Of a stretch of DNA of 57,308 bases, positions 1-57,308 are shown piece after piece. The stretch is from the NCBI GenBank assembly GCA_018658465.1, contig JABHVE010000016.1, forward strand, positions 1 through 57,308, read 5' to 3'. Origin of the DNA: Alphaproteobacteria bacterium (lineage in GTDB: Bacteria; Pseudomonadota; Alphaproteobacteria; UBA2966; CAIVPW01). How positions within the stretch are numbered: the stretch's first letter is position 1; every line of letters begins with the position of its first letter. Both the position numbers and the translations under genes were made by a program. The notes under the pieces were generated by a model. It was not told the origin of the DNA. It did no database searches and saw only the letters and a program-made list of their open reading frames with translations.

Positions 1-528
1 CGAGGGTTCGGCGCGTTTTCAGAATGGGTTCGAATGGCGTCCGAAGCTCGTCGGGGAACGTGCCCAATTCATGGATATGCGGCAATAGGCCCCGACGCTG
101 AACTAGTTTCTGAAGCGGACGAAACAAAATCCTTTGGACCGGGGTCTGCGTTCGACGCCATGCACCAGGCCGGGTTTTCACTGCTACTTTTAGGATGCTC
201 ATTTCAACAGGGCGCGACCTTCGTGCACCATGTGGAATCGAATGTCGGTGTCCCATACCGGGAGTGGCTGAAATTGCCTCGCCAAATTCGCCAATCGGAT
301 GGCGGCATCCACAAAATCCAAGTCGACTACTACGCGCGGATGAATGGGACTCCGTGGCAACCCCATCTTCATGACCTGCAAGAAGAAATGATGAGGAAGG
401 ATCTGACGGTGTCAGTTGCTGCTCCTTACGGAACCAGTCATCTGATGCAATTGGATACCCTATACAAAACAACCAAAGCGATGCTTTCAGAAAATCCCCT
501 TGCGATGGTCATCAATGATCCAGCTTAG
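1..528 (+). CDS. AAC(3)-family (Antibiotic_NAT fold) N-acyltransferase; 5' end lies outside the window
   Basis: Frame 1 is open from nt 1, with no stop before the listed ATG at 34, so the gene is cut by the window edge. Segments SFGPGSAFDAM, LLLLGCSFQQGATFVHHVE and VPYREW resemble the conserved core of aminoglycoside 3-N-acetyltransferase-like enzymes. Stop is TAG 526-528. Confidence 0.65.
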   Translation, partial: RGFGAFSEWVRMASEARRGTCPIHGYAAIGPDAELVSEADETKSFGPGSAFDAMHQAGFSLLLLGCSFQQGATFVHHVESNVGVPYREWLKLPRQIRQSDGGIHKIQVDYYARMNGTPWQPHLHDLQEEMMRKDLTVSVAAPYGTSHLMQLDTLYKTTKAMLSENPLAMVINDPA

Positions 529-1981
529 CCCGACCGACCCTGTGGCTAGGCTGCTGGCCCATTGCCATGGGCAGCCCGATCATCCAGCCGTTGTTACCGA
601 AACTGAGACCGTGACATACGGCGAATTTGGCGATCGGGTGCGGCAATTTGCATCGGCTGTGGTGGGGGTTGGGGAAGCTCCAAAGGTGCTGATCCAGCTT
701 CCTCAGGGGGCGAACGCCTATGCAGCAATGTTCGGAGCGCTAATGGCCGGTGGATTTTATGCGCCGATCGATGTGGCGGCACCGCCGGCCCGTCGGCAAA
801 AAATTTTTGAAAGCTTTGGCCCGGACGTAGTGATCACCAAGGGAGAGCTGGAATCGAATGCTCCCGTGATCGATCCCTCCCAGATCGATCTTCCCGGCTT
901 AGAAGCTCCCAAAACACCACACGAATTGGCCTATGTGATCTTTACGTCGGGATCCACGGGGGAGCCAAAGGGCGTGAATATCCCACGGGATGGATTGGCC
1001 CACTATGCCGCCTGGGCTATCGACGCGATGGAGGTCACACCCGCCGATCGCTGGTCGCAGCATCCAAACATTGCCTTCGATCTTAGCGTGTTGGATATTT
1101 ATGGGGCATTGTGTGGCGGTGCGACTTTGTACCCGCTGATCTCTCAAAAGGATCGTTTATTCCCCGCCGATATGATCCGCCGGAACAAACTGACAATCTG
1201 GGATTCTGTCCCCAGCGTGATCGATTTAATGCAGCGCACAGGCCAAGTGGATGCTGAACACCTTTCATCATTACGGCTAGCCACGTTCTGCGGGGAACCG
1301 TTGCTTGGCGAACATTTAGACGCTCTGTTTGGCGCCCATGGGGCCCTGAACGTTCACAACACCTATGGCCCGACCGAAGCTACCGTTTCGTGCACACTGA
1401 TCGAATTGAATCAGGCAAATTACCGCGAAGCTATCGGCACCAGCGTGGCTTTGGGGGAGGCAATTCCAGGAATGGGTCTTCATCTTGTGGACGGACCGGA
1501 CGAAAACGAAGGTGAAATTGTTCTGTCCGGGCCCCAAGTTGCCAAAGGGTATTGGCAAGATGCGGAACGATCGAAAGCCGCATTCGTCGAGCTTGAAATC
1601 GATGGCAAACGCCACGCTGTGTACCGTACCGGTGACTGGGGCGCGTACCGGGGTGGTAATTTGTTTTTTGGCTCGCGAACCGACCGCCAAGTCAAGATCC
1701 ATGGCCACCGGCTGGAATTGGGGGAGGTCGACGCCGCCATGCGCGCATGCGGTGCAACATCTGCCTGCACCGTTCTGGCGGGTGGCGAATTGCATGGCTT
1801 CGTGGAAGGGATCCCACAGGCCGATATTGCTGGGTTTCGAAAAAAGCTCCAGGATCAGCTTCCGGCCTATGCTGTCCCGCGAGAATTGCATCCGACCGCG
1901 GCGTTACCGCGCAACGCCAACGACAAAATTGACTCTGGCGTTTTGACCCGCCAGGTAGAGCAAGAAATGGTGGGCCAATGA
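500..1981 (+). CDS. Stand-alone adenylation enzyme (AMP-dependent ligase, DltA/AlmE-like)
   Basis: Adenylation core motifs are present: AYVIFTSGSTGEPKGV, NTYGPTE, YRTGDWG, GSRTDRQVKIHGHRLELGEV and a C-terminal NANDKID lysine. Start is TTG 500 or, more likely, ATG 515. The stop overlaps the next start (ATGA at 1978-1981). Confidence 0.9.
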   Translation: MRWSSMIQLSPTDPVARLLAHCHGQPDHPAVVTETETVTYGEFGDRVRQFASAVVGVGEAPKVLIQLPQGANAYAAMFGALMAGGFYAPIDVAAPPARRQKIFESFGPDVVITKGELESNAPVIDPSQIDLPGLEAPKTPHELAYVIFTSGSTGEPKGVNIPRDGLAHYAAWAIDAMEVTPADRWSQHPNIAFDLSVLDIYGALCGGATLYPLISQKDRLFPADMIRRNKLTIWDSVPSVIDLMQRTGQVDAEHLSSLRLATFCGEPLLGEHLDALFGAHGALNVHNTYGPTEATVSCTLIELNQANYREAIGTSVALGEAIPGMGLHLVDGPDENEGEIVLSGPQVAKGYWQDAERSKAAFVELEIDGKRHAVYRTGDWGAYRGGNLFFGSRTDRQVKIHGHRLELGEVDAAMRACGATSACTVLAGGELHGFVEGIPQADIAGFRKKLQDQLPAYAVPRELHPTAALPRNANDKIDSGVLTRQVEQEMVGQ

Positions 1982-2253
1982 GCACAACCGACGATCACAG
2001 CGCAAACGAGGTTCGACGAATTGTTTTGAATTTCATCCAACCTGACTTAAAGCGGTTGGGTCTTGAAGCCGACCAAGTCAGCGACAAAACGGATTTGCTG
2101 GAACAAGGGATCGTCGATTCGTTCGGGTTTCTGGATTTGATCGGTGCAGTGGAAGACGGCCTTGGCCTGTCCCTTGACCTTGGTGGCCTTGATCCCGAAA
2201 AAATGGCCACGCTGGGCGGGTTGATTGGTGGGTTTCTCGACGGTGCCAAGTAA
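1978..2253 (+). CDS. Acyl/aminoacyl carrier protein (DltC-like, 91 aa)
   Basis: Small acidic protein with a phosphopantetheine-serine context, GIVDSFGFLDLIGAVE. It is translationally coupled (ATGA) to the adenylation enzyme. Confidence 0.8.
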   Translation: MSTTDDHSANEVRRIVLNFIQPDLKRLGLEADQVSDKTDLLEQGIVDSFGFLDLIGAVEDGLGLSLDLGGLDPEKMATLGGLIGGFLDGAK

Positions 2254-2266
2254 TCCACCACGCTTT

Positions 2267-3148
2267 GTGATCGTTGGGGATGGCAGTCCCGCCCAGGAAG
2301 CTGTGAAGTTTCTTGTAGGTGCTGAGGCGGCTATTTCGGCAGTGTTCACAACCTCGAAGGAAAGCCGCGGGCTAGTAAACTTTGTTGAAAGTAAAAACCT
2401 ACCCTGGTTTGAAAGCGAAACACTTAAGGACATCCATAATATTCCACCCCTCGCATTCGATGGGAATTGGCTGATCAATGCCTTTAGCCCGATCATCCTG
2501 CGCGCCGCCGTTCTTGATCGATTTGGCCCCCAAGCACTCAACCTTCACAATGGGCCGCTTCCTCAATATGCAGGCATAAACGTCACCCAGTGGGCGATCC
2601 GCAACGGAGAAAGCGACTCCGCTTGCACAATCCACGAAATGACAAAAAAAATTGACGGTGGCCCAATCGTTGCCACACGCACGTTTCCTATCGGGCTTGA
2701 GGAAACTGGCCTTGATGTTTTTCGCAACAGTATGAAAATCGGCGCCGCGCTCTTGGTCGATGTCCTGCAAATGATTCTGGATAAAAAGCCGCTCCAGTCG
2801 CACCCTCAGAGCGCTGAAAATCGCCGCGTCTACTCGATGAAGGAAGCAAAAAATTCGGTTCTTGATTGGGCACTTGATGCAGAACAAGTGCGGGATTTCA
2901 TTCGGGCCGCAGATTACCGGCCGATGCAATCGCCAACTTATCAAGCACAATGGAGACTGCCTGGTGGGGAGCTTGTTCAATTGTCCAGGGCTAAAGTTGT
3001 GACCGGAAGATCAGGTTCGACGGGGGAGGTTTTATCGATTGATGATCAGGGACCGACGATCATTTGTGGCAATAATGCCGTGAAAATTACAGCTGCGTAT
3101 CTCGGCGCAAAAAAATTGGACAGGGCTTCGTGGACAAAACTTCTTTGA
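2267..3148 (+). CDS. Formyltransferase-fold protein (Fmt/ArnA-N-like, N- and C-terminal domains)
   Basis: LNLHNGPLPQYAGINVTQWAI is a variant of the HxSLLPxxRG motif, followed by IHEMTKKIDGGPIV with the catalytic Asp context. The C-terminal part has an Fmt_C-like beta-barrel (GEVLSIDDQGPTIICGNNAVKI). The track ORF begins at TTG 2225, but GTG 2267 (MIVGDGSP) avoids overlap with the carrier protein gene. Confidence 0.7.
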   Translation: MIVGDGSPAQEAVKFLVGAEAAISAVFTTSKESRGLVNFVESKNLPWFESETLKDIHNIPPLAFDGNWLINAFSPIILRAAVLDRFGPQALNLHNGPLPQYAGINVTQWAIRNGESDSACTIHEMTKKIDGGPIVATRTFPIGLEETGLDVFRNSMKIGAALLVDVLQMILDKKPLQSHPQSAENRRVYSMKEAKNSVLDWALDAEQVRDFIRAADYRPMQSPTYQAQWRLPGGELVQLSRAKVVTGRSGSTGEVLSIDDQGPTIICGNNAVKITAAYLGAKKLDRASWTKLL

Positions 3149-4500
3149 GCGCAATCGGTTCCGCTTCGGGATCCGGCAAATCAATGCGGGATTTTTTGGT
3201 CGCGTTATGGCCCCTGCACCGCACTCTGAACAGTGACGACATGGAACGAGCGCTGGAAATGTGCGGCGAATTCGTCGCAGATTTGGGCGATCAGGTTCAA
3301 TTTCGAATGGAGCGATTCCGACCTGGCGAAGATGTTTATACCTGGTGGATCCCCGAGCGATACAAAGTTAACGAAGCTTGGCTAGAAATCGACGGTGAAC
3401 GCATTGCAGACTTCAAAGACAATCCCCTTCATCTGTTGTCGTATTCCGTACCAACGGTCATCGATGGGCGTCTTGGCGACATGCGTGATCACATTTGGTC
3501 CCGAGAAAAAAACCCTGACGCTATTCCGTGGGAATTCAAATACTACGATCGGTCATGGGGATTTTGTGTACGCCATAATGATCTAATGCGATTCCGTGAC
3601 GACGCAGTCGTAAAGGGCGTAATTGACGTTGAGTTTACCGACGAGGATTTTTGTATCGCAGATATTTTCTTGCCCGGTGAGTCCGATGAAGAAATGCTAT
3701 TTTTGACCAATATCTGCCATCCGATGCAGGTCAACGATTCTATATCCGGATTGGTGGTTGCCCTGGAAATGGTGCGGACACTGGCTGCCCGAAAAGACAG
3801 ACGTTATGGGCTCCGCGTTCTGATTGTCCCTGAAACGATTGGCACGATGGCGTGGCTGTCACGAAACGAGAAAATCGCTGCTCGCGCAAAATTCGCGTGG
3901 TTCTGTGAAATCATTGGTCACGATAATTCTTTCGCCCTGCAGCACTCTCGCCAAGAAACCTCGGCACTTATTGACCGAGCCTTTTTGTCAGTTTTGCGCG
4001 GGCATCGGGTGCACGGCGAAGAGCGAACAGGGGAATTTCGTAAGCTAGTTGCTAGCGATGAGATGATAACGAACGGCCCTGGATGGGACCTGCCGACGCC
4101 CTGCTTGAACCGGTGGCCATATGACGAATATCACACCAGCGATGACAACCCGGATATCATTTCCGAAGAAAATCTTAGTGAAACACTGGATGTCTTTATT
4201 GATCTTTGGGATGCGCTGGAAAAGAATTATTACCCCCGACGCACCTTTATTGGCCCCGTCATGTTATCTCGTTACGGCCTGTGGGTAGATTGGCGCGAAG
4301 ATCGCAGCTTGAATTTGGCAATCGATGACTTAATGTGCCTGCTGGAAGGTGATTTCTCAATCATCGATATCGCCCACCAACTCAGCCTGCCCGCAAGCAC
4401 CGTATTTTTCTACTTGAATCGATTTTTTGAAGCGGGACTGATAGAAAAGAGCCCAACACCGTGGGCGCAACAAGCTAGAACGGTTGGCGAAGAATTCTGA
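3130..4500 (+). CDS. Aminopeptidase-like (M28-like) DUF4910/COG4310 protein with C-terminal winged-helix
   Basis: Carries the EYHTSDDNPD metal-site-like motif typical of M28-like folds and the C-terminal DIAHQLSLPASTVFFYLNRFFEAGLIEK wHTH. An alternative ATG at 3184 (MRDFLVALWPLHRTL) looks like the usual family N-terminus. Confidence 0.6.
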   Translation: MDKTSLSAIGSASGSGKSMRDFLVALWPLHRTLNSDDMERALEMCGEFVADLGDQVQFRMERFRPGEDVYTWWIPERYKVNEAWLEIDGERIADFKDNPLHLLSYSVPTVIDGRLGDMRDHIWSREKNPDAIPWEFKYYDRSWGFCVRHNDLMRFRDDAVVKGVIDVEFTDEDFCIADIFLPGESDEEMLFLTNICHPMQVNDSISGLVVALEMVRTLAARKDRRYGLRVLIVPETIGTMAWLSRNEKIAARAKFAWFCEIIGHDNSFALQHSRQETSALIDRAFLSVLRGHRVHGEERTGEFRKLVASDEMITNGPGWDLPTPCLNRWPYDEYHTSDDNPDIISEENLSETLDVFIDLWDALEKNYYPRRTFIGPVMLSRYGLWVDWREDRSLNLAIDDLMCLLEGDFSIIDIAHQLSLPASTVFFYLNRFFEAGLIEKSPTPWAQQARTVGEEF

Positions 4501-4544
4501 CCGGCGCCGCCTCAGTCTCGTTTTAGATTTTCCGTAGTTTTTCA

Positions 4545-5567
4545 ATGAACTTATCTGCATCAATCAGCAAAGTTTGGTCGATACCCGAACGAATTCGCAA
4601 TCGCGGGAGAGCGCGACTGATGAACGAAATCGGATACCGCCGCATGGGGCTGCCCTTCAAAATGGTTCAATCCGCTATCCGCGGGGTTGGCATCGCTCTT
4701 CACCCATTAAATTATGCGTCTCGAAAGATCGGTAAGTCACAATTTCTAGCCGGCACCGCCCCGAGAAATCGTGTCGATCCCGATCTTGGATATAGGCCAA
4801 TTCCGATTGGGTCCCTGCCAGGGACTGATCGAATTAAGAAAATTTGCCAGCAACTTTACCGGGACGCAAAACCCACTTTGGAATCCCTGGGCGGGCGGTA
4901 TGGAATTAATCTTCTAACTAGCGATTTAGAAGTAGAAACAAGGGGCGAGCTAGATTTAAGAAAATTTCCCGAGCTGTTGGAGTTCGCTGTGAGCGACGAG
5001 GTTTTGGCCACCGTCGTGGACTATCTGGGAGAAATCCCAGTTCTGGCAGGCGTAGAGTTAGTCGTAACAACCCCAATGACTGAAAACGTCGGAAACAATT
5101 TTTACCATTTCGACAAACCATCACCCAAACAGCTTAAATTTTGGATGGCCATCGAGGACGTGGATGCGGGATCTGGTCCGCTAACCTTTCTCCCTGCGGA
5201 CGCGAGCAAGGAGGTCCGCCGAAAAACCGGGCATGTGACCGGTCGCCTGACAGACCAAGAAGTTTATGAAGCCGTGCCGGAATCCCAAAAAATCGAATTT
5301 CTTGGAAAAGCAGGCGAAGGTATGTGGGTGGACACTTGCCGATGCGTTCATTTCGGCAGCCGTACACGTGAACACAATCGTGTTTTGTTGATGCTGTCTT
5401 TTTTCACCAAATTTTGGTGGGCTGAACCCGGTCTGTATTTTAGCCCAACCCAATTCGATAACACACAGTTCAAAAACCACCGAGTGCAACAGCAGGTTTT
5501 GGAATTGATGGTAAACGGCCCCACAACGAACCGGTGGCTTTCCACTGTCGGCAACAAGGCCTCCTAG
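4545..5567 (+). CDS. Putative Fe(II)/2-oxoglutarate-dependent oxygenase (PhyH-like)
   Basis: An HxD motif (NFYHFDKP), then AIEDVDAGSGPLTFLPADAS, then a distal His/Arg (CRCVHFGSRTRE). This spacing is as in phytanoyl-CoA-dioxygenase-like enzymes. Assignment is from motifs only. Confidence 0.45.
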   Translation: MNLSASISKVWSIPERIRNRGRARLMNEIGYRRMGLPFKMVQSAIRGVGIALHPLNYASRKIGKSQFLAGTAPRNRVDPDLGYRPIPIGSLPGTDRIKKICQQLYRDAKPTLESLGGRYGINLLTSDLEVETRGELDLRKFPELLEFAVSDEVLATVVDYLGEIPVLAGVELVVTTPMTENVGNNFYHFDKPSPKQLKFWMAIEDVDAGSGPLTFLPADASKEVRRKTGHVTGRLTDQEVYEAVPESQKIEFLGKAGEGMWVDTCRCVHFGSRTREHNRVLLMLSFFTKFWWAEPGLYFSPTQFDNTQFKNHRVQQQVLELMVNGPTTNRWLSTVGNKAS

Positions 5568-5593
5568 GGCTTGGCCGAACCGAAGGCGCGTTA

Positions 5594-6328
5594 ATGGAAA
5601 AGGTGCTCAAGTGGCTCCGCGGGAGCCACAATTCTGTACGGTACCGCTTTATTGACCACCCACGCCAATGGGTCGAATACGTTCTGCTTTTTCGACTAAG
5701 GGGTAAAACCTGGGTCGATTTTTATGCCCATCGATTGGACCGCCCGGCTCGGGATACAGCCGACGAACCGATCCAAGAAGATTATCTTGAACGAGGCCGT
5801 GATTGGTTTGCGTACATCAAAGATCACGGGTTGCAGCCTGAGCACAAATTTCTTGATTATGGTTGCGGGGTTATGCGGATCGGCGTCCCCGTGATCAATT
5901 ATCTAGATCCTGGAAATTATGTTGGCTTGGATATTTCACCGGCACGCCTTGCTCGGGGTCATCGTCTTGCGGCAGAAAACGGGATCTCCGATGATCGCTA
6001 TCAGACCTTTGTGGTGGGCGATTGCAAATTGCTTGAACTCGGCGACCAGCGATTCGATTTCGTCTGGGCTTCTTCGGTTCTGAACCACATGCCAGACGCC
6101 GATATCTTAGAGATGCTGTCCGCCATGCGCGGACATATTTCGTCTACCGGGCAGTTTTTGTTTCAATACAACATGGGCGAAAAAAACCACCGTATCGGCA
6201 TCAAAGATTTCGTAGTCACTGGCGAAAAAATGCAGCGATGGTGCGAACAGGCGGGTTTCGTTTTTGAAAACCTGCCAAGCCATGATGGGACGTCCTATCA
6301 GTTGGTCCGCCTGACCGTTTCCTCATAA
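5594..6328 (+). CDS. Class I SAM-dependent methyltransferase
   Basis: Motif I is FLDYGCGVMRIG, followed by an acidic motif II (YVGLDIS) and motif IV-like FDFVWASSVLNHM. The track ORF starts at 5534; ATG 5594 (MEKVLKW) lies after the upstream stop. Confidence 0.8.
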   Translation: MEKVLKWLRGSHNSVRYRFIDHPRQWVEYVLLFRLRGKTWVDFYAHRLDRPARDTADEPIQEDYLERGRDWFAYIKDHGLQPEHKFLDYGCGVMRIGVPVINYLDPGNYVGLDISPARLARGHRLAAENGISDDRYQTFVVGDCKLLELGDQRFDFVWASSVLNHMPDADILEMLSAMRGHISSTGQFLFQYNMGEKNHRIGIKDFVVTGEKMQRWCEQAGFVFENLPSHDGTSYQLVRLTVSS

Positions 6329-6423
6329 GCACGGTGAACGGCAAGACCGGGCCATTCAATGGCCCCTAACTCCACACAAAAAAATTTCCAAGACAGACTT
6401 TCTTTAGAGGGTAGAAACACAGC

Positions 6424-7530
6424 GTGCCAACAATAATTATTACGTCAATGGGTGGGGCAGGGAGCAACAATCTTGTCGATACCCTGCGGTTAGTCGATGC
6501 AGACAAATCTAGCGACACAGAGAGGCACACAACGATTGGGACCCATGTTATTCCGATGGAGTTGGCGAAAGGTGAAGCTGATCACCAATATCTTGTTCCC
6601 TCGGCATCGGACGAAGCGGACTATGTTGCAGCCCACAAAAGAATCGCCGCGAAACACGACGCCGATGTCTTAATCGCCAACAGTGATGTGGAAGTCGCTG
6701 TCTGGAGCCGCCACAGGGAGGACATCCCCTGCAAGCACTTGATCCCGGACCCACAGGTTGTGGCCGGGGTCCAGGACAAGTTCGAATTCTCCCAACTATT
6801 GAAAAGACACGGATGCGACACAGTTCCCAATGCACCGATTACATCGATTGATTTGATTCCCGACGCTTTGGCAGAAATTCCCGCGGGCGAAAAATTTTGG
6901 ATCAGACGTCGGGGTGGTAGTGGGTCTGTAGGAGCCACCTGGTTGACCAGTGCCGATCAGGCAAAGAAATGGCTTGAGCTGTGGCAAGAAATGCGTGGAT
7001 TTCAAGCTGATGAATTTGTCGTAGCGCCATTTTTACCCGGTCGCGATTTTTGCGTCGCCACCCTTTGGCAGAACGGCGAATTTGCTGTTGGCAAAATTTA
7101 CGAACGACTGACCTATTGGGGGGCGCAGGGTTCCTTGTCCAGCATGGGATCTTCCCCGGATTGCGCCAGAACAGTCGCCGAGACATGGCCAATTGAGCAG
7201 GCGAAAAAGGCGATCCAAGCGGTATGTTCCGAATTTGGCACCCAGCCCCATGGATTCTACCAAGCAGACCTAAAATGTGCGGACGACAAAACCGCCTTGG
7301 TAACTGAAATCAATATTGGCCGCTTTCCGCAGACTTCCACCCACTTTGATCGGGTTGGGGAGTACAGAATGTTGGAGCTATATCTTCAACTGATCCTTGA
7401 TCCGGGCCAGAATTTGCCCCGGGATGTGCTTGACGTGGTTGCTGATCGATTCGTACTGCGCGGCATCGATATGCCGGTGAAACTCGTTGATAAGGCAACG
7501 CTGGATGCTTTCGAGGAAAATCGGATTTAA
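6424..7530 (+). CDS. ATP-grasp family amide ligase
   Basis: A glycine-rich loop (FWIRRRGGSGSVGATW) plus the late Mg/ATP motif ALVTEINIGRF, which is characteristic of ATP-grasp enzymes. Start is GTG at 6424. Confidence 0.7.
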   Translation: MPTIIITSMGGAGSNNLVDTLRLVDADKSSDTERHTTIGTHVIPMELAKGEADHQYLVPSASDEADYVAAHKRIAAKHDADVLIANSDVEVAVWSRHREDIPCKHLIPDPQVVAGVQDKFEFSQLLKRHGCDTVPNAPITSIDLIPDALAEIPAGEKFWIRRRGGSGSVGATWLTSADQAKKWLELWQEMRGFQADEFVVAPFLPGRDFCVATLWQNGEFAVGKIYERLTYWGAQGSLSSMGSSPDCARTVAETWPIEQAKKAIQAVCSEFGTQPHGFYQADLKCADDKTALVTEINIGRFPQTSTHFDRVGEYRMLELYLQLILDPGQNLPRDVLDVVADRFVLRGIDMPVKLVDKATLDAFEENRI

Positions 7531-8588
7531 TGCAATCAGGGCCACTAAGACTAACGGTCCACCGCCACCAATTTCGACTGCGAAACCCCTATGTCCTGTC
7601 CTTCGCAACTTTGGAACATATCGACACGTTTTACGTGACAGCAGAGCAAAACGGCGCGGTAGGGCACGGGGAGGTCACCCCCCTGCCAGGGTACAGTGAC
7701 GAAAGCGCAGGCTCCGTAATCGCCGCGTTGGAATTCATTGGCAAGAATGAGCCGACGGAGATCACTGAGATCACCGAATCCTTGAGCACAAGGGCACCAA
7801 TCCTGACCAGCGGGATTACTTGCGCCATCGAAACTCTTGACGATCAAGGGGCGTGGAACGGCCTTGAAAAACCAATTCCTTTGGCCGGGCTTTGTGCCGG
7901 CACCGCCCCCGAAGCAGCGGCAGCAGAGGCGCGGGAGCTCTGCAGTCAGGGATACAAAGCCCTGAAAATGAAAATTGGGGCCGATGGACTTGATCAAGAT
8001 CTCCAGCGCGTTCGATCGGTTGCACAGACAATTCCCGGTGGCGTGAATTTAAGCCTCGACGCCAACCAAGCCCTGTCCTTTGACGGGGCGATGAACCTGT
8101 GTGCAGGGATCGGAGATCTTCCTGTGAGTTTTGTTGAACAGCCCTTCGCCCCACAGGCTTGGGATCTCACCGCTGACCTTGCCACCGCCACCTCAGTCCC
8201 AATCATGATGGACGAGTCTATCTGGCATGCCGAGGACATCGCCCGCGCCAGCGCCGTCGGAGCAAAATTCGTAAAACTAAAGCTTTGCAAACATCGCGGA
8301 GCGAAAGACACACTGGCAATGATCGCTCTGGCATCCGACCAGGGCCTAGGCGTTGTGCTTGGTAACGGCGTGCAGTCTTCCCTTGGCAACCATCTTGAGG
8401 CAAAAATTTACGAAACAGCAAATCTATCAACCGCCGGCGAATTCAACGGATTCGCGAAATTCGACAGTCCTTGGATGCCTGACGGAATGTCGGTGGAAAA
8501 TGGCGCGTTGGTAGATGGTGGCATCGACCCGTCCTCGGTGTCCCAGCCCACCGACCAAAAAATTTTCCAAATTGATCTGCCGACCTAG
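7530..8588 (+). CDS. Enolase-superfamily enzyme, MLE subgroup (dipeptide epimerase / N-acylamino-acid racemase-like)
   Basis: KxK motif (YKALKMKIG), three metal ligands (LSLDANQAL, FVEQP, IMMDESI) and a second catalytic Lys (FVKLKLCKHRG). Its ATG shares one nucleotide with the upstream TAA (TAATG, 7528-7532). Confidence 0.85.
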   Translation: MQSGPLRLTVHRHQFRLRNPYVLSFATLEHIDTFYVTAEQNGAVGHGEVTPLPGYSDESAGSVIAALEFIGKNEPTEITEITESLSTRAPILTSGITCAIETLDDQGAWNGLEKPIPLAGLCAGTAPEAAAAEARELCSQGYKALKMKIGADGLDQDLQRVRSVAQTIPGGVNLSLDANQALSFDGAMNLCAGIGDLPVSFVEQPFAPQAWDLTADLATATSVPIMMDESIWHAEDIARASAVGAKFVKLKLCKHRGAKDTLAMIALASDQGLGVVLGNGVQSSLGNHLEAKIYETANLSTAGEFNGFAKFDSPWMPDGMSVENGALVDGGIDPSSVSQPTDQKIFQIDLPT

Positions 8589-8674
8589 CTTCCTTCCTAG
8601 GCCTGGGGCAGTATGGCTCTGGCCCGTTCACCAAATGGCCTCGGCCAAAATTCTCCAATATTGATGGTATTCCT

Positions 8675-10216
8675 ATGAACGCTCCTCTGATCCTTGGTGT
8701 CTCCGCCAGCCTTCGCAATGCCCGTTCCAAGCGTGGCTCAGATGATCTTGTTGGCCAGATTTCCACCCTCGTTGATCGTGAGGCCTTGAACGAATTCATT
8801 GACGAACAAGCCAACATCCATGTTGAGCAATTCCTTGAAGCCGGTCGGTCCGAGGGCCTTCCGTTTGACGAACTCTACCTTCGACTGCGCAAGATGGGCG
8901 GGCATCGAGGCTTATCGAACAGCGAAGTGTGCTTGGCTGCGGCCCTGTGGGCGGCAAAAAACCAAGGCTGCGATATCGAAAATATTGCGTTGCATGACCA
9001 TTTTCCCGCTGATGGAGAGGCGCGGGATTTGGATGACCTGAAAGAGCGGGTCATGCGCGCCGACGGTATTTTGCTTTCATCCCCCGTCTATTTCGGCGAC
9101 CGCAGCTCCCTTAGCCAAAATTTCATTGAACTCCTTCGCGGTGACCCGGAATTACGCGAGGCAATGAAGGCAAAAATCTATGCCGGATTGGCCGTTGGCG
9201 CCAAGCGTAACGGCGGCCAGGAAACCACCCTGATTTACCAGATGTTGGACTTCTTGAATTTGGGAGCCCTGGCGGTCGGCAACGATTCCGAAACGACCTC
9301 CCAATATGGCGGGACCGCCCATGCTGGCGACATCGGAACGGTAGTCGCCGACAAGTATGGCATTGACACAAGCCTGGGCACCGGGCGTCGCATTGCCCGC
9401 GTTGCAAAGCAAATGAAATCAGCGGAAGAAGTGCGGCTGCGGGACAAGCCGATCCTAAATTTTTGGTCTCTCCAGGACAGTGGAGGCCAACTTGGAAAAT
9501 GGATGCAGCCACTTTTGGACAGCGCCAAACCAAACGCCGACATCATCCAATGCGATCTTTTGTCTCAACCAATTCGGCCCTGTTTGGCGTGCGACATTTG
9601 CCCGATCCATGTGGGCCCGGACCAGGAATACCGTTGCATCATCAAGCGCAAATCGGACGGTGTCGTTGCCGCACATCAGGATTTGTTGTCCGGAGACGTC
9701 ATTGTGCCTGCGGTTTTTTCACCCGTAGATCGTCAAGGCCTGGAGACGGCGTATCAGGAATTTATGGAGCGATCGCGGTATTTGCGGCGCGGGGACTATG
9801 TGTTCACAGATCGCCTGGTCGCACCGTTGGTAATCGAAGAAGTTGGGGCAAACGAGAATTTGGACATCCGCCTGATGACGTCCTTTATTCGCCACCACAC
9901 TGTGATGATGAAACCAATTATCGGTTTGATTTACGAAGACAAGCTAATCAATGAAGCTGAAGTGCTCCAAGGGATGGCGGATGCCGTCGCCGCAGGTGCT
10001 AAGCTCGCCGCGGGGCGCCTGGCCATGGCGTCATTGAATGATGAAAGCGTCCGGTACAATCCAGTCGGGTATGTTCTGTCACGAGAAAAAGACAACGACC
10101 CAATCACAATGAATCAGCGCGCCAAATCAAGCGACGAGCGCATGACTCGCTTGGGGGCAGAGGCGAAAACCCGGTTGGAGACCCAGCAACCTGATGAAAA
10201 ATTCATCGCGAGCTAG
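8675..10216 (+). CDS. Tandem flavodoxin-like (NADPH-dependent FMN reductase / iron-sulfur flavoprotein-like) protein, 513 aa
   Basis: The N-half has ILGVSASLRNARS and ADGILLSSPVYFGDRSS, the FMN-reductase signature. The C-half repeats the pattern (ILNFWSLQDSGG ... GDVIVPAVFSPVD) and carries a compact cysteine motif, PCLACDICP...YRC, like Isf-type 4Fe-4S sites. Confidence 0.6.
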   Translation: MNAPLILGVSASLRNARSKRGSDDLVGQISTLVDREALNEFIDEQANIHVEQFLEAGRSEGLPFDELYLRLRKMGGHRGLSNSEVCLAAALWAAKNQGCDIENIALHDHFPADGEARDLDDLKERVMRADGILLSSPVYFGDRSSLSQNFIELLRGDPELREAMKAKIYAGLAVGAKRNGGQETTLIYQMLDFLNLGALAVGNDSETTSQYGGTAHAGDIGTVVADKYGIDTSLGTGRRIARVAKQMKSAEEVRLRDKPILNFWSLQDSGGQLGKWMQPLLDSAKPNADIIQCDLLSQPIRPCLACDICPIHVGPDQEYRCIIKRKSDGVVAAHQDLLSGDVIVPAVFSPVDRQGLETAYQEFMERSRYLRRGDYVFTDRLVAPLVIEEVGANENLDIRLMTSFIRHHTVMMKPIIGLIYEDKLINEAEVLQGMADAVAAGAKLAAGRLAMASLNDESVRYNPVGYVLSREKDNDPITMNQRAKSSDERMTRLGAEAKTRLETQQPDEKFIAS

Positions 10217-10243
10217 GGTAGCCAAAGGTAACTCTCCAAATCT

Positions 10244-12115
10244 ATGAACCCACCCACGACCAATGGTGCGGCAACTTTGCCTTTGCCCGAAGCGGAGTCA
10301 TGGGCAGATATCGAAGTTGTCTACGCCGACTCTCGATCTGCCTTGGAGGCCGCTTGGGCCAAAGGTCTTTCGCGGGAAGCCGAAGTTAGAACATCATCAC
10401 CGGGGCTACTGATGGACCCCGAAATCGATGTGACCGCAACGGACGTGAAATTCCCCCCTGAACGACTAGGCGAATTTTACAGCGAGGTAATCGCGTGGGC
10501 GAAGGCGCTGTATCAGGAAATGGAGGCAAACCCGGATTTGGCAGCCTCAGCTTTAGTCGCAGCGCGCCGCATTTCCAGATTCCAGACTCAGATTTTTAAG
10601 ATCACGACTCTGACCGAAGACGATTTTAATCGACCAGTGGCTGTCTTGACATACGATGTTGATACATTGTTGCCTCGCAGAATTCTGACAACACCCCTGG
10701 CCAGAGTTCTTGAAGGGGCTACCGGTTTTCGCGAATTTAGGCTTCCCGAAAATGTACTATCGTTTGACCGACCATTATTGGGTCCGCCGCCCAGCGTTCG
10801 GGATCGCCTAAAAGTCGCGTCCTGGGCAGCAAAAGTGTATCGGGTGGCTGTTACCTTCTGGGAAAAGGTCCCCGCCGGATCGCCCCGCGGAACGGTGTTG
10901 GTGTTCGGTGAAAATTCCTTGATCAAAGAGACGGCCTACGAATTCGTGAAGGTCGGATACGGATTGCGGAGATTGCAGGCCCCAATCCTTGATCCAAATC
11001 CACCGCCGTCAAAAACGGTTTCGGTCCGAATGAATTGGCTTGGCCCCAAAATAGCGGAAAAATTTGCAACCTGGCTCACACCCTCCGCAGTCGGGCCGGC
11101 GGTAGAGTATTTGCTGTCAGACATCGATAGCTGCGTCTCGCAATTTGACGTTGCCCTGGAACATTGGCAAAAAACTTTGGCGGCCCTAAAAAAATATGAA
11201 CCTCGGTTTTTGATGGTCAATCTTGTTAACAGTCCTCAGGCAGCAGCGTTGTGTGTTGCGGCAAAAGAACAAAATATTCCGGTGATCTGTTTCCAACACG
11301 GGGTAGCCCGAGAATTGGGATTGGTGGGTGATCGGGACGAAGTTTGGTTTGAGACCACGTCGGCTGATATCTTTTTCACGCACACGGACGAGGCCGCAAA
11401 AATCACAAACTCCAGTGGAATCGGAGCGGGCAAATCGATTCCCGTTGGATTGGAACAAGAGTATCGCCGAGCCGGACGGCAGAAACCCACGAACATGTCT
11501 GCACCTCCGATTTGGTACATTTCAACCATGCTCCACATCGGCAACCTGCAGATGGTGAACCGCGGTATGCGCGATCTGGACCAAACAAAATTCGAGGTTC
11601 GCGTCATTGATGACGTACTAGCGAAACTGCCACACCGGGTCTTGCATAAACCCTACCCGTCCAGCCGGTATCCAGATCGTGACCCGGTCATGGCCCATGC
11701 GCGCCAAGCCCCAAACATCGAAGTGTATGACGAAGCCGGTGATCTTCGGTACATGATCCCGAATAGCAAAATCTTGGTCACCGCCCGCACGTCGTCCACC
11801 ACTGCCATGTGCGTCATGTCTGGAAAGCCGGTGGTATACCTTGTGGTCCCCGGTCGACCCCTTAGCCCCGCGGCCCATGAGGCAATGGCGAAGGGAATTT
11901 TCGTATTCGATACCAGAGAGCCGGGAGCGTTTGACGAATTGAGGGAATTTTTATCCCAACCGATCAAAGACATTGAGGCTCAGTGGAGCGAGCGCGCTGG
12001 GGCCCGTGGAGAATTGATCGAGAATTTTTTTGATATTGGGGGTGGCCGGGCCGGTGCCCGTGCAGCAAATATTTTGAAGCAGTCGAAATTCGGTTCGCTG
12101 CTCCCCGATCAATAA
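10244..12115 (+). CDS. Conserved protein of unknown function, paralog A (possible GT-B/TagF/capsule-synthesis-like transferase)
   Basis: A 623-aa ORF that is collinear with the ORF at 22432-24345. By hand count, 46/64 residues are identical across FQHGVARELGLVGDRDEVWFETTSADIFFTHTDEAAKITNSS..., and 32/39 across DIEVVYADSRS...RTSSP. The C-terminal pattern HKPYP...ILVTARTSST...GKPVVYL is reminiscent of GT-B C-domains. Confidence 0.85.
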   Translation: MNPPTTNGAATLPLPEAESWADIEVVYADSRSALEAAWAKGLSREAEVRTSSPGLLMDPEIDVTATDVKFPPERLGEFYSEVIAWAKALYQEMEANPDLAASALVAARRISRFQTQIFKITTLTEDDFNRPVAVLTYDVDTLLPRRILTTPLARVLEGATGFREFRLPENVLSFDRPLLGPPPSVRDRLKVASWAAKVYRVAVTFWEKVPAGSPRGTVLVFGENSLIKETAYEFVKVGYGLRRLQAPILDPNPPPSKTVSVRMNWLGPKIAEKFATWLTPSAVGPAVEYLLSDIDSCVSQFDVALEHWQKTLAALKKYEPRFLMVNLVNSPQAAALCVAAKEQNIPVICFQHGVARELGLVGDRDEVWFETTSADIFFTHTDEAAKITNSSGIGAGKSIPVGLEQEYRRAGRQKPTNMSAPPIWYISTMLHIGNLQMVNRGMRDLDQTKFEVRVIDDVLAKLPHRVLHKPYPSSRYPDRDPVMAHARQAPNIEVYDEAGDLRYMIPNSKILVTARTSSTTAMCVMSGKPVVYLVVPGRPLSPAAHEAMAKGIFVFDTREPGAFDELREFLSQPIKDIEAQWSERAGARGELIENFFDIGGGRAGARAANILKQSKFGSLLPDQ

Positions 12116-12121
12116 TCCACA

Positions 12122-13021
12122 ATGCAGTTGGCCCTTGGCACTGTTCAATTCGGACTGGATTATGGGATTTCCAACAGCCATGGAAAATGCCTCCCCGCCG
12201 AAGCAGAAAAAATTGTCGGACAAGCGATCAAGGCTGGCGTGAGTGTTATCGATACGGCCCCCACGTATGGGGAATCCGAAGAGGTTCTGGGCAAAATACT
12301 CCCCACCGATCATTCTTTTAACATTGTCACGAAAACGCCAAGTTTCGCTGCGGCCTCCTCGCCGCCCATGGCAGCAGATCTGGTCGAAGAAACCCTGATT
12401 AATTCTCTGACTAGACTGAAGTCCGACAAAATCTATGGGATCCTTGTTCATCTTGCTGACGAACTTTTTTCTGACTTGGGTCAGGCTGTGTTCGACCGCC
12501 TTGGCTCTTTGCGTGACCAAGGAATCGTTCGCAAGATCGGTGTTTCCGTATATTCGGCAGAGCATATTGATCGCTTGGTACCAAAATTTCCGATCCAAGT
12601 TGTGCAGGCACCCGTCAACATTTTTGACCAGCGCCTAGTGATCAACGGACAGCTCAATCGGCTAAAGGAATTGGGGATCGAATTTCATGCGCGCTCGATA
12701 TTCTTACAGGGGCTCTTGCTGATGAAACTGAAAAATGATCTGCCAGATCATCTGATACCGCTGGAGCCAGCCTTAGCGCGCTTCCACAAGGACCATGGAG
12801 TGATCGGAATGACCGAGGTAGAAGCCGCCGTTGGGTTTATTTCCCAATTGAGCGAAGTCGATCATGCCGTTGTGGGCGTTACATCTGTGGCGGAATTTGA
12901 CCAAGTCGCTGCCGCTGCCCAGGGCAACTTCGATGTGTCCCTTGAGTGGCCGTCATATGCCGAAACGTCGGATTTTCTGCTTGATCCCAGCCAGTGGCCA
13001 AAACCCAAGTTGAATTCATGA
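12122..13021 (+). CDS. Aldo/keto reductase
   Basis: The N-terminal LGTVQFGLDYG and IDTAPTYGESEEVLG match the AKR signature. Its stop overlaps the next start (ATGA at 13018-13021). Confidence 0.85.
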   Translation: MQLALGTVQFGLDYGISNSHGKCLPAEAEKIVGQAIKAGVSVIDTAPTYGESEEVLGKILPTDHSFNIVTKTPSFAAASSPPMAADLVEETLINSLTRLKSDKIYGILVHLADELFSDLGQAVFDRLGSLRDQGIVRKIGVSVYSAEHIDRLVPKFPIQVVQAPVNIFDQRLVINGQLNRLKELGIEFHARSIFLQGLLLMKLKNDLPDHLIPLEPALARFHKDHGVIGMTEVEAAVGFISQLSEVDHAVVGVTSVAEFDQVAAAAQGNFDVSLEWPSYAETSDFLLDPSQWPKPKLNS

Positions 13022-14013
13022 CCATTCGAATCATGGCCGAGGCCGCCCAAGGGTACGAAGGCAAAATCGAGTACTGCATGACCTATGTCAGCGCCGCGGC
13101 AAAAGCAAACGCCGACGCGGTGAAGTTCCAGATTGTCTATGCCGACGATATTTGCGAGCCCGGCCATGTGCACTATGAGATTTTCAGGTCCCTGGAAATG
13201 CCCACCGAAAATTGGGCGGCGGTAAAAAATTCTGCGGACGAAAAATCCATCCCATTTGTGGCGGAAATTTTTGGCGGGCAAAGTCTGGAAGTCGCTGAAA
13301 TCCTGAAGCCGAACTGGATCAAGATCCATTCCACGGATTTCTTCAATCGCCCGTTGATCAAGCGATCCTTTGAAATAGCCCAGACTGTTTTTGTCTCTGC
13401 CGGTGGCGCCACCGAGGACGAAATCACCAATTTAGTTGATGAGATTTCCAGCTGGGGAAGCGCCAGTCAACTTGTTCTTCTGTACGGCTTTCAGGCGGAG
13501 CCCACCCCGATCGAAAAAAGTGGATTGGCCAAAATTCCCGTTCTGCGGAAACGGTTTCCGGATATTGAATTGGGATATCTAGATCACACAGCAGGTGAGT
13601 CCGAAGATCGCGTCCACGTGTCAGCAATGGCGATGGCACTTGGCGTCCATTGGATTGAGAAACACATCACCCTTAGTCGATTTTTAGAAGTCGAAGATTT
13701 TGTTTCAGCCTTAGAACCAGATGAGTTCGCGAACTACGTGCAGGCAATGCACCGCCTTTCCGGCGCGTTCGGTGCCGCCGACCTTTCCCTTTCCGACGAG
13801 GAAAAGACTTACCGCGACAAAGCCATGAAAAAGGTCTTGGCCGCGAGAGACCTTGTGGCCGGAGACGTCATCTCCGACTCCGACATCAAATTGATAAGAA
13901 CACCGCGTATCGCTCCGGGTTCTGGTCTTCATGACCCAGCACAGATCATCGGTCAGCGCCTTGCCAACAACCATCGGGCCGGCGAAGCGTTCCAGCCGGG
14001 GGATTTTGAATGA
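13018..14013 (+). CDS. Divergent NeuB/SpsE-family nonulosonic-acid synthase-like protein with C-terminal SAF domain
   Basis: IMAEAAQGYEG...ANADAVKFQ aligns with the NeuB IAEIGxNHNG...AVKFQ N-terminus but has a diverged glycine/His motif. DHT and EKH motifs are present. The C-terminal AARDLVAGDVISDSDIKLIRTP is SAF-like. ATG 13018 is preferred over the track start at 12994. Confidence 0.8.
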   Translation: MTIRIMAEAAQGYEGKIEYCMTYVSAAAKANADAVKFQIVYADDICEPGHVHYEIFRSLEMPTENWAAVKNSADEKSIPFVAEIFGGQSLEVAEILKPNWIKIHSTDFFNRPLIKRSFEIAQTVFVSAGGATEDEITNLVDEISSWGSASQLVLLYGFQAEPTPIEKSGLAKIPVLRKRFPDIELGYLDHTAGESEDRVHVSAMAMALGVHWIEKHITLSRFLEVEDFVSALEPDEFANYVQAMHRLSGAFGAADLSLSDEEKTYRDKAMKKVLAARDLVAGDVISDSDIKLIRTPRIAPGSGLHDPAQIIGQRLANNHRAGEAFQPGDFE

Positions 14014-14762
14014 GGAAGCTAGTGGCGGCATTGGCCTGTCGGGCCGGGGGCGCGCGCCTGTACGGAAAGCCACTTCAACGGCTTGGTGGCGAGGTCACGA
14101 TTTTGGATCAGATTTTGGATACCATTGATCAAATTTCATGCATCGAAACTTCCGTATTGGGTATTTCTGAAGGCAAAGAAAATGCGGTGTTCGCCGACAT
14201 TGCCGACACCCGCGGAATTGCCCACATATTTGGTGACCAACGGGACGTCTTAATGCGACTGATCCAGTGTGGGCGCGCAGCCGGTGCCACCGATGTATTC
14301 CGAATCACCACTGAATGTCCGTTTCTTTGGTTCGAAAGGGTTGATTTTGCGTGGGCAGAACATGTCGAAAACAAGAATGACATCACCGTCACAGACGGGG
14401 CACCCGAAGGGATCAACTTCGAAATCTATTCCATGGATGCGCTGATGAAATGCCACGAACAGGGGGATGATCGGCATCGCAGTGAATATTGCTCGTTGTA
14501 TGCTCGGGAGCATATGGATGATTTCCGCGTGAAAGTTATTAGGCCAGACCCCGAGCTTGATCGGTTGGATATCCGCCTGACGGTCGACAACCCCGAAGAT
14601 TTAGTGGTGTGCCGCGCTGTGTTCAAAGAATTCAAGGATCAAGCCCCATTGATCCCCGCAGCAAGCATTATTCAATTTCTCGATGATCAGCCTAAATTGA
14701 AGGATCTTATCGCGGCCTATGTGGATCCGATTCGCATTTGGCCAGATGGGAACGTTGCATGA
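14010..14762 (+). CDS. SpsF/CMP-sugar-synthetase-like cytidylyltransferase
   Basis: The N-terminal VAALACRAGGARLYGKPLQ is the acylneuraminate cytidylyltransferase-like (CTP_transf_3) signature. It is ATGA-coupled to the synthase gene. Confidence 0.7.
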   Translation: MRKLVAALACRAGGARLYGKPLQRLGGEVTILDQILDTIDQISCIETSVLGISEGKENAVFADIADTRGIAHIFGDQRDVLMRLIQCGRAAGATDVFRITTECPFLWFERVDFAWAEHVENKNDITVTDGAPEGINFEIYSMDALMKCHEQGDDRHRSEYCSLYAREHMDDFRVKVIRPDPELDRLDIRLTVDNPEDLVVCRAVFKEFKDQAPLIPAASIIQFLDDQPKLKDLIAAYVDPIRIWPDGNVA

Positions 14763-16537
14763 CCGGACAACCTAAAAATTCCGATCCCCACCTCGGTAGC
14801 AGCGGCATTGTATTCCTCCGAAAAGCGATTCGAGAGGACCCCATCCGAACCGGGATCATTGTTTTTCTTCTTGTTTTGGCTGGGATAGCAGAAGGAATGG
14901 GGTTCGCTACCGTGCTACCAATCATTTCGGTCGCAAGCGATGGCGGCCTTGGTGATTCCAAACTTGAGAAGTTTGTCAGCAGCGGGCTTGGGGTTTTTGG
15001 TGCTTCACCGACTGTCGGCGCTCTGCTTGTTGTCTTTTTACTGGGAATAATATTGAAAGCGTCGCTTACCCTGCTTGCGATGCGTCATGTTGGGTACACC
15101 GTCGCGCGGATCGCCACAAATTTGCGCCTGGATTTGATCAGATCCGTCATGTCGGCGAATTGGATTTACTATGTGAACCGACCCGTTGGCACGTTTTCCA
15201 ACGCAGTTACGATTGAATCCATGCGATCGGGCCAGCTGTATTCGGCAGCTTACAAAATGTCGTCTGCGGCGTTTCAATCGCTGATCTATATCGGAATTTC
15301 ACTGATGATGTCTTGGCAGATCACAGTGGCCGCAGTCGTTGTTGGGGCCGTGATGTTTTCGTCCATGCGATTTTTGGTAAGAATAGCGCGGCGAGCCGGC
15401 GATGCTCAGGCAATCCACTTCGAAACAATGGTGGTTCGCCTGACGGACGCGCTGTCAGGAATTAAGCCGCTAAAAGCGATGGGATGGGAAGGCCGTCTTC
15501 TTCCCCTGCTGGAGCGCCAGGCCAACAGCCTAAATCTTGCTCTGCGCCGCCAGATAATTAGTGCCGAGGCGATGCGGAATTTGCAGGAGCCAATCATTGC
15601 AATTTTTCTAAGTTTGGGCTTGTTTGTCGCGCTCTCTGTTTTGACTTTGGAGACAACAATCGTTTTTGCAATGGCGGTAATATTTTACCGGACAGTTTCC
15701 AAGGCGGCGGCTGTCCAATTGACGTTCCAAGCAATGGCATCAAACCAGCAGTTTTATGCCAACATCCAAGACAAAATCGATCAGGCCCGACACGCCCAAG
15801 AACGGATCACTGGGGGTCTTGCTCCAAGATTTTCCGACAGCATCACGATCGAGGATGTGCGCTTTTCGTACGGCGAGCACATCGTCCTTGACGGGGTCAG
15901 TTTTGAAATACCATTCGGAACAATCACTACGATTCGCGGCACCTCAGGATCCGGAAAAACGACGTTGGCTGATTTGGTCACGGGATTACTGACCCCAGAC
16001 CAGGGAAAAATTCTCATCGACGGGAAATCTCTTGGCGAAATGGATCTCGCCCAATGGAGAAGTCAAATTGGCTACGTTCCTCAGGAACTATCCCTTCTGC
16101 ATGAAAGCATCCTGACTAATGTCACGTTGACCGATCCTGAATTGTCTAGGGAGGATGCCGAACGGGCTTTGAAAGTCGCCGGCGCTTGGGAATTTGTTTC
16201 ATCGCTTCCTGACGGAATGGACACGATTGCCGGGGAACGCGGCACGCGAATTTCAGGAGGGCAGCGGCAAAGGATAGCTATCGCCCGAGCCCTGGTTCGA
16301 CATCCAAGACTTCTCATCCTCGATGAGGCAACCACCGCGTTGGATCCGGAAACCGAAGCCTCCATTTGCAAAGCGGTGAAACGGTTGTCCACCGATACGG
16401 CTATCCTCGCCATTTCTCACCAGGAGGCGCTTACTGAAATCGCCGACACCCTTTATACCCTCGACCGTGGTGTTGCCACTTTGGTGCGCAAAAACACACC
16501 CGCCAAGCCAAGCCCCCAATCACATGCCGCAAGCTAG
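14759..16537 (+). CDS. Fused TMD-NBD ABC exporter (MsbA/type IV exporter-like)
   Basis: A hydrophobic N-terminal half, then Walker A GTSGSGKTTL, signature ISGGQRQRIAIARAL and Walker B LLILDEATTALD. ATG 14759 overlaps the upstream TGA (ATGA). The track ORF starts at 14738. Confidence 0.9.
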   Translation: MTGQPKNSDPHLGSSGIVFLRKAIREDPIRTGIIVFLLVLAGIAEGMGFATVLPIISVASDGGLGDSKLEKFVSSGLGVFGASPTVGALLVVFLLGIILKASLTLLAMRHVGYTVARIATNLRLDLIRSVMSANWIYYVNRPVGTFSNAVTIESMRSGQLYSAAYKMSSAAFQSLIYIGISLMMSWQITVAAVVVGAVMFSSMRFLVRIARRAGDAQAIHFETMVVRLTDALSGIKPLKAMGWEGRLLPLLERQANSLNLALRRQIISAEAMRNLQEPIIAIFLSLGLFVALSVLTLETTIVFAMAVIFYRTVSKAAAVQLTFQAMASNQQFYANIQDKIDQARHAQERITGGLAPRFSDSITIEDVRFSYGEHIVLDGVSFEIPFGTITTIRGTSGSGKTTLADLVTGLLTPDQGKILIDGKSLGEMDLAQWRSQIGYVPQELSLLHESILTNVTLTDPELSREDAERALKVAGAWEFVSSLPDGMDTIAGERGTRISGGQRQRIAIARALVRHPRLLILDEATTALDPETEASICKAVKRLSTDTAILAISHQEALTEIADTLYTLDRGVATLVRKNTPAKPSPQSHAAS

Positions 16538-16662
16538 TGATCATGGATCGTCATCTTGGGTTTTCCGCTGGCCTTAACGGCGGTATGTTCCGCCTGGAAA
16601 GATTGCCCCTGGCGGTCGATCCGCTTCACGAACGCTATTTCATAATTTTTTGGCCCTCCTGA

Positions 16663-17049
16663 ATGACTCCCCATCGCCTTTCTGACCGCCGATTTGGGCT
16701 GCTGATCGCAACTGCATTGGTCATTCTGACCGGCGTGGTGTGGGCGTTTTCTGGCCACATCATCCGTTGGACCTTGTGGACGTCGGGGACCCTTGCGTTG
16801 ACGGCCTTGGTTGCCCCGGCAGTTCTGTTGCCCCTGAACCGTGTTTGGGGGCAAATTGCCATGCGAATCGGTGCTGTCACCAATTACATCATTTTGGGCG
16901 CGATCCTGTACGCCGTGCTGACGCCCGTGGGCTGGATGTTGCGATTAGCACGGGATTCCATGGCCCGGAAATTCGATCCGCAAGCAGAAACCTATTTGAC
17001 ACCGGTTGAACGCCAATCCGACGCCAAAACTCTCCACGACTGGTTTTAG
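16663..17049 (+). CDS. SxtJ-family small membrane protein
   Basis: A 128-aa protein with three or four hydrophobic helices (FGLLIATALVILTGVVWAF, LALTALVAPAVLL, YIILGAILYAVLTPVGWML). It sits at the position typical of SxtJ-like genes, just upstream of a DUF5989 gene and a carbamoyltransferase gene. Confidence 0.6.
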   Translation: MTPHRLSDRRFGLLIATALVILTGVVWAFSGHIIRWTLWTSGTLALTALVAPAVLLPLNRVWGQIAMRIGAVTNYIILGAILYAVLTPVGWMLRLARDSMARKFDPQAETYLTPVERQSDAKTLHDWF

Positions 17050-17073
17050 GGCCCACAGGTAAGGACACAGGCC

Positions 17074-17226
17074 ATGCTTTCGCTTTTGCGCCAACTGGGG
17101 CGTCACGCCATTGTTTCAAAGAAATTCTGGCTTGTTCCCCTGGTCATTTTCCTGATCGTTTTTGGTGGGATTCTGGTTCTCGCCCAGAATTCGGCTGTAG
17201 CACCGCTGATCTATGCGATTTTCTAA
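17074..17226 (+). CDS. DUF5989 (SxtK-like) 50-aa membrane peptide; absent from the supplied ORF track
   Basis: Hand translation gives MLSLLRQLGRHAIVSKKFWLVPLVIFLIVFGGILVLAQNSAVAPLIYAIF, with stop TAA 17224-17226. The KKFWL...single TM...SAVAPxIYxxF ending is what I recall as the DUF5989 family consensus. Confidence 0.7.
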   Translation: MLSLLRQLGRHAIVSKKFWLVPLVIFLIVFGGILVLAQNSAVAPLIYAIF

Positions 17227-17252
17227 GTAGTCTTGGATAGCGAATTCAGACA

Positions 17253-19046
17253 TTGAATATTTTAGGAATTTCCGCGCTGTACCACGACAGCGCCGCAGCC
17301 TTGGTCCGCGACGGTAAGGTCCTCGCGGCCGCCCAGGAAGAACGATTTACCCGTATCAAAGGGGATCCAGATTTCCCAAAGAATGCGATCGAATATTGCC
17401 TGGATGCTGGCGAAATTTCCTTGGATCAAATCGACTTTGTGGCGTTCTACGACAAACCGCTTCTGACCTTTGATCGGCTCCTTGAAACGTATTTGGCGTT
17501 CGCCCCCAAAGGGTTGAAATCGCTGGTGAAGGCGATGCCGATTTGGATCAAGGAAAAGCTGTTCCTGGCCAGCGACATTCATAAGCGATTGACTAGTCTT
17601 GATCGTGGAGAAATCCCAAAGGACAAGTTGCTTTTCGGATATCACCACCATTCCCATGCAGCGAGCGCCTTTTATCCCTCCCCCTTTGATGAAGCAGCTG
17701 TCTTGGTGATGGACGGGGTTGGAGAATGGGCAACGTCAACTCTCGGCCACGGCAATGGTCAATCCTTACAGTTGCTGAAAGAGATCAAGTTTCCGCATTC
17801 CTTGGGGCTTTTGTATTCCGCCTTCACGTACTATCTGGGTTTCAAGGTCAACGAAGGTGAATACAAAATCATGGGCTTGGCACCCTATGGGGAGCCAAAA
17901 TACGCCGACATGATCCTTGAAAATTTGATCGATTTGAAAGCGGATGGGTCGTTCCACTTGGACATGCAATATTTTGATTATTGCATCGGCCTGACCATGA
18001 CCAACGATCGGTTCGACCGGTTGTTCGGTGCCCCACCCAGGAAGCCCGGCGCCGCCCTGGACCAGCGGGACATGGATCTGGCGCGGTCCGTCCAAGTTGT
18101 GACCGAAAAAATAGTTTTGCGCCTGTGCGAAACCTTGCACAAAGAAACCGGATCAAAAAATCTGTGTATGGCCGGTGGCGTCGCTTTGAACTGTGTGGCG
18201 AACGGCCGCATTGTTCGCGACGGCCCGTTTGAAAATGTTTGGATCCAACCAGCGGCCGGCGATGCCGGCGGCGCACTGGGTGTGGCCTTGGCCGTCGATG
18301 CGATTCATACCGAAAGGGAACACGCCACAAAGCCCCCTGGTGATACGATGGATGGAGCACTGCTGGGCCCGGAGTATTCACAGTCAGATATTCACCAGGC
18401 CCTGAATGCAGCAGGTGCGGTGTACCATGATTTAGATGACCGCGATTTGTTCGACACCGTGGCCACCGCGTTGGCCGATGAGAAAATTGTTGGGTGGCAC
18501 CAGGGGCGAATGGAATTTGGCCCGCGGGCCCTTGGAAACAGATCGATCCTCGGCGACCCAAGATCCTCGAACATGCAACGGATGTTGAATATGAAAATAA
18601 AATACCGGGAAAGCTTTCGCCCTTTTGCCCCGGCTATTTTACGCGACAAAGTTAGCGAATATTTCGAACTGGACGAAGACAGCCCGTACATGTTGCTGGT
18701 CGCTGGTGTTCAGGAAGATCGAAGGATCGCAGACCAAGTGAACGGCGAAGATTTAAAAGGCATCGCTAAGCTTAACGCTATTCGCAGCGACATCCCGGCC
18801 GTAACACATGTGGATTATTCCGCCCGTGTTCAGACCGTCGACGGTGAAGCCAATCCGCGTTTTCATAAGCTTATTGATGCGTTCTATGCCAAAACTGGCT
18901 GCCCAGTGTTGGTCAACACCAGCTTCAACATTCGCGACGAGCCTATCGTGTGCACGCCCCAGGACTCCTTTAATTGTTTCCTGGGAACGGAAATGGACGT
19001 CCTGGTGATTGGCAATTCGGTCCTACATAAAGCTGAGCAATGGTAA
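17253..19046 (+). CDS. Carbamoyltransferase (NodU/CmcH family)
   Basis: The N-terminus ILGISALYHDSAAALVRDGKVLAAAQEERFTRIKGD and the later NTSFNIRDEPIVCTP are hallmarks of the NodU/CmcH family. Start is TTG at 17253. Confidence 0.9.
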   Translation: MNILGISALYHDSAAALVRDGKVLAAAQEERFTRIKGDPDFPKNAIEYCLDAGEISLDQIDFVAFYDKPLLTFDRLLETYLAFAPKGLKSLVKAMPIWIKEKLFLASDIHKRLTSLDRGEIPKDKLLFGYHHHSHAASAFYPSPFDEAAVLVMDGVGEWATSTLGHGNGQSLQLLKEIKFPHSLGLLYSAFTYYLGFKVNEGEYKIMGLAPYGEPKYADMILENLIDLKADGSFHLDMQYFDYCIGLTMTNDRFDRLFGAPPRKPGAALDQRDMDLARSVQVVTEKIVLRLCETLHKETGSKNLCMAGGVALNCVANGRIVRDGPFENVWIQPAAGDAGGALGVALAVDAIHTEREHATKPPGDTMDGALLGPEYSQSDIHQALNAAGAVYHDLDDRDLFDTVATALADEKIVGWHQGRMEFGPRALGNRSILGDPRSSNMQRMLNMKIKYRESFRPFAPAILRDKVSEYFELDEDSPYMLLVAGVQEDRRIADQVNGEDLKGIAKLNAIRSDIPAVTHVDYSARVQTVDGEANPRFHKLIDAFYAKTGCPVLVNTSFNIRDEPIVCTPQDSFNCFLGTEMDVLVIGNSVLHKAEQW

Positions 19047-20050
19047 CACAACCCCCAATTTCAGATAAGATTCTCCCGGCGTTGAAAGCCCCCGGTGCAG
19101 GAAATGATACGGATCTAGAATTGATCGATGGTGGCTTGCAATGCGTCCAAACCGGAGAGACATTTATGGATGCCAACGGGGTCCCTTCCTTGTTCGCTCC
19201 AACCGACCCGAATGCCGATCAAACGGATGTAACAACACGCATCAAATCGTTTTATGAAGAATATCCCTTTCCAAATTACGACGGACTTCAGGAGTTCGGC
19301 GACCTTGTGAATTTGGGATATTCCAGCCAATTTTCAAAAGATCTTCTTCGGGCAATTGGATCAAAAAAACTGATTTTAGAATGCGGATGTGGGACCGGGC
19401 AGCTTTCTCATTTTCTTCAGCTAAACAATAATCAGGTCCTGGGGATCGATATGTCATTGGGAAGCCTGGGCCTTGCCGTGGAGCACAAGCAGCGCAATCA
19501 ATTGGCGCGCAGCAGCTTTGCCCAAATGAATATTTTTTCCTTGGCCGTCAAGGACGAGTCCATGGATGTGGTCATTTCCCATGGGGTGCTTCACCACACC
19601 TTTGATGCCCGCCGGGCTTTTATGCAAATCATTAAAAAGGTAAAGCCTGGTGGGATCGTTGTGGTTGGTCTTTACAACTCGATTTCGCGAATTCCCACAT
19701 GGGTCCGATCAAAATTTATCAACGTTTTGGGAAGCAATATTGATTACGTCGTGCGTAACCACTTTCGCGATGCTCGGAAGGCCGATATTTGGGTCAAGGA
19801 TCAGTATTTCAACCCCCATGAAACATGGCATTCCATCGACGAGGTCATGGATTGGTTCAAGGAAGGCGGCATCGAATACCGCAACTGTCGACCGGCGATC
19901 ATGGGAACGAATGGCGAAGATTTGCCGGGAATGTTCGACAAATCCCTACCCGGGTCAAAATACCAACGAATTGTGACACAGCTTTCTTGGCTAACGTCTA
20001 TTGCCCGAGAAGGCACCCTTTTCGATGTGATTGGAAGAAAGCCCGAATGA
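19040..20050 (+). CDS. Class I SAM-dependent methyltransferase
   Basis: Motif I is ILECGCGTGQLSHFL, with post-I LGIDMS and VISHGVLHHT. It overlaps the carbamoyltransferase stop by 7 nt. Confidence 0.8.
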   Translation: MVTQPPISDKILPALKAPGAGNDTDLELIDGGLQCVQTGETFMDANGVPSLFAPTDPNADQTDVTTRIKSFYEEYPFPNYDGLQEFGDLVNLGYSSQFSKDLLRAIGSKKLILECGCGTGQLSHFLQLNNNQVLGIDMSLGSLGLAVEHKQRNQLARSSFAQMNIFSLAVKDESMDVVISHGVLHHTFDARRAFMQIIKKVKPGGIVVVGLYNSISRIPTWVRSKFINVLGSNIDYVVRNHFRDARKADIWVKDQYFNPHETWHSIDEVMDWFKEGGIEYRNCRPAIMGTNGEDLPGMFDKSLPGSKYQRIVTQLSWLTSIAREGTLFDVIGRKPE

Positions 20051-20093
20051 TTTCCGGATCATCAAGAATTATTGAACCTGCGAGGCATTTGAA

Positions 20094-21410
20094 ATGAATC
20101 GGTTCTTCTCATCTATTTGGGGACTGGCGGTCGTGGCAGTCATCGCCGTGACCGTGTTTGTGTTGATCCAGGGCGGCGCGTTTTTCGACTCCATCGCGCT
20201 GAGGCTGTTGTTCGTCGGAGGTCCTGTTTCAGTGTTGATCCTGTTACTGGGCGCCCGTATTTGGCTGCCCGTTTGGCTTCCGACCATAACCATGTCCTTG
20301 GCGGCACTGGCTGCGGCCCTTTTTGCAGGCGAGGCCATCTTGCTATCAAGTGTCGAAGTAATATGGGGCACTCCCGAAATTACCAATTCCAAAGCGGATT
20401 ACATCGTTGACCTGCGCAGCCAAGGCAGAAACGCCCATGTGAACCTGTTCCCCAAGGGCCTTGTGGAGCGGAGCGGACTAGGATCCATGCGGTCAGCAAT
20501 TTCGATCGATGGAGAGGAAGTGCTGCCCCTTACCGGGATATCCCAGGCGACGATAGTGATGTGCCGGAACGGAAATTTGGAATGGGAGATTTTTGAGTCA
20601 GACCTGTTTGGTTTCCCCAACCCATCCGAAGTTTGGTCGGCGTCATCCGTTCCCGTGGGAGCTGTGGGAGATTCCAATACCCAGGGGTGGTGCGTTCCCA
20701 CCAGCCAATCATTCATGGGGCTAACCCGCTCCTCGATTCCCGGGTTAATCAACGTTGGCGCCGCCGGAAATGGCCCGATCGCCGACCTCGCCGCATTGCG
20801 GGAGTACTTGGCACCGATGAAGCCTAAAATAGTACTGTGGCTGTTTACCGGTGCCAACGACATCACCGATTTGGATCGCGAACTCAACACGCCGGTGCTG
20901 AGTGCATATCTTGATCTCGGTCATTCGCAGGGATTGAAGGATTTGCAGCCCCAGATCGACAAAGCGTTGGTGGACTTTTCCATTGATGCGCTTGACACCG
21001 CCATTGCAGGTGGCCGCACAATTGACTACCGCGAGGCGGTCCGCCGCATGCTGACGTTGTATGATCTCCGGAATTTAATTGGCATCGACAGAGGCGCAGC
21101 GACCCGACCAAATTTCGGACTTTTGGGGGAAGTTCTAGCAATGGCCAATAGCGAGGTAACCGCCTGGGGTGGAAAAATGTATTTCGTTTATCTACCAACG
21201 CCACGTGATGCAACGTCCCGCGAACTTCCTAACAGAGCCGGTATTTTGCGCACTGCTGCAGCTCAACAGCTGCCAATCATCGATCTTACACAATCATTCC
21301 AAAATTTTTCCGATCCTATCAGTCTCTTTCAGAAAAATGGGGGGTCTCATTACAGCCTCGTCGGCCACGCTCTAGTGGCCGCGGAAATCCTTGATGGGAT
21401 TAGCCAATAA
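20094..21410 (+). CDS. Membrane-anchored SGNH/GDSL-like hydrolase or acyl-transfer accessory protein
   Basis: Two or three N-terminal TM helices. Block I-like GAVGDSNTQGW, block III-like LWLFTGANDITD and a C-terminal GGSHYSLVGH. Assignment is from motifs only. Confidence 0.5.
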   Translation: MNRFFSSIWGLAVVAVIAVTVFVLIQGGAFFDSIALRLLFVGGPVSVLILLLGARIWLPVWLPTITMSLAALAAALFAGEAILLSSVEVIWGTPEITNSKADYIVDLRSQGRNAHVNLFPKGLVERSGLGSMRSAISIDGEEVLPLTGISQATIVMCRNGNLEWEIFESDLFGFPNPSEVWSASSVPVGAVGDSNTQGWCVPTSQSFMGLTRSSIPGLINVGAAGNGPIADLAALREYLAPMKPKIVLWLFTGANDITDLDRELNTPVLSAYLDLGHSQGLKDLQPQIDKALVDFSIDALDTAIAGGRTIDYREAVRRMLTLYDLRNLIGIDRGAATRPNFGLLGEVLAMANSEVTAWGGKMYFVYLPTPRDATSRELPNRAGILRTAAAQQLPIIDLTQSFQNFSDPISLFQKNGGSHYSLVGHALVAAEILDGISQ

Positions 21411-22486
21411 CACAATTCGGAGTTGCCGACGACGCGCTTCGCGTCCGGGAAGCAGTTAGCACCGATCGGGATTCGTGGAACGAATTTGTCCGCACCCAGC
21501 CTGATCAACCGCCCTTTGCTGATTTCGAGTGGAAATCAATAATCGAGGCCTCTTTCGGGCTGCGCTGCTTCTGGCTGATTGCCGAAGACAGCAGCGGTCA
21601 GATTCGCGGCGTTCTCCCCCTGTATCGGGGGCGGTCAAAACCGTCGGACGCACTGTTCGGTTTACGATTTGGCTTGGTGGCGGATGGCCACGAAGCTGAA
21701 GCAGATTTATTGGGGGCAGCCTCTGATATTGCGATGCACCAAGGCTGCACCAAGTTGGTAGTTTGCACGGGCTATCGGGCACTTTCTGAACCAGTCGAAG
21801 AGTGGCAACATGAGGTTCGCAACACCATGATTGCCGATATTCACGCGGGCGAAGAGACTGCCTGGATGGCCTTGCGGCCGAACGTTCGCAATAACATTCG
21901 TAAAGGCCAAAAGGCGGGACTGACCCTTGAATGGGGTGCGGAACATCTTCCCAACTTCCACCGGGTGTACGCAGATCTGATGGCGCGCAAAGGCCTGCCA
22001 GGGCTTCCAAGAAAATTTTTTACGAACATCCTTTCCCAATTGGGAGACAGAGCAGCATTCTTGGCGGCGTTGGTGGACGGAAGGGTCCTTGGCGGCACCG
22101 TGGTGCTGCGGACCGGCACCATCCATCACTGTACCTTTCAGGCTGCCGATCCAAATGCCAGTTCAGCGTTCGCTCCAACGCCGGCCATGGAATGGGAAGT
22201 TATTCGAACTGCCATCGCCGCCGGAGCCGCAAAGGCTGATTTGGGCGAATCCACTCCGGACAGCGGGACGTTTAAATTCAAGCGCCGATACGGCGGCGAG
22301 GCCACCGAATTGCACTATTACCACTACAAAGATCCGACCCGCCCGGAATCTTCGCCCAACCAAAAGTCCCAAGCAGCACCAACATCCCCTAGCCCTAGCC
22401 TTCAACATCGCGTTTACGATGCAGCGCCGTTGTGGGGACAACGGTGGGTCAGTCAGCGGCGTGGCATGAAGGGGCGTGTGATTTGA
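21407..22486 (+). CDS. FemAB-like / Acetyltransf_6 GNAT-fold transferase; start codon unresolved
   Basis: Family-like sequence (ALRVREAVSTDRDSWNEFV...FEWKSIIEASFG...WLIAEDSSGQIRGVLPLY) is encoded in frame from about 21422. The frame is open from 21404, but the first ATG/GTG/TTG is TTG 21674. The only start-like codon near the expected N-terminus is ATA 21407-21409, which overlaps the upstream TAA. Confidence 0.65.
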   Translation: MTQFGVADDALRVREAVSTDRDSWNEFVRTQPDQPPFADFEWKSIIEASFGLRCFWLIAEDSSGQIRGVLPLYRGRSKPSDALFGLRFGLVADGHEAEADLLGAASDIAMHQGCTKLVVCTGYRALSEPVEEWQHEVRNTMIADIHAGEETAWMALRPNVRNNIRKGQKAGLTLEWGAEHLPNFHRVYADLMARKGLPGLPRKFFTNILSQLGDRAAFLAALVDGRVLGGTVVLRTGTIHHCTFQAADPNASSAFAPTPAMEWEVIRTAIAAGAAKADLGESTPDSGTFKFKRRYGGEATELHYYHYKDPTRPESSPNQKSQAAPTSPSPSLQHRVYDAAPLWGQRWVSQRRGMKGRVI

Positions 22487-24345
22487 GCCGAGAAATCCCA
22501 CAATCACCCAGGATATCGGGCGAAAAAGTGGCTTTGGGCGACATCGAAGTCGTTTACGCGGATTCACGATCGGGGTTAGAAGCCGCCTGGGCAATGGGCC
22601 TGTCCCGAGACGCAGAAATTAGAACGTCATCGCCAAATTTGTTGCTGGACCCTGATTTGGGGGCCGTGGCATCGGATAAAGAGTTTCATCCAGCGCGCTT
22701 GAAACAAATTTTCGAAGAGACTACGGAGTGGGCGAAATCTTTTTACCTGGAATTGCTAGAAGAGACAGGATCCTCACAGTTAGCGCTTTTGGCGGCACAC
22801 CGGGCGAGCCGCTTTCAGACGCCCATTTTTAAAATTATGGCGCTGCAAGAAAGCGATTTCCACAGGCCGGTGGCCGTCCTTTCCTACGATATCTCTGATT
22901 CATTTAAACAAGCACTGTTGACCCCAGCGGTTTTGGGCATTCTGAAAGTCAGTTCAAAATTTAGGGAAATTCAACTGCCAGAATCCGCCTTGGATTTTCC
23001 CACTCCAGTGGTGGCGCATTCCGCCCCATTCTTGGAACGTCTTCATATGTCAACATGGGCGAGCAGAGGGTACCGGGGAGCCCTGTGGCTATGGAATCGG
23101 ATCCCATTTCGATCGTCCAAGGGGACAATTCTGATACTTGACGAGAATTCCTTGTTGAAAGAAACGGCATTTGAATTTGCGAAGCGTGGCTACGGGTTGC
23201 GTCGGCTGGGTGTTCCGCAATTAGAGCCCGGTCACACCCTGACCGACAAAGCAGCAGAATTTCTAGGTCGGCTTCCCCCCAAAATTTCCAAACAGTTCGA
23301 AAAATGGTTACTGCCAGAAGCAATTGGTCCGGCCACTGACCATTTGATGACCGAGATTGCAGACTACGTGTCCCGGTATGACAGTACACTTGATGGGTGG
23401 CGAAAGACTTTCGCGAGCCTTGACGGAGATCGCCCTCGCGCAATTTTTGCCAACCGCGTCTATCCAGCCGAAGCAATCAGCCTGCATCAAGTAGCCAGTG
23501 AATATGGATTGCCGGTGGCCTCCTTCCAGCATGGGGTTTCCCGTGAAATCGGATTGGTCGGAGATCGCGATGAAATCTGGTTTGAAACGACGTCCGCCAA
23601 CATCTTTTTTACCCACACCGAGGAAGCCGCACGCATTACCAACTCCAGCGAGTTGGGATCGGGTCGAGCAATCGCCGCCGGCATTGAACAAGATTTTCGT
23701 CGGGCAGGAACCTTGCCTCCCGACGATTCAAGTGCTCCACCAATTTGGTATATTGGAACGATGGGACATATCGGAAATTTTACGATGCTGAACAGAGGCA
23801 TGCGAGATCTCGACCAATCAAAATTCGAGATCAAGATGATAGACAAGGTTTTAGGTCAGTTGCCTCATCGGGTATTGTATAAACCCTATCCTGGATGCCG
23901 ATATGATGGTCCCGACCCGGTAGTTGACCGGGCCTCAACCGCAAAACAAATACATGCATTCACAGAAAGTCGCGATTTACGGTACATGCTGCGCAACAGC
24001 CGCGTGCTTATTACTTCGCGCACTTCTTCCACGGTTTCCCTGTGCCTGATGTCCAACCGACCGCTGGTCTATGTTCTTTTCCCAGGACGACCCCTTAGCC
24101 CAAGTGCCAGAGAGGCGATGGACAAGGGCGTTTTCTTGTTCGATTCAGAGGCGGACAATTTTTGGGACGAATTGCGAGATTTTCTTTCACAGCCAATTGA
24201 GAAAATCGAAGCTAAATGGCTTGACCGAGCTGCGGCTCGGGCAGATTTGATCCACGAATTTTTTGACGCTGGCAACGGCCACGCAGCAGCCCGAGCAGCC
24301 GACATGCTGGAGCAATCAAATTTTAATCCAAGCCGGATGGCTTGA
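22483..24345 (+). CDS. Conserved protein of unknown function, paralog B of 10244-12115
   Basis: Collinear similarity to paralog A over the whole length. The track ORF starts at GTG 22432. TTG 22483 overlaps the upstream TGA (TTGA) and gives an N-terminus of comparable length to paralog A. Confidence 0.85.
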   Translation: MSREIPQSPRISGEKVALGDIEVVYADSRSGLEAAWAMGLSRDAEIRTSSPNLLLDPDLGAVASDKEFHPARLKQIFEETTEWAKSFYLELLEETGSSQLALLAAHRASRFQTPIFKIMALQESDFHRPVAVLSYDISDSFKQALLTPAVLGILKVSSKFREIQLPESALDFPTPVVAHSAPFLERLHMSTWASRGYRGALWLWNRIPFRSSKGTILILDENSLLKETAFEFAKRGYGLRRLGVPQLEPGHTLTDKAAEFLGRLPPKISKQFEKWLLPEAIGPATDHLMTEIADYVSRYDSTLDGWRKTFASLDGDRPRAIFANRVYPAEAISLHQVASEYGLPVASFQHGVSREIGLVGDRDEIWFETTSANIFFTHTEEAARITNSSELGSGRAIAAGIEQDFRRAGTLPPDDSSAPPIWYIGTMGHIGNFTMLNRGMRDLDQSKFEIKMIDKVLGQLPHRVLYKPYPGCRYDGPDPVVDRASTAKQIHAFTESRDLRYMLRNSRVLITSRTSSTVSLCLMSNRPLVYVLFPGRPLSPSAREAMDKGVFLFDSEADNFWDELRDFLSQPIEKIEAKWLDRAAARADLIHEFFDAGNGHAAARAADMLEQSNFNPSRMA

Positions 24346-24418
24346 TGACCAAACGAATTTGTCGGCGAGAATTTGCCCTGATGGTTTGTGACCCCTACGC
24401 CAGGAAAGGATACTTTCG

Positions 24419-26062
24419 ATGCCCCTAATTAGCCGCAGGGTTTGGTCTGGGTCCAACCCGCTATTCTTCCGGACCGTCGCCAAAGCAGCCGATGGGAGCT
24501 CTGTCCCAGCTGGGTACAAGTTTTCTCGCCTCACCGATCCGGCCGTCCTGGAACAATCAATTTTCTCCATCCGGGACCGTGCTTTGCGCATGCGGCCAAG
24601 ATTGCAAAGCAACCACCATTGCTACGGGTTTACAACGCCGTCAGGGGAGGTCGTATCGTTCATTTGGATATCCATCGCCGAAACAGAGCCAATGGAGGTA
24701 CCCTTCCGCGACGGTATGAGCATTCGATTGAATCCCGGACAGGCCTATGTTTGGGATTGCGCCACCGTTGCCTCGCACCAACGTCGAGGCCTTTACCGCG
24801 CGGGGCTTCACCAGGCGCTTGGGCTTGCCGCCCATGCAGGCGCCATTGATTGCTACATTTGCACCGATGAAGAAAACGTGGCGTCCGTGCGAGGCATTTT
24901 AGGCGCGGGTTTTGAGAGATGCTTTGACCTTTCATTGAGGCGCATTGGGCCTGTGCGCCAAATTGGTGAGGCGGAGAACAAGGCACTGGTCTTGGGCCGC
25001 GCGCCTCCGGTGCAACTGCACCCAGGAACCCATTCAGGCCCTCGGATTTTCGTTTTTGGAAACAGCGGATACGCGACGATGGTCTTACGCTCGTTGATGG
25101 AGCGAAATGGACATATTGTGGGTGTTTGCAGTCGCGGCCTGGGGCCTTGGAGTCGCCGCATAGGGCGCGGTGCAAGCCGATTGGCGCGAACGCTTGGGAT
25201 CGATCCAAGAGAAAATTTTAATCACCGAGAGGTCTTCGATGAACTGGAGCGACCCACTGAGGTCGCGCGCCAGGTAGGGGTTCCGGTTCTTGACTCCCGC
25301 GATATTCTCAGTCCCGATTTCGAAAATTTTCTTCGCCGCCTGGGCCCGGATTTAATTTTGGTGGCTGGGTTTCACCGGCTAATTCCACCCAACATCATTG
25401 CCGTTGCCAACAAAGCCGCCGTCAATCTTCACCCCAGCCTGCTACCAAAACACCGAGGTGGGACCCCCGCACGGTGGGTGGTAAAACTGGGCGAGCGCAA
25501 TACCGGTGCGACCGCCCATATCCTAAGCCCGGAATTCGATACCGGAGATATTTTGGCCCAGTCCGAATGCCCTGTTTTCGAGAACGACACTTCAGGAGAT
25601 GTGGAGCTTCGCGTTTCCCATCTGATGGTGGATTTGGCCAACAAGGTCGTGGACGACGTTGCCGCCGAAACCCTGCAAAAATTGCCGCAAAATGAAAGTT
25701 CTGCAACTTATGAAGCGCCGTTTCATAGTGGATATCAAGAGATCGATTGGTCCTTACCAGCCAGCGAGATCCGACGAATCTGCTACGCAATGCGACCAAA
25801 ATCCGGGGGCATGGCCTGGTATGGGGACAAGCGGGTTTGCGTGTGGAACCTAACACCAGCGGACAACACCAATCCCGGCAAGGCTGGTACGGTGTTGGGA
25901 CTTGATGAGGAATTCCGGCCGGTGGTTGCCTGCGGCGATGGAGCTCTGGTCGTCACCGAAGCTTTGTGGAGAGGCCGCGTGGTCCCGGCCGCCTGGATTT
26001 CCAAAAAATTGGGACTAGAGCCAGGCAAACGATTTCGATCAATCTCTGAACTACCCGCTTAA
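24419..26062 (+). CDS. Fusion protein: N-terminal GNAT-like acyltransferase plus C-terminal formyltransferase (Fmt/ArnA-N-like)
   Basis: The first ~190 aa carry a GNAT motif-A-like segment (VASHQRRGLYRAGLHQAL...VASVRGILGAGFE). From about aa 215 the protein has IFVFGNSGYA, a canonical VNLHPSLLPKHRGGTP, HILSPEFDTGDIL and an Fmt C-terminal domain. Confidence 0.8.
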   Translation: MPLISRRVWSGSNPLFFRTVAKAADGSSVPAGYKFSRLTDPAVLEQSIFSIRDRALRMRPRLQSNHHCYGFTTPSGEVVSFIWISIAETEPMEVPFRDGMSIRLNPGQAYVWDCATVASHQRRGLYRAGLHQALGLAAHAGAIDCYICTDEENVASVRGILGAGFERCFDLSLRRIGPVRQIGEAENKALVLGRAPPVQLHPGTHSGPRIFVFGNSGYATMVLRSLMERNGHIVGVCSRGLGPWSRRIGRGASRLARTLGIDPRENFNHREVFDELERPTEVARQVGVPVLDSRDILSPDFENFLRRLGPDLILVAGFHRLIPPNIIAVANKAAVNLHPSLLPKHRGGTPARWVVKLGERNTGATAHILSPEFDTGDILAQSECPVFENDTSGDVELRVSHLMVDLANKVVDDVAAETLQKLPQNESSATYEAPFHSGYQEIDWSLPASEIRRICYAMRPKSGGMAWYGDKRVCVWNLTPADNTNPGKAGTVLGLDEEFRPVVACGDGALVVTEALWRGRVVPAAWISKKLGLEPGKRFRSISELPA

Positions 26063-26066
26063 CTGG

Positions 26067-26939
26067 TCACTCCGAGAAGTAGGCACCGCATAAATCCAGG
26101 TACTCTGCAATGGGGACGACAAAGAATGCCTCGGCAAATCGCCCACTTCCATTTGCCAAAAACCGCGAATTATAGGCGTTCAGACCCGCAGAAAAGTGGG
26201 CCCAGTCTCGGGATTTCATGGCGCTATTTTTCCACCCGGAAATCGCCGCAGATTTTTCCTGGATTACGTCCGTGATATCAACCACGATATTGGGAATGAC
26301 GGCAGAATAGACTTGATACGCCCAAACTTCAGGTGCGCATTTTAGTGCCCCATCAGCCTCTGCTTTCCACAGTAGCTGGCTGGCCTTTCGGTGATCTTGG
26401 TGGTCGTCAGAAATGAATGGGATAAAAACCGTTGTTGGCTTAGCTAAGTTGATGCAGGTCGCAAGAATTGCTGCGGCTTCGCTGGAAACCGGCAGATCAT
26501 CCGATGGATATTGTAGGAATTCTGTGGTGTAACCAACCTTCTGCGCGACCTCCAGCGCTTCTGCATGCCGCACCTTTCCGGGCGGCGTATCATCATCAGT
26601 GAGATACACCACATGAACCGACGCTCCGTCATTCAACGACTTGATCAATGTTCCCCCGGGGCCAATTATTTCGTCGTCGGCATGGGGGGCGACAACCAAA
26701 ATGCGCTTACCCATCGGACGGTCCATGACAAGTGGCTGAAGATTTTGGGTGTGGCGGGTGCTGGCAATCGCGTCGGCGAGGCGGCCTAAATCCCCAAGCT
26801 CGCGCCATTCGCGCATGACAAACTTATGGGCGCGGCGGCCCATAACAAATCGCTCAACGTAGCGCGCAATCTTGGATGGAATTGACATAGCTTCAGAAGG
26901 CGTTGGAACTTCACAGTATTGGGGGCCTCCAGCCTTCAA
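26067..26939 (-). CDS. PIG-L/LmbE-family N-deacetylase
   Basis: ILVVAPHADDEIIGPGGTL is the PIG-L zinc-site motif and a downstream HQDH is present. The probable start is M at 26888 (MSIPSKI). Confidence 0.85.
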   Translation of the reverse strand: MKAGGPQYCEVPTPSEAMSIPSKIARYVERFVMGRRAHKFVMREWRELGDLGRLADAIASTRHTQNLQPLVMDRPMGKRILVVAPHADDEIIGPGGTLIKSLNDGASVHVVYLTDDDTPPGKVRHAEALEVAQKVGYTTEFLQYPSDDLPVSSEAAAILATCINLAKPTTVFIPFISDDHQDHRKASQLLWKAEADGALKCAPEVWAYQVYSAVIPNIVVDITDVIQEKSAAISGWKNSAMKSRDWAHFSAGLNAYNSRFLANGSGRFAEAFFVVPIAEYLDLCGAYFSE

Positions 26940-26993
26940 TTGTCAAGGTGGACCCCATACAGCAATCGACTCGGATTTGATCAGGACATTGGA

Positions 26994-27878
26994 ATGCAGG
27001 TAATTTATACGGCGACGCTAGGCCGCAATGGGTCTCAAAACCTGGTCGACACGTTCAACCGGCTTGGTGTTGATTGTATTGGCGAGCACGAGCCCCCCGA
27101 TTTGCCAATGCGTCAACTTGGCCACCGCCCGTTTTTTCGCAAGCGTGGCTGGCTTGGGCCCGCCAGCCGCGTCGCGTATTTTGGCCAAAGTTTTCAAAGG
27201 AAATTTTTTGCACCGGACGAACTGATGGGCCGGGGACAGGCGTTGGAATGGGTCGAGCATGGAAACACCGCAAGGCTCGCGGACCTTGCGCGCAGGCGCG
27301 TGCAACGTTTGGAGCGATTTAAGCGACGAGGCTTCAAGCATTATCTGGAGGCCGGTCCGTACTTCCTTCGCACCTATGGGCGGCAAACCCATCAGCTGAT
27401 CCCAGATCTAAAATTGGTGAAGTTGACCAGGGATCCGTTGCAGAATGCCAAAAGCTTCGTCAACCGTGGCAAGGATCCATTCCGCATCAGTTTGCGTCCG
27501 GATCGCCATGGCAACATTTTCCAGCTGAGGGGCTGGGAATCGTTGTCCGAATTTCAATTGTATGTGTATCTGTGGATTGAAACAGAATTGAAATTTGCTG
27601 ACTTTGTCGCCAACCATTCGGTAAATGGGATTTTTTCGATCGAGACTTCCCAATTGTCCGACCCAAATCGAATCACCGAGCTGTTCGAGTTTTTTGGAAT
27701 CGAGCATCGGTCGATGGACGGGCTTGCAGCAACGAACCGCGCAGAAGAACATAATCGGCCAAGAACAACGGTGACACCCGAAGACGTCGACGCGTTCAAT
27801 GCAGTCATAGATCTGGTTCCACCTGCACTGCTGGATCAAATCGAATTTTTGAAAGACTACACACCGGTGTCCGAATAG
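26994..27878 (+). CDS. Putative sulfotransferase-like protein
   Basis: An N-terminal ATLGRNGSQNL loop resembles the 5'-PSB loop and LVKLTRDPLQNAKSF resembles the 3'-PB RDPxxxxxS motif of sulfotransferases. A PAPS-synthesis operon lies 4 kb away. The call is weak and rests on motifs only. Confidence 0.4.
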   Translation: MQVIYTATLGRNGSQNLVDTFNRLGVDCIGEHEPPDLPMRQLGHRPFFRKRGWLGPASRVAYFGQSFQRKFFAPDELMGRGQALEWVEHGNTARLADLARRRVQRLERFKRRGFKHYLEAGPYFLRTYGRQTHQLIPDLKLVKLTRDPLQNAKSFVNRGKDPFRISLRPDRHGNIFQLRGWESLSEFQLYVYLWIETELKFADFVANHSVNGIFSIETSQLSDPNRITELFEFFGIEHRSMDGLAATNRAEEHNRPRTTVTPEDVDAFNAVIDLVPPALLDQIEFLKDYTPVSE

Positions 27879-27921
27879 CCATGACCCAACTAAATACTAG
27901 GTTTTCCAGGCCTCCGTTGGC

Positions 27922-28935
27922 ATGACGGGTTCCAATCAAATGTTTGCAGGATCGGCGGACTTGGGTCGGGTCCTCACATCGCTGCCCATGACTTGCCTGG
28001 ATGTCGGAGCTCGGCTGGGATTTACCGAGGATCTGCTTCCGCTTGCGCCAATGGTTGATGCCGTTGGCTTTGAACCGGATGTCGAGGAATGCGAGCGTTT
28101 GAACGCCCAGGCGTCGACGGGAGGCCACCCGTGGCGAAGCCTTCGCTATTTGTCCACGGCCTTGGGCCCTGCCGGACAAAACCAAGTTCTGAATCTGTAC
28201 AGGCAACGCGGATGTTCGTCGCTGCTGACCGCAGATAAACCTCTTGCTGATCGATTTTCGCGCGGCGATTATTTCGAATTGGATGCCACTGTTCCCCTTG
28301 CAACACAGCCCCTTGATGACGTTGCCCAGGATCATGATTTTGCCAATGCCGTATTTCTCAAAATCGATGTTCAGGGATTTGAGGCCGAGGTATTTAAGTC
28401 CGGAGCCCAGTTGCTTGGGGGTTCTCTTTTGGCAATCAGAGCCGAGGTCTCCTTCATCCCCATTTACCAGGGCCAACCACTTTTCGGAGATATTGCGGAA
28501 CATTTGCGCCAGTACAATTTTATCCCGATGGGCTTCGAAGAACTGCATCATTGGCGGCGAAGCACCAAGGTGAAGCATCCGCGTTTGGCACCAGGGCCAA
28601 CGCCTTATTCCCGTGGCCAAATGATTCACGGGGATGTGGTCTTTTTTCGCGACCCAGAAACAATGGCCGACAATTCTCCCGACGAAATCGACGCAATGTT
28701 GAAGTCCGCCTTTTTGGCTTTGGCCTATGAATATGTTGACCATGCAGCGGCAATCTTTTCGCGACCAAATGTAGCGCGCGCCCTGACTGAGAGATTTGGG
28801 ATTGATCCCGAAACTGCCATTTCCGACGTATCACAGAACATGGCGCGTCGTGCGGCGGCGCGCGGGCGAATCAGTCGGTGGCAAGATCTCCGAGGCCGCG
28901 TAAAAGATCGAATTGGAAATTTGGGCGCGACATAG
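27922..28935 (+). CDS. FkbM-family methyltransferase
   Basis: CLDVGARLG and FLKIDVQGFEAEVFKSG match the Methyltransf_21/FkbM signature. Confidence 0.8.
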   Translation: MTGSNQMFAGSADLGRVLTSLPMTCLDVGARLGFTEDLLPLAPMVDAVGFEPDVEECERLNAQASTGGHPWRSLRYLSTALGPAGQNQVLNLYRQRGCSSLLTADKPLADRFSRGDYFELDATVPLATQPLDDVAQDHDFANAVFLKIDVQGFEAEVFKSGAQLLGGSLLAIRAEVSFIPIYQGQPLFGDIAEHLRQYNFIPMGFEELHHWRRSTKVKHPRLAPGPTPYSRGQMIHGDVVFFRDPETMADNSPDEIDAMLKSAFLALAYEYVDHAAAIFSRPNVARALTERFGIDPETAISDVSQNMARRAAARGRISRWQDLRGRVKDRIGNLGAT

Positions 28936-28942
28936 GGCTCCG

Positions 28943-30067
28943 ATGCCGATCCGAGTTTGTTTTCCATTTGTCGGTGATTCAGTCGGCGGCAGCCACATCG
29001 CGACAGCACTACTGATCAAGAATTTCGACCCCAATTTTGTGGAGCCTGTGGTCGTGGTGCACCAACCCGGCCCCCTTTGTGAATATTTGGACCACATTGA
29101 AATCCCATACAAATTGGTCCCAATGACCGTTTTCGCGGGTGCCCGGCCGTCAATTCCCCATATCGCATTTTCACAAGTACGTGCCCTGCGCCGATTGGCG
29201 GGGATCGTTCGCAACAACGGCATCAACATCGTCCATACAAACGATTTGCGCATGCATCTGACGTGGGCACCTGCTGCCCGTGCGGGTCGTGCAAAATTTT
29301 TGTGGCACCAACACGTTTTGCTTTCACCCTCTCGCATGTGGAACCTGCTGGCCATGATCGCTAATCGATCGATTTGCGTATCAGAGGCTGTGCGCCGGAC
29401 GATGCCCAAATCCGTTGAGGTGGATATCTTCCTTAATCCTTTGGATTTTTCAGCGTCGGCCGATCTTCGAGATCGAAAACCCGAATTAGTTCAAGATTTG
29501 GCGCTGGATCCGAATTGCCGATTGGTCGGGTATGTGGGGAACATGACCCAGCAAAAACGACCCAATATGTTTATCCGTGCCGCAGAAAAAATTGCCAGGG
29601 ATTCCGCCCAACCCATTGCCTTTTTGATGATTGGCGACGACCGTGGAGGGCAGCGGGCTGCCTCGGAGCAATTGGCCAAAGACCTAGGGATCGCCGATCA
29701 AATTCATTTTCTTGGCCACCGATCACCGATCGAACAATGGCTGGCTCCCATGGATTTGGTATTGGCCCCGGGGGTGGGCGACGGATTTGGCCGCACGCTG
29801 ATCGAAGCCATGGCTGCGTCAACTCCGGTGGTGGCGGTGAATTCCGGGGGCCATCCCGAAATTATCGACGACCGGAAAACAGGCATCCTGGTCCCGCCCG
29901 ATGACCCGGACTCTATGGCTGCAGCGGCTTTGGAGGTGCTGGGTAACCCAGATCTTGGGGGAATCCTGGCGTCCGCGGGGCATTCGTATGCCACAGCGAC
30001 CTTTCTCCCGGCGCCAATCGCAGCCCAAGTTTCCGCGCTTTATCGTCAGATGGTGGGGGGTCACTAG
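28943..30067 (+). CDS. Glycosyltransferase family 4 (GT-B)
   Basis: Carries the EX7E-type C-terminal motif GDGFGRTLIEAMAASTPVVAVNSGGHPEIIDDRKTGILVPPDD. ATG 28943 (MPIRVCFPFVGDSVGGSH) is preferred over the track start at 28913. Confidence 0.9.
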   Translation: MPIRVCFPFVGDSVGGSHIATALLIKNFDPNFVEPVVVVHQPGPLCEYLDHIEIPYKLVPMTVFAGARPSIPHIAFSQVRALRRLAGIVRNNGINIVHTNDLRMHLTWAPAARAGRAKFLWHQHVLLSPSRMWNLLAMIANRSICVSEAVRRTMPKSVEVDIFLNPLDFSASADLRDRKPELVQDLALDPNCRLVGYVGNMTQQKRPNMFIRAAEKIARDSAQPIAFLMIGDDRGGQRAASEQLAKDLGIADQIHFLGHRSPIEQWLAPMDLVLAPGVGDGFGRTLIEAMAASTPVVAVNSGGHPEIIDDRKTGILVPPDDPDSMAAAALEVLGNPDLGGILASAGHSYATATFLPAPIAAQVSALYRQMVGGH

Positions 30068-30230
30068 AAGCGTCTTGCAAGCCACACCAGAAGGGGAGTT
30101 AGTGACATTAAAGCCACATTCCTGGGCCTTGCCGTTCCATTCTAAATATCGTTAAATATAGCAGCCACGCCTTTGAGGCAGCGGCACGGAATTATTGTTT
30201 TCGGCGGCACGGATTTTAGGAGTGACACGG

Positions 30231-30683
30231 ATGTTTAAAAGATTGGGTTGGGCAGCATTGCTGGTCACGTTTTTCGCGGCACCGGCTATGGCACAGGGCG
30301 GGTTTCTTTGTGGGGCCCAGGGTGCCGGCGGAATTGGTGATATCGGCTGCGATGGGACGCTATTACCAGCCACCCAGTTGTTGGCAGATGCACCGGCCAC
30401 AACCACCCTTAACGTGGACATCACCATCGAAGTCCTTGTCGACGCGGACACTGGCAACCTTTGGACCGGTCTTGCTGGGATTGACCCGATTGCAAACCCA
30501 GTGATTGGCAACCGTGGGCCGAATGCTCAGGACCTGATTGATGCTGCAAATGCAATTCAAAATATGGAAGCGCTAGCGGACCAAGCAGCGGGCGCCGCGC
30601 TACGGTTGGAAATCGAAAGAAACATTGCGTGTGCTGGGGTTCCGTTGAACCTTCGACACATTCTTTGTCCAAAAATACTTTAG
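30231..30683 (+). CDS. Secreted hypothetical protein (150 aa, 4 Cys)
   Basis: ATG 30231 yields a signal peptide, MFKRLGWAALLVTFFAAPAMAQ. I recognised no family. A strong terminator follows. Confidence 0.5.
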   Translation: MFKRLGWAALLVTFFAAPAMAQGGFLCGAQGAGGIGDIGCDGTLLPATQLLADAPATTTLNVDITIEVLVDADTGNLWTGLAGIDPIANPVIGNRGPNAQDLIDAANAIQNMEALADQAAGAALRLEIERNIACAGVPLNLRHILCPKIL

Positions 30684-30725
30684 CGCGAAGCGCGAACGCC
30701 GCGCATACGACCTGATCTAAAGTTA

Positions 30726-30765
30726 TTGGCCCGGAGCAATCTTCGCTCCGGGCCAATTTCGTTTC
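30726..30765 (+). terminator. Rho-independent terminator between convergent genes
   Basis: A perfect 12-bp stem, TTGGCCCGGAGC (30726-30737) paired with GCTCCGGGCCAA (30745-30756), with a 7-nt loop and then TTTCGTTTC. Confidence 0.8.
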
Positions 30766-30833
30766 ATTCGTTCCCTGTGATTGATGAGTTGGCGCACTCT
30801 CGCGGGTACTCTTGAGACACTGGCCCCCCGATA

Positions 30834-31619
30834 CTACCGATTAGGCGCCACATATAGAGTGTTGTAGTCAGCCGCCAACGCCCGCGCCTCGATCAAGGAA
30901 TCCGGCGACATCCCGGCCGCCGCGATTTCCCTATTTTCTGCCGCCGCTGCATTGCCTTGGTCAGCAGCAACGCTGAACCAAGCGTACGCTTGAATAGTGT
31001 CCTGGGGCACGCCAAGTCCTGCACCGTATAGGCCGCCCAGATTGTTTTGAGCTTCTGACATTCCTTGCTCTGCCGCAAGCCGGTACCAAATAGCGCCCAG
31101 GGAAAGATCTGGCGTTTCGCCCAACAAGGCCACGCAATTCCTGGGCACAACCGCCGCGCATGTGACGGCGGGATCGTTTATGTACAAAATTGCCAAGCTG
31201 AATTGTGCGGTTGGGTCGCCCTGGCGGGCCGCAAGAACGTACCACTTGGCTGCTTGAAGGGTGTCAGCCGGAACCCCCAATCCACCCTGGTACATTTTTC
31301 CCTGATGGTATTGAGCCAATGCGTGCCCTTGGTCTGCCGCACGTTCGTACCAACGCAGGGCAGTCCCGAAATCCTGCTGAACGCCCTCGCCCTCCTCCAC
31401 CATGTACCCCATTGCAAATTGTGCAGCCGCATTGCCTCGGATCGCCAAAGGAGACCAAAAACTAGTTGCGGTCTCGTAATCCCCTGCCTGATAGGCGTCG
31501 CTTGCAGACTGAAGCATCCTGGAAACTTCGGAAGCAGAAATTCGAGAGGTGTAAAAACTTGCGCAGCCCGCGAGAAATACAAGAGCGCCAAAAATTCCAG
31601 CGTAGTGTTTGAATTTCAT
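30834..31619 (-). CDS. Sel1-repeat (SLR/TPR-like) lipoprotein
   Basis: A lipobox (VFLAGCAS) followed by at least five Sel1-type repeats (AQFAMGYMVEEGEGVQQDFGTALRWYERAADQGHALAQYHQGKMYQGGLGVPAD...). Confidence 0.85.
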   Translation of the reverse strand: MKFKHYAGIFGALVFLAGCASFYTSRISASEVSRMLQSASDAYQAGDYETATSFWSPLAIRGNAAAQFAMGYMVEEGEGVQQDFGTALRWYERAADQGHALAQYHQGKMYQGGLGVPADTLQAAKWYVLAARQGDPTAQFSLAILYINDPAVTCAAVVPRNCVALLGETPDLSLGAIWYRLAAEQGMSEAQNNLGGLYGAGLGVPQDTIQAYAWFSVAADQGNAAAAENREIAAAGMSPDSLIEARALAADYNTLYVAPNR

Positions 31620-31718
31620 TTTTCTAGGCTCCCCAGAATTTTTTGATCGATTTGCAGCGCTTTTTCTTGCCTAGCAAGGGCGGCACCAGATCCCACGGAA
31701 GTCAGGTAAGCCCAGGTC

Positions 31719-33632
31719 CTATCGCCCACCGGCATTCGAGGTTTCCGTAACGTCACTTGTCGTCCCGGAATCGAACCGGCCGCGCACGTATTCCACCATG
31801 CTTTCCACACTGGCTTCCACGTCCAAAACCATGGTGTCGACCTCCAAATCTGGCTGATCCGGAGCTTCGTAGGGTGCTGAAATCCCTGTGAATTCTGCAA
31901 TTTCGCCGGCCCGAGCCTTGGCGTACAGGCCCTTTGGGTCCCGGGTTTCGCAGGTGGCCAGATCTGCCTTCACATAGATCTCGTGGTATCGATCGCCGGT
32001 CGCCCTGCGGGCGCGGTCGCGGTCGGATCGGTACGGGGAAATGAACGCGGTAATCACCACCAGCCCAGACCGACTCATCAGGGCCGCGACTTCGCCGACC
32101 CGGCGAATGTTTTCCGCTCTCTCTTCTGGGGCAAAACCCAAATCGGCGTTTAACCCGTGACGGACGTTGTCGCCATCCAGCACATAGACTTGGTATCCCA
32201 GATTAAACAGCCGCCGTTCTAGCGCCACGGCCAACGTCGATTTGCCCGATCCGGACAATCCGGTTAGCCACAGGACGCCGCCCACATGGCCATTCCGCCT
32301 GGCCCGAGCGTCTGCCGAAATCGCATGCTCAACACGCTGGATATTGCTGGCGCGCACGGTGGTGAGTTGCCGCTGATCGGCGTAGCCATCCATGGAAATG
32401 ATGCCACCGCCAGCGATGGTATATCCGTCCAACAGCACGAACCGGCCACTGGACGGCACATCGATAAATTCGTCGATGGCGAGCATGCGGTCTGATTGCA
32501 AGACCACCTCAGCTACACCGTTGCGTTCCACCTGATCCGAAGGTGCTGTGGATAAATCGCCAGTGTCGATCACATGTTCAATAGATTGGACCCGAACTTC
32601 TGCCTCGGCGGTGTTCAGCTTTATGGTGTACCGATTGCCTGGGGACAAATCCCTTTCCCCCAGCCAAAAAATCCGGGCGCGAAACACGTCGGTTTCGATG
32701 GGTGGATCGGCTTCGTGGCTGACAACTTCGCCCCGTTCGACAAAAATTTGATCTTCTAGGGTAAAGCCAATGCTGTGCCCCGCGGGTGCCTCCATAGGCG
32801 GCCGATTGGCATTCCAGGCTTCAATGGACCGAATTTTTCCGGTCTTATTCGATGGCGAAAACAACACCGTATCGCCAACCCGGAGCATCCCGGATTCAAT
32901 CCGGCCAGCGATGATCCGCCGATCATCAAACCGATACACGTCCTGGACCGGCATGCGCAGGGGTAGGCCTTCTGGCTGGGTCACCACTTGGAAATGATCA
33001 AAGGCATCCAAGACCGTCGGCCCGTCGTACCATTCCATGGCCGATGACCGGGTGGCCACATTGTCCCCTTCCCGCGCCGAAACCGGAATGATGTGGGTGG
33101 CTGTCACGCCGATTTCTGACAGGTAGGCGTTGTATTCCTTTTCGATGGCTTCGAACCGGCCTTGATCGTAGGCCACCAAATCCATTTTGTTGACGGCCAC
33201 GGTCACTTGGCGGACCCCAAGCAGGTGCAGCAGGTAGCCGTGGCGGCGGGATTGCTCTTTGACCCCTTCGTCGGCGTCGATAATCAGCAATGCTGCATCC
33301 CCGGCCGCGGCGCCGGTGATCATATTTTTCAAAAATTCTTTGTGGCCCGGGGCATCGATGATGACGTATTGACGGCGCGCCGTGCTGAACCAAATTTGTG
33401 AGGTGTCGATGGTGATCCCCTGGTCCCGTTCGGCTTGCAGAGCATCCATCAAAAACGCCCATTCGAATGGAACACCGCGACGCTCGCAGATTGCCTGGAT
33501 TGATTCCAGCTTGCCATCGGGAAGGCTGCCGGTATCGTGCAAAAGCCGACCCACCAACGTGGATTTACCGTGGTCCACGTGACCAACGATGGCGACCTTC
33601 AAGGTCTCGGCAGATGGATCCGTCACATCCAT
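31719..33632 (-). CDS. cysNC: Bifunctional sulfate adenylyltransferase subunit 1 / adenylylsulfate kinase (CysN-CysC, NodQ-like)
   Basis: GTPase motifs [20 protein letters not shown] and NKMD in the N-terminal part. The C-terminal APS kinase has the P-loop [13 protein letters not shown] and [10 protein letters not shown]. Confidence 0.95.
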
Positions 33633-33635
33633 CGC

Positions 33636-34430
33636 CTACATGTACCCGTCAGCGCGCAGACGCTCGAAAGCGTCTTCAGACTCGTGATCCATGGCCCGGC
33701 CCTGGCGTTCCGCAATCTTTGTGGTTTCCAGCTCGGTGATGATTTCTTCGATGGTTGAGGCATCTGATGTCACCGGAGACGTGATGTCTTCGTCGCCTAA
33801 GGACCGATACCGTCGCCCGTCCTTCGAGAAATACAGGCTCACCGTTGGGATGCCTTCTCGCTGGGTATAGCGCCAGATGTCGATTTCGGTCCAATGCAAC
33901 AGGGGATGGATGCGCAAATGGGTGTTGGGTGGGAAATCCGTATTGAATTGCCCCCAGAATTCCGGTGGCTGGTCCTTGGAATCCCAAACCCCTGCCCCCG
34001 ATCGCGGCGAGAAATACCGCTCCTTTGCTCGGGTGCCTTCTTCGTCCCTGCGAATCCCTGCGAAAATTCCTTCCCACTTCTGGGCTTCTAGCATCGTTTT
34101 CAGGCCAGCGGTTTTCCGCGCCGCGGACCGCGCCGCAGGTGGTAAGGATTCATCCATGTCTTCCACCGGCGGGCAGTCGCCGCTAACGAAATTCAGGCCC
34201 CACTCCTCCACATAGCGGTCGCGGAATTCGTACATTTCCTTGAACTTTTTGCCCGTATCAATGTGCACGGCGGGAAAAGGAATGTTGCCGAAAAAGGCTT
34301 TGCGCGCCAACCAAACCATGACGTTGGAATCTTTGCCCAATGACCACAGCATGGCGATATTGCCAATGCGATTGAACGCTTCGCGGAAGATGTAAATGCT
34401 CTGGCTTTCCAGGGCGTCGAGATGGTCCAT
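33636..34430 (-). CDS. cysD: Sulfate adenylyltransferase subunit 2 (CysD, NodP-like)
   Basis: PAPS-reductase-fold motifs are present: MLWSLGKDSNVM, HIDTGKKFKEMYEFRD, GIRRDEEGTRAKERYFSPR and HPLLHWTEIDIWRY. Its stop lies 3 nt before the cysNC ATG. Confidence 0.95.
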   Translation of the reverse strand: MDHLDALESQSIYIFREAFNRIGNIAMLWSLGKDSNVMVWLARKAFFGNIPFPAVHIDTGKKFKEMYEFRDRYVEEWGLNFVSGDCPPVEDMDESLPPAARSAARKTAGLKTMLEAQKWEGIFAGIRRDEEGTRAKERYFSPRSGAGVWDSKDQPPEFWGQFNTDFPPNTHLRIHPLLHWTEIDIWRYTQREGIPTVSLYFSKDGRRYRSLGDEDITSPVTSDASTIEEIITELETTKIAERQGRAMDHESEDAFERLRADGYM

Positions 34431-34499
34431 GGTGCCGCTTTCGACTAGGTTTCGGGCCGCTGCGCTTGGCCGGTAATGAACCTGTATGGGCCCAATCTG

Positions 34500-35657
34500 T
34501 CAAGGACCGGAGCCGGGATTTCTGAGGTCCGCGACCTCGCGCCACACCGTCTGGAAGGCATTGACCATGCTCTGAATGCTAAAAGACTCTTCGACCCTCT
34601 TTCGCGCCAGAGCCCCTAGCTGCTGGCGCTGTGGACCGCCCAGTTCTATCAGCGAGGACAGAGCGCCACCCAGAGCTTCAGGATCCTTCGGCGGGACGAC
34701 GCGTCCTGTATCGCCAACCAGGGACGCGGTGTCACCCACATTGGTGACGGCGCACGGGACACCGCACGCCATCATTTCACCGACGACGTTTGGGAAGCCC
34801 TCCCCCATCGATGAAAGGCACCCCACATCGAATGCAGCCGCCAATCGCGGGATGTCCGATCGGTGACCCAGTAAATGGCAAACGCCTTTGAGCCCTGCCG
34901 CGTCGATTAGATCCATCAGACCCCGGTTGTTCTGATCAACATCCAAGCCCACCATGACAAATTGGACGTCTGGGTGTTGGCGATGAATATTGGCCGCAGC
35001 ACCGACAAAATTGGCGTAATCCTTTTGCGGGTTGTACCGAGCAAGAATCCCCACCAAGACAGTGTCGTCGGATATTCCCAATTCCCGGCGCACTGACCCT
35101 CGGGTGCCTTCGTCTGGGCGGAATACGTCTGTGTCGAAGCCATTTGGAATGACTTGGGCGATTTCGTCGGCATAGGCGACCGCCCGATGGGCCTGGCGCG
35201 AGATTTCGGAATTGAAAACTATTCTGGTTGCCAGCCGACCCGACAGACGTCCGCCGATTTTGGCCACAAGGGCCGTCCGTGTCGGCACACTTTCATGATC
35301 AAGATTGGTTTGCCGAACCCCCCAGATGACGGGGCGACGTCCAGCCAACAATGCGGCAACACCGCCAATCAAATTTGAGTGATACATCCAGGTTTGAACA
35401 ACATCCGCCCCGGTCGCCCGGATTATGTTGGCCAAACGCAAGGCCCGAAAGGGATTTGGAAATGGCCCGGTACGACCAAGGCCCAAGCTTATGGTTGTAA
35501 CGCCAAGATCATTCAAATCCCCAGCGATCGGGCCAAGATCCGTGAGGGACACCACATGAGATCGGAATTCAGATCGATCGCCCGCGGTCAACAACCGCAG
35601 CAGAACGGTTTCCGCGCCACCGGTATCCAAGGAGTTGATGACGTGAACAATTTCCAA
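34500..35657 (-). CDS. Glycosyltransferase family 4 (GT-B)
   Basis: N-terminus IVHVINSLDTGGAETVLLRL and C-terminal SSMGEGFPNVVGEMMACGVPCAVTNVGDTASLVGDTGRVVPPKD. Confidence 0.9.
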   Translation of the reverse strand: MEIVHVINSLDTGGAETVLLRLLTAGDRSEFRSHVVSLTDLGPIAGDLNDLGVTTISLGLGRTGPFPNPFRALRLANIIRATGADVVQTWMYHSNLIGGVAALLAGRRPVIWGVRQTNLDHESVPTRTALVAKIGGRLSGRLATRIVFNSEISRQAHRAVAYADEIAQVIPNGFDTDVFRPDEGTRGSVRRELGISDDTVLVGILARYNPQKDYANFVGAAANIHRQHPDVQFVMVGLDVDQNNRGLMDLIDAAGLKGVCHLLGHRSDIPRLAAAFDVGCLSSMGEGFPNVVGEMMACGVPCAVTNVGDTASLVGDTGRVVPPKDPEALGGALSSLIELGGPQRQQLGALARKRVEESFSIQSMVNAFQTVWREVADLRNPGSGP

Positions 35658-35667
35658 ATCCGGCGCC

Positions 35668-38517
35668 CTATTTTAGGAACGAAGACCAATCCCGGGTGAC
35701 CGCATCACGTGTCCCATTGCCCGTGACTTCGAACAATCGATTGGCCATGACAAGCCTTTGCCCGCCATCTCGGAACAGGGGACGGAAGGCAAAAACCCCG
35801 GTGGAGGTGCTGGGTTCTTGGAAAAACAATTCGAACGGGATCACGAAATAGAACCCTTTGTCGAAGCTGCCTTCACCAAATTCGATCGCCGGCACATTTG
35901 TGAAGGTGGCCCATGCCCCCACCCGCACGCCGCTGTCAAATACCCGGGAAAGATCAAACGTCACGCCGGTGTCTTTGGCCAAGAATCGCCCTGCTGATAC
36001 CGTTGCCAGCAAATTGTTGTACGGCATATCGTAATAAAATGTCAGGTGGCCGGACTTGACGCGGTAATCTTTGAATTCCAGCCGTTGATCAAATTTCCGC
36101 TGAAACAGCTGGTTGACCTCTAGGCTGATCGCCAATCGCGAATCAAACGGCCTGTACAAGAGCTCTCCGCTAATACCGCCAAACATTTCTTCGAAAATTC
36201 CCGCCGAAACACGCGCGTAGATATCTTTTGCAGGCTTGTACATGTAATCCAATTGCAAGCGGACGATGTTGTTCGTTCCTTGCTGCAAATACTCTTTGAT
36301 ATCGCTGCGAACGTGGGGCAAAACGCTGTCAGACTGCAATTTTATTTTGTCGAAATTATTGTACAGGTCGCGCCCAAAAATGCTCGAGAACGAAAATCCG
36401 CGACCCAGATCGGCATTGAACCGAAATGCCAGCCAAATTTGATACAAGACAAATTGATCCGGGCCGCCGATATGTTGGCGGGTTTGTGGCGAAACGGACC
36501 AGCCCACGCGCGGATAACGACCCGGCACAGTGACATCGGACCCAAGTCGCCCGGGGTAACCGGTTTCCAGTGTGCCTGCCTCCAAAATTTCTTCTGGGCT
36601 GCCACGATGAGCCGCCCCGCGTTCCAAGTCGCTGCGGAAAAATGTAAATCGGCTGGTTTCCATCCCTCCGTTCAACGAAACAATCGTAATTTCTTCAATG
36701 GGGGCAGGAAGATTGTCTGACGTAATGCGTGCCGCATATCCCAAATTTCGGGCGGTTTGCATGAATCGGAGGCCGGTCAGATAGACCGTCGCGTGCCGGC
36801 CAGACATTTCGAGTGCTTCAAGGAATATGGTGTTTTCTTCGAGGCGTTCGGCCAGTTGGACGGCAACCTTTTCCTTATCCTCAGGTTCGTATGGAGGATC
36901 AAGAGGCGGCAGGCGGAATGTATTTCCGCCAACCAAATTCCCTGGGGTTTGCGAAATCGCGACAACCCTGGTATCGGGTTGGATTGGCAGGGCCTCCCAA
37001 ATTTCCACTTGGCCGGTCCGAGCGTCGATAATCACGGCGTCGGACATCCCAAAGGTCCGCCCGGCAATCCGCGCCGCCGCCGCGAAATTCACAGCAACCG
37101 ACGGATTGATGGCTGCAACGGTGACGATCGCGGTGCTGTCCTGTATTTCGAAGGCTTCGACCTCCAATCCCAATTCACTAAGGCGTTCGTACAGCGCGTC
37201 CACCGCCGTGACACCCTGTATTTGCCCGCGGCGGACGGTGATCGGCAGCAAGGCTGCCCCCGCCGGAGCATCCACCAACGTCAGCTTGTCGATGTCGGCG
37301 GGCAGCAAAGCTAACGCCCGCACGGCGGCATCTTGTCGCTGGGCCAAATTCGTTGTTCCATTAGGGGACGACACCGTCAAAATCATTTCCGCACCGGCCA
37401 AGGAAATCTGATCGACGGCAAGACCATTTTCGGCCATGACTTGGAAAACCTGGGTCGCCGGGTCAGTGGCAGCCAAGCCCCGGTCTCCCGGGGCTGCGCG
37501 TAACTCCGGAGAAATCAGCTCGGCAAGCTGTCGCCGTGGTCCAACCTCTGGGGGCGGCACATCAATTTTGGCAACTCCGGGCGCCTGGAAATTTGATCGC
37601 AGTGAAAAGTGAATCATTGTGTTTCCGCGCTCGATCCCAAAGGACATATCGAACCAAGGATACGGTCGAAAATTAAAGCCAATGTTGATGGGCGATACAC
37701 CTGGTTTGCTGAAAGCCGCTAACGGTTCCACAGCGTAGTCATGGCTGTCGTATTCGACCTTTAGGGTCAATCCGCGGATCGGTGTGCGATATTCGATCCC
37801 GCCGAAAATGCCGACTTCTGCACCCGAAAACAGGCTTTCCAACGGTGCCGTTCCGCCAAATACGGATATGCCGGTTCTAGTTCCAAAATCCTCGGACAGA
37901 ATGCGCATTGGGTTTTTGTACCCTCCGCGCGATCCCACATAGCCCCAACCCAGTCCCAAGCTGAAATCCAAATCACGATAGCGCTTGCTGGCAACCAAGA
38001 ACTCGCCCGCAAACAATCCGGTTCCCAACCCATCTTGAAGGCCAATGGCCACGGCGGGAAGGTAGTCTGATTCTTTCAGCAGTCGAACCTTGATGTCGGC
38101 ACCGCGATCTTTGTAGGCTTGCAACCCACTGAAGGACAGATTGTCGGAAAACAATCTGTTGCGGACTTCTGTGTACCTGAATGTGGTTTCCAACCATGGC
38201 AAAATATGAATGGACAGGCCCCATCTTTTGTACGGCTCGACCCTTGAATACCCGATCGAAAACAACCCGTCAGGCCCAAACCTGGCATTCCGCATTTGCA
38301 AAAGGCCAATGCCGCCATAGTCCCCAGGAGAAACGGAATTTTCTGGTGTGTCTCGATCAAAGGATTGTGCGCCGACACCGGTTGGCACCAGCCAAAGGGT
38401 GGCAGACATGGCAATGGCCGCAAGGGCCCGCGTCCCCAATATCGGCATCACTGGCCTGCGGTTCCTAAATCTCAGGCTGACTGAAAGCCGCCTGCCCACC
38501 GCAATGTCAGTTTCCAA
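35668..38517 (-). CDS. yjbH: YjbH/GfcD-family outer-membrane polysaccharide export protein, enlarged (up to 949 aa)
   Basis: GGIGLLQMRNARF...ILPWLETTFRYTEVRN...YKDRGADIKVRLLKESDYLPAVAIGLQDGLGTGLFAGEFLVASK matches my recollection of the E. coli YjbH N-terminal region (FPWLETTLRYTDVR...). The probable start is ATG 38448, which gives the signal peptide MPILGTRALAAIAMSATLWLVPTGVGAQS. Confidence 0.8.
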   Translation of the reverse strand: METDIAVGRRLSVSLRFRNRRPVMPILGTRALAAIAMSATLWLVPTGVGAQSFDRDTPENSVSPGDYGGIGLLQMRNARFGPDGLFSIGYSRVEPYKRWGLSIHILPWLETTFRYTEVRNRLFSDNLSFSGLQAYKDRGADIKVRLLKESDYLPAVAIGLQDGLGTGLFAGEFLVASKRYRDLDFSLGLGWGYVGSRGGYKNPMRILSEDFGTRTGISVFGGTAPLESLFSGAEVGIFGGIEYRTPIRGLTLKVEYDSHDYAVEPLAAFSKPGVSPINIGFNFRPYPWFDMSFGIERGNTMIHFSLRSNFQAPGVAKIDVPPPEVGPRRQLAELISPELRAAPGDRGLAATDPATQVFQVMAENGLAVDQISLAGAEMILTVSSPNGTTNLAQRQDAAVRALALLPADIDKLTLVDAPAGAALLPITVRRGQIQGVTAVDALYERLSELGLEVEAFEIQDSTAIVTVAAINPSVAVNFAAAARIAGRTFGMSDAVIIDARTGQVEIWEALPIQPDTRVVAISQTPGNLVGGNTFRLPPLDPPYEPEDKEKVAVQLAERLEENTIFLEALEMSGRHATVYLTGLRFMQTARNLGYAARITSDNLPAPIEEITIVSLNGGMETSRFTFFRSDLERGAAHRGSPEEILEAGTLETGYPGRLGSDVTVPGRYPRVGWSVSPQTRQHIGGPDQFVLYQIWLAFRFNADLGRGFSFSSIFGRDLYNNFDKIKLQSDSVLPHVRSDIKEYLQQGTNNIVRLQLDYMYKPAKDIYARVSAGIFEEMFGGISGELLYRPFDSRLAISLEVNQLFQRKFDQRLEFKDYRVKSGHLTFYYDMPYNNLLATVSAGRFLAKDTGVTFDLSRVFDSGVRVGAWATFTNVPAIEFGEGSFDKGFYFVIPFELFFQEPSTSTGVFAFRPLFRDGGQRLVMANRLFEVTGNGTRDAVTRDWSSFLK

Positions 38518-41332
38518 TCACAGCGATCGAGGCCGCGGTGATCGCTAGCTGGCCAATCAATCCCGTCAGATCTCTGGCAAAGGCCAACAGATCCAAGGGT
38601 GCCAGGTTTTTCGGCGAAACAATTGTGCTGCCCGGTGGCACAAGGACCGACTGATAATTCCAGACGCTAAAGGTGAGCGGCTGGGCAACGCCATTGGGAA
38701 ATACCAGAAACAGTCGATCCTGGTCGGCGGAATCACTTAGTCCACCGGCCTGGACGATATATTGGTCCGCAGTTGTGCCGGCCACAAACTGTTGGGCTCC
38801 GGGGTTCAAGACATCGCCGGTGACAAGAACCGAACTTGGCCGTTTCGGCATGAATAACGTGTCACCGGGTTGAAGCACCACATCGAGTTCCGGCCTGACT
38901 TGCAAGACCGTTGGATCGGCTTCCATCACCACCCGACCAAGAGGCTCGACAGTGGTGAGTTCGCTCACAATTTCTCTCACCGCCGCTACGGCACCGCCGC
39001 CAACATTCTCACGCGTCGCCGCTAAGGCGATCGAGGAGTTCAATTCTTGCGCCGCGCGTAGGAAGCCTGCCTTTTCCGCCCGCTTCACACTCTCCCGCGT
39101 GAAAATGGCACCAAAAGGAAACGCCTGTTGGGTCAAGCCTCCGGCACGGGCAATGAGCTGAGAAAGGGTTTCACCGCGGCGGATGTCATACAACCCGGGG
39201 CGGACAAACTCACCCGCTAGCAATACCGGGCCGCTGTCGCGATCTGAAAAGGCGGCGTTGAAGCGGATAATATCGCCGGGATTCAACGTCATCCCTGCTG
39301 CGGCTTGACCGCTCATGTCGGCGAAGCTCCTCTCCGCCACCGCCACACCGCCCTGTGAAGCTTGGGTATAACGGGTGATCTCCACCCGGGACAAATCGAC
39401 CTGTCGGGTCAGGCCCCCTGCAAACGACACCACGGAAGCAATCAACGTGTTTTCTGTCACGGGATAAGCGCCCGGCCGCCTGACCTCTCCGTTTATGGCC
39501 GCCACGTGTTCCAGGGCAAACGGCAGTAGATCGGGAATGTCGTCAAAAACAATGGGGCACGCACTGATGGCACCGACCTCCCCTCCCTCATTACCAAATC
39601 CCGCCGTGCTCATCGCCTGTATCGCGCCGTCGAATCTGCCTGACTGCGTCGCCCGAGCAATGGCACTTAGGGCCTCCAGGCCACGGCAGTTCGCGACGTT
39701 CGCTGATAGTCTGGCGTTCAAATTATTCGTCGCTTCTTCAAGTAGTTTGATCGCCTCTCCTAGTTCTGCAGGCCCCCCCGCCGGTAGGTCGGGAACGAAG
39801 TTTGGACCCGCAGACACAACCGACTGGACTGGATTCGAGGAAAGAAATCTGATGTCATCAATGCTCAAGATCACCAACCGGTCGTTGTCGCGCAGGGCAA
39901 AGTCCTGCTGGCCAGCAAGAACACGCTGGAGGTCGATCGCGAACAGGCGACGCGCCTGTGTGGTGGGTTCCGTTGTTTCGAGAACGGCGAACGGCAGGTA
40001 GGCACCTTCAACCAACGACTCGGCATCGCCCAGCAACGCGCGCACGGTCGGAACGGATGATCTGACCTGTGGGCCGGGTTGGTGGACGTGTCCAACCAGC
40101 TGGACCATCCCGACCTGGATGTTGCCGCCGAATTTCACGTCGACCATGTCCCCGGCCATTACGGACGCAGACCTAGTAGTTGTCGCCTCGATCACGACCT
40201 CGCGTCCCTCTTGGTCGAACGTTCGGTGAAATAGCCGGGACCCCTGAGGCCTAATCGTACCTCCTGCCAAGGCAATCACCTCTGCCATGGAAGGGTCTGT
40301 CTGCCCCTCCGCCATCTCAAAAATTCCTGGCCGGATGACTTGACCGGTCACGGCAACGGTCGGGCCCAAGCCTGGCACGAAAATCCGGTCTCCGTCGTAT
40401 AGGGAAAGGTCACGCCCCAACGAACCGCTGATCAACAGGTCGTACATGTCCAGCCAGAAAAACGTATCGTTGCGCTCCACTCTTACCTGACGGAGGCTCC
40501 CTGTTTTCCGAATTCCCCCAGCAATAGCGATTGCGTCAAGGATCGTGGACAGCCCTGTAAGTTGGTGGATGCCTGGTGCATGGACTTCGCCAATTACCGA
40601 AACGGATACCAGGCGCACCGCCCCCATGGAGGCGAAGACCCGTGTACCCAGCAAGGCGGCTTCCACTCTTGTTTCCAAATCCGCGCGGAAATCGCCAAAT
40701 GTGCGCCCGGCTGCGGGAATAGGGTCTAAATCCGTCAGGACAATGCGACCTTCGCGGTCGACCACCGCGTCGGTGGATTGAGAAAGTTGGCCGCGAAAGG
40801 TAATAACAATTTCGTCTCCAATTCCAAGACGATAATTGTCGGGAATGGCGCCGTTGACCAATACCCCAGGAATCCGCGGGCCGTCGAACATGTCGTAGCC
40901 GAATTGCAGCAAGACTTCACCAGCGCGAGAACAAAAATCCTGCTCCAATCGGCTAAATGCTGGAACCAAAACGAGCAGTTCCATTTGTTCCGGAGAAAGC
41001 CGCCCTTCACAGAACCGGTGAACCACGAGCATCTGATTGTCCGTGAGGACCGAGGTCACTCGAACAACTTCCTCAGGGTCCTCTCCCACGAATGGCGATG
41101 TAAATTCGCCGCGGGCAGCCTCTGCTCTGGCTTTGTCCAGGGCTCCTTCAGGTGCCCTGCCAACTAGTGCGTCTTCCACGCCCCCTTCCAACAATTCCTC
41201 AAGCAATAATTGGAGTTCGTCCAGGTCCTGGGCCGAACTGGCAGAACCCCATCCCACCATTACCGCGACGATGATGACCGCCCGAACCAAATAGCCTAGT
41301 CTTCTTGACCAGGTATCGGAAAATCGCCCCAT
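38507..41332 (-). CDS. Giant Wza/KpsD-like polysaccharide export protein with about six SLBB domains
   Basis: A Poly_export-like segment (YRLGIGDEIVITFRGQ...VDREGRIVL), then six G(E/Q/H/D)VxxPG...AGG SLBB-type repeats and a C-terminal hydrophobic helix (LTGLIGQLAITAASIAVIG). The internal ATG at 41332 gives a signal peptide (MGRFSDTWSRRLGYLVRAVIIVAVMVGWGSASSAQD). The track ORF extends to 41524. Confidence 0.85.
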   Translation of the reverse strand: MGRFSDTWSRRLGYLVRAVIIVAVMVGWGSASSAQDLDELQLLLEELLEGGVEDALVGRAPEGALDKARAEAARGEFTSPFVGEDPEEVVRVTSVLTDNQMLVVHRFCEGRLSPEQMELLVLVPAFSRLEQDFCSRAGEVLLQFGYDMFDGPRIPGVLVNGAIPDNYRLGIGDEIVITFRGQLSQSTDAVVDREGRIVLTDLDPIPAAGRTFGDFRADLETRVEAALLGTRVFASMGAVRLVSVSVIGEVHAPGIHQLTGLSTILDAIAIAGGIRKTGSLRQVRVERNDTFFWLDMYDLLISGSLGRDLSLYDGDRIFVPGLGPTVAVTGQVIRPGIFEMAEGQTDPSMAEVIALAGGTIRPQGSRLFHRTFDQEGREVVIEATTTRSASVMAGDMVDVKFGGNIQVGMVQLVGHVHQPGPQVRSSVPTVRALLGDAESLVEGAYLPFAVLETTEPTTQARRLFAIDLQRVLAGQQDFALRDNDRLVILSIDDIRFLSSNPVQSVVSAGPNFVPDLPAGGPAELGEAIKLLEEATNNLNARLSANVANCRGLEALSAIARATQSGRFDGAIQAMSTAGFGNEGGEVGAISACPIVFDDIPDLLPFALEHVAAINGEVRRPGAYPVTENTLIASVVSFAGGLTRQVDLSRVEITRYTQASQGGVAVAERSFADMSGQAAAGMTLNPGDIIRFNAAFSDRDSGPVLLAGEFVRPGLYDIRRGETLSQLIARAGGLTQQAFPFGAIFTRESVKRAEKAGFLRAAQELNSSIALAATRENVGGGAVAAVREIVSELTTVEPLGRVVMEADPTVLQVRPELDVVLQPGDTLFMPKRPSSVLVTGDVLNPGAQQFVAGTTADQYIVQAGGLSDSADQDRLFLVFPNGVAQPLTFSVWNYQSVLVPPGSTIVSPKNLAPLDLLAFARDLTGLIGQLAITAASIAVIGN

Positions 41333-42035
41333 GAAAATAGCTCCTAATAGCGGAAAGCCCGCCCCGAAAAAACCGCTTTCGCGGCGCCATGCAATTTCAG
41401 TCGGCGCAGCGTTTTTTGCGTCTGGTTGCACGTTGCCGCCAGTAATTGGAAACGCTATCGATGCCGCCCAATTGCTGGTATCCGGAGCACCCGACACACC
41501 GATATCGCCTGAATATGTGGCCAACCTACCATACGCCTCTATGGCGGCAAAGATCGGAAGAGGCCCCAGAACGCTGTTGGTGCTGGGCCGATTCGACGGC
41601 CCCGATCTGCACTGGATTTCGGAGGATAAAACGGCCGTTGTTACCAGAAATGGCCGGGTGACCAGGACAACCCAGATCGGCCGAGACTTAATTGATACTC
41701 AAGGGATCGAAGACGACCCCGTTGCCACCGGCAACATGGCTTTTGAAGGGACCCATGTTCGTACGGTCGACTTGGCTGATCCAACAGCCGCTTTCGGAAT
41801 TCCAATCACGTCTACGTTTCGAGTTGTGGCCCAGGAAACCATCAAAATTCTTGATCGCGAATTCGACACTTTAAAGGTCGAAGAATTGAACATCGCCAGC
41901 ACAGTTCGGTGGGAATTCGAAAACATGTACTGGTTTGATTTCCAAACTGGATTCATGTGGAAATCAGTTCAACATTTCGCCAGGGACACCCCGCCGATCG
42001 AAACAGAAATTCTCAAGCCAGCAATAATCACATAA
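41331..42035 (+). CDS. yjbF: YjbF/GfcB-family lipoprotein
   Basis: A lipobox (AAFFASGC). NLPYASMAAKIGRGPRTLLVLGRFDGPDLHWISEDKTAVVTRNGRVTRT and the C-terminal RWEFENMYWFD...EILKPA parallel the E. coli YjbF core as I recall it (NMPYASQYMQLNGGPQLFVVL...LVTQHGRLVKT...RWHNRYWID). Confidence 0.85.
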   Translation: MKIAPNSGKPAPKKPLSRRHAISVGAAFFASGCTLPPVIGNAIDAAQLLVSGAPDTPISPEYVANLPYASMAAKIGRGPRTLLVLGRFDGPDLHWISEDKTAVVTRNGRVTRTTQIGRDLIDTQGIEDDPVATGNMAFEGTHVRTVDLADPTAAFGIPITSTFRVVAQETIKILDREFDTLKVEELNIASTVRWEFENMYWFDFQTGFMWKSVQHFARDTPPIETEILKPAIIT

Positions 42036-42065
42036 TTGGCAACGTGGCGTTTAGCCAAAGATAAA

Positions 42066-42093
42066 GGGCACCGCTCCCGTGGGAGCGATGCCC
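42066..42093. terminator. Hairpin between convergent yjbF-like and yjbE-like genes (probable bidirectional terminator)
   Basis: GGGCACCGCTCCC and GGGAGCGATGCCC are inverted-repeat arms with one mismatch. They are followed by TCAATTT on the + strand. Confidence 0.5.
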
Positions 42094-42115
42094 TCAATTT
42101 GTCGTCGAGAATTTT

Positions 42116-42526
42116 CTAGAACGTCGCTGTCGCCGTAACCGTGCTGGTCGAGGTCGAGGTTGAGGTGCTGGTTGACGTGCTGGTTGACGTTGATGTGCTT
42201 GTGGATGTCGATGTGCTTGTGGCCGCCACAGCAGCGTCAGATGAAATCAGCGATGCTAGGGCAACAGCCAAAGCCGCGGCGACCGCGATACCCGCGATGG
42301 CACCAATTCCAAGACCGCCGATCGCCCCGTCGCCAGCCCCAGCGCCGCCTCCGGCTGCCCCGCCAGCTTCTTGGCCAGCTGCAGCATTGGGAACCTGTTT
42401 AAGGGTTTCCACGTTTTGCCGAAATTGGTTCAGAAGCGCGGTGTTTTCCGCCGCAACCGCCAATCCGGGGGCAAAAGCCATATACGCCGAAAGCCCGGCG
42501 ATGGTTGCATATTTTCGCAATTGCAT
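42116..42526 (-). CDS. YjbE/GfcA-like small secreted or membrane protein with Gly/Ala-rich core and (Ser-Thr)13 tail
   Basis: ATG 42526 is preceded by AGGGGG and gives a signal peptide (MQLRKYATIAGLSAYMAFAPGLAVAA). The composition, rich in Gly, Ala, Ser and Thr, and the position next to yjbF/yjbH homologs resemble YjbE/GfcA. Confidence 0.55.
   Translation of the reverse strand: MQLRKYATIAGLSAYMAFAPGLAVAAENTALLNQFRQNVETLKQVPNAAAGQEAGGAAGGGAGAGDGAIGGLGIGAIAGIAVAAALAVALASLISSDAAVAATSTSTSTSTSTSTSTSTSTSTSTSTSTVTATATF
42140..42220 (-). repeat. Coding hexanucleotide-period repeat encoding T(ST)13
   Basis: Hand decoding of codons 42140-42220 on the - strand gives strictly alternating Thr/Ser, using mixed codons (ACG/ACC/ACA and AGC/TCG/TCA/TCC). 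Confidence 0.9.
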
Positions 42527-42585
42527 GGGCGCAAACCCCCTGAAACTAGAAGCAAGTCGGTGCACTGAGACTCGCTTGATTACGC

Positions 42586-42620
42586 AAAAAAAGTTAACGC
42601 AACGCTACGCGCCGTTAACG
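42586..42620 (-). terminator. Rho-independent terminator-like hairpin plus U7 on the - strand
   Basis: GTTAACG (42593-42599) pairs with CGTTAAC (42613-42619). An inner 3-bp extension (42603-42605 with 42609-42611) is possible. On the - strand the hairpin is followed by seven U (the A-run at 42586-42592 on +). Confidence 0.6.
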
Positions 42621-42798
42621 AACCCTGTGTCCTGAGTGGCAACCTAGCCAAATCCTTACCAATGATCAAGCACTCCTGACCCCGAAACTTCTAATTTATG
42701 AACCGCCCCAAGGGGTTGAAAGGCCCATATACCCCCGAATCGCAATAAATAGGACTGAATCGCGTGGCATTTTCGACACACTATTGCAATTTCGTCAA

Positions 42799-43596
42799 TT
42801 AACGCCCCACTGCCGCCGTCAGGAAATAAACCATAGTTTCAACCATTGCCGCGTTTTCGAACACGTCATGGGCTTCCGGTTTAAAGACGATTTCCGAACG
42901 AGACCCGGGGCGACCGTCGAAAAATTTACTGCAATCCTCGCGCTCTTCACCCTCGGCCAAATTGGCATACCAGGGATCATCAGCACCAACCACCGCAAAA
43001 ATCGGCTCGTCCATGGGCGCGTCAATTCCGGCAACCACTGGCGCGCCGTTGCAGGTCCACTGAGCAATGACCCGGCCGTTGAATTCGTCGCCTCGGTATA
43101 GGGCGACCGCAACGGCACCCTCGGATGCACCGGCCAACACCATGCGGTTCCAGTCCGCCCATTCGGCGAACCACAATTTTTCCAAGGCAAAGCTGATTTC
43201 TGCCAATCGGAAATCGTACACAAAAAGATTATAGCCGCCGGACTGGGTTTCCGGATCGCACTGTAATGGGCGGTAAGATCGGGCAAAGCTGTTTGGCGCC
43301 ACCACCGCGAACCCTTCGTCCGCAAGTTTGCGCAGAAAATCCAGACCTCCGATGCCTGTGCACCCATGCATGTACAAGGCGACGGGCAAGGCCTCCCCCT
43401 CCGCCAGCAAGGCCACCCGATCGGTCATAGCGGGGCTGTTCATGGTGGACACCAACACGTCATCCGCCGACAGGGCTGGCAACACCACGACGGCATTAGC
43501 CCAGGTCAGTTCGATATCGGACATCACCAAAGGCTGGGCACATCCTCCAACTGCCAACGCCAGGGCGACCCCACACATATTTCGGATTGCGCTCAT
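42799..43596 (-). CDS. Alpha/beta-hydrolase lipoprotein (dienelactone-hydrolase-like)
   Basis: ATG 43596 gives the lipobox LALAVGGCAQ. A nucleophile elbow (LAGASEGAV) and VALYMHGCTGIGG are present. This ATG overlaps the ispE stop (ATGA on the - strand, 43593-43596). Confidence 0.6.
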   Translation of the reverse strand: MSAIRNMCGVALALAVGGCAQPLVMSDIELTWANAVVVLPALSADDVLVSTMNSPAMTDRVALLAEGEALPVALYMHGCTGIGGLDFLRKLADEGFAVVAPNSFARSYRPLQCDPETQSGGYNLFVYDFRLAEISFALEKLWFAEWADWNRMVLAGASEGAVAVALYRGDEFNGRVIAQWTCNGAPVVAGIDAPMDEPIFAVVGADDPWYANLAEGEEREDCSKFFDGRPGSRSEIVFKPEAHDVFENAAMVETMVYFLTAAVGR

Positions 43597-44498
43597 TGTT
43601 GGCCGTGGCCCTCTGCCGTTGCGGATGACGTTGACGTTGCGACCACCCACCAATCGGGGTGGTGTCGGGCAATGTTTTCAGCGGCAATTTCGGCATCCTC
43701 GGCGGAGGGGAAAATCCCAAAGCACACCGATCCGCTGCCGGACAAGCGCGCCAACATGCAACCCGGTTCCACCTCTAACGACCCCAGTGCATCGCCGATC
43801 ACTGGCCGCAAGGCTACCGCCGCAGCCTGCAAATCATTGTGGCGACCTGACAGGTCCTGAACGAATGCCTGGACTGAATCTGACGGGGTCATGCGGCCAT
43901 GTTCAGACCTGGTGCCTTGCCGGGCACCGAACACCTGTGCGGTCGATAGGGGCGCGTTGGGGCCCACCAAGACCAGAGACAGCGCCGGCGTGGTTGGAGC
44001 CAATTCGATCTGCTCCCCCGCGCCGCCCATTAATAAGGGTTGGGATACCAGGCACGCGGGCACATCTGCACCAATTTCCATCCCCAGTTCCGCCAGTTCG
44101 GCATCCGACGCCGCTAGCCCCCACAGGGCGTTCAGGGCGTGCAGGGTTGCCGCAGCATCCGCCGATCCTCCGCCAATCCCCGCAGCCACCGGCAAATTCT
44201 TATCCAGGGTGATAGTTGCCGCCGCTTCCAATCCGCCATGGCGTGCCAACGCCCGGGCGGCACGCACAACCAAATTGTTTTCCGGGTCGGTGGCCGCTAG
44301 GTCGTCGGCAAAGGGACCGGCGACCGCAAGGGTCAATGTTGGGCCACTTTCGACGCGGACCACATCACCTACATCGGCAAACATCACCAAGCTGTCCAGC
44401 ACGTGAAAGCCATCGGATCGCTGCCCCAATACATGGAGATACAGATTGAGTTTCGCTGGAGCCCGACACGTCACCCCAACACCGGGGCTGGCCACCAC
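43593..44498 (-). CDS. ispE: 4-diphosphocytidyl-2-C-methyl-D-erythritol kinase
   Basis: APAKLNLYLHVLGQRSDGFHVLDSLV and the GHMP kinase motif LPVAAGIGGGSADAAA. GTG 44498 lies just downstream of the upstream gene's stop. The track ORF extends to 44651. Confidence 0.95.
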   Translation of the reverse strand: MVASPGVGVTCRAPAKLNLYLHVLGQRSDGFHVLDSLVMFADVGDVVRVESGPTLTLAVAGPFADDLAATDPENNLVVRAARALARHGGLEAAATITLDKNLPVAAGIGGGSADAAATLHALNALWGLAASDAELAELGMEIGADVPACLVSQPLLMGGAGEQIELAPTTPALSLVLVGPNAPLSTAQVFGARQGTRSEHGRMTPSDSVQAFVQDLSGRHNDLQAAAVALRPVIGDALGSLEVEPGCMLARLSGSGSVCFGIFPSAEDAEIAAENIARHHPDWWVVATSTSSATAEGHGQQ

Positions 44499-44508
44499 CC
44501 TAGACAGG

Positions 44509-46275
44509 CTAGATATCGAGCCCTTGTTCAAGCTTTTTAAGGATGATGGGAAGTTGATCGTCCTCAGGCCCCAGATCCAAGGCATGTTGCCACTGGAACG
44601 TCGCCTCGCGCTTGCGACCCACCCGCCAATAGGCGTCTCCCAGATGGTCATTGATGGTCGAGTCGCCCGGGGTCAATTGCACCGCCCGTTCCAATTGGCG
44701 GACGGCTTCTTCGTAATTGCCCAGCATGTAGTGACCCCAACCCAGGCTGTCGACAATGAACCCTGCCGTGGGACGCTGGGCCACCGCCCGTTCAATCATT
44801 TCGGTGGCTTCTTCCACATTGCGGCCCATTTCGACCCAGGAATATCCCAGGTAATTCAGAATAAAGGGCTGATCGGGCTCCAGCTCCAACGCCTGAAGAA
44901 AATCTGCTTCGGCGCGGTCCCAATCCCCTGACCGCTCCAGCACCGTTCCCCGGGTATAAAGCAGCACCCAGTCGCCGCGCGAAAGTTGGTCGATGCGGTC
45001 TACCGCCCGGTCATACGCGGCGACCGAATCTTCGAACCGGCTTGCTGACCGAAAAATGTCTCCAAGACTGATCAGCGCCTCGACCCCATTCGGTCGTTCA
45101 TTGGCCATGCCTTCCAAAATCGCGGCCGCCCCATCCACGTCGTCCATACGGCCAAGGTTAACAGCGGTACGCATGCGCGCCGCCCATGAATAGGGAGAGT
45201 CCAGCTGAACATTCGCCAAGACTTCGTTGGCCAAGTCCCACAGCTCTTCTTGTTCCATGGTGTTGGCCAAAGCCATCATGGCGGGTTCCAAATCGGGGCG
45301 AAGGTACAAGGCAAGCTGGGCAAAATTGCGCGCGGGGTTCAGGGCATTTTCCTGGGTCAGTTCCGCCGCCATGCCTTCGAACGCTTCTGCCAACCCTGCC
45401 GCCACATCGGCGATCATCGGCGCCGCCGTGCCACCGCCCTGGTGGGCCGCCAAGGCCGCCCCAATGATTTCATCATCCGGCGCCACGGCAAGAAAATTTT
45501 CGTACAGGGCAGCGGCCTCGTCCGACCGATCCTGATTTTCCAGGAACGCGCCATAGGCTTCGACCCCACGGCTGGACACACCGCTTTCCAACATCAACTG
45601 GAATTGCGCTTCCGCATCGTCAATTCGACCATCGAACCAGGTGATCAAAGCCGTGTGATAAACCCGCATGGGGGTAAAAGACGAATTGACGCTAAGGGCT
45701 TCCAAGGCCAAAAGGGCGTCGTCGACCTGACCCAGACCCACCAGAACCCAAGCTTCTACCAGTGGCCCCAACAGCCGGTTAATTCCAGTCAAGGGAACGG
45801 CACCGACCAGCTCTGCTGCCGCGGCGTAATCCCCCGCCGTCATCTTGCCCACCGAGGCCAACAGCAATGCGGTCCCATCGTCGGGGCGGAAATCCAACAG
45901 GTGTTCCGCCGCAGCGATGGCCTTTTCAACCTGGCCGTCCGCCAACATAAAAAGCGACGCCGCCGACAGCAGCTCCGGATTATCCGGATCCACCATCAAA
46001 ACCTGATCGTAATACTCAACGGCCGCACCCAAATCCCGGTCGGTCCCGGCAACCCGCGCCGCCAAATAGGCCCCAAGCTTTGCAGACTCTCCGGCTTTTT
46101 GCGCCATGACCGGGGTCGGCTGAGCAACGCCCATAATCGCCGCCAGACTTACCCCCGCGGCCAAGGTCATTGCCAGTTTGCCGAGGCGCCGTTTGTTCGG
46201 GCCACCCTGATGGGCCATGGTTTTCTCTGTCATGGGGTTCTCACACGATCTATTGGTCAAAAAATGCGTGGGCAA
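44509..46275 (-). CDS. Tetratricopeptide-repeat protein (conserved neighbour of ispE in alphaproteobacteria)
   Basis: A signal-like N-terminus followed by many TPR units (for example AEADFLQALELEPDQPFILNYLGYSWVEMGRNVEEATEMIERAV). The exact start is uncertain. Confidence 0.85.
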   Translation of the reverse strand: MPTHFLTNRSCENPMTEKTMAHQGGPNKRRLGKLAMTLAAGVSLAAIMGVAQPTPVMAQKAGESAKLGAYLAARVAGTDRDLGAAVEYYDQVLMVDPDNPELLSAASLFMLADGQVEKAIAAAEHLLDFRPDDGTALLLASVGKMTAGDYAAAAELVGAVPLTGINRLLGPLVEAWVLVGLGQVDDALLALEALSVNSSFTPMRVYHTALITWFDGRIDDAEAQFQLMLESGVSSRGVEAYGAFLENQDRSDEAAALYENFLAVAPDDEIIGAALAAHQGGGTAAPMIADVAAGLAEAFEGMAAELTQENALNPARNFAQLALYLRPDLEPAMMALANTMEQEELWDLANEVLANVQLDSPYSWAARMRTAVNLGRMDDVDGAAAILEGMANERPNGVEALISLGDIFRSASRFEDSVAAYDRAVDRIDQLSRGDWVLLYTRGTVLERSGDWDRAEADFLQALELEPDQPFILNYLGYSWVEMGRNVEEATEMIERAVAQRPTAGFIVDSLGWGHYMLGNYEEAVRQLERAVQLTPGDSTINDHLGDAYWRVGRKREATFQWQHALDLGPEDDQLPIILKKLEQGLDI

Positions 46276-46311
46276 ATGTACCCCGACAACGGAAAAACCA
46301 CCACCGGTGCG

Positions 46312-47985
46312 TCACATACTCGTGTAGTTGGGGCCGCCGCCGCCCTCTGGCGGGGTCCATCGGATGTTTTGCCGGGGATCTTTGATATCGCAGGCTTTGC
46401 AATGTAGGCAGTTCTGGGCATTGATTTGCAAGGTTGCCGCGCCGCCATTTTCCGGCTGAACGAATTCATAAACCCCGGCCGGGCAGAACCGGGTTTCAGG
46501 CCCGGCGAACTGCGCCAAGTTTACGGTCACCGCCAGGGACGGATCCGCCAACACCAAGTGGCTGGGCTGATCAGTGCCGTGATCGGTCCCCGATCCATGC
46601 ACCGATGAGGGCCGATCAAAGTTCAGGATCCCGTCAGCTTTGGGGTAATCGATGGGCCGGTGATCCCGCGCCCGACCCAGGCGTTGATGGTCCGCGGCGC
46701 CTAACGAAAATGTCCAAGGGGCGCGGCCCCGCAATAGGACCTGATCGATCCCGGCCAGCACCGTGCCCAGCACCAACCCATGGCCCATGGATGGCCGAAA
46801 ATTGCGCGCCCGGGCCAGCTCCTCTGCCACAACTGACGTCGCCATTTGTTGGCCATAGGCCACCGGCTCGGCACCGGCGTCATACCCATCCACCAGCCCC
46901 TGGAATATAGCCTCGGCGGCGATACGACCGCTGCGCAGGGCGTTGTGGATGCCTTTGTTTTTGGCAGCGTTCAAAAACCCCGCCCCGTCGCCAATCAATG
47001 CGCCACCAGGGAACGTCAACTTCGGCAGGGCCTGGGCACCACCCTCCACCAACGTGCGCGCGCCAAATGACAGGCGCTTGGCCCCCCGCAATCGCGCGGC
47101 AATGGATGGGTGGGTTTTGAATCGCTGGAATTCCTGGAACGGATCTAGGTAAGGATTTCTATAATCCAAAGCCACGACCAGCCCCACCACCAACTGGTTG
47201 TCTTCCAAGGCGTACAAAAATCCGCCACCGTAATTTGATCCGTTGCCTGCCCCGGATAAGGGCCACCCCGCCGTGTGAACAACGTTGCCCGGGCGATGGT
47301 CATCCCCTTCAACCCGCCAGATTTCTTTGAACCCCAGGCCGTATGTTTGGGGCTGGGCATGGCGGTCCAAATTGAATTGTTCGATGACTTGGCGAGAAAG
47401 CGAGCCCCGGCAGCCTTCCCCTAGCAGGGTGATCGTCGCCCCGATATCCGCACCCGCCTGAAATTCGGGGCCAGGACTGCCGTCTTGGCCCACACCAAAA
47501 TCGCCCGACGCGACGCCGGCAACCGCCCCGGTGTCATTATGTAGAAGGCCCGCCCCCGGGAATCCCGGCAGAATTTCGACCCCAAGAGCTTCGGCTTGGT
47601 CCCCCAACCACCGGCATAAGCTCCCCAGACTGACAAGATAATTCCCGGCGTTCTTCATTGCGGGGGGTACCAAGGCATGGGGCCAAGTGAAGGCCTTTGA
47701 TGGTGTCAGAAAGCTAAGCCGTTCATCGGTCACCTGCGTGGTCACCGGCGCTCCCTGGGATTGCCAATCCGGGATTAATTCATCCAGTGCGGCGGGCTCC
47801 AAAATTGCCCCCGACAAACTATGCCCGCCGACCTCGGCGGCTTTTTCAAGGACTGCCACCGATACCGAATGATCGTGTTGGGCCGACAGTTGCCCCAAGC
47901 GGATGGCCGCCGCCAGGCCGGCCGGGCCCGCCCCAACAATCACCACATCGAATTCCATGCGCTCCCGCTTCCCGCGATCCGTCAC
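46312..47985 (-). CDS. Electron-transfer flavoprotein:ubiquinone oxidoreductase
   Basis: FAD motif FDVVIVGAGPAGLAAAIRL and the C-terminal 4Fe-4S region CPAGVYEF...NAQNCLHCKACDIKDP...W..PEGGGGPNY. Start is GTG 47985 or ATG 47958. The track ORF extends to 48054. Confidence 0.95.
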   Translation of the reverse strand: MTDRGKRERMEFDVVIVGAGPAGLAAAIRLGQLSAQHDHSVSVAVLEKAAEVGGHSLSGAILEPAALDELIPDWQSQGAPVTTQVTDERLSFLTPSKAFTWPHALVPPAMKNAGNYLVSLGSLCRWLGDQAEALGVEILPGFPGAGLLHNDTGAVAGVASGDFGVGQDGSPGPEFQAGADIGATITLLGEGCRGSLSRQVIEQFNLDRHAQPQTYGLGFKEIWRVEGDDHRPGNVVHTAGWPLSGAGNGSNYGGGFLYALEDNQLVVGLVVALDYRNPYLDPFQEFQRFKTHPSIAARLRGAKRLSFGARTLVEGGAQALPKLTFPGGALIGDGAGFLNAAKNKGIHNALRSGRIAAEAIFQGLVDGYDAGAEPVAYGQQMATSVVAEELARARNFRPSMGHGLVLGTVLAGIDQVLLRGRAPWTFSLGAADHQRLGRARDHRPIDYPKADGILNFDRPSSVHGSGTDHGTDQPSHLVLADPSLAVTVNLAQFAGPETRFCPAGVYEFVQPENGGAATLQINAQNCLHCKACDIKDPRQNIRWTPPEGGGGPNYTSM

Positions 47986-48012
47986 ATGGACCCCGTGTGA
48001 TAGAGTGGCCAA

Positions 48013-48909
48013 ATGGAGCCCAGCGAAACCCCATTGAACATGTTGGCTTGGCAAATCGAAGCTGGCGCCGATGAAGCCATTGGCGAGGCCCCCATCAATC
48101 GGTACCGGTCACCGGCGCCTGTGGACCTCCCCGCTCCGCCACCAAGTCCCGCTGCTGCGGCACCAAATCCCGCAGCGACCGCACCAAATCCCGCTGCTTC
48201 GCCACCAAATCCCGCTGCGACCCCCGCCCAGTCATCTTTTCCGCCCCCTTCGTCATCGCCGTCCAGCCTGACATCGACGGACACCATCGCAAAAAGCGCC
48301 CATGACTTGGCTGCTGCGGCCACCGATTTGGCGGCCTTGGCCGATGCCCTAGCGCGCTTTGATGGCTGCGCCTTGGCCGACACCGCGACGAATTTGGTGT
48401 TTGCCGACGGCAACTCTAACGCCCAAGTCATGATCATCGGCGAAGCCCCTGGCGCCGACGAAGATCGCCAAGGCTTGCCGTTCGTGGGCTTGGCCGGACA
48501 ACTTTTGGATCGCATGCTAGGGACCATCGGATTGGACCGTTCCAGTACATATATCTCCAACATCCTGCCTTGGCGGCCTCCGGGCAACCGAAAACCGACC
48601 CCCAATGAAGTGACCATATGTTTGCCGTTCCTGCGACGCCACATCGAACTGGCGGAGCCAAAAATTCTTGTGCTGGTGGGCGGCACCTCGGCCCAAGCGC
48701 TGCTGGGGGTTACCCAGGGGATTACCCGCCTGCGCGGCCGCTGGCACGACTATCCCCGACACGGTATCGGGTCCGAGGCAAGCAGCCCCATTCCCGCCAT
48801 GCCGATTTTTCACCCGGCCTATTTGTTGCGAAAGCCTGGCATGAAGCGCGAAGCCTGGCGCGACTTGCGCGAAATTCGCCGCCGCATTGATGCGGATTTC
48901 AGTGCCTGA
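48013..48909 (+). CDS. Family 4 uracil-DNA glycosylase with Pro/Ala-rich N-terminal linker
   Basis: [31 protein letters not shown] and HPAYLLR are family-4 UDG motifs. The start may be ATG 48040. Confidence 0.9.
48139..48222 (+). repeat. Four tandem, imperfect 21-nt coding repeats (PxPAAxx heptads)
   Basis: The unit GCACCAAATCCCGC(A/T)GC(G/T)(A/T)CC is repeated head to tail. It encodes [28 protein letters not shown]. Confidence 0.8.
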
Positions 48910-48954
48910 GGCATTGGCATAAGTGGCCATCGCCGCCTTGCCGGAAAATGCCGG

Positions 48955-50856
48955 GTGGGATATGACGCCACTAACACTTGGGTTCATGGAGGCTCTAACT
49001 TGATCGGTAATCGACCCCGTCGGACAGCCGTTGTACGCTTTTCAAGATATTGGTTTGCCCGCACGGCAACGCCGTGGATTGCAAGTGTCGCTCTGGCGTT
49101 AATCGCCCTGTCCCCCGGCACCGGTGTGGCAGCAGACATCGCCATTGGCCCCCCCATGGGGGCGGAGCTATCAGCAGCCGATATCGTTGCATACCAAGAA
49201 ATTTTCGCCTTGCAAGAAGCCGGGAACTTAGCCGCAGCCGATGTCCTGATCGATGGCATCTACAATCCGATTTTGATGGGCCATGTGCAGTTCCAGCGGT
49301 ACATGCACCCAACAGCATACCGATCGAAATTTTCCGAATTGTCCCATTGGCTTGAACATTACCGGGATTTGCCGGGGGCGGATCGCATCTACAATTTGGC
49401 CAAGCGCCGTAAGCCGTCGTCGGCGGCTGCACCCCTGGCCCCCACCCGGCCCCATACCAACGGCGCGTCAAATCTTGGGGGCGGTGCCAATCGCGTCGAG
49501 ACCGCCCGCATCCCCACGTACCGATCACCGATGGCCCGGTCGTCGTCGGATGCCCGCAAGGTCCGCGATGCCTTTTCCCACGTGCGCCGACACCTCAGGG
49601 TGTTGGATGTGGAACACGCCCTGGGCGACCTGGCGAACGGCGTCAGTATCAATACCCGCATGGACGACACGGAACGGGATCTGATCGCCGCCATCATCGT
49701 TACTGGGCTGTTCCAAACCGGCCAAGACGCCCGGGCATTGGAGCTGGCAAACGGTATTGCCGATTCAACTCTGCGGTACGCCCCAAAAGTCGATTGGATC
49801 GCCGGATTGGCGGCCTGGAATTTGGGGGAATACGGCCAAGCCTTGGCGCGATTCGAACGCTATGCCGTGGCCGAGGGCCTAGACAGCGGCGAAAAATCAG
49901 CCGCCGCATTTTGGGCAGCGCGGGCCAGCTTGGCCGCACGCCAGCCGCAAGCGGTTATTCCATGGCTGCAACGGGCGGCCTTGGCTCCACATTCTTTGTA
50001 CGGAACTTTGGCCACCCGCCAACTGGGCTTGTCCGCCGATTTGGATTGGGATCCGGCCCCCGTAACCGACGAAGAAGTCCTGATTCTACAAGGTGTCACC
50101 GCCATCCGCCGGGCCATTGCTTTATCGCAAATCGGCAACGATTACATGGCCGATAAGGAAATCCGCGCGGTCTATGCCGCCGCTGGATTTGGCATTTCAC
50201 GGCCCCTGTTGGCGGTGATTACCAATTACGGCATGGCGGCGTCTGAACTGCGCGTCAGCCGTGATGTGCTGACTTTTTCCGGCGAGGCGTTTAGCCGGTC
50301 ATTATATCCCGTGCCCAATTGGGACCACAGTTTCGAATTGGACCTAGCATTGGTGCTGGCCTTTGTGCGCCAAGAATCTGCATTCAACACCCGGGCTTAC
50401 AGCGTCGATGGTGCCCACGGCTTGATGCAATTGATGCCCAGCACGGCAAGCTTTGTCACCGGCGACAATTCATTGCGCGGTCGAAATTCCGATAAGCTTT
50501 TCGAGCCCGAATACAATTTGTCCCTGGGTCAGCAATACTTGCAATTGCTGATGGAGACCGAACATGTGGGCAGCAATTTGGTGCTGATGATGGCGGCGTA
50601 TAACGGTGGCCCCGGGAATGTTGGGAAGTGGCTGCGGGCCGGCGGGGCAGCGACCGATCCGCTGATTTTCATCGAAAAAATTCCGTTGTGGGAAACCCGG
50701 GATTTTGTCCAACGGGTTCTGACAAATTTGTGGATGTACCGGGCGCGCCTGGGCCAAGACTCCCCAACCCTTGACGCCATAGCAAGTGGCGCGGCACCCT
50801 TGTACCAATCGGTGGATGGCATTCAACAAACGGCGTTTCGAGATGGCAGGAATTGA
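48955..50856 (+). CDS. Soluble lytic murein transglycosylase (Slt70-like)
   Basis: A signal peptide, a superhelical N-terminal region and the SLT catalytic motifs VRQESAFNTRAYSVDGAHGLMQLMPSTA and AAYNGGPGNV. Confidence 0.85.
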   Translation: MGYDATNTWVHGGSNLIGNRPRRTAVVRFSRYWFARTATPWIASVALALIALSPGTGVAADIAIGPPMGAELSAADIVAYQEIFALQEAGNLAAADVLIDGIYNPILMGHVQFQRYMHPTAYRSKFSELSHWLEHYRDLPGADRIYNLAKRRKPSSAAAPLAPTRPHTNGASNLGGGANRVETARIPTYRSPMARSSSDARKVRDAFSHVRRHLRVLDVEHALGDLANGVSINTRMDDTERDLIAAIIVTGLFQTGQDARALELANGIADSTLRYAPKVDWIAGLAAWNLGEYGQALARFERYAVAEGLDSGEKSAAAFWAARASLAARQPQAVIPWLQRAALAPHSLYGTLATRQLGLSADLDWDPAPVTDEEVLILQGVTAIRRAIALSQIGNDYMADKEIRAVYAAAGFGISRPLLAVITNYGMAASELRVSRDVLTFSGEAFSRSLYPVPNWDHSFELDLALVLAFVRQESAFNTRAYSVDGAHGLMQLMPSTASFVTGDNSLRGRNSDKLFEPEYNLSLGQQYLQLLMETEHVGSNLVLMMAAYNGGPGNVGKWLRAGGAATDPLIFIEKIPLWETRDFVQRVLTNLWMYRARLGQDSPTLDAIASGAAPLYQSVDGIQQTAFRDGRN

Positions 50857-51373
50857 CGAAAACAAGAAATTTGAACCGGTGCGCATTGCCGTGGTTACGG
50901 TTTCCGACACCCGCACCTTAGAGACTGACAAATCCGGTCAAACCTTGGTGGACCGCCTAACGCTGGCCGGTCACGAACTGGCCCACCGCTCCATCGTCAC
51001 CGATGACATTGATAAAATTCAGGACCGTCTGAAGGGACTAATCGCCGACGACGGGGTGGAAGCGGTCATTACGACGGGTGGCACCGGCATTACCGGCCGC
51101 GATGTGACGCCGGAAGCCATGGAGCCCCTGTACGACAAAAAGATCGACGGGTTCGGCGAATTGTTCCGGCAAATCTCGTTCCAAAAGGTCGGCACATCGT
51201 CGTTGCAATCGCGGGCCACCGGGGGCATCGCAGGGGGCACATTTTTGTTCGCCGTGCCGGGATCGCCCAATGCCTGCAAAGACGCTTGGGATGGCATTTT
51301 GCGGTTCCAATTGGACCTGCGCCACATGCCCTGCAATTTGCCCGAAATGATCCCGCGGCTTTTGGAATCCTAA
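50843..51373 (+). CDS. moaB: Molybdenum cofactor biosynthesis protein B (MoaB/MogA fold)
   Basis: RIAVVTVSDTRT...DKSG and TTGGTGITGRDVTPEA. ATG 50843 overlaps the end of the transglycosylase gene. Confidence 0.8.
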   Translation: MAGIDENKKFEPVRIAVVTVSDTRTLETDKSGQTLVDRLTLAGHELAHRSIVTDDIDKIQDRLKGLIADDGVEAVITTGGTGITGRDVTPEAMEPLYDKKIDGFGELFRQISFQKVGTSSLQSRATGGIAGGTFLFAVPGSPNACKDAWDGILRFQLDLRHMPCNLPEMIPRLLES

Positions 51374-51424
51374 ACCCGCTTGATTGAGATACCGTGGGCT
51401 CCTCATTCAAAATGGAGAACCACC

Positions 51425-51691
51425 ATGGCACTCGACCAAGCTCAGAAAACCTCCGCCGACGTATTGGCTGTCCGCATGATTTTGGGACAGCTCATTGTCC
51501 AAATCGCCGCCGGGGCCGAAGACCCCGAAGAAGTCATTCAGATCATGTTGAAGTCACTGCTGATGACCGCTGATATGGCCAAATTGCGCGATCTACCCGA
51601 AGACCAGGAAGCAGAGATGCGCGAGCACTTGAAAGACTCCATGACCCGGTTCTTTGGCTCCATGGTCATGCAGCCCCCACCACCGTCTTAA
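51425..51691 (+). CDS. Hypothetical small protein (88 aa)
   Basis: ORF with an ATG at 51425. I recognised no family. The coding call rests only on ORF length and its position between genes. Confidence 0.4.
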   Translation: MALDQAQKTSADVLAVRMILGQLIVQIAAGAEDPEEVIQIMLKSLLMTADMAKLRDLPEDQEAEMREHLKDSMTRFFGSMVMQPPPPS

Positions 51692-51754
51692 ACATCTAGT
51701 CTCGGAAATGTTCCCTCTCTGTTCTTTTCGGCGCAGGGCCGCTAAACTGCCCGG

Positions 51755-52882
51755 ATGGGGGCGAAATCAGATCTGCGAACGGTGGATCCCACGGACCCGG
51801 CGGTGCGCCGTGGCCGGGGGGCCGGGGCCAATCCATCGGGGCGGTTCGAGGCCTATGCGCGGGTAACAAAAGACCGCGATTGGGATTTCGGCGATGGCTG
51901 GGATGACAAAAACATCGATGCCCCGCCCCCGCGCCTGGCCACCACCGTTCGGGTCGATGCCCCGCGGACCATCATCGCCCGCAACACATCCCCCGATGTC
52001 CCCTTCGACCGATCGATCAACCCCTATCGCGGCTGCGAACACGGATGCGTTTATTGCTTCGCCCGGCCCACCCACGAATTTTTGGGCCTGTCGGCGGGGC
52101 TGGATTTCGAAACGAAATTGGTGGCCAAACCCGATGCCCCGGCGTTGCTGGCCCAGGAACTTGCCAAGCCGCGATACAAATGCGCGCCAATGGCCATGGG
52201 CACCAACACCGATCCGTACCAGCCGATCGAGCGCGACTGGAAAATCACCCGCGGCGTGTTGGAGGTATTGGCGGCTGCAAACCATCCGGTGGCGTTTGTC
52301 ACCAAATCGAATTTGATTGTCCGCGATGTGGACATCCTCGGCCCCATGGCGGCGCGGAATTTGGCCGCCGCCAATCTCAGCATCACCACATTGGATCGTC
52401 ACTTGGCACGGACCATGGAGCCCCGGGCCGCCACGCCGCAGCGGCGATTGGATGCCGTGCGCGCCTTGGCCGATGCGGGGGTGCCCACGGGAGTGATGGT
52501 GGCCCCAGTGATTCCCGGCCTGAATGATTCCGAAATCGAATCGATTTTGCAGGCAGCCGCAAAGGCCGGAGCCACATCGGCTGCCATGATCATGGTTCGC
52601 CTGCCATACGGGGTGAAGGACCTGTTCGCCGATTGGCTGACCGAACATTTTCCCGATCGCCGGGACCGGGTTTTGGGGTTGATCCGCACTGTTAGGGCCG
52701 GCGCGGAATCGAGCGCAAGTTTTTTTGAACGCCAGTCCGGTAGCGGCCCCGTGGCGGCGATGATAAAACAGCGTTTTGCTGCTGCGTGCCGCCGCTTTGG
52801 CCTGAACAGGTCGAATGTGAAATTGGATACGTCGCAATTCGTGCCGCCGGATTTGTCCGGCCAATTGGGTCTTTTTCCATGA
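51755..52882 (+). CDS. Radical SAM protein (PA0069/SplB-like family)
   Basis: NPYRGCEHGCVYCFARP contains the CxxxCxxC radical-SAM cluster motif, in the context I recall as typical of the PA0069 family. Confidence 0.85.
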   Translation: MGAKSDLRTVDPTDPAVRRGRGAGANPSGRFEAYARVTKDRDWDFGDGWDDKNIDAPPPRLATTVRVDAPRTIIARNTSPDVPFDRSINPYRGCEHGCVYCFARPTHEFLGLSAGLDFETKLVAKPDAPALLAQELAKPRYKCAPMAMGTNTDPYQPIERDWKITRGVLEVLAAANHPVAFVTKSNLIVRDVDILGPMAARNLAAANLSITTLDRHLARTMEPRAATPQRRLDAVRALADAGVPTGVMVAPVIPGLNDSEIESILQAAAKAGATSAAMIMVRLPYGVKDLFADWLTEHFPDRRDRVLGLIRTVRAGAESSASFFERQSGSGPVAAMIKQRFAAACRRFGLNRSNVKLDTSQFVPPDLSGQLGLFP

Positions 52883-53337
52883 TGGAATTTCGAAAATTTG
52901 TCGGCGCATTTCTTGGGTTGGTGATCGGCCTCGGCACCACCGCTGCGATCCCCCAAGATTTCAAATTCGCCGGCCTGGTGATTTCTGATCCCTGGGCCCG
53001 GGCCACCACCACGGCCGGCCAGGCTGGGGCCATCTATCTGACCTTGGAAAACGAAACCGAAGAAGGCGAATACCTAGTGGGAGCCTCCACGGATATCGCC
53101 GAGGTCGCCCAGCTTCATGAAACCCAAATCACCGACGGTGTTGCCCGCATGGTGCCCGTGGAAAGTGTTGGGTTAGGGCCGGGGATGGGTGCCGATTTGG
53201 CACCGGGTGGGGTCCACATCATGCTGATGGGCCTGACCGAGCAATTGGTGGCGGGGCAGGTGTTTCGCCTGCGGCTGACATTCGAGCGTGCTGGACCGAC
53301 CACCGTGGACGTGGAAGTCCGGCCTCTGGGGGGCTGA
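52879..53337 (+). CDS. Periplasmic copper chaperone PCu(A)C (DUF461)
   Basis: A signal peptide (MMEFRKFVGAFLGLVIGLG), then ISDPWARAT...GAIYLTLEN and the H(M)x10Mx21HxM-like region VHIMLMGL. ATG 52879 overlaps the upstream TGA (ATGA). Confidence 0.85.
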   Translation: MMEFRKFVGAFLGLVIGLGTTAAIPQDFKFAGLVISDPWARATTTAGQAGAIYLTLENETEEGEYLVGASTDIAEVAQLHETQITDGVARMVPVESVGLGPGMGADLAPGGVHIMLMGLTEQLVAGQVFRLRLTFERAGPTTVDVEVRPLGG

Positions 53338-53953
53338 TCTGATCGCCCTGCCAGACTGGACCCGCGAACGCCAAGCCGGGTGCTTGGTAGCAGGCATTGA
53401 TGAAGCCGGGCGCGGCCCCTTGGCGGGGCCGGTGGTGGCCGCCGCCGTCATCCTGCCCGACCCGCGCAACACCCAACTGCCCGACGGCATCAATGATTCC
53501 AAGGCGTTGACCCCGGCCCGCCGCGATAAAATCTTCACAGGGATCAGGGCAACCGCCATCGTCGGTGTCGGCTTGGCGACCGTCGACGAAATCGACCAGA
53601 TCAACATTCTGCAGGCCACCATGTTGGCCATGACCCGTTCGGTCGGGGCGTTGAGCCAATCGCCTGAGTTTGCCTTGGTGGATGGCAACCGCATACCGGA
53701 TTTACCGTGCCCGGGGGACGCGGTGATCGGTGGCGACGGCCTGTGCCTTTCTATCGCCGCCGCCTCGATCATTGCCAAGGTCATTCGCGACCGGATCATG
53801 GAGGGCCTGGCCCGGGCCAACCCGTCCTATGGCTGGGAACGCAATCGCGGCTATGGCACGGCGGAACACAAAAACGCCATTGCCGCAGGTGGAGTCACCT
53901 GCCATCACCGGCGGTCTTTCGCACCCATCCGAGAAGCAATTCAAGCTCGTGAA

Positions 53954-53983
<30 letters not shown>
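53288..53983 (+). CDS. rnhB: Ribonuclease HII
   Basis: AGIDEAGRGPLAGPVVAAAVIL and DSKALT are canonical RNase HII motifs. The start (GTG 53288 or a later codon) is uncertain. Confidence 0.95.
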
Positions 53984-56200
<2,217 letters not shown>

Positions 56201-56248
56201 GTTACCATCACGTTGCGCATCTGCGCGTAAACGCCCAAGATATTCCCC

Positions 56249-56734
56249 ATGGGAAAACGGTCAAAATACGGTGGGGGTCCGCGCACCTTGGGGACGGTTT
56301 TACCCCAAGCCACCGACCCCATCGCCCGCCGCCGAGGATTTCAGAACGGCGAAATCCTGACCCGGTGGGCGGAAATTGTCGGATCTGAGGTCGCCGAAAA
56401 AAGCAGCCCGGAGCAGTTAAGCTATGCCCAAGGTAAGGGCATCGGCGGAACCTTGCGGGTGCGTGTTGAAAGCGCCTGGGCCCTGGAGCTGCAACATTTG
56501 GAACCGGTGATTGTTGAACGGATCAATACGTTTTTTGGCCACGCAGCCGTCTCCCATTTGAAGCTGATCCAGGCTCCCTTGGGCAACGATTCCCCCCACG
56601 AGCGAGCGCCAACACCAGAGGCCACAGAGGCTCAAGCCCAGGCCGTGGACCAAGTGGTTTCCAAGGTCGACGATGAGGATTTACGCGCCGTCCTGCGGGC
56701 ATTGGGGGAAAGCGTCGCGGCCCGCCAAAAATAA
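56249..56734 (+). CDS. DUF721 (DciA-like) protein
   Basis: ILTRWAEIVGSEVAEKSSPEQL...GTLRVRVESAWALELQHLEPVIVERINTFFG matches the DUF721 pattern. It is divergent from mutY, as is common in alphaproteobacteria. Confidence 0.75.
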   Translation: MGKRSKYGGGPRTLGTVLPQATDPIARRRGFQNGEILTRWAEIVGSEVAEKSSPEQLSYAQGKGIGGTLRVRVESAWALELQHLEPVIVERINTFFGHAAVSHLKLIQAPLGNDSPHERAPTPEATEAQAQAVDQVVSKVDDEDLRAVLRALGESVAARQK

Positions 56735-56863
56735 TCTGGACTCTCGTGTACGTTCCAGGCAGGAATCCATATACTCATACTACATCTTGTGGCCGGAGAC
56801 TGTTTTGACCCCAGTTAGAGTAGAAAACCCACCCACGGAACCTCAAGGCTGGCCTAGAGTCTG

Positions 56864-57308
56864 ATGCATTTCACCCGCCTTCGCCTTGCCGGTTTCAAGT
56901 CTTTTGTGGAGCCGTCCGAACTGCTGATTGAACCGGGAATGACCGGCATTATCGGCCCCAACGGGTGCGGCAAATCCAATTTGGTTGAAGCCCTGCGCTG
57001 GGTCATGGGCGAGGCATCGGCAAAAAAGATGCGCGGCGGCGGCATGGATGACGTGATCTTCAACGGATCCGGCAATCGACCCCCCAGAAATATCGCCGAA
57101 GTGTCGTTGCGGTTGGACAATGCCGACCGATCCGCCCCCGCCGCCTTCAACGATTCCGACGATTTAGAAGTCGTCCGCCGTATCCAACGGGAAAGCGGGT
57201 CGAATTACGCCATCAACGGCAGCGAAGCCCGGGCCAAAGATGTCCAATTGATGTTCGCTGACCTGTCCACCGGGGCCCATTCCACGGCCTTGGTCAGCCA
57301 GGGCCAGA
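56864..57308 (+). CDS. smc: Chromosome segregation ATPase SMC; N-terminal fragment that runs off the window
   Basis: Hand translation from ATG 56864 gives [50 protein letters not shown], with Walker A. There is no stop before the window end. Confidence 0.9.

What the first reader, a model, noticed from the sequence alone, without database searches (positions are those of the whole stretch)
1..26062. A ~26 kb translationally coupled operon stacks at least five N-acylation chemistries on a minimal, divergent NeuB/cytidylyltransferase core
Every credible gene from the left edge to 26062 is on the + strand.

Junctions are often overlapping:
- ATGA at 1978, 13018, 14010 and 14759.
- TAATG at 7528.
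- TTGA at 22483.
- A 7-nt overlap at 19040.
The largest gaps are 125 nt (16538-16662), 95 nt (6329-6423) and 86 nt (8589-8674).

The amide-forming and N-acyl enzymes in this one unit are:
- an adenylation enzyme with a carrier protein;
- an ATP-grasp ligase;
- a FemAB-like (potentially aminoacyl-tRNA-dependent) transferase;
- an AAC(3)-like and a GNAT acyltransferase;
- two formyltransferase folds.

The unit also has an epimerase, two methyltransferases, a carbamoyltransferase, an oxygenase-like protein, a double flavodoxin protein and an SGNH protein.

The only sugar-building enzymes are an aldo/keto reductase, a NeuB-like synthase whose N-terminal motif reads EAAQGYEG instead of the usual EIGxNHNG, and an SpsF-like cytidylyltransferase. 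I found no Wzx, Wzy, Wzz or initiating phosphoglycosyltransferase in the window.

The combination points to a heavily aminoacylated, formylated, carbamoylated and methylated nonulosonic-acid-like glycan, or possibly a glycopeptide-like small molecule. I cannot map it to a characterised pathway.
Basis: partly seen in the sequence, partly recalled or inferred. Interest (0 to 1): 0.75.

Follow-up and report, generated by a model that had tools for sequence, protein, structure and literature searches.

The report
Truncated operon for a decorated sialic-acid-like glycan
The 26 kb gene run is real, but it is only the right-hand two thirds of a 36 kb or longer operon in an uncultured bacterium that most likely builds, heavily decorates and exports a sialic-acid-like (nonulosonic acid) surface sugar; this is an unusually elaborate example of a known kind of locus, and it contains a widespread enzyme pair that nobody has characterised.

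Summary
**Observation: confirmed.**
- Positions 1-26062 hold 23 co-directional + strand genes.
- Nearly all domain calls survive profile searches.

**Interpretation: partly right.**
- The "minimal NeuB/cytidylyltransferase core" is an artefact. The window is a whole contig that starts inside the operon.
- A near-identical 481 kb contig shows about 10 kb more of + strand genes upstream. These are HisF/HisH-like proteins, a PseB-like dehydratase, a methyltransferase, a radical SAM enzyme, an RmlD-like reductase, a second NeuB, a small GT2, a class-III aminotransferase and the rest of the AAC(3)-like gene.

**The divergent NeuB.**
- Its AE-x-AQG[YF]EG motif marks a conserved clade. I found it in 61 genome loci across many phyla and archaea.
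- It sits next to the SpsF-like gene in 57 of those 61 loci. More distant relatives are fused to it in 7 loci.
- It is usually embedded in pseudaminic-acid-type operons that carry a second NeuB.

**Other parts.**
- The two 620-aa unknown proteins are GT-B-fold proteins (pLDDT 93). Their family sits beside PseI in Pse operons, so they are probably nonulosonic acid transferases.
- The AAC(3)-like, adenylation, carrier and DUF4910 genes form one recurring N-acylation cassette.

**Verdict.** This is a new variant of a known kind, with moderate interest. The product and most enzyme steps are inferred, not shown.

The parts
1..528 (+). C-terminal 175 aa of an AAC(3)-like N-acyltransferase. The gene is cut by the contig end.
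   Evidence: Pfam Antibiotic_NAT E=2.5e-18, matching profile positions 75-231 only. The full gene is 270 aa on the 481 kb contig.
515..1981 (+). DltA-like adenylating enzyme (amino acid or acid to carrier-protein ligase).
   Evidence: Pfam AMP-binding E=3.7e-64. Many homologues are named D-alanine--poly(phosphoribitol) ligase subunit 1 by JGI.
1978..2253 (+). 91-aa carrier protein. Its start overlaps the preceding stop (ATGA).
   Evidence: Pfam PP-binding 22.7 bits, cut-off 20.8. A VDSFG serine motif is visible in the translation.
2228..3148 (+). Formyltransferase-fold enzyme 1 (Fmt/ArnA-like).
   Evidence: Pfam Formyl_trans_N plus Formyl_trans_C. NCBIfam ArnA and Fmt E about 1e-23. An N-x-H...D pattern is present (LNLH...IDGG). 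Absent from the 61% identical relative.
3130..4500 (+). DUF4910/DUF2172 peptidase-like protein with a C-terminal winged helix.
   Evidence: Pfam E=7.6e-53 and 3e-21. The family was previously linked to modified-sugar operons (PMC4000134).
4545..5567 (+). Unknown 340-aa protein, possibly a PhyH-type dioxygenase.
   Evidence: Only PhyH E=0.0087, below cut-off. No PDB relative. Conserved in the relative locus.
5594..6328 (+). SAM-dependent methyltransferase 1.
   Evidence: Pfam Methyltransf_25/12/31/11. The ATG at 5594 agrees with the 244-aa gene call on the 481 kb contig.
6424..7530 (+). ATP-grasp-like ligase.
   Evidence: No Pfam hit. NCBIfam PRK12767 'carbamoyl phosphate synthase-like' E=4.6e-14. 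28% identical to an ATP-grasp gene of locus L036.
7530..8588 (+). Enolase-superfamily racemase/epimerase (MR_MLE).
   Evidence: Pfam MR_MLE_C E=1.3e-30. NCBIfam hits, all below cut-off, to o-succinylbenzoate synthase, N-acetyl-D-Glu racemase and L-Ala-D/L-Glu epimerase.
8675..10216 (+). 513-aa flavoprotein with one detectable FMN_red domain and a Cys-rich C-terminal half.
   Evidence: Pfam FMN_red E=1.7e-15 at residues 75-203.
10244..12115 (+). GT-B-fold protein (U623), a putative nonulosonic acid transferase. Paralogue 1.
   Evidence: No Pfam hit. AlphaFold2 pLDDT 93.1. Foldseek matches GT-B 2-epimerases and glycosyltransferases, E=1.5e-8, probability 1.00. Weak hits to BFO_1060 and LIC12162. 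Family members lie just upstream of PseI in Pse operons.
12122..13021 (+). Aldo/keto reductase.
   Evidence: Pfam E=2.2e-29. The same slot holds an AKR in 25 and a GFO-type oxidoreductase in 16 of 61 loci.
13018..14013 (+). Divergent NeuB-family synthase of the AE-x-AQG[YF]EG clade.
   Evidence: Pfam NeuB 132 bits plus SAF. NCBIfam NeuB and PseI hits far below equivalog cut-offs. The motif is nearly invariant. Residue mapping to N. meningitidis NeuB is.
14010..14762 (+). SpsF-like nucleotidyl (cytidylyl) transferase.
   Evidence: CTP_transf_3 E=0.0015, below cut-off. PDB 6oew cytidylyltransferase E=1e-6. Next to the NeuB-like gene in 57 of 61 loci and fused to related NeuB-family synthases in 7 loci.
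14759..16537 (+). Fused TMD-NBD ABC exporter (MsbA/PglK architecture).
   Evidence: Pfam ABC_membrane plus ABC_tran. Homologues occur in other Pse-type loci.
16663..17049 (+). SxtJ-family membrane protein.
   Evidence: Pfam SxtJ E=4e-10.
17074..17226 (+). 50-aa DUF5989 membrane peptide.
   Evidence: ORF. Precomputed Pfam DUF5989 on the same gene in other assemblies. 54% identical copy in NulO locus L038.
17253..19046 (+). NodU/CmcH-type carbamoyltransferase.
   Evidence: Pfam Carbam_trans_N E=5.9e-103 and Carbam_trans_C E=7.8e-73.
19040..20050 (+). SAM-dependent methyltransferase 2.
   Evidence: Pfam Methyltransf_31/11/25.
20094..21410 (+). SGNH/GDSL-like protein with a hydrophobic N-terminal stretch, likely membrane-anchored.
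   Evidence: Lipase_GDSL_2 E=3.6e-5, below cut-off. The hydrophobic N-terminus is visible.
21407..22486 (+). FemAB-like (aminoacyl-tRNA-dependent type) transferase with no canonical start codon for its N-terminal lobe.
   Evidence: Pfam Acetyltransf_6 and FemAB. Frame open from 21404. PDB 9wqy 'aminoacyl-tRNA-dependent peptide synthase' E=2.9e-7, with query residues 145-307 on chain residues 142-306. ATA at 21407. Identical in two other assemblies.
22483..24345 (+). GT-B-fold protein (U637). Paralogue 2, 53% identical to U623.
   Evidence: The start is uncertain (TTG 22483, GTG 22432, or later as in the JGI gene call).
24419..26062 (+). GNAT plus formyltransferase fusion protein.
   Evidence: Pfam Acetyltransf_1, Formyl_trans_N and Formyl_trans_C. 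PDB Fmt and ArnA E about 1e-27 and formyltransferase PseJ E=2.6e-10. 36% identical homologue in Pse-type locus L097.
26067..26939 (-). PIG-L-family de-N-acetylase, convergent with the run. It marks the right-hand boundary.
   Evidence: Pfam PIG-L E=9.7e-19. The same convergent position is seen in the relative locus. PIG-L occurs in 13 of 61 NeuB-like loci.

Best explanation
Positions 1-26062 are the distal two thirds of an operon of at least 36 kb. It lies in a surface-polysaccharide island of an uncultured, probably alphaproteobacterial, organism. The operon most likely makes, N-acylates, activates, transfers and exports one or two nonulosonic-acid-type (pseudaminic-acid-family) sugars.

**Shown**
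- The gene content and gene order.
- The upstream extension of the operon.
- The conservation and pairing of the NeuB-like and SpsF-like genes.
- The GT-B fold of the two paralogues.

**Inferred**
1. *Early steps, outside the window.* Upstream genes (PseB-like dehydratase, RmlD-like reductase, class-III aminotransferase, first NeuB) supply a 6-deoxy-amino-hexose and a first ulosonic acid.
2. *First N-acylation cassette.* The DltA-like enzyme loads an amino acid onto the 91-aa carrier protein. Formyltransferase 1 formylates either that aminoacyl group or the sugar amine. The AAC(3)-like enzyme moves the acyl group from the carrier to a sugar amine. DUF4910 is an accessory of this cassette.
3. 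*Second acyl or peptide unit.* The ATP-grasp ligase and the enolase-type epimerase add and epimerise a second amino acid or acid. Methyltransferase 1, the possible dioxygenase and the flavoprotein tailor it.
4. *Second synthase pair.* The AKR, the NeuB-like synthase and the SpsF-like enzyme act in sequence as oxidoreductase, PEP-dependent condensing enzyme and nucleotide-activating enzyme. They work on a second, differently substituted aldose.
5. *Transfer and export.* The two GT-B paralogues transfer the activated sugar or sugars. The ABC protein flips or exports the lipid-linked or polymeric product.
6. *Late tailoring.* The carbamoyltransferase with SxtJ/DUF5989, methyltransferase 2, the SGNH protein, the FemAB-like enzyme and the GNAT-formyltransferase fusion add late decorations.
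For: **Gene content and packing.** Pfam and NCBIfam calls. Junctions and gaps.

**Upstream extension.** Seen on the near-identical 481,632-bp contig and on the 100,573-bp relative.

**NeuB-like clade.**
- The motif is nearly invariant in 30 homologues.
- 400 relatives were found in the genome collection.
- Among 61 loci with the AQG[YF]EG motif, partners are: SpsF-like 57, class-III aminotransferase 47, a second NeuB-family gene 46, DegT 37, PseB 34, PseG 32, and AKR 25 or GFO 16 in the same slot.
- More distant NeuB-family genes picked up by the same scan, with intermediate motifs such as AEIANAHQG, are fused to an SpsF-like domain as single ORFs in 7 loci, including archaea and Firmicutes.
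- Conserved residues (N. meningitidis numbering): both metal-binding His, E25, E234, K53, Q55, K129, D247 and R314.
- Replaced by clade-specific residues: N29, H30, E134, N184, Y186 and S213 (residue roles partly from PMC8208679).

**GT-B paralogues.**
- The U623 model has pLDDT 93 and a GT-B fold.
- The family has 712 cluster representatives.
- In 8 of 13 metagenome loci a family member lies immediately upstream of a PseI-like gene, in Pse operons that also carry PseG.
- There is a weak match to the Tannerella nonulosonic acid transferase family BFO_1060 (knock-out evidence for that family in PMC5420450).

**N-acylation cassette.** DUF4910, an acyl loader, a carrier protein and an AAC(3)-like gene recur together. 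The loader is FkbH-like in L059. Clostridium acetobutylicum has a similar set (PMC4000134).

**Surroundings.** PIG-L, FkbM methyltransferase, two GT4s, CysNC/CysD, YjbH, YjbF and a Wza-like exporter.
Against: - No chemistry is shown. No enzyme in the run reaches an equivalog cut-off for a known nonulosonic acid step.
- PseC/DegT, PseG and NeuC/LegG homologues were not seen in the window, nor in the 10 kb upstream that could be listed. The route to the aldose substrate is therefore incomplete.
- The upstream genes are known only as a list of Pfam hits, not as sequence.
- The SpsF-like protein is below the Pfam cut-off for cytidylyltransferases.
- The GT-B fold is shared by glycosyltransferases and by nucleotide-sugar 2-epimerases/hydrolases, so the transferase role is not proven.
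- Which sugar each tailoring enzyme acts on is unknown.
- A single transcript is inferred from packing alone.
- The FemAB-like gene may be decaying.
Confidence: 0.62

Rival explanations
1. This is a mosaic polysaccharide locus. The run is one operon, but most tailoring enzymes act on other residues of a heteropolysaccharide, for example hexosamines de-N-acetylated by PIG-L. On this reading the nonulosonic sugar itself is only modestly modified.
For: PIG-L, FkbM methyltransferase, two GT4s and sulfate-activation genes lie next to the run. The tailoring genes (DltA-like, ATP-grasp, MR_MLE, FMN_red, FemAB-like) are absent from the 80 genome loci that carry the NeuB-like/SpsF-like pair, so they are not obligate partners of it. 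O-carbamoylation and N-aminoacylation of ordinary hexosamines are known in other glycans (own knowledge).
Against: In the closest relative, the tailoring genes are interleaved with the NulO genes in the same order from DUF4910 to the ABC gene. DUF4910 cassettes and ATP-grasp genes recur specifically beside spsE/spsF or PseI genes. A homologue of the GNAT-formyltransferase fusion lies in a Pse-type locus.
Confidence: 0.22
2. This is a protein O-glycosylation island. The activated nonulosonic sugar is transferred to flagellin, pilin or an S-layer protein rather than into a polysaccharide.
For: Nonulosonic acids with unusual N-acyl groups are typical of flagellin and S-layer glycans. The DUF4910/spsE/spsF/ATP-grasp/ACP neighbourhood was first described in a Clostridium locus that also holds a Maf-type gene. 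The only experimentally supported relatives of the GT-B paralogues act on a protein-bound glycan.
Against: No Maf (MAF_flag10) domain, FlmG-like gene, flagellar, pilin or S-layer gene was found among the scanned ORFs of the window. The neighbours are capsule/EPS export genes (YjbF, YjbH, Wza-like). An ABC exporter sits inside the run.
Confidence: 0.1
3. This is a secreted small molecule: a glycopeptide-like or nucleoside-like natural product, exported by the ABC pump.
For: The run has an adenylation enzyme with a free-standing carrier protein, an ATP-grasp ligase, a relative of aminoacyl-tRNA-dependent peptide synthases, an epimerase, methyltransferases, a carbamoyltransferase with the SxtJ/DUF5989 pair known from the saxitoxin cluster, an upstream radical SAM enzyme and an MsbA-type exporter.
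Against: No condensation, thioesterase or ketosynthase domain is present. The NeuB-like/SpsF-like pair and the GT-B family live almost only in Pse-type sugar operons. The island is flanked by polysaccharide export genes.
Confidence: 0.06

Closest known systems
Pseudaminic acid (Pse) biosynthesis operons, PseB-C-H-G-I-F, of Campylobacter, Helicobacter and others
   Same: A NeuB-family PEP-condensing synthase is followed by a nucleotidyltransferase. A PseB-like dehydratase lies upstream. The NeuB-like clade and the GT-B family both live inside operons with PseB, DegT/PseC, PseG, PseH and PseI homologues. Formyl-Pse enzymes such as PseJ are relatives of the formyltransferase domains.
   Different: No protein here reaches the NCBIfam equivalog cut-offs for PseI or NeuB. 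The activating enzyme is SpsF-like, not PseF-type. PseC and PseG were not seen in this genome's listed stretch. There are two synthases and far more tailoring genes than in any characterised Pse operon.
Bacillus subtilis sps operon (SpsC-G), a legionaminic acid pathway for the spore crust (PMC7439481, listed)
   Same: It pairs an SpsE-type NeuB homologue with an SpsF-type nucleotidyltransferase. PDB 1vli (SpsE) is the second-best solved relative of the NeuB-like protein.
   Different: Similarity to SpsE is low (E=8e-24, and no AQGYEG motif). Different accessory genes. I did not read that paper's details.
DUF4910/DUF2172 'modified carbohydrate' neighbourhoods, e.g. Clostridium acetobutylicum CA_C2186-2199 (Das et al. 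2014, PMC4000134)
   Same: DUF4910 occurs with spsE, spsF, an ATP-grasp amino-acyl ligase, amino-sugar N-acetyltransferases, an acyl carrier protein, methyltransferases and glycosyltransferases.
   Different: That description is purely computational, with no product known. The Clostridium locus has a Maf-type gene and a HAD/FkbH-type loader. This locus has a DltA-like loader, two formyltransferases, a carbamoyltransferase and a FemAB-like enzyme.
Tannerella forsythia nonulosonic acid derivative transferases (Tanf_01245, TFUB4_00887, BFO_1060; PMC5420450)
   Same: They are GT-B/TagB-like proteins encoded next to the CMP-Pse or CMP-Leg genes. The C-terminal part of U623 gives a weak match to the BFO_1060 family (E=8e-7).
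   Different: The match scores 28.5 bits against a family cut-off of 200, and only 2 of 70 family members show it. U623 is about 620 aa against about 445 aa. It belongs to a separate family without a Pfam model.
Variant Pse clusters with SpsF-like, AKR and class-III aminotransferase genes in Vibrionaceae (PMC7371886) and Legionella pneumophila serogroups 6 and 12 (PMC3694923)
   Same: The same accessory genes sit in nonulosonic acid or LPS clusters. An SpsF-like/AKR fusion was proposed to replace NeuA. PseG, a 'GSA aminomutase', a cytidylyltransferase-like gene, HisF/HisH and an aryl-alcohol dehydrogenase are adjacent in Legionella.
   Different: Those papers only note the genes. No function or product was assigned, and whether those clusters contain the AQGYEG-type NeuB was not checked here.

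Membership tests
NeuB / nonulosonic acid synthase family | NeuB TIM-barrel domain plus a C-terminal SAF (antifreeze-like) domain | tested here: met
   Pfam NeuB 132.4 bits (cut-off 22.1) and SAF 31.2 bits (cut-off 21).
NeuB / nonulosonic acid synthase family | Metal-binding histidines and catalytic/substrate residues of N. meningitidis NeuB (E25, E134, E234, H215, H236, R314) | tested here: inconclusive
   E25, E234, H215, H236, K53, Q55, K129, D247 and R314 are conserved. E134 is Asp here and Asn in most of the clade. N29, H30, N184, Y186 and S213 are replaced (residue roles and own knowledge).
NeuB / nonulosonic acid synthase family | Orthology to a characterised synthase (NeuB, PseI or LegI) | tested here: not met
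   NCBIfam NeuB_NnaB 154.7 bits against cut-off 399.65. PseI 135.9 bits against cut-off 340.25.
CMP-nonulosonic acid synthetases (CTP_transf_3: NeuA, PseF, LegF) | Significant match to the cytidylyltransferase profile | tested here: inconclusive
   Pfam 18.8 bits, below the 22.6 cut-off. PDB 6oew 'cytidylyltransferase' E=1e-6 over residues 7-208.
CMP-nonulosonic acid synthetases (CTP_transf_3: NeuA, PseF, LegF) | Genetic coupling to the synthase whose product it activates | tested here: met
   4-nt overlap with the NeuB-like gene. Adjacent in 57 of 61 loci. Related NeuB-family synthases are fused to an SpsF-like domain in one ORF in 7 loci.
CMP-nonulosonic acid synthetases (CTP_transf_3: NeuA, PseF, LegF) | CTP-dependent formation of a CMP-sugar | not testable with these tools
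   Needs an enzyme assay.
Canonical pseudaminic acid pathway (PseB, C, H, G, I, F) | All six enzymes present in the locus | tested here: not met
   In the window none matches the six at equivalog level. Upstream there are only a PseB-like dehydratase and a NeuB. No DegT or PseG was listed within 10 kb upstream.
Wzx/Wzy-dependent O-antigen or capsule locus | Wzx flippase, Wzy polymerase, Wzz/Wzc and an initiating phosphoglycosyltransferase | tested here: not met
   No such Pfam domains in the ORFs scanned across the 57 kb. A Wza-like exporter, YjbF and YjbH are present.
ABC-transporter-dependent glycan export | A dedicated ABC exporter encoded with the biosynthetic genes | tested here: met
   A fused ABC_membrane plus ABC_tran protein lies at 14759-16537, overlapping the SpsF-like gene by 4 nt. 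It has the MsbA/PglK architecture, not Wzm/Wzt or KpsMT.
GT-B glycosyltransferases (putative nonulosonic acid transferases) | Two Rossmann-like lobes (GT-B fold) | tested here: met
   Model pLDDT 93.1, pTM 0.92. Foldseek top hits are GT-B 2-epimerases and glycosyltransferases, E down to 1.5e-8, target-normalised TM 0.45-0.64.
GT-B glycosyltransferases (putative nonulosonic acid transferases) | Membership of a family with demonstrated nonulosonic acid transfer (BFO_1060/Tanf_01245, or sialyltransferase families) | tested here: not met
   BFO_1060 28.5 bits against cut-off 200. LIC12162 18.8 bits against cut-off 225. Only 2 and 6 of 70 family members hit these models.
Flagellin glycosylation island | Maf or FlmG transferase and linkage to flagellar genes | tested here: not met
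   No MAF_flag10 hit and no flagellar gene among the scanned ORFs of the window.
NRPS-type natural product cluster | Condensation and thioesterase domains alongside the adenylation and carrier domains | tested here: not met
   Only free-standing AMP-binding and PP-binding proteins are present. No condensation or thioesterase Pfam hits.
FemAB-type aminoacyl-tRNA-dependent transferases | Two GNAT-like lobes with a significant FemAB match | tested here: inconclusive
   Acetyltransf_6 57.7 bits and FemAB 34.2 bits. PDB aminoacyl-tRNA-dependent peptide synthase E=2.9e-7. The N-terminal lobe is encoded but lacks a canonical start codon.

The most novel reading that the evidence does not exclude
The operon makes two different CMP-activated nine-carbon sugars.

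- One is made by the uncharacterised AE-x-AQG[YF]EG NeuB clade together with its SpsF-like partner, an oxidoreductase and a class-III aminotransferase. These may introduce an extra amino group at the ulosonic acid or nucleotide-sugar stage.
- The amines then carry short peptide-like chains. These are built by three unrelated ligase systems (carrier-protein-dependent, ATP-grasp and aminoacyl-tRNA-dependent) and capped by formyl groups.

The result would be a peptide-decorated nonulosonic acid capsule unlike any solved structure. It would also define the function of a synthase/activator pair present in hundreds of bacterial and archaeal lineages.
Probability: 0.2. Interest if true: 0.75.

Novelty: new variant of a known kind. 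Interest (0 to 1): 0.48.

Why it matters
Nonulosonic acids shape how microbes are seen by hosts, phages and neighbours, and surveys suggest far more chemical variety than the few solved pathways explain. This locus matters for three reasons.

1. **An unstudied synthase/activator pair.** The divergent NeuB clade with its SpsF-like partner was seen in 61 genome loci from many bacterial phyla and archaea, and fused relatives occur in 7 more. It has no assigned substrate. It usually sits in operons that already have a PseI-type synthase, so many environmental organisms may make a second, unknown ulosonic acid.
2. **An unannotated GT-B family.** The family has about 700 clusters at 50% identity and no Pfam model. 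It is a good candidate for the scarce class of nonulosonic acid transferases.
3. **A natural test bed for N-acylation.** The run places carrier-protein, ATP-grasp, aminoacyl-tRNA, acetyl and formyl chemistries side by side in one operon.

The practical lesson for the scan is that the "minimal core" was a contig-edge artefact.

Tried and rejected
- **Exact look-up with the GTG start.** The NeuB-like protein starting at GTG 12994 was not found. The ATG 13018 form was.
- **Source organism.** It is not in the genome collection at more than 56% identity, and the protein clusters carried no organism names. Taxonomy therefore rests on the best relatives (Kiloniellales, Ferrovibrio, Rhodospirillaceae) and on a CcrM-type methylase with DciA.
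- **Crude ORF clustering.** It mis-called high-GC loci. I replaced it with tblastn against representative proteins.
- **An apparent SpsF-like/aminotransferase fusion in L025.** This was an ORF-extension artefact and was dropped.
- **Canonical CTP_transf_3 genes.** I looked for them among the frequent neighbour clusters and found none.
- **First U623 model.** With 6 sequences it was poor (pLDDT 62). It was repeated with 70 sequences.
- **PDB sequence searches.** U623, the ATP-grasp-like protein and the PhyH-like protein gave nothing useful.
- **Metagenome scans.** The scan with the FMN_red protein found nothing. Alignment A3 was too diverse for a scan. A2 worked.
- **Frameshift in the FemAB-like gene.** Rejected. 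It is one open frame without a canonical start.
- **U623 as a PseG or NeuC substitute.** I considered this. It is less likely because PseG co-occurs with U623-family genes in the same operons.
- **Literature.** Searches for the AKR/SpsF/aminotransferase combination returned only PMC7371886.

Full report
**1. What is in the sequence**

The window is 57,308 bases. It is a complete metagenomic contig: the protein database lists 57,308 bp as the longest contig that carries its NeuB-like protein.

From position 1 to 26062 there are 23 + strand genes. Minus-strand ORFs in that stretch are shorter and lie inside + strand ORFs that have strong profile matches.

- ATGA at 1978, 13018, 14010 and 14759.
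- TAATG at 7528.
- TTGA at 22483.
- A 7-nt overlap at 19040-19046.
- Gaps of 125, 95 and 86 nt at the stated places.

Depending on start-codon choices, about 11 of the 22 junctions overlap. Promoter-like and terminator-like matches inside the run are no more frequent than in shuffled sequence. That fits one long unit but does not prove it.

Two details need correction.
- A 50-aa DUF5989 gene lies at 17074-17226, between the SxtJ and carbamoyltransferase genes.
- The FemAB-like gene has no ATG, GTG or TTG before 21674, which leaves an apparent 263-nt gap. Its frame is open from 21404, and the extra 89 residues restore the N-terminal lobe. With them, residues 145-307 align to residues 142-306 of a solved aminoacyl-tRNA-dependent peptide synthase (E=2.9e-7).
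- The only possible start for that gene is ATA at 21407, which overlaps the TAA stop of the SGNH gene. A single G-to-A change would turn an ATGA junction into this ATAA. Two other assemblies from different samples have the identical sequence, so it is not an assembly error. The gene either starts at a non-canonical codon by coupling or is decaying.

**2. Do the motif calls survive?**

Mostly yes.

Above Pfam cut-offs:
- AAC(3)-type acetyltransferase, cut by the contig end.
- AMP-binding enzyme, PP-binding carrier protein.
- Two Formyl_trans_N plus Formyl_trans_C proteins. The second is fused to a GNAT domain.
- DUF4910/DUF2172, two methyltransferases, an MR_MLE epimerase, FMN_red, an aldo/keto reductase.
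- NeuB plus SAF, ABC_membrane plus ABC_tran, SxtJ.
- Carbamoyltransferase N and C domains, Acetyltransf_6/FemAB.

Both formyltransferase domains show the N-x-H...D pattern of Fmt and ArnA in the translation (the role of these residues is from general knowledge). The second is related to Met-tRNA formyltransferase and ArnA (E about 1e-27) and to the Pse-pathway formyltransferase PseJ.

Weak or unconfirmed:
- The "oxygenase-like" protein: PhyH E=0.0087, with no PDB relative.
- The SGNH protein: below cut-off.
- The ATP-grasp protein: only NCBIfam PRK12767, E=5e-14.
- "Double" flavodoxin: one FMN_red domain only.
- The SpsF-like protein: below the CTP_transf_3 cut-off, but E=1e-6 to PDB 6oew, a structural-genomics "cytidylyltransferase".

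**3. The window starts inside the operon**

Cluster look-up showed that near-identical copies of window proteins lie on a 481,632-bp JGI contig. Its gene list shows, upstream of window position 1 and all on the same strand:
- a HisF-like protein and a HisH-like glutamine amidotransferase;
- a PseB-type dehydratase (341 aa);
- a methyltransferase (351 aa) and a radical SAM protein (680 aa);
- an RmlD-like reductase (282 aa);
- a second NeuB with a SAF domain (356 aa);
- a small GT2 (232 aa) and a class-III aminotransferase (432 aa);
- the full 270-aa AAC(3)-like gene.

A 61-65% identical relative on a 100,573-bp contig keeps the order from the AAC(3)-like gene to the ABC gene, but lacks formyltransferase 1. 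Further upstream it adds an NTP-transferase with a CBS domain, an ordinary CTP_transf_3 enzyme and a 435-aa unknown protein.

The operon is therefore at least about 36 kb long. The "minimal, divergent core" is an edge effect.

On the right, the run ends at a convergent PIG-L gene (26067-26939). The relative has the same boundary.

**4. The divergent NeuB is a clade, and it has a fixed partner**

- Thirty homologues at 41-73% identity keep AE-[AVI]-AQGYEG almost invariant.
- A scan of one genome per species found 400 relatives.
- In the 80 best loci, 61 carry the AQG[YF]EG motif. They come from many bacterial phyla and from Methanosarcinales.
- Partner counts in those 61 loci: SpsF-like next to it in 57; class-III aminotransferase 47; another NeuB-family gene 46; DegT 37; PseB 34; PseG 32; AKR 25 or GFO-type oxidoreductase 16, both in the slot just upstream; PseH 21; ATP-grasp 21; RmlD-like reductase 21.
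- The usual order is PseB-(RmlD-like)-DegT-(AKR or GFO)-NeuB-like-SpsF-like-aminotransferase-PseG-(ATP-grasp)-PseI.
- No ordinary CTP_transf_3 gene is among the frequent neighbours.
- In seven loci (DPANN, Nitrososphaerales and Methanosarcinales archaea; Dethiobacter; a Gracilibacteraceae MAG) a related NeuB-family domain and the SpsF-like domain form one ORF of 587-898 aa. Their motifs are intermediate, such as AEIANAHQG and AEVACGHEG. This is strong genomic evidence that the two proteins act one after the other on the same molecule.

A profile alignment to N. meningitidis NeuB shows which residues are kept and which are changed:
- Conserved: both metal-binding histidines, E25, E234, K53, Q55, K129, D247 and R314.
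- Replaced by clade-specific residues: N29 to G, H30 to Y, E134 to D (N in most members), N184 to Q, Y186 to E, S213 to L.
- E25, E134, E234 and R314 are named as important in PMC8208679. The roles of the others are from my memory of the 1XUZ structure.

My reading (inference): this is an active PEP-condensing enzyme with a remodelled pocket for the aldose. It makes a second ulosonic acid that the SpsF-like enzyme activates.

The published record is thin. One paper notes an SpsF-like/AKR fusion in a Vibrio Pse cluster and suggests that it replaces NeuA. Another lists the same genes in Legionella serogroup 6 and 12 LPS clusters. NCBIfam has no specific model for any member of the module.

**5. 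The two unknown 620-aa proteins**

- U623 and U637 are 53% identical and have no Pfam domain.
- A full HMMER search found 712 cluster representatives, 323 of them at E<=1e-30 and nearly all about 600-620 aa.
- With 70 sequences, AlphaFold2 gave pLDDT 93.1 and pTM 0.92.
- Foldseek places the model in the GT-B superfold. The best matches are UDP-GlcNAc 2-epimerases (including NeuC) and GT-B glycosyltransferases such as CalG3, VinC, PglA and MurG (E down to 1.5e-8).
- In 13 metagenome loci, family members sit in Pse-type operons that also contain PseG. In 8 of them the gene lies immediately upstream of a PseI-like gene. A role as a PseG substitute is therefore unlikely.
- Weak matches to the Tannerella BFO_1060 family and to the LIC12162 family point to a transferase. 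In Tannerella, knock-outs of this family lose the terminal Pse or Leg derivative (PMC5420450). These matches are far below the family cut-offs.
- I call the two proteins putative nonulosonic acid transferases. Two copies would match two synthases.

**6. The N-acyl chemistries regrouped**

- DUF4910 proteins were already linked by neighbourhood analysis to spsE, spsF, ATP-grasp, ACP, N-acetyltransferase and methyltransferase genes. They appear to lack peptidase catalytic residues (PMC4000134).
- In locus L059 the order is DUF4910, FkbH-like loader, small carrier protein, AAC(3)-like gene, right after a Pse-type operon.
- Here the loader is DltA-like. Homologues are annotated as D-alanine carrier-protein ligase.
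- The AAC(3)-like enzyme, adenylation enzyme, carrier protein and DUF4910 are therefore best seen as one cassette, in which the AAC(3)-like enzyme takes its acyl group from the carrier protein (inference).
- Formyltransferase 1 overlaps both neighbours and is missing from the relative, so it is an optional add-on. It may formylate the carrier-bound aminoacyl group, as the formylation domain of linear gramicidin synthetase does, or it may formylate the sugar amine. Both options are inference.
- The remaining independent chemistries are the ATP-grasp ligase with the enolase-type epimerase, the FemAB-like enzyme, and the GNAT-formyltransferase fusion, which has a 36% identical homologue in Pse-type locus L097.
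- The carbamoyltransferase with SxtJ and DUF5989 recurs in another NeuB-like locus, L038, at 59% and 54% identity for the carbamoyltransferase and DUF5989.

**7. Surroundings**

- Downstream of the run: PIG-L; a FkbM methyltransferase and a GT4 on the + strand, ending at a strong terminator-like hairpin at 30725-30757; a Sel1 protein; CysNC and CysD (sulfate activation); another GT4; YjbH; a 1005-aa Wza-like/GfcC-like exporter; YjbF.
- After that come housekeeping genes: ETF-QO, SLT, MoCF, RNase HII, a CcrM-type methylase, MutY and DciA.
- G+C is 50-56% across the glycan island and 57-62% in the housekeeping part.
- No Wzx, Wzy, Wzz or initiating transferase was detected. The MsbA/PglK-type ABC protein inside the run is the likely flippase or exporter (inference).

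**8. Verdict**

The general interpretation, a heavily N-acylated, formylated, carbamoylated and methylated nonulosonic-acid-type glycan, is the best available reading, and I found no characterised counterpart.

The finding is less strange than it looked, for three reasons:
- The core is not minimal.
- The odd motif defines a common clade.
- The gene themes (DUF4910 cassette; SpsE/SpsF with ATP-grasp; formyl-Pse) are already known as uncharacterised neighbourhoods.

It is a new variant of a known kind. The most valuable leads are the uncharacterised NeuB-like/SpsF-like/oxidoreductase/aminotransferase module and the GT-B family. Everything about the product and about individual enzyme steps remains inference.

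Noticed in passing
window 21404-21673: The N-terminal lobe of the FemAB-like gene is encoded in frame but has no ATG, GTG or TTG start. ATA at 21407 overlaps the upstream TAA stop (ATAA, one transition away from ATGA). The sequence is identical in two independent assemblies. All gene callers report a truncated 270-aa protein.
   Followed up: yes
window 30725-30757 (+): Strongest terminator-like hairpin in the left half of the window (13-bp stem with 9 G-C pairs, then a T-rich tail), just after the + strand ORF 30195-30683. It probably ends the short + strand unit that holds the FkbM methyltransferase and a GT4.
   Followed up: no
window 31719-34430 (-): CysN/CysC fusion and CysD (sulfate activation to PAPS) lie between glycosyltransferase and export genes. 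This suggests a sulfated polysaccharide. No sulfotransferase domain was recognised; the unannotated ORFs at 26919-27878 and 27805-28743 are candidates.
   Followed up: no
window 35668-42035: Group-4-capsule/Yjb-type export set: YjbH (949 aa), a 1005-aa protein that combines Poly_export, several SLBB domains and a GfcC C-terminal domain, and YjbF. The YjbF ORF is on the opposite strand and overlaps the 5' end of the exporter ORF by about 190 nt, so one of the two starts is probably mis-set.
   Followed up: partly
window 1-30000 versus 44000-56000: G+C is 50-56% across the glycan island and 57-62% in the housekeeping flank. This is what one expects of a horizontally exchanged polysaccharide locus.
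   Followed up: no
loci L067, L069, L071, L072, L074, L075, L083: Single ORFs of 587-898 aa fuse a NeuB-family synthase to an SpsF-like nucleotidyltransferase, in archaea (DPANN, Nitrososphaerales, Methanosarcinales) and Firmicutes. Their N-terminal motifs are intermediate between the canonical and AQGYEG forms.
   Followed up: partly
loci L027 and L059: An RmlD-like reductase is fused to a DegT-type aminotransferase in one ORF (613 and 703 aa), next to the NeuB-like/SpsF-like pair.
   Followed up: no
locus L013 (Kiloniella laminariae) 13626-17557: Downstream of the NeuB-like/SpsF-like/aminotransferase module lie an asparagine-synthase-like amidotransferase (650 aa) and a 'PFTS motif' polysaccharide protein (641 aa). 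The latter may be another candidate transferase family in a culturable organism.
   Followed up: no
481 kb contig, upstream of window position 1 (gene list only): A 680-aa radical SAM protein and a 351-aa methyltransferase are inserted between the dehydratase and the reductase. Both are absent from the 61% identical relative. The 513-aa FMN_red flavoprotein in the window could be the electron donor for the radical SAM enzyme.
   Followed up: no
window 51755-52909: A radical SAM ORF (+, 375 aa) and a 380-aa ORF on the opposite strand cover almost the same coordinates. Only the + strand ORF was scanned; it has a Pfam hit.
   Followed up: no

Follow-up and report, generated by a model that had tools for sequence, protein, structure and literature searches.

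Gene content and setting of the locus

The window, by which we mean the whole stretch of 57,308 nucleotides that was analyzed, derives from a marine alphaproteobacterial MAG and begins with five genes that are all encoded on the plus strand. Profile searches of the window assigned these genes, and four further ones given here as context, as follows.

1..528, plus strand: AAC(3)-fold (Antibiotic_NAT) acyltransferase, C-terminal 175 aa of 270 aa, truncated by the contig edge (PF02522, E 2.5e-18)
515..1981, plus strand: stand-alone NRPS-type amino-acid adenylation enzyme, 488 aa (PF00501, E 3.7e-64; TIGR01733)
1978..2253, plus strand: phosphopantetheine carrier, 91 aa (PF00550, 22.7 bits against a cut-off of 20.8)
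2228..3148, plus strand: formyltransferase with N- and C-terminal domains, 306 aa, alternative start 2267 (PF00551 and PF02911)
3130..4500, plus strand: DUF4910/DUF2172 M28-like one-zinc protein of the Cj1295/CA_C2195 family (PF16254, E 7.6e-53, 179 bits; PF09940, E 3e-21, 76 bits)
6424-7530, plus strand: ATP-grasp ligase (context; profile matches)
7530-8588, plus strand: enolase-superfamily racemase/epimerase (context; profile matches)
8675-10216, plus strand: FMN-reductase-domain protein (context; profile matches)
12994..14013, plus strand: NeuB-family nonulosonic acid synthase (context; PF03102, E 2.4e-38)

The five predicted families match those of a preliminary description of this DNA, and the block of adenylation, carrier, AAC(3)-like, formyltransferase-type and DUF4910 genes proposed there is real according to the Pfam and TIGR matches, with only gene starts in need of adjustment. 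The adenylation gene had been placed at 500-1981; the enzyme stands, while the ATG at 515, as called on three other assemblies, is a likelier start than the TTG at 500 and leaves an overlap of 14 nt with the acyltransferase gene. The proposed ATGA coupling to the carrier gene could be read directly at positions 1978-1981, and the assignments of the 91-aa carrier (1978-2253) and of the N-acyltransferase (1-528) were borne out by their Pfam matches. The formyltransferase gene is called from a GTG at 2228 instead of from 2267, and the DUF4910 gene, starting at GTG 3130 or ATG 3184, overlaps it by 19 nt. Contig C128 ends with the missing N-terminal part of the acyltransferase (about 13090-13364). 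The metagenome contig L002 bridges C128 to C31 over a 10-nt gap with 100% identity and carries the intact gene (L002:172-984), which encodes a protein of 270 aa.

The module is located inside a pseudaminic-type nonulosonic-acid operon of 26 kb, within which the window copy is translationally coupled. Sugar genes nearby comprise PseB, which scores over its cut-off, two NeuB genes, a PseF-like cytidylyltransferase and WbuX/HisH/HisF; the NeuB of the window matches TIGR03569 and TIGR03586 under their cut-offs, and the second copy is found upstream on C128. A GSA-aminomutase-like (class-III) aminotransferase gene directly precedes the acyltransferase gene in window-type loci. The trio of ATP-grasp, racemase/epimerase and FMN-reductase proteins accompanies the window-type module in some loci, e.g. 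in Mesoflavibacter (L015), where the three proteins are 52%, 42% and 56% identical to those of the window, and the ATP-grasp ligase is also present in L019. The host genome furthermore carries two PPTases that are available to make the holo-carrier.

Properties of the five module proteins

The adenylation enzyme retains the alpha-amino-binding Asp235, the A10 Lys and the core motifs FDLSV, YGPTE and NDKID, and it reaches 312.1 bits against TIGR01733, slightly under the cut-off of 317.4. Its nearest PDB entries are LgrA A2, which is the top full-length match, AlmE (4oxi), DltA and PltF. The ten-residue specificity code of the window enzyme reads DLLDTCTVSK and that of its group DLL(D/N)(T/S)CTVSK, compared to DLMTMCTVAK in DltA; six of the ten positions of the window code, the Cys at 301 among them, are shared with B. 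subtilis DltA, while the pocket is more polar at Asp/Asn278, Thr/Ser299 and Ser331. The code of a sister group, DLHF(L/F)C(L/I)I(A/G)K, agrees at 8-9 of 10 positions with the glycine pocket of AlmE (DLHLFCLIAK), which the window enzyme does not possess. An A domain for a fatty or aryl acid had been considered beforehand as a reason to abandon the reading; the retained Asp and A10 Lys and a code nearest to DltA (D-Ala) and AlmE (Gly) instead mark the domain, judged by its sequence, as amino-acid-activating and of neither of those two types. For the window group we infer an Ala- or Ser-like substrate, with the code indicating a type of pocket and not the exact amino acid, and the amino acid of the sister group is probably Gly.

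The predicted attachment Ser of the carrier lies within GIVDSFGF (DSF motif). The DS motif is retained in 17 of 19 module carriers, and the identical carrier protein was found on 22 metagenome contigs. In the formyltransferase, the catalytic residues Asn105, His107 and Asp143 are intact, align with N102, H104 and D140 of ArnA and are invariant in 13 homologues, so that the earlier wording of a formyltransferase-fold protein was right in family and understated its character: from its sequence, the protein looks like a true formyltransferase and more than a mere fold. It resembles ArnA, FMT and sugar formyltransferases (1e-32) more than the F domain of LgrA (1e-16), and its catalytic core is most similar to that of sugar N-formyltransferases (4xd1, 5uin, WlaRD). 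The family comprises 74 representative clusters at E<=1e-30, and in the module enzymes the canonical folate-loop motif SLLP/YRG is altered to G(P/K)LP/YAG.

The closest solved structure to the AAC(3)-like protein is FrbF (3sma, E 1e-20), and the motifs H..E, HS..G, LLLG and VPYR.W are unchanged across 13 module homologues. FrbF, of the FR-900098 pathway, acetylates the amine of a CMP-linked substrate, which, given that it is the nearest structure, provides a hint at the type of acceptor. FrbF and the AAC(3) acetyltransferases, which N-acylate an amine using a pantetheine thioester donor, share the fold and the conserved H..E catalytic motif with the module protein; they differ in that their donor is acetyl-CoA, whereas an acyl-carrier protein is proposed here. 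We also considered a function as aminoglycoside-resistance enzyme. This was rejected, since all resistance-family models score far under their cut-offs (NF033082 as the best with 81 bits against 270), and hence the gene is not a resistance gene.

The DUF4910 protein matches structure 3k9t with an E of 2e-42 and shows the features of its family, namely a DUF2172 domain inserted into DUF4910 and one Zn site with conserved His/Asp/His ligands; the CHP..ND and YHTS motifs are kept as well. Of the aminopeptidase-like DUF4910/wHTH architecture described previously for 3130-4500, the DUF4910 part is confirmed by PF16254, while the C-terminal HTH_47 winged helix gives no Pfam match at E<=0.001 in this copy and is present in homologues. 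The N5 di-O-methylglyceroyl form of pseudaminic acid depends on Cj1295 (PMC3068675), and DUF4910 has been connected with genes for 'aminosugar N-acetyltransferase' and for ACP (PMC4000134). The family may act as a de-N-acetylase, a published hypothesis that was proposed for Campylobacter Cj1295.

Conservation of the module and comparison to known systems

We compared 22 related loci from seven phyla, one of them of a haloarchaeon; cultured carriers of the module include Desulfoluna butyratoxydans MSL71 and Halovenus rubra R28. The formyltransferase is the most constant partner of loader and carrier (22/22), with the carrier in about 20 loci, the acyltransferase in 17 and the DUF4910 gene in 13; some of the nine loci without the latter end at contig edges. 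The loader is an A domain in 19 loci and an aaRS-type ligase in one. The co-occurrence survey suggested in the preliminary description thus reveals genes that travel together, in shuffled order, and that are not confined to a single genome. Natural fusions join all parts of the module other than the A domain: carrier and formyltransferase in Halovenus rubra (L028) and P0054, acyltransferase, carrier and formyltransferase in P0109, formyltransferase and DUF4910 in P0122, and acyltransferase, carrier, formyltransferase and DUF4910 in P0163. In phylogenetic trees, the A domain and the acyltransferase each separate two groups at 100/100 support with long branches, whereas the split of the formyltransferase is shallow, which would fit a formyltransferase acting on a common alpha-amine and an acyltransferase tracking the acyl group or the acceptor.

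In locus L021, an ACP and an aaRS-type amino acid--[ACP] ligase (186 bits against NF005479, under the cut-off of 357) stand in for the A domain ahead of formyltransferase, acyltransferase and DUF4910 genes. This swap suggests that an aminoacyl-S-carrier is the common intermediate. The aaRS-derived amino acid:[carrier protein] ligases (NCBIfam NF005479), reportedly described by Mocibob et al. in 2010, load Gly or Ala onto small carriers. In Campylobacter, Cj1307/Cj1308 presumably encode an amino-acid-activating enzyme and a carrier. A further ligase homologue occurs together with DUF4910 in a related cassette of a nonulosonic-acid locus (L076), in which the formyltransferase-like partner of DUF4910 has an N-terminal catalytic domain that is no longer recognised by Pfam. 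However, 13 of the 14 alphaproteobacterial ligase loci examined lack formyltransferase, acyltransferase and DUF4910 genes, and the link of the ligases to the module is occasional and not general.

NeuB is encoded within 10 kb of the module in 6 loci. Several sister-group loci (TL4, L027, L028) contain no sugar genes within 10 kb, hence some acceptors may be other than nonulosonic acids; in TL4, a Desulfovibrionaceae MAG and Halovenus the neighbours are genes for RND efflux, for a conserved hypothetical protein of 550 aa or for mobile elements.

The Dlt system, which D-alanylates teichoic acids, and AlmE/AlmF/AlmG, by which Vibrio cholerae places glycine on lipid A, likewise use a free-standing A enzyme with a small carrier as loading pair. 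The likeness to DltA/DltC and AlmE/AlmF noted earlier holds for the mechanism and fails for membership, with scores far under the cut-offs and the partners absent: the DltA models TIGR01734 and NF003417 give 238.7 against 559.85 and 253 against 476 bits, and the carrier reaches 20 of the 68 bits set for DltC (NF003464). As had been stated, the window holds no DltB, DltD or AlmG-type partner, and no DltD was found anywhere in the genome, which is 94.9% complete. It is therefore very improbable, and largely refuted, that the module serves envelope aminoacylation of the genuine Dlt or Alm type, with its membrane partner encoded elsewhere in the genome. Among named families the A enzyme and carrier do score best against the DltA/DltC models, and the genome does encode one MBOAT and one LpxL-type protein (PF03279), but the former (on contig C123) has no adjoining carrier or ligase and the latter (on contig C117) is unlinked. 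The partners conserved over the 22 loci are formyltransferase, acyltransferase and DUF4910 and never an MBOAT or LpxL gene. In comparison to Alm, the transferase is AAC(3)-fold instead of LpxL-like, formyltransferase and DUF4910 proteins are added, and a soluble sugar precursor is the probable target.

A closer precedent is the flagellin-glycan tailoring cassette of Campylobacter jejuni NCTC 11168, with Cj1295 and the N-acetyltransferase Cj1296/7, alongside CA_C2195-2199 of Clostridium acetobutylicum. In these cassettes, a DUF4910 zinc protein is encoded beside aminosugar N-acyltransferase and acyl carrier genes in a pseudaminic/nonulosonic locus, and Cj1295 is needed to exchange the N5 acetyl of pseudaminic acid for another acyl group (PMC3068675, PMC4000134). 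The window shares this combination of DUF4910, AAC(3)-like protein and carrier within a NeuB/PseB locus. The difference is that the group made there, 2,3-di-O-methylglyceroyl, is a non-amino acyl group, and the cited descriptions give no trio with an NRPS-type A domain and formyltransferase (PMC3068675, PMC4000134). Linear gramicidin synthetase provides the precedent for formylation of an aminoacyl thioester: its initiation module LgrA (F-A-PCP) unites formyltransferase, adenylation and carrier activities. In the module described here these reside on separate proteins, no condensation domain follows the carrier, and the product is proposed to pass to the AAC(3)-fold transferase.

Proposed route and alternative explanations

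The five overlapping genes form a conserved module that is most likely to be read as aminoacyl tailoring of a sialic-acid-like surface sugar. The preliminary description had suggested a cytoplasmic route from a carrier to an amino sugar; the nearby PseB, NeuB, PseF-like and WbuX genes, the co-occurrence and the type of A domain support such a putative transfer. We lean, with moderate confidence, towards a cytoplasmic carrier-dependent module by which a sugar amine would receive a small N-formylated amino acid where it would ordinarily carry N-acetyl. In the route that we infer, including its amino acid, its acceptor, the order of its steps and the role of the DUF4910 protein, the A enzyme would activate a small alpha-amino acid and thioester it to the holo-carrier. 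The formyltransferase would then formylate the alpha-amino group from 10-formyl-THF, either on the carrier or after transfer; the carrier-formyltransferase fusions favour formylation of the carrier-bound amino acid, as in the LgrA initiation module. The DUF4910 zinc protein would expose the acceptor amine, probably via removal of N-acetyl, and the AAC(3)-fold enzyme, using a phosphopantetheine thioester in place of acetyl-CoA, would acylate the amine of either a nonulosonic acid of pseudaminic type or the nucleotide-linked precursor of that sugar. Against this reading count the nine loci without DUF4910 and the sister-group loci free of sugar genes within 10 kb; to our knowledge, moreover, no glycan with an N-formyl-aminoacyl nonulosonic acid has been described.

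The same genes could be combined differently. It is rather improbable that the AAC(3)-like protein, true to its ancestral chemistry, acetylates the alpha-amine of a carrier- or sugar-bound amino acid with acetyl-CoA, while the formyltransferase-fold protein acts as the non-canonical transferase and passes the thioester-bound aminoacyl group on to the amine of the sugar. An N-acetyl-aminoacyl sugar would result, comparable to the Leg5Ac7AcAla reported in Vibrio vulnificus, and N-acetyl-alanyl legionaminic acid is natural (PMC7371886), but a pattern scan of species representatives returned no Vibrio locus. The altered folate loop and the Pfam-unrecognised catalytic domain in L076 fit this route, and the carrier-formyltransferase fusions are equally compatible with a formyltransferase-fold protein that takes the thioester as donor. 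The Asn/His/Asp triad and a core close to true formyltransferases, with E down to 1e-32, argue against it; we know of no formyltransferase-fold enzyme with a thioester donor, and the AAC(3) fold, in which a pantetheine thioester and the amine of an aminosugar are already accommodated, would be the more economical transferase. A comparably low likelihood applies to two independent, co-located steps, in which DUF4910 and formyltransferase would swap N-acetyl for N-formyl on one sugar amine while A enzyme, carrier and acyltransferase would add an unformylated amino acid to another amine, e.g. one made by the class-III aminotransferase directly upstream. N-formyl nonulosonic acids are known, the similarity of the core to sugar N-formyltransferases makes direct formylation of a sugar amine conceivable and hence counts against our preferred reading, and the formyltransferase and DUF4910 genes overlap here and are fused in P0122. 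Fusions of the carrier, with or without acyltransferase, to the formyltransferase nevertheless put both physically next to each other, A enzyme, carrier and formyltransferase are kept together in loci without DUF4910 and without sugar genes, and the formyltransferase accompanies loader and carrier in all 22 loci.

Less probable still is a small NRPS-like route that yields a free metabolite, or the aminoacylation of a non-sugar target, e.g. a lipid or protein, with the position in a glycan operon being incidental. The sister loci beside non-sugar genes speak for it; against it stand the translational coupling of the window copy in its nonulosonic-acid operon and the lack of any condensation, thioesterase or reductase domain near the module, the only C domains of the genome being on contig C70. 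AAC(3)-fold and DUF4910 proteins are moreover known in aminosugar pathways (PMC4000134, PMC3068675).

Going beyond carrier-dependent transfer of an N-formylated amino acid, we more tentatively propose a widespread editing machine, in bacteria and at least one haloarchaeon, that would deacylate and re-acylate nonulosonic acids from N-acetyl to N-formyl-aminoacyl, with an A domain or an aaRS-derived ligase as loader and a carrier instead of CoA as acyl donor. Recognition by phages and hosts is driven by the nonulosonic acids of flagella, capsules, LPS and archaeal S-layers, whose diversity stems mainly from their N-acyl groups. If true, microbes would possess a new means to vary their surface, a sugar modification not yet seen would be predicted, and a biochemical role could be assigned to the DUF4910/Cj1295 family and a physiological one to at least a subset of the orphan amino acid:[carrier protein] ligases, with A domain and aaRS-type ligase as interchangeable loaders. 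It would also suggest that acylating aminosugars from a carrier protein is what the AAC(3) fold originally did, or does in parallel, which bears on the origin of aminoglycoside-resistance enzymes. The module offers a compact, reconstitutable system of five proteins with clear mass-shift predictions, cultured carriers for genetics and two natural specificity classes, Gly-like and Ala/Ser-like.

Gene organisation of the module and its operon

The host genome (2.05 Mb in 155 contigs, 94.9% complete) holds the window as the entire contig C31, and positions 1–4500 are occupied by five plus-strand genes that overlap at each junction. The five families assigned here in the preliminary description were recovered, while three of its starts have alternatives, namely ATG 515 to 500 for the adenylation gene, GTG 2228 to 2267 for the formyltransferase gene and 3184 to 3130 for the DUF4910 gene. 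The ATGA coupling it described between the adenylation gene and the 91-aa carrier gene is borne out on the sequence.

Module genes in the window
1–528, plus strand: AAC(3)-fold (Antibiotic_NAT) protein (AAC3-like), truncated by the contig edge
ATG 515 or TTG 500 to 1981, plus strand: NRPS-type adenylation enzyme (A)
1978–2253, plus strand: 91-aa carrier (CP) with DSF serine, ATGA-coupled to the A gene
GTG 2228 or 2267 to 3148, plus strand: two-domain formyltransferase (FT)
3130 or 3184 to 4500, plus strand: DUF4910/DUF2172 protein (DUF4910)

A carrier of identical sequence was found on 22 metagenome contigs, one of which (481 kb) has the same gene order. Another metagenome contig, L002, bridges the end of contig C128 (12919–13364) to the start of C31 with 100% identity and a 10-nt gap. 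Hence, an uninterrupted AAC3-like gene (270 aa) exists in nature, and the operon runs on upstream, by about 13 kb on C128.

Genes upstream of the module (C128 and 481-kb contig)
CBS-nucleotidyltransferase
PseF-like cytidylyltransferase
WbuX with HisF/HisH-like partners
PseB (481 bits, above cut-off)
Methyltransferase
B12-radical-SAM C-methyltransferase
RmlD-like reductase
NeuB, first copy
PpgS-like GT2
C128 (L048):11826–13124: GSA-aminomutase-like class-III aminotransferase, immediately 5′ of the AAC3-like gene

Genes downstream of the module in the window
Methyltransferase, unnamed 623-aa protein and aldo-keto reductase
ATP-grasp ligase, enolase-superfamily epimerase and FMN-reductase-domain protein
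NeuB, second copy

The operon around the module is a pseudaminic-type nonulosonic-acid operon. Its class-III aminotransferase family is also present in the window-type loci L012, L015, L018 and L019, in three of the four immediately 5′ of the AAC3-like gene, and is fused with a CMP-transferase domain in one locus elsewhere (675 aa); the enzyme may be the source of the acceptor amine or of the amino-acid substrate. At window positions 6424–10216, the ATP-grasp, epimerase and FMN-reductase-domain proteins are 52%, 42% and 56% identical, respectively, to those of like-placed genes in the Mesoflavibacter locus L015, so that the conserved window-type block may comprise more than five genes, with a possible role in extending or epimerising the acyl chain. 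Further on, the same operon encodes another formyltransferase (24419–26062, 547 aa) that carries a GNAT domain fused at its N-terminus.

Recurrence, fusions and loader replacement

The FT family is small: a search of 1.84 billion proteins at E ≤ 1e-30 yields 74 representative clusters. Two peptide patterns, scanned against a single genome for each species, returned 26 loci, 21 of which carry true family members; together with the metagenome contig L010 these form a set of 22 loci, in which components were tallied using HMMs made from the module proteins. The co-occurrence of the block outside this genome, on which the preliminary description had hinged, was thereby confirmed, as the module families recur across the set.

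Module components in the 22 loci
A domain: 19/22
aaRS-type ligase replacing the A domain: 1/22
Carrier: about 20/22
AAC3-like: 17/22
DUF4910: 13/22

In the two loci left over, an A-domain match is absent: these are L023, a contig of just 2.6 kb, and L014, where the 2.7 kb 5′ of the carrier contain short ORFs only. When neighbouring ORFs were clustered, these four families far outnumbered all others, NeuB coming next with 6 loci. The hosts comprise Alphaproteobacteria, Desulfobacterota, Myxococcota, Bacteroidota, a Synechococcus, an Anaerolineales MAG and the haloarchaeon Halovenus rubra. Since the module is conserved through shuffled gene orders (AAC3-A-CP-FT-DUF4910 as in the window, A-CP-FT-AAC3-DUF4910 and AAC3-FT-A-CP), its linkage points to functional coupling and not to a frozen synteny.

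Several loci show peculiarities. The AAC3, A and DUF4910 genes of L010 and L019 appear split among several frames, probably by indel errors of long-read assemblies and not by decay. The Halovenus rubra copy (L028:1475–7242) adjoins an integrase, a DDE transposase and a primase-polymerase-like gene, which suggests that the module came to this archaeon on a mobile element. Two deltaproteobacterial loci without DUF4910 and sugar genes encode a soluble protein of ~550 aa immediately 5′ of the A gene (L011:6515–8146 and L027:6340–8019, 41% identity). This protein, which precedes A in TL4 and L027, has no Pfam or NCBIfam match, and Atlas returned unnamed clusters only. In a Xanthobacteraceae MAG (L013:9749–12031), the module FT is fused to a luciferase-like monooxygenase, with neither an AAC3-like nor a DUF4910 gene detected in the vicinity.

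All parts other than the A enzyme are linked by natural fusions.

Natural fusions of module proteins
Halovenus L028:9698–10903: CP-FT
P0054: CP-FT
P0109 (756 aa): AAC3-CP-FT
P0122 (924 aa): FT-DUF4910/DUF2172/HTH_47
P0163 (1282 aa): AAC3(2–257)-CP(313–385, GGLDS)-FT(424–720)-DUF4910(804–1159)

The Anaerolineales locus L021 (4615–10985) lacks an A domain and instead has an ACP and a homologue of amino acid--[ACP] ligases, an aaRS-derived family (best match NF005479, 186 bits, below the cut-off of 357), before FT-AAC3-DUF4910. As two unrelated loaders thus precede the same trio, the aminoacyl-S-carrier appears to be the common intermediate. A GT-C/PMT_2-like membrane glycosyltransferase follows the trio in this locus. 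The replacement is real but occasional, because, of 14 alphaproteobacterial loci with aaRS-type carrier ligases, L076 alone has DUF4910 and an FT-like gene in its vicinity and all lack a nearby AAC3-like gene; a general linkage with such ligases was thus rejected. In L076 (342–12446), which has two NeuB genes, the ligase and carrier stand beside a hexapeptide acyltransferase, along with a PIG-L de-N-acetylase, a sulfotransferase, DUF4910 and the FT-like protein, of which Pfam recognises the C-terminal domain alone.

Substrate specificity and catalytic residues

Ten pocket positions of the A enzymes were mapped via HMMER alignments to solved enzymes and then extracted across the loci.

Pocket codes
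Window A: DLLDTCTVSK
Five closest relatives of window A: DLLN(T/S)CTVSK
B. subtilis DltA (D-Ala): DLMTMCTVAK
Sister group (13 loci, Halovenus included): DLHF(L/F)C(L/I)I(A/G)K
V. cholerae AlmE (4oxi): DLHLFCLIAK

The specificity code agrees with the DltA-like adenylation enzyme named in the preliminary description, as Asp235 and Lys517 are present and the pocket is DltA-like; the retention of these two residues excludes a fatty-acid or aryl-acid ligase. DltA has six code positions in common with the window enzyme, Cys301 among them, but is less polar at positions 278, 299 and 331. From the codes we conclude that window-group enzymes would accept an alpha-amino acid that is small and perhaps polar, such as Ala or Ser, while those of the sister group probably load Gly. 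AlmE is glycine-specific. The TVSK of the window code is also found in Dab codes. A Dab-like substrate was nevertheless rejected, given that the pocket has no conserved acidic residue (at position 278, the window has Asp but the five relatives have Asn). In C. jejuni, Cj1307/Cj1308 presumably constitute an A-enzyme and carrier pair.

All four folds are represented by solved homologues. The FT residues Asn105, His107 and Asp143, which correspond in alignment to N102/H104/D140 of ArnA, do not vary among 13 homologues. At full length, FT is nearest to ArnA-FT and Met-tRNA formyltransferase (E about 1e-32), its catalytic core is nearest to sugar N-formyltransferases, and the F domain of LgrA, the linear gramicidin initiation module, matches at 1e-16; the family has G(P/K)LP/YAG where the SLLP/YRG loop is expected. 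The AAC3-like protein matches FrbF best among solved structures, followed by AAC(3) enzymes, with its H..E catalytic motif and several further motifs invariant; against resistance models, every score lies far below the cut-off. DUF4910 matches 3k9t (E 2e-42). It has retained His/Asp/His as ligands of the single-zinc site described for the family by Das et al. (PMC4000134), who linked the family to aminosugar N-acetyltransferase and ACP genes. The family member Cj1295 is required for pseudaminic acid in which 2,3-di-O-methylglyceroyl replaces acetyl at N5, and Hitchen et al. proposed that Cj1295 removes the N5 acetyl (PMC3068675); in a survey from 2026, cj1295 still figures as a putative transferase (PMC13130089). 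The association of DUF4910, AAC3-like and ACP genes in nonulosonic-acid loci is already published, whereas our literature search found no paper on the addition of A-CP-FT, on the fusions, on a division into two specificity classes or on an aaRS-type ligase as substitute loader.

Proposed route and alternatives

The reading we moderately favour is that a carrier-bound, N-formylated small amino acid is moved onto an amine of a pseudaminic-type nonulosonic acid. It builds on the amino-acid-type loader and carrier, the intact catalytic motifs of FT, AAC3 and DUF4910, the finding that the parts are tightly conserved and fused, and the nonulosonic-acid setting of the window's group. The A enzyme and carrier would yield an aminoacyl-S-carrier, the alpha-amine of which would be formylated by FT, either on the carrier, as supported by the precedent of LgrA and by the fusions of CP with FT, or after transfer. 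DUF4910 would free the acceptor amine by de-N-acetylation, and the AAC(3)-fold enzyme would move the acyl group from carrier to sugar; relatives of this enzyme combine a pantetheine thioester with an amine that is CMP-linked or belongs to an aminosugar.

Roles could be distributed differently. AAC3 might be an acetyl-capper and the FT fold the transferase, giving N-acetyl-aminoacyl sugars such as the Leg5Ac7AcAla of V. vulnificus, to which the source paper assigns no genes (PMC7371886); we regard this as unlikely, and the pattern scan of species representatives (two peptide patterns, one genome per species) gave no Vibrio locus. Similarly improbable are two independent modifications, in which DUF4910 and FT install an N-formyl group and A, CP and AAC3 a plain aminoacyl group: the FT core does resemble sugar formyltransferases, but the carrier fusions weigh against such a separation. 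For sister-group loci without sugar genes, a free metabolite or non-sugar target is possible. An NRPS natural product was dismissed as no C domain lies near the module, and a true Dlt or Alm system was likewise rejected. The sole MBOAT of the window genome (contig C123, L049:6872–8308) stands in a row of unannotated genes unlinked to the module, and the short ORF beside it, truncated by the contig end, is without a carrier-type DS motif.

Transfer of a formylated aminoacyl group to the nonulosonic acid receives soft support from the trees. In those of A and AAC3, long branches (2.4 and 1.9 changes per site, respectively) set the two specificity groups apart with 100/100 support, while the split in the FT tree is shallow (0.25–0.57) and partly mixed, as would be expected if FT sees the common alpha-amine only and AAC3 tracks the acyl group or acceptor.

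Follow-up and report, generated by a model that had tools for sequence, protein, structure and literature searches.

A duplicated GT-B protein of a large uncurated family as candidate nonulosonic acid transferase in an alphaproteobacterial operon

Which enzyme attaches the nonulosonic acid that the operon described here is predicted to make? Pseudaminic (Pse), legionaminic (Leg) and related nine-carbon acids decorate capsules, lipopolysaccharide, flagella and S-layers in many bacteria, and affect immune recognition. Knowledge of the transferases cognate to these nonulosonic acids (NulO) is nevertheless scarce (PMC5420450). The DNA analysed, referred to below as the window, is a stretch of 57,308 nucleotides from an alphaproteobacterium, and it contains two related genes, ORF A and ORF B, in the vicinity of NulO genes (Table 1). 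A first-pass annotation of the window recognised no named family in this pair and proposed it as the best candidate for the missing transferase or polymerase for the nonulosonic-type sugar. The analysis leads us to regard both proteins as CMP-NulO-dependent GT-B transferases of a large uncurated family that have a donor site in common but differ in their acceptor surfaces, a reading in which we place slightly better than even confidence.

Table 1. Coordinates of the paralog pair and of the genes around it in the window.
Feature	Coordinates	Strand	Basis and remarks
Upstream tailoring genes, same operon	34-10216	+	Pfam and NCBIfam
ORF A	10244-12115	+	ORF call and translation; ATG start, 623 aa
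Aldo/keto reductase	12122-13021	+	Pfam Aldo_ket_red, E 2e-29; 6 nt after ORF A
Divergent NeuB-family ulosonic-acid synthase (NeuB + SAF)	12994-14013	+	Pfam NeuB, E 2e-38
Cytidylyltransferase-like protein	14010-14762	+	Pfam CTP_transf_3, E 0.0015, below cutoff
Fused TMD-NBD ABC exporter, MsbA/PglK type	14738-16537	+	Pfam ABC_membrane and ABC_tran
Carbamoyltransferase, methyltransferase, GDSL/SGNH protein, FemAB-like GNAT	17253-22486	+	Pfam; between the two copies
ORF B	22483-24345	+	620 aa counted from TTG 22483
GNAT + formyltransferase fusion	24419-26062	+	Pfam; downstream of ORF B
GT4 gene	28913-30067	+	With the next, only other glycosyltransferases found in window
GT4 gene	34500-35657	-	

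The window holds exactly two copies of the gene, which score 724 bits (ORF A) and 706 bits (ORF B) with the family HMM. At the locus of the second copy the longest open reading frame, 22432-24345, begins with GTG and would encode 637 aa; the TTG at 22483, which overlaps the TGA stop of the preceding gene as TTGA, gives a length that agrees with the 620 aa of the database version of ORF B (P0003). BLASTP aligns the two proteins with 316 of 596 residues identical (53%, 72% positives, 0 gaps, E = 0), so that they are collinear almost end to end and far beyond chance, as the annotation had described them. Its hand counts fared less well: the block DIEVVYADSRS...RTSSP, given as 32/39 identical, came to 28/32 on recounting, and the block FQHGV...RRAG does contain the 46 identical residues claimed for it, but over 62 positions rather than 64. 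Nucleotide identity between the copies is 58%, with 68% of first and second codon positions but only 38% of third positions identical, and different codons are used at 178 of the 316 shared residues. Third codon positions are nearly randomised and synonymous sites are near saturation, in line with the earlier remark that the DNA differs at most synonymous positions. The closest outside relatives also differ by copy, ORF B being 87% identical to P0004 and ORF A 54% identical to P0002. Near-saturated synonymous sites, gapless protein identity and a separate closer relative for each copy together argue for the old duplication kept by selection that had been suspected.

The pair is not an orphan. 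That status was suggested by the 6-7 relatives returned by a word-indexed search and proved to be a sensitivity artefact: when HMMER was run exhaustively, the relatives of about 600 aa amounted to 713 clusters at E <= 1e-3, and to 323 at E <= 1e-30. Almost every one of the 150 matches listed is 600-640 aa long and spans nearly the whole profile. The family is large and has no curated model, and is thus unnamed yet not rare. The two proteins have no Pfam match below E = 0.06 and only sub-threshold ones in NCBIfam, which agrees with the initial failure to recognise a named family. Sequence searches of the PDB, with a single sequence and with the profile, returned nothing relevant, and tblastn against plasmids found no match. 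The sole match in genome contigs, in Streptomyces (L002), was spurious, arising from an alternative frame of high-GC DNA.

A degenerate-motif scan of metagenomes yielded 52 loci, all 52 confirmed as carrying family members, and neighbourhood counts use those 29 whose flanks reach 4 kb or more; four other contigs with relatives (P0012, P0030, P0080 and P0150) are just 2-4 kb long and uninformative on gene context. One or more NulO pathway genes occur in 25 of the 29 well-flanked loci, always on the same strand: NeuB in 18, often directly adjacent, CTP_transf_3 in 14, DegT/PseC in 11 and PseB in 6. The check that the annotation had proposed, whether NeuB-like and cytidylyltransferase genes accompany the family, thus came out in favour of the association. 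Two loci (L003 and L004) show the order PseB-PseC-NeuB...family member...CTP_transf_3, and the contig of the relative P0006 displays the same linkage. Other glycosyltransferases are almost absent near family members, with two GT4 singletons only. The two GT4 genes in Table 1 are the only others found in the window, where the annotation had already noted them. Maf, Capsule_synth and NeuC-like genes were found at none of these neighbourhoods. Separate Glyco_tran_28_C/PseG-like genes are present in 9-10 loci (L013, L021, L025, L030, L032, L033, L034, L050, L059), and in some loci there is a glucose-1-phosphate cytidylyltransferase or another sugar gene. The linkage to NulO genes is compatible both with a transferase that uses the sugar and with an enzyme that makes it, and cannot by itself distinguish the two.

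An AlphaFold2 model built from a 71-sequence alignment has a pLDDT of 93.5 and a pTM of 0.92, and supersedes a poor earlier model from 6 sequences (pLDDT 65). Searched with Foldseek, as had been recommended, it has GT-B proteins for all 50 listed PDB matches (probability 1.0, E 1e-8 to 4e-6), and on the strength of this model the family belongs to the GT-B fold superfamily, which is defined by a pair of Rossmann-like alpha/beta domains, a cleft between them and a C-terminal helix that returns to the N-domain. The best matches are UDP-GlcNAc 2-epimerases and NDP-sugar enzymes of GT1 and GT4, with GT28 also represented; TM-scores reach at most about 0.6, so that no structure is close, and there are no sialyltransferases among the top 50. 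The model further shows an N-terminal extension of about 215 aa, the N-terminal part being alpha/beta. The resemblance of the C-terminal part to the nucleotide-sugar half of GT-B enzymes, first suspected from short strings, finds support in this result, and the strings themselves are all located in ORF A (HKPYP at 468, ILVTARTSST at 510, GKPVVYL at 527). Since they belong to a GT-B family that nearly always adjoins NulO-making genes, the two proteins probably represent the enzymes, missing until now, by which these sugars are attached to a surface glycan.

The presence of GT1, GT4 and GT28 enzymes among the top structural matches could also mean that the two proteins are GT-B transferases that use an NDP-sugar and build the acceptor or primer, leaving the nonulosonic acid to be added by another protein. 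The lack of a literal HP and D/E-D/E-G in the family would fit such a role, as would the additional sugar genes at some loci. We nonetheless consider it unlikely. Apart from PseG and the family member itself, no gene with a GT fold recurs at most loci, and so no other protein is left to transfer the NulO; moreover, the only curated families that it resembles by sequence are NulO-linked transferases, and neither the GT4-type E-x7-E signature nor the GT4 and GT1 Pfam models give a match.

A quite improbable alternative is that ORF A and ORF B are themselves enzymes of NulO biosynthesis with a GT-B fold, either nucleotide-sugar hydrolases or hydrolysing 2-epimerases of the PseG/LegG/NeuC type. 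Its appeal lies in the top Foldseek matches (E 1e-8 to 1e-7), UDP-GlcNAc 2-epimerases of the NeuC/GNE/WecB kind that include sialic-acid biosynthesis enzymes such as NeuC and the epimerase domain of GNE, and in the tight embedding of the family among biosynthetic genes. A PseH-like GNAT, itself one more link to NulO genes, is fused to the family member in two loci (L020 and L037), which recalls the PseG-PseH fusions seen among the loci of the family, and PseG and NeuC are not visible in the window. Identity to the 2-epimerases is, however, 12-16%, PseG and NeuC are only about half as large as these proteins of about 620 aa, no Epimerase_2 Pfam match exists, and hhalign against E. coli NeuC gives a probability of 0.5%. 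The 9-10 loci listed above have canonical PseG-like genes alongside the family, which therefore does not replace PseG there, and its assignment as the PseG of a Pse cluster was rejected. Sequence similarity points toward transferase families instead, and two diverged copies in one operon suit two acceptors better than a single pathway step.

How would a pair of NulO transferases operate in this setting? The nonulosonic acid source of the window is divergent, its own NeuB and cytidylyltransferase both scoring below curated cutoffs: with NCBIfam models the synthase reaches 155 bits for NeuB (cutoff 400) and 136 bits for PseI (cutoff 340). PseB, PseC and PseG are not visible in the window. The cytidylyltransferase-like product matches CTP_transf_3 domains encoded near other family members (phmmer E 1e-10 to 1e-17), and to judge from its sequence is probably a CMP-sugar synthetase. 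Next to other family members, too, an aldo/keto reductase gene accompanies NeuB and the cytidylyltransferase, in L003, L011, L015, L022, L023 and on the P0006 contig. A lipid-linked product would probably be flipped or exported by the ABC protein, whose gene likewise comes after the module on the P0006 contig and in L033. The upstream genes, which show synteny with the P0006 contig and partial synteny with L003, encode a NAT, a DltA-like AMP-binding enzyme, a 91-aa carrier protein, a formyltransferase and a DUF4910 protein, followed by a PhyH-like protein, a methyltransferase, an ATP-grasp protein, an enolase-superfamily protein and an FMN_red-like protein. Polysaccharide export genes (YjbH/SLBB/GfcC) adjoin the operon, and they adjoin the family member in L044 too. 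The operon itself is proposed from gene spacing and overlaps, because a promoter and terminator scan of positions 8000-27000 gave counts equal to the shuffle expectation.

We envisage ORF A and ORF B as soluble, cytoplasmic GT-B glycosyltransferases. The NeuB-like synthase and the cytidylyltransferase-like enzyme would supply a CMP-activated nonulosonic acid of Pse type or a related ulosonic acid, which the acyl-, methyl-, formyl- and carbamoyl-transfer genes of the operon may decorate. In each paralog the C-terminal Rossmann domain would bind the CMP-sugar, and the N-terminal half would hold a growing glycan, probably lipid-linked, one hydroxyl of which would receive the sugar. The MsbA/PglK-like protein would then export the product. 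In a domain-wise comparison the donor (C-terminal) half is about 60% identical between the copies and the N-terminal extension and insertions are diverged (30-47%), and for this reason two acceptors or two linkages appear the most likely division of labour.

Candidate catalytic residues can be named from conservation. ORF A carries Q351-H352-G353, K469-x-Y471-P472, S518-T519 and R588; across the family alignment H352, K469 and Y471 are invariant and P472 nearly so, and the motifs take the form [Q/E]-H-G and K-x-Y-P. The spacing between them (FQHGVAR, 119 aa, HKPYP) compares with that in E. coli NeuS (IEEGTG, 123 aa, KPHP) and in KpsC (LEDGFVR, 127 aa, KVHP). The sialyltransferase motifs D/E-D/E-G and HP were defined previously (PMC2169525). 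In their place the family has Q-H-G-x-x-R at what we take to be the corresponding strand end and K-x-Y-P instead of the HP whose His contacts the CMP phosphate. By analogy with the K-x-H-P and S-S/T sites of sialyltransferases, K469-x-Y471-P472, S518-T519 and R475/R588 may contact the CMP phosphate, and H352 may act as the base at the D/E-D/E-G site of sialyl- and Kdo-transferases.

The similarity in motif spacing to the GT38 polysialyltransferase NeuS raises another prospect, that of CMP-NulO polymerases. The two proteins could then serve as initiator and extender, or form alternating linkages, to produce a poly-nonulosonate capsule akin to polysialic acid that leaves the cell by YjbH/Wza-like export. 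The pairing of paralogs in one operon and the nearby exporter and export genes, the latter shared with L044, are consistent with this notion. We rate it as distinctly unlikely, since there is no sign of processivity, the ABC protein is a fused half-transporter of MsbA/PglK type rather than KpsMT, and the similarity to NeuS is not significant. A second family copy was found within the stored flank of 0 of the 52 loci, so most organisms manage with one. Nothing specific speaks for the polymerase half of the original proposal, whereas its transferase half gains from the NulO linkage and from weak homology to Pse/Leg transferases whose role has been established by genetics.

The least probable of the explanations that we considered, and a very improbable one, is that the proteins direct NulO onto flagellin, pilin or S-layer proteins in the manner of Maf and FlmG. 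Glycosylation of flagellin is a common function of Pse/Leg clusters, Alphaproteobacteria have in FlmG an enzyme of GT-B type with two parts, and the N-terminal extension could be a protein-binding module. Flagellar genes are, however, absent both from the window and from the annotated neighbours of the 52 loci, and the context is one of an exporter and polysaccharide export genes. Membership in the Maf/PseE group (MAF_flag10, DUF115) was rejected on the lack of a MAF_flag10 Pfam match and on the GT-B fold, and membership in FlmG on domain architecture, with no TPR match at E <= 1 and an alpha/beta N-terminal part.

The analysis brings together 700 or more sequence clusters outside Pfam and NCBIfam cover as one family, marked by a confident GT-B model, strong same-strand linkage to Pse-type genes and the distinctive Q-H-G / K-x-Y-P signature. 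If the transferase reading is correct, the family would provide family-level annotation for hundreds of 'hypothetical proteins', candidate enzymes for the chemoenzymatic synthesis of Pse/Leg glycoconjugates, and a natural experiment in swapping catalytic residues on a sialyltransferase-like GT-B scaffold. ORF A and ORF B also offer a ready-made comparison of acceptor specificity. More tentatively, and with somewhat less than even confidence, we hypothesize that this is a new CAZy-level CMP-nonulosonate transferase family and serves environmental bacteria as their main non-flagellar transferase of Pse/Leg type, that its active site is rewired when compared with every known bacterial sialyl- and Kdo-transferase, with an invariant His for the acid of D/E-D/E-G and an invariant Tyr for the His of HP, and that the duplicated pair builds a heavily N-acylated, carbamoylated and possibly sulfated NulO glycan that is flipped by the PglK-like protein and exported across the outer membrane by a Gfc/Yjb-type system.

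Where does the family stand among known systems? With the GT38, GT52 and GT80 enzymes (NeuS, PmST1) it shares the GT-B fold, a strand-end [acid/His]-G and a K-x-[H/Y]-P about 120 aa apart, and an S-T pair after the fourth strand of the C-domain; it differs in having an invariant His instead of the catalytic acid and an invariant Tyr where HP has its His, and the family profile matches E. coli NeuS at an hhalign probability of 0.1%, which is not significant. The capsule enzymes KpsC and KpsS (PF05159, GT107) are retaining enzymes with an Asp nucleophile. They act on CMP-activated ulosonic acids, as is predicted for ORF A and ORF B, and local, non-significant hhalign alignments pair YKPYP with YKPHP of KpsC and KHHP of KpsS, SRATST with TINSTAG of KpsS and FQHGVxR with its FEEGYLR. 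The N-terminal architecture is unlike theirs, hhalign probabilities against E. coli UTI89 KpsC, KpsS and a 22-sequence KpsS alignment are 0.5-1.5%, and Capsule_synth PF05159 has no Pfam match at E <= 1, so that the resemblance to TagF and capsule-synthesis enzymes once suggested comes down to motifs.

Sequence similarity that is weak but real connects the family to two groups of transferases. The first, LIC12162 (TIGR04331), is named after a gene of the Leptospira interrogans O-antigen locus and is, to our knowledge, experimentally uncharacterised. Its genes have also been reported next to neuABC genes (PMC6679464). Its model of 585 positions is similar in size to the ~600-620 aa seen here, and the match, weak at 18.8-19.4 bits (E 4e-4 to 5e-4), is collinear in the catalytic core, where residues 307-532 align with model positions 287-506; 15 of the 71 members give similarly weak matches. 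As the cutoff is 225, we keep the two families separate. The second is represented by NF046086/BFO_1060, the C-terminal part of which matches residues 466-613 at 28.5 bits (E 8e-7), a score well short of its cutoff of 200 from an alignment that covers only model positions 223-362 of 365; 2 of the 71 relatives match this model. BFO_1060 is an orthologue of Tannerella forsythia Tanf_01245 and TFUB4_00887, and deleting either gene removes the terminal Pse or Leg residue; the conserved C-terminal region of these transferases was proposed to bind the CMP donor (PMC5420450). The Tannerella enzymes are shorter (~445 aa) and have literal HP and D/E-D/E-G motifs, as opposed to the ~620 aa, the Y-P and Q-H-G and the large N-terminal extension of ORF A and ORF B, but their genes lie just downstream of NulO biosynthesis genes, as do those of the family described here.

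The two paralogous ORFs, A and B, encode enzymes with a GT-B fold; their family is large, uncurated and functionally tied to gene clusters for nonulosonic acids (NulO). Their best-supported predicted function is that of a CMP-NulO:glycan transferase, a reading to which we give slightly better than an even chance. Knowledge of NulO transferases is recognised to be scarce. The proteins align over 596 residues without a gap (BLASTP; 316 identities, 53%; 72% positives), which bears out the first-pass annotation in regarding them as collinear end to end; its hand counts of identities in two blocks were slightly off (28/32 instead of 32/39, and 46/62 instead of 46/64), and the C-terminal motifs it quoted do occur, starting at 468, 510 and 527 in ORF A. 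It had also read the many synonymous differences as an old duplication kept under selection, and this holds: nucleotide identity is 58%, with 68% at first and second codon positions and only 38% at third positions, and 178 of the 316 conserved residues use different codons. The pair is an old duplication kept by selection at the protein level. The 620-aa database version of ORF B (P0003) fits a TTG start at 22483, overlapping the TGA stop of the upstream gene as TTGA.

Identity between A and B varies by region, from 60% in the C-domain and C-terminal helices and 58% in the core around Q-H-G to 45-47% in the N-terminal extension and insertion, with stretches down to 30-35%, a pattern that would agree with a common donor and diverged acceptor recognition. 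A small tree shows three about equidistant clades: one pairs A with P0002, another B with P0004 (87% identical to B), and the third P0006 with P0005. A polymerase pair is a less likely alternative. By the family HMM the window contains exactly two copies, and 0 of the 52 other loci show a second copy within the stored flank, which makes the in-operon pair unusual for the family.

Coordinates of the features discussed
Feature	Position	Strand	Details
Same-strand gene array with A and B	34-26062
Tailoring module	500-4500	+	DltA-like AMP-binding enzyme, then carrier protein, formyltransferase-like protein, DUF4910 protein
Carrier protein	1978-2253	+	91 aa; serine motif DSFGFLD
FMN_red protein	8675-10216	+	513 aa; domain spans residues 75-203 only
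ORF A	10244-12115	+	ATG start, 623 aa
NeuB-like synthase and cytidylyltransferase-like protein	12994-14762	+
Two small predicted membrane ORFs	16663-17226	+	128 and 50 aa
Carbamoyltransferase gene	17253-19046
ORF B	22432-24345	+	GTG start, 637 aa
Region of the export block	31719-41524	-	group-4-capsule-like
YjbH	35668-38517	-	export block
Poly_export/SLBB/GfcC-like protein	38507-41524	-	export block; 1005 aa
Region of the N6_N4_Mtase + RAMA DNA methyltransferase	54039-56200		adjoins MutY-like glycosylase
GNAT fusion, metagenome locus L020	2-2992	+
GNAT fusion, metagenome locus L037	855-3962	-

The first-pass annotation recognised no named family, and indeed no Pfam model matches A or B better than E = 0.06, NCBIfam matches are all sub-threshold, and no PDB sequence is matched by single protein or profile; the family belongs to none of the named families tested. 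A word-indexed search returned only 6-7 relatives. This count is a sensitivity artefact: when 1.84 billion representatives were searched exhaustively with an HMMER profile, 713 clusters reached E <= 1e-3 and 323 reached E <= 1e-30, and among the 150 matches listed nearly all have 600-640 aa and cover almost the whole profile. For families at 25-35% identity, the orphan look given by a fast search can badly mislead. In a 71-sequence family alignment, H352, G402, K469, Y471, P529 and R588 are invariant, and Q351, G353, E357, E370, D444, E451, P472, R475, D478, P481, D500, S518 and T519 nearly so; the family signatures read F-Q-H-G-x-x-R-E, [YF]-K-[PTSA]-Y-P-x-x-R-Y-x-D-x-D-P and S-R-A-T-S-T.

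AlphaFold produced a poor model from six sequences (pLDDT 65) and a confident one from the 71-sequence alignment (pLDDT 93.5, pTM 0.92). Foldseek on the latter, a check suggested at first pass, gives only GT-B proteins among the 50 PDB matches listed, all at probability 1.0 (E 1e-8 to 1e-6; 10-16% identity; target-normalised TM-scores up to ~0.6), and the predicted fold is therefore securely assigned, with no close solved structure. The matches include GT1 enzymes (CalG3, plant UGTs), GT4 BshA and MurG, and an NDP-sugar glycosyltransferase is one less likely alternative. UDP-GlcNAc 2-epimerases are matched too, NeuC and the GNE epimerase domain being two of them, and another less likely alternative is a biosynthetic hydrolase or epimerase. 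In the model, a canonical C-terminal Rossmann domain spans ~420-570, K-x-Y-P ends its second strand and S518-T519 start the helix after its fourth; the N-terminal half (~400 residues) has an extension (1-216) and a long helical insertion (259-318), and Q-H-G ends strand 347-350.

ORF A is separated by 27 nt from the gene before it and by 6 nt from the gene after it, and the genes that follow overlap each other; from this spacing we place A and B in one long same-strand array, to which consensus promoter and terminator scans added nothing. The four genes after A encode an aldo/keto reductase, a divergent NeuB-family synthase, a cytidylyltransferase-like protein and a fused ABC exporter. The many tailoring genes around these encode, among others, acetyltransferases, a DltA-like ligase with its carrier protein, formyltransferases, methyltransferases, an ATP-grasp enzyme, a carbamoyltransferase and a FemAB-like protein. 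The synthase scores 155 bits against a NeuB cutoff of 400 and 136 against a PseI cutoff of 340, and the cytidylyltransferase-like protein scores under the Pfam cutoff. PseB, PseC, PseG and NeuC genes are not seen in the window; the sugar made here may be a ulosonic acid of non-canonical type, or the genes for its precursor may be located before the window begins. The tailoring module, which probably serves N-acylation of the sugar, is conserved together with the Antibiotic_NAT and aldo/keto reductase genes both in L003/L004 and on the contig of P0006. The FMN_red protein directly precedes the family gene both here and at P0006 (L001 and the 100-kb contig), and the small predicted membrane ORFs, annotated by no search, directly precede the carbamoyltransferase gene.

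Elsewhere the association is recurrent. P0006, on a 100-kb contig, is surrounded by the same module as A, and P0007 (L003/L004) sits inside a textbook cluster of pseudaminic (Pse) type (PseB-like, DegT/PseC-like, NeuB, the family member, CTP_transf_3). When metagenomes were scanned for DNA matching a degenerate pattern of [YF]K[PT]YPxxR[YF]xDxDP, 52 loci were recovered, all 52 encoding a bona fide member by HMM. In the 29 flanked by 4 kb or more, neighbours include NeuB (18/29), CTP_transf_3 (14/29), DegT/PseC (11/29), PseH-like GNAT (9/29), AsnB-like (8/29) and PseB (6/29), with at least one core NulO gene in 25/29; the survey thus answers affirmatively the earlier question of whether the family travels with NeuB-like and cytidylyltransferase genes. 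All recognised neighbours are on the member's strand, NeuB often directly adjoining. Among clustered, annotated neighbours, PseG-like (Glyco_tran_28_C) genes occur in 9-10 loci, often fused to PseH-like GNAT; FkbH, WbuX, DltB-like, PhyH-like and methyltransferase genes are also found, GT4 appears as two singletons only, and Maf, Capsule_synth and NeuC-like genes are absent. Besides PseG, the family member is the only recurrent transferase-fold gene at these loci. L020 and L037 carry an in-frame fusion of a PseH-like GNAT domain (~160 aa) to the N-terminus of the family protein, with identical sequence in contigs from two samples, representing one population.

Beside the NulO operon, the export block adjoins the sulfate-activation genes CysNC and CysD. 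Similar genes accompany other members (YjbH, SLBB and YjbF near L044, CysNC in L026), and PAPS_reduct is found among the ORFs around them. These are hints of a sulfated NulO glycan that would leave by a YjbH/SLBB/GfcC-like route. ETF-QO and SLT transglycosylase genes lie near the MutY-like and methyltransferase genes, because of which we regard the locus as chromosomal; the methyltransferase looks CcrM-like, which would point to an alphaproteobacterial source.

Distant sequence links also lead towards NulO transfer. ORF A matches NF046086 (BFO_1060 family glycosyltransferase; E 8e-7, residues 466-613 against 223-362 of 365) and TIGR04331 (LIC12162 family transferase; E 4e-4 to 5e-4, residues 307-532 against 287-506 of 585), the latter matched by 15 of 71 relatives; all scores are far under curated cutoffs, so these are related families rather than membership. 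BFO_1060 is an orthologue of T. forsythia Tanf_01245 and TFUB4_00887, deletion of either of which removes the terminal Pse or legionaminic (Leg) derivative from the O-glycan. The C-terminal region conserved in these enzymes contains the HP and D/E-D/E-G sialyltransferase motifs, and the authors proposed that it binds CMP (PMC5420450). A LIC12162-family gene has been noted adjoining neuABC (PMC6679464). A protein-directed transferase is a further, less likely alternative to the glycan-directed enzyme that we favour.

D/E-D/E-G and HP are functional motifs common to GT38, GT52 and GT80 sialyltransferases, the acidic residue being essential and the histidine contacting the CMP phosphate (Freiberger et al., PMC2169525). 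Against NeuS, KpsS, KpsC and NeuC of the E. coli UTI89 kps-neu locus (L062), hhalign gave nothing significant for the family profile; its best local, non-significant alignments place YKPYP on KpsC YKPHP and KpsS KHHP, SRATST on KpsS TINSTAG, and FQHGVxR on KpsS FEEGYLR.

Motif contexts and spacings in ORF A and E. coli enzymes
Protein	N-domain motif	Spacing (aa)	C-domain motif
ORF A	IPVICFQHGVAR	119	VLHKPYP
NeuS	SLIEEGTG	123	FIKPHP
KpsC N-terminal domain	IRLEDGFVR	127	WVKVHP
KpsC C-terminal domain	WRMEDGFLR	128	VYKPHP

Local contexts and spacings are alike in ORF A, NeuS and KpsC. From motif context and secondary-structure position, rather than from significant alignment or superposition, we infer that the family has the same active-site layout with histidine for the acidic residue and tyrosine for histidine: at positions taken to be equivalent, it carries Q-H-G where the GT38, GT52 and GT80 sialyltransferases have D/E-D/E-G, and K-x-Y-P where they have HP.
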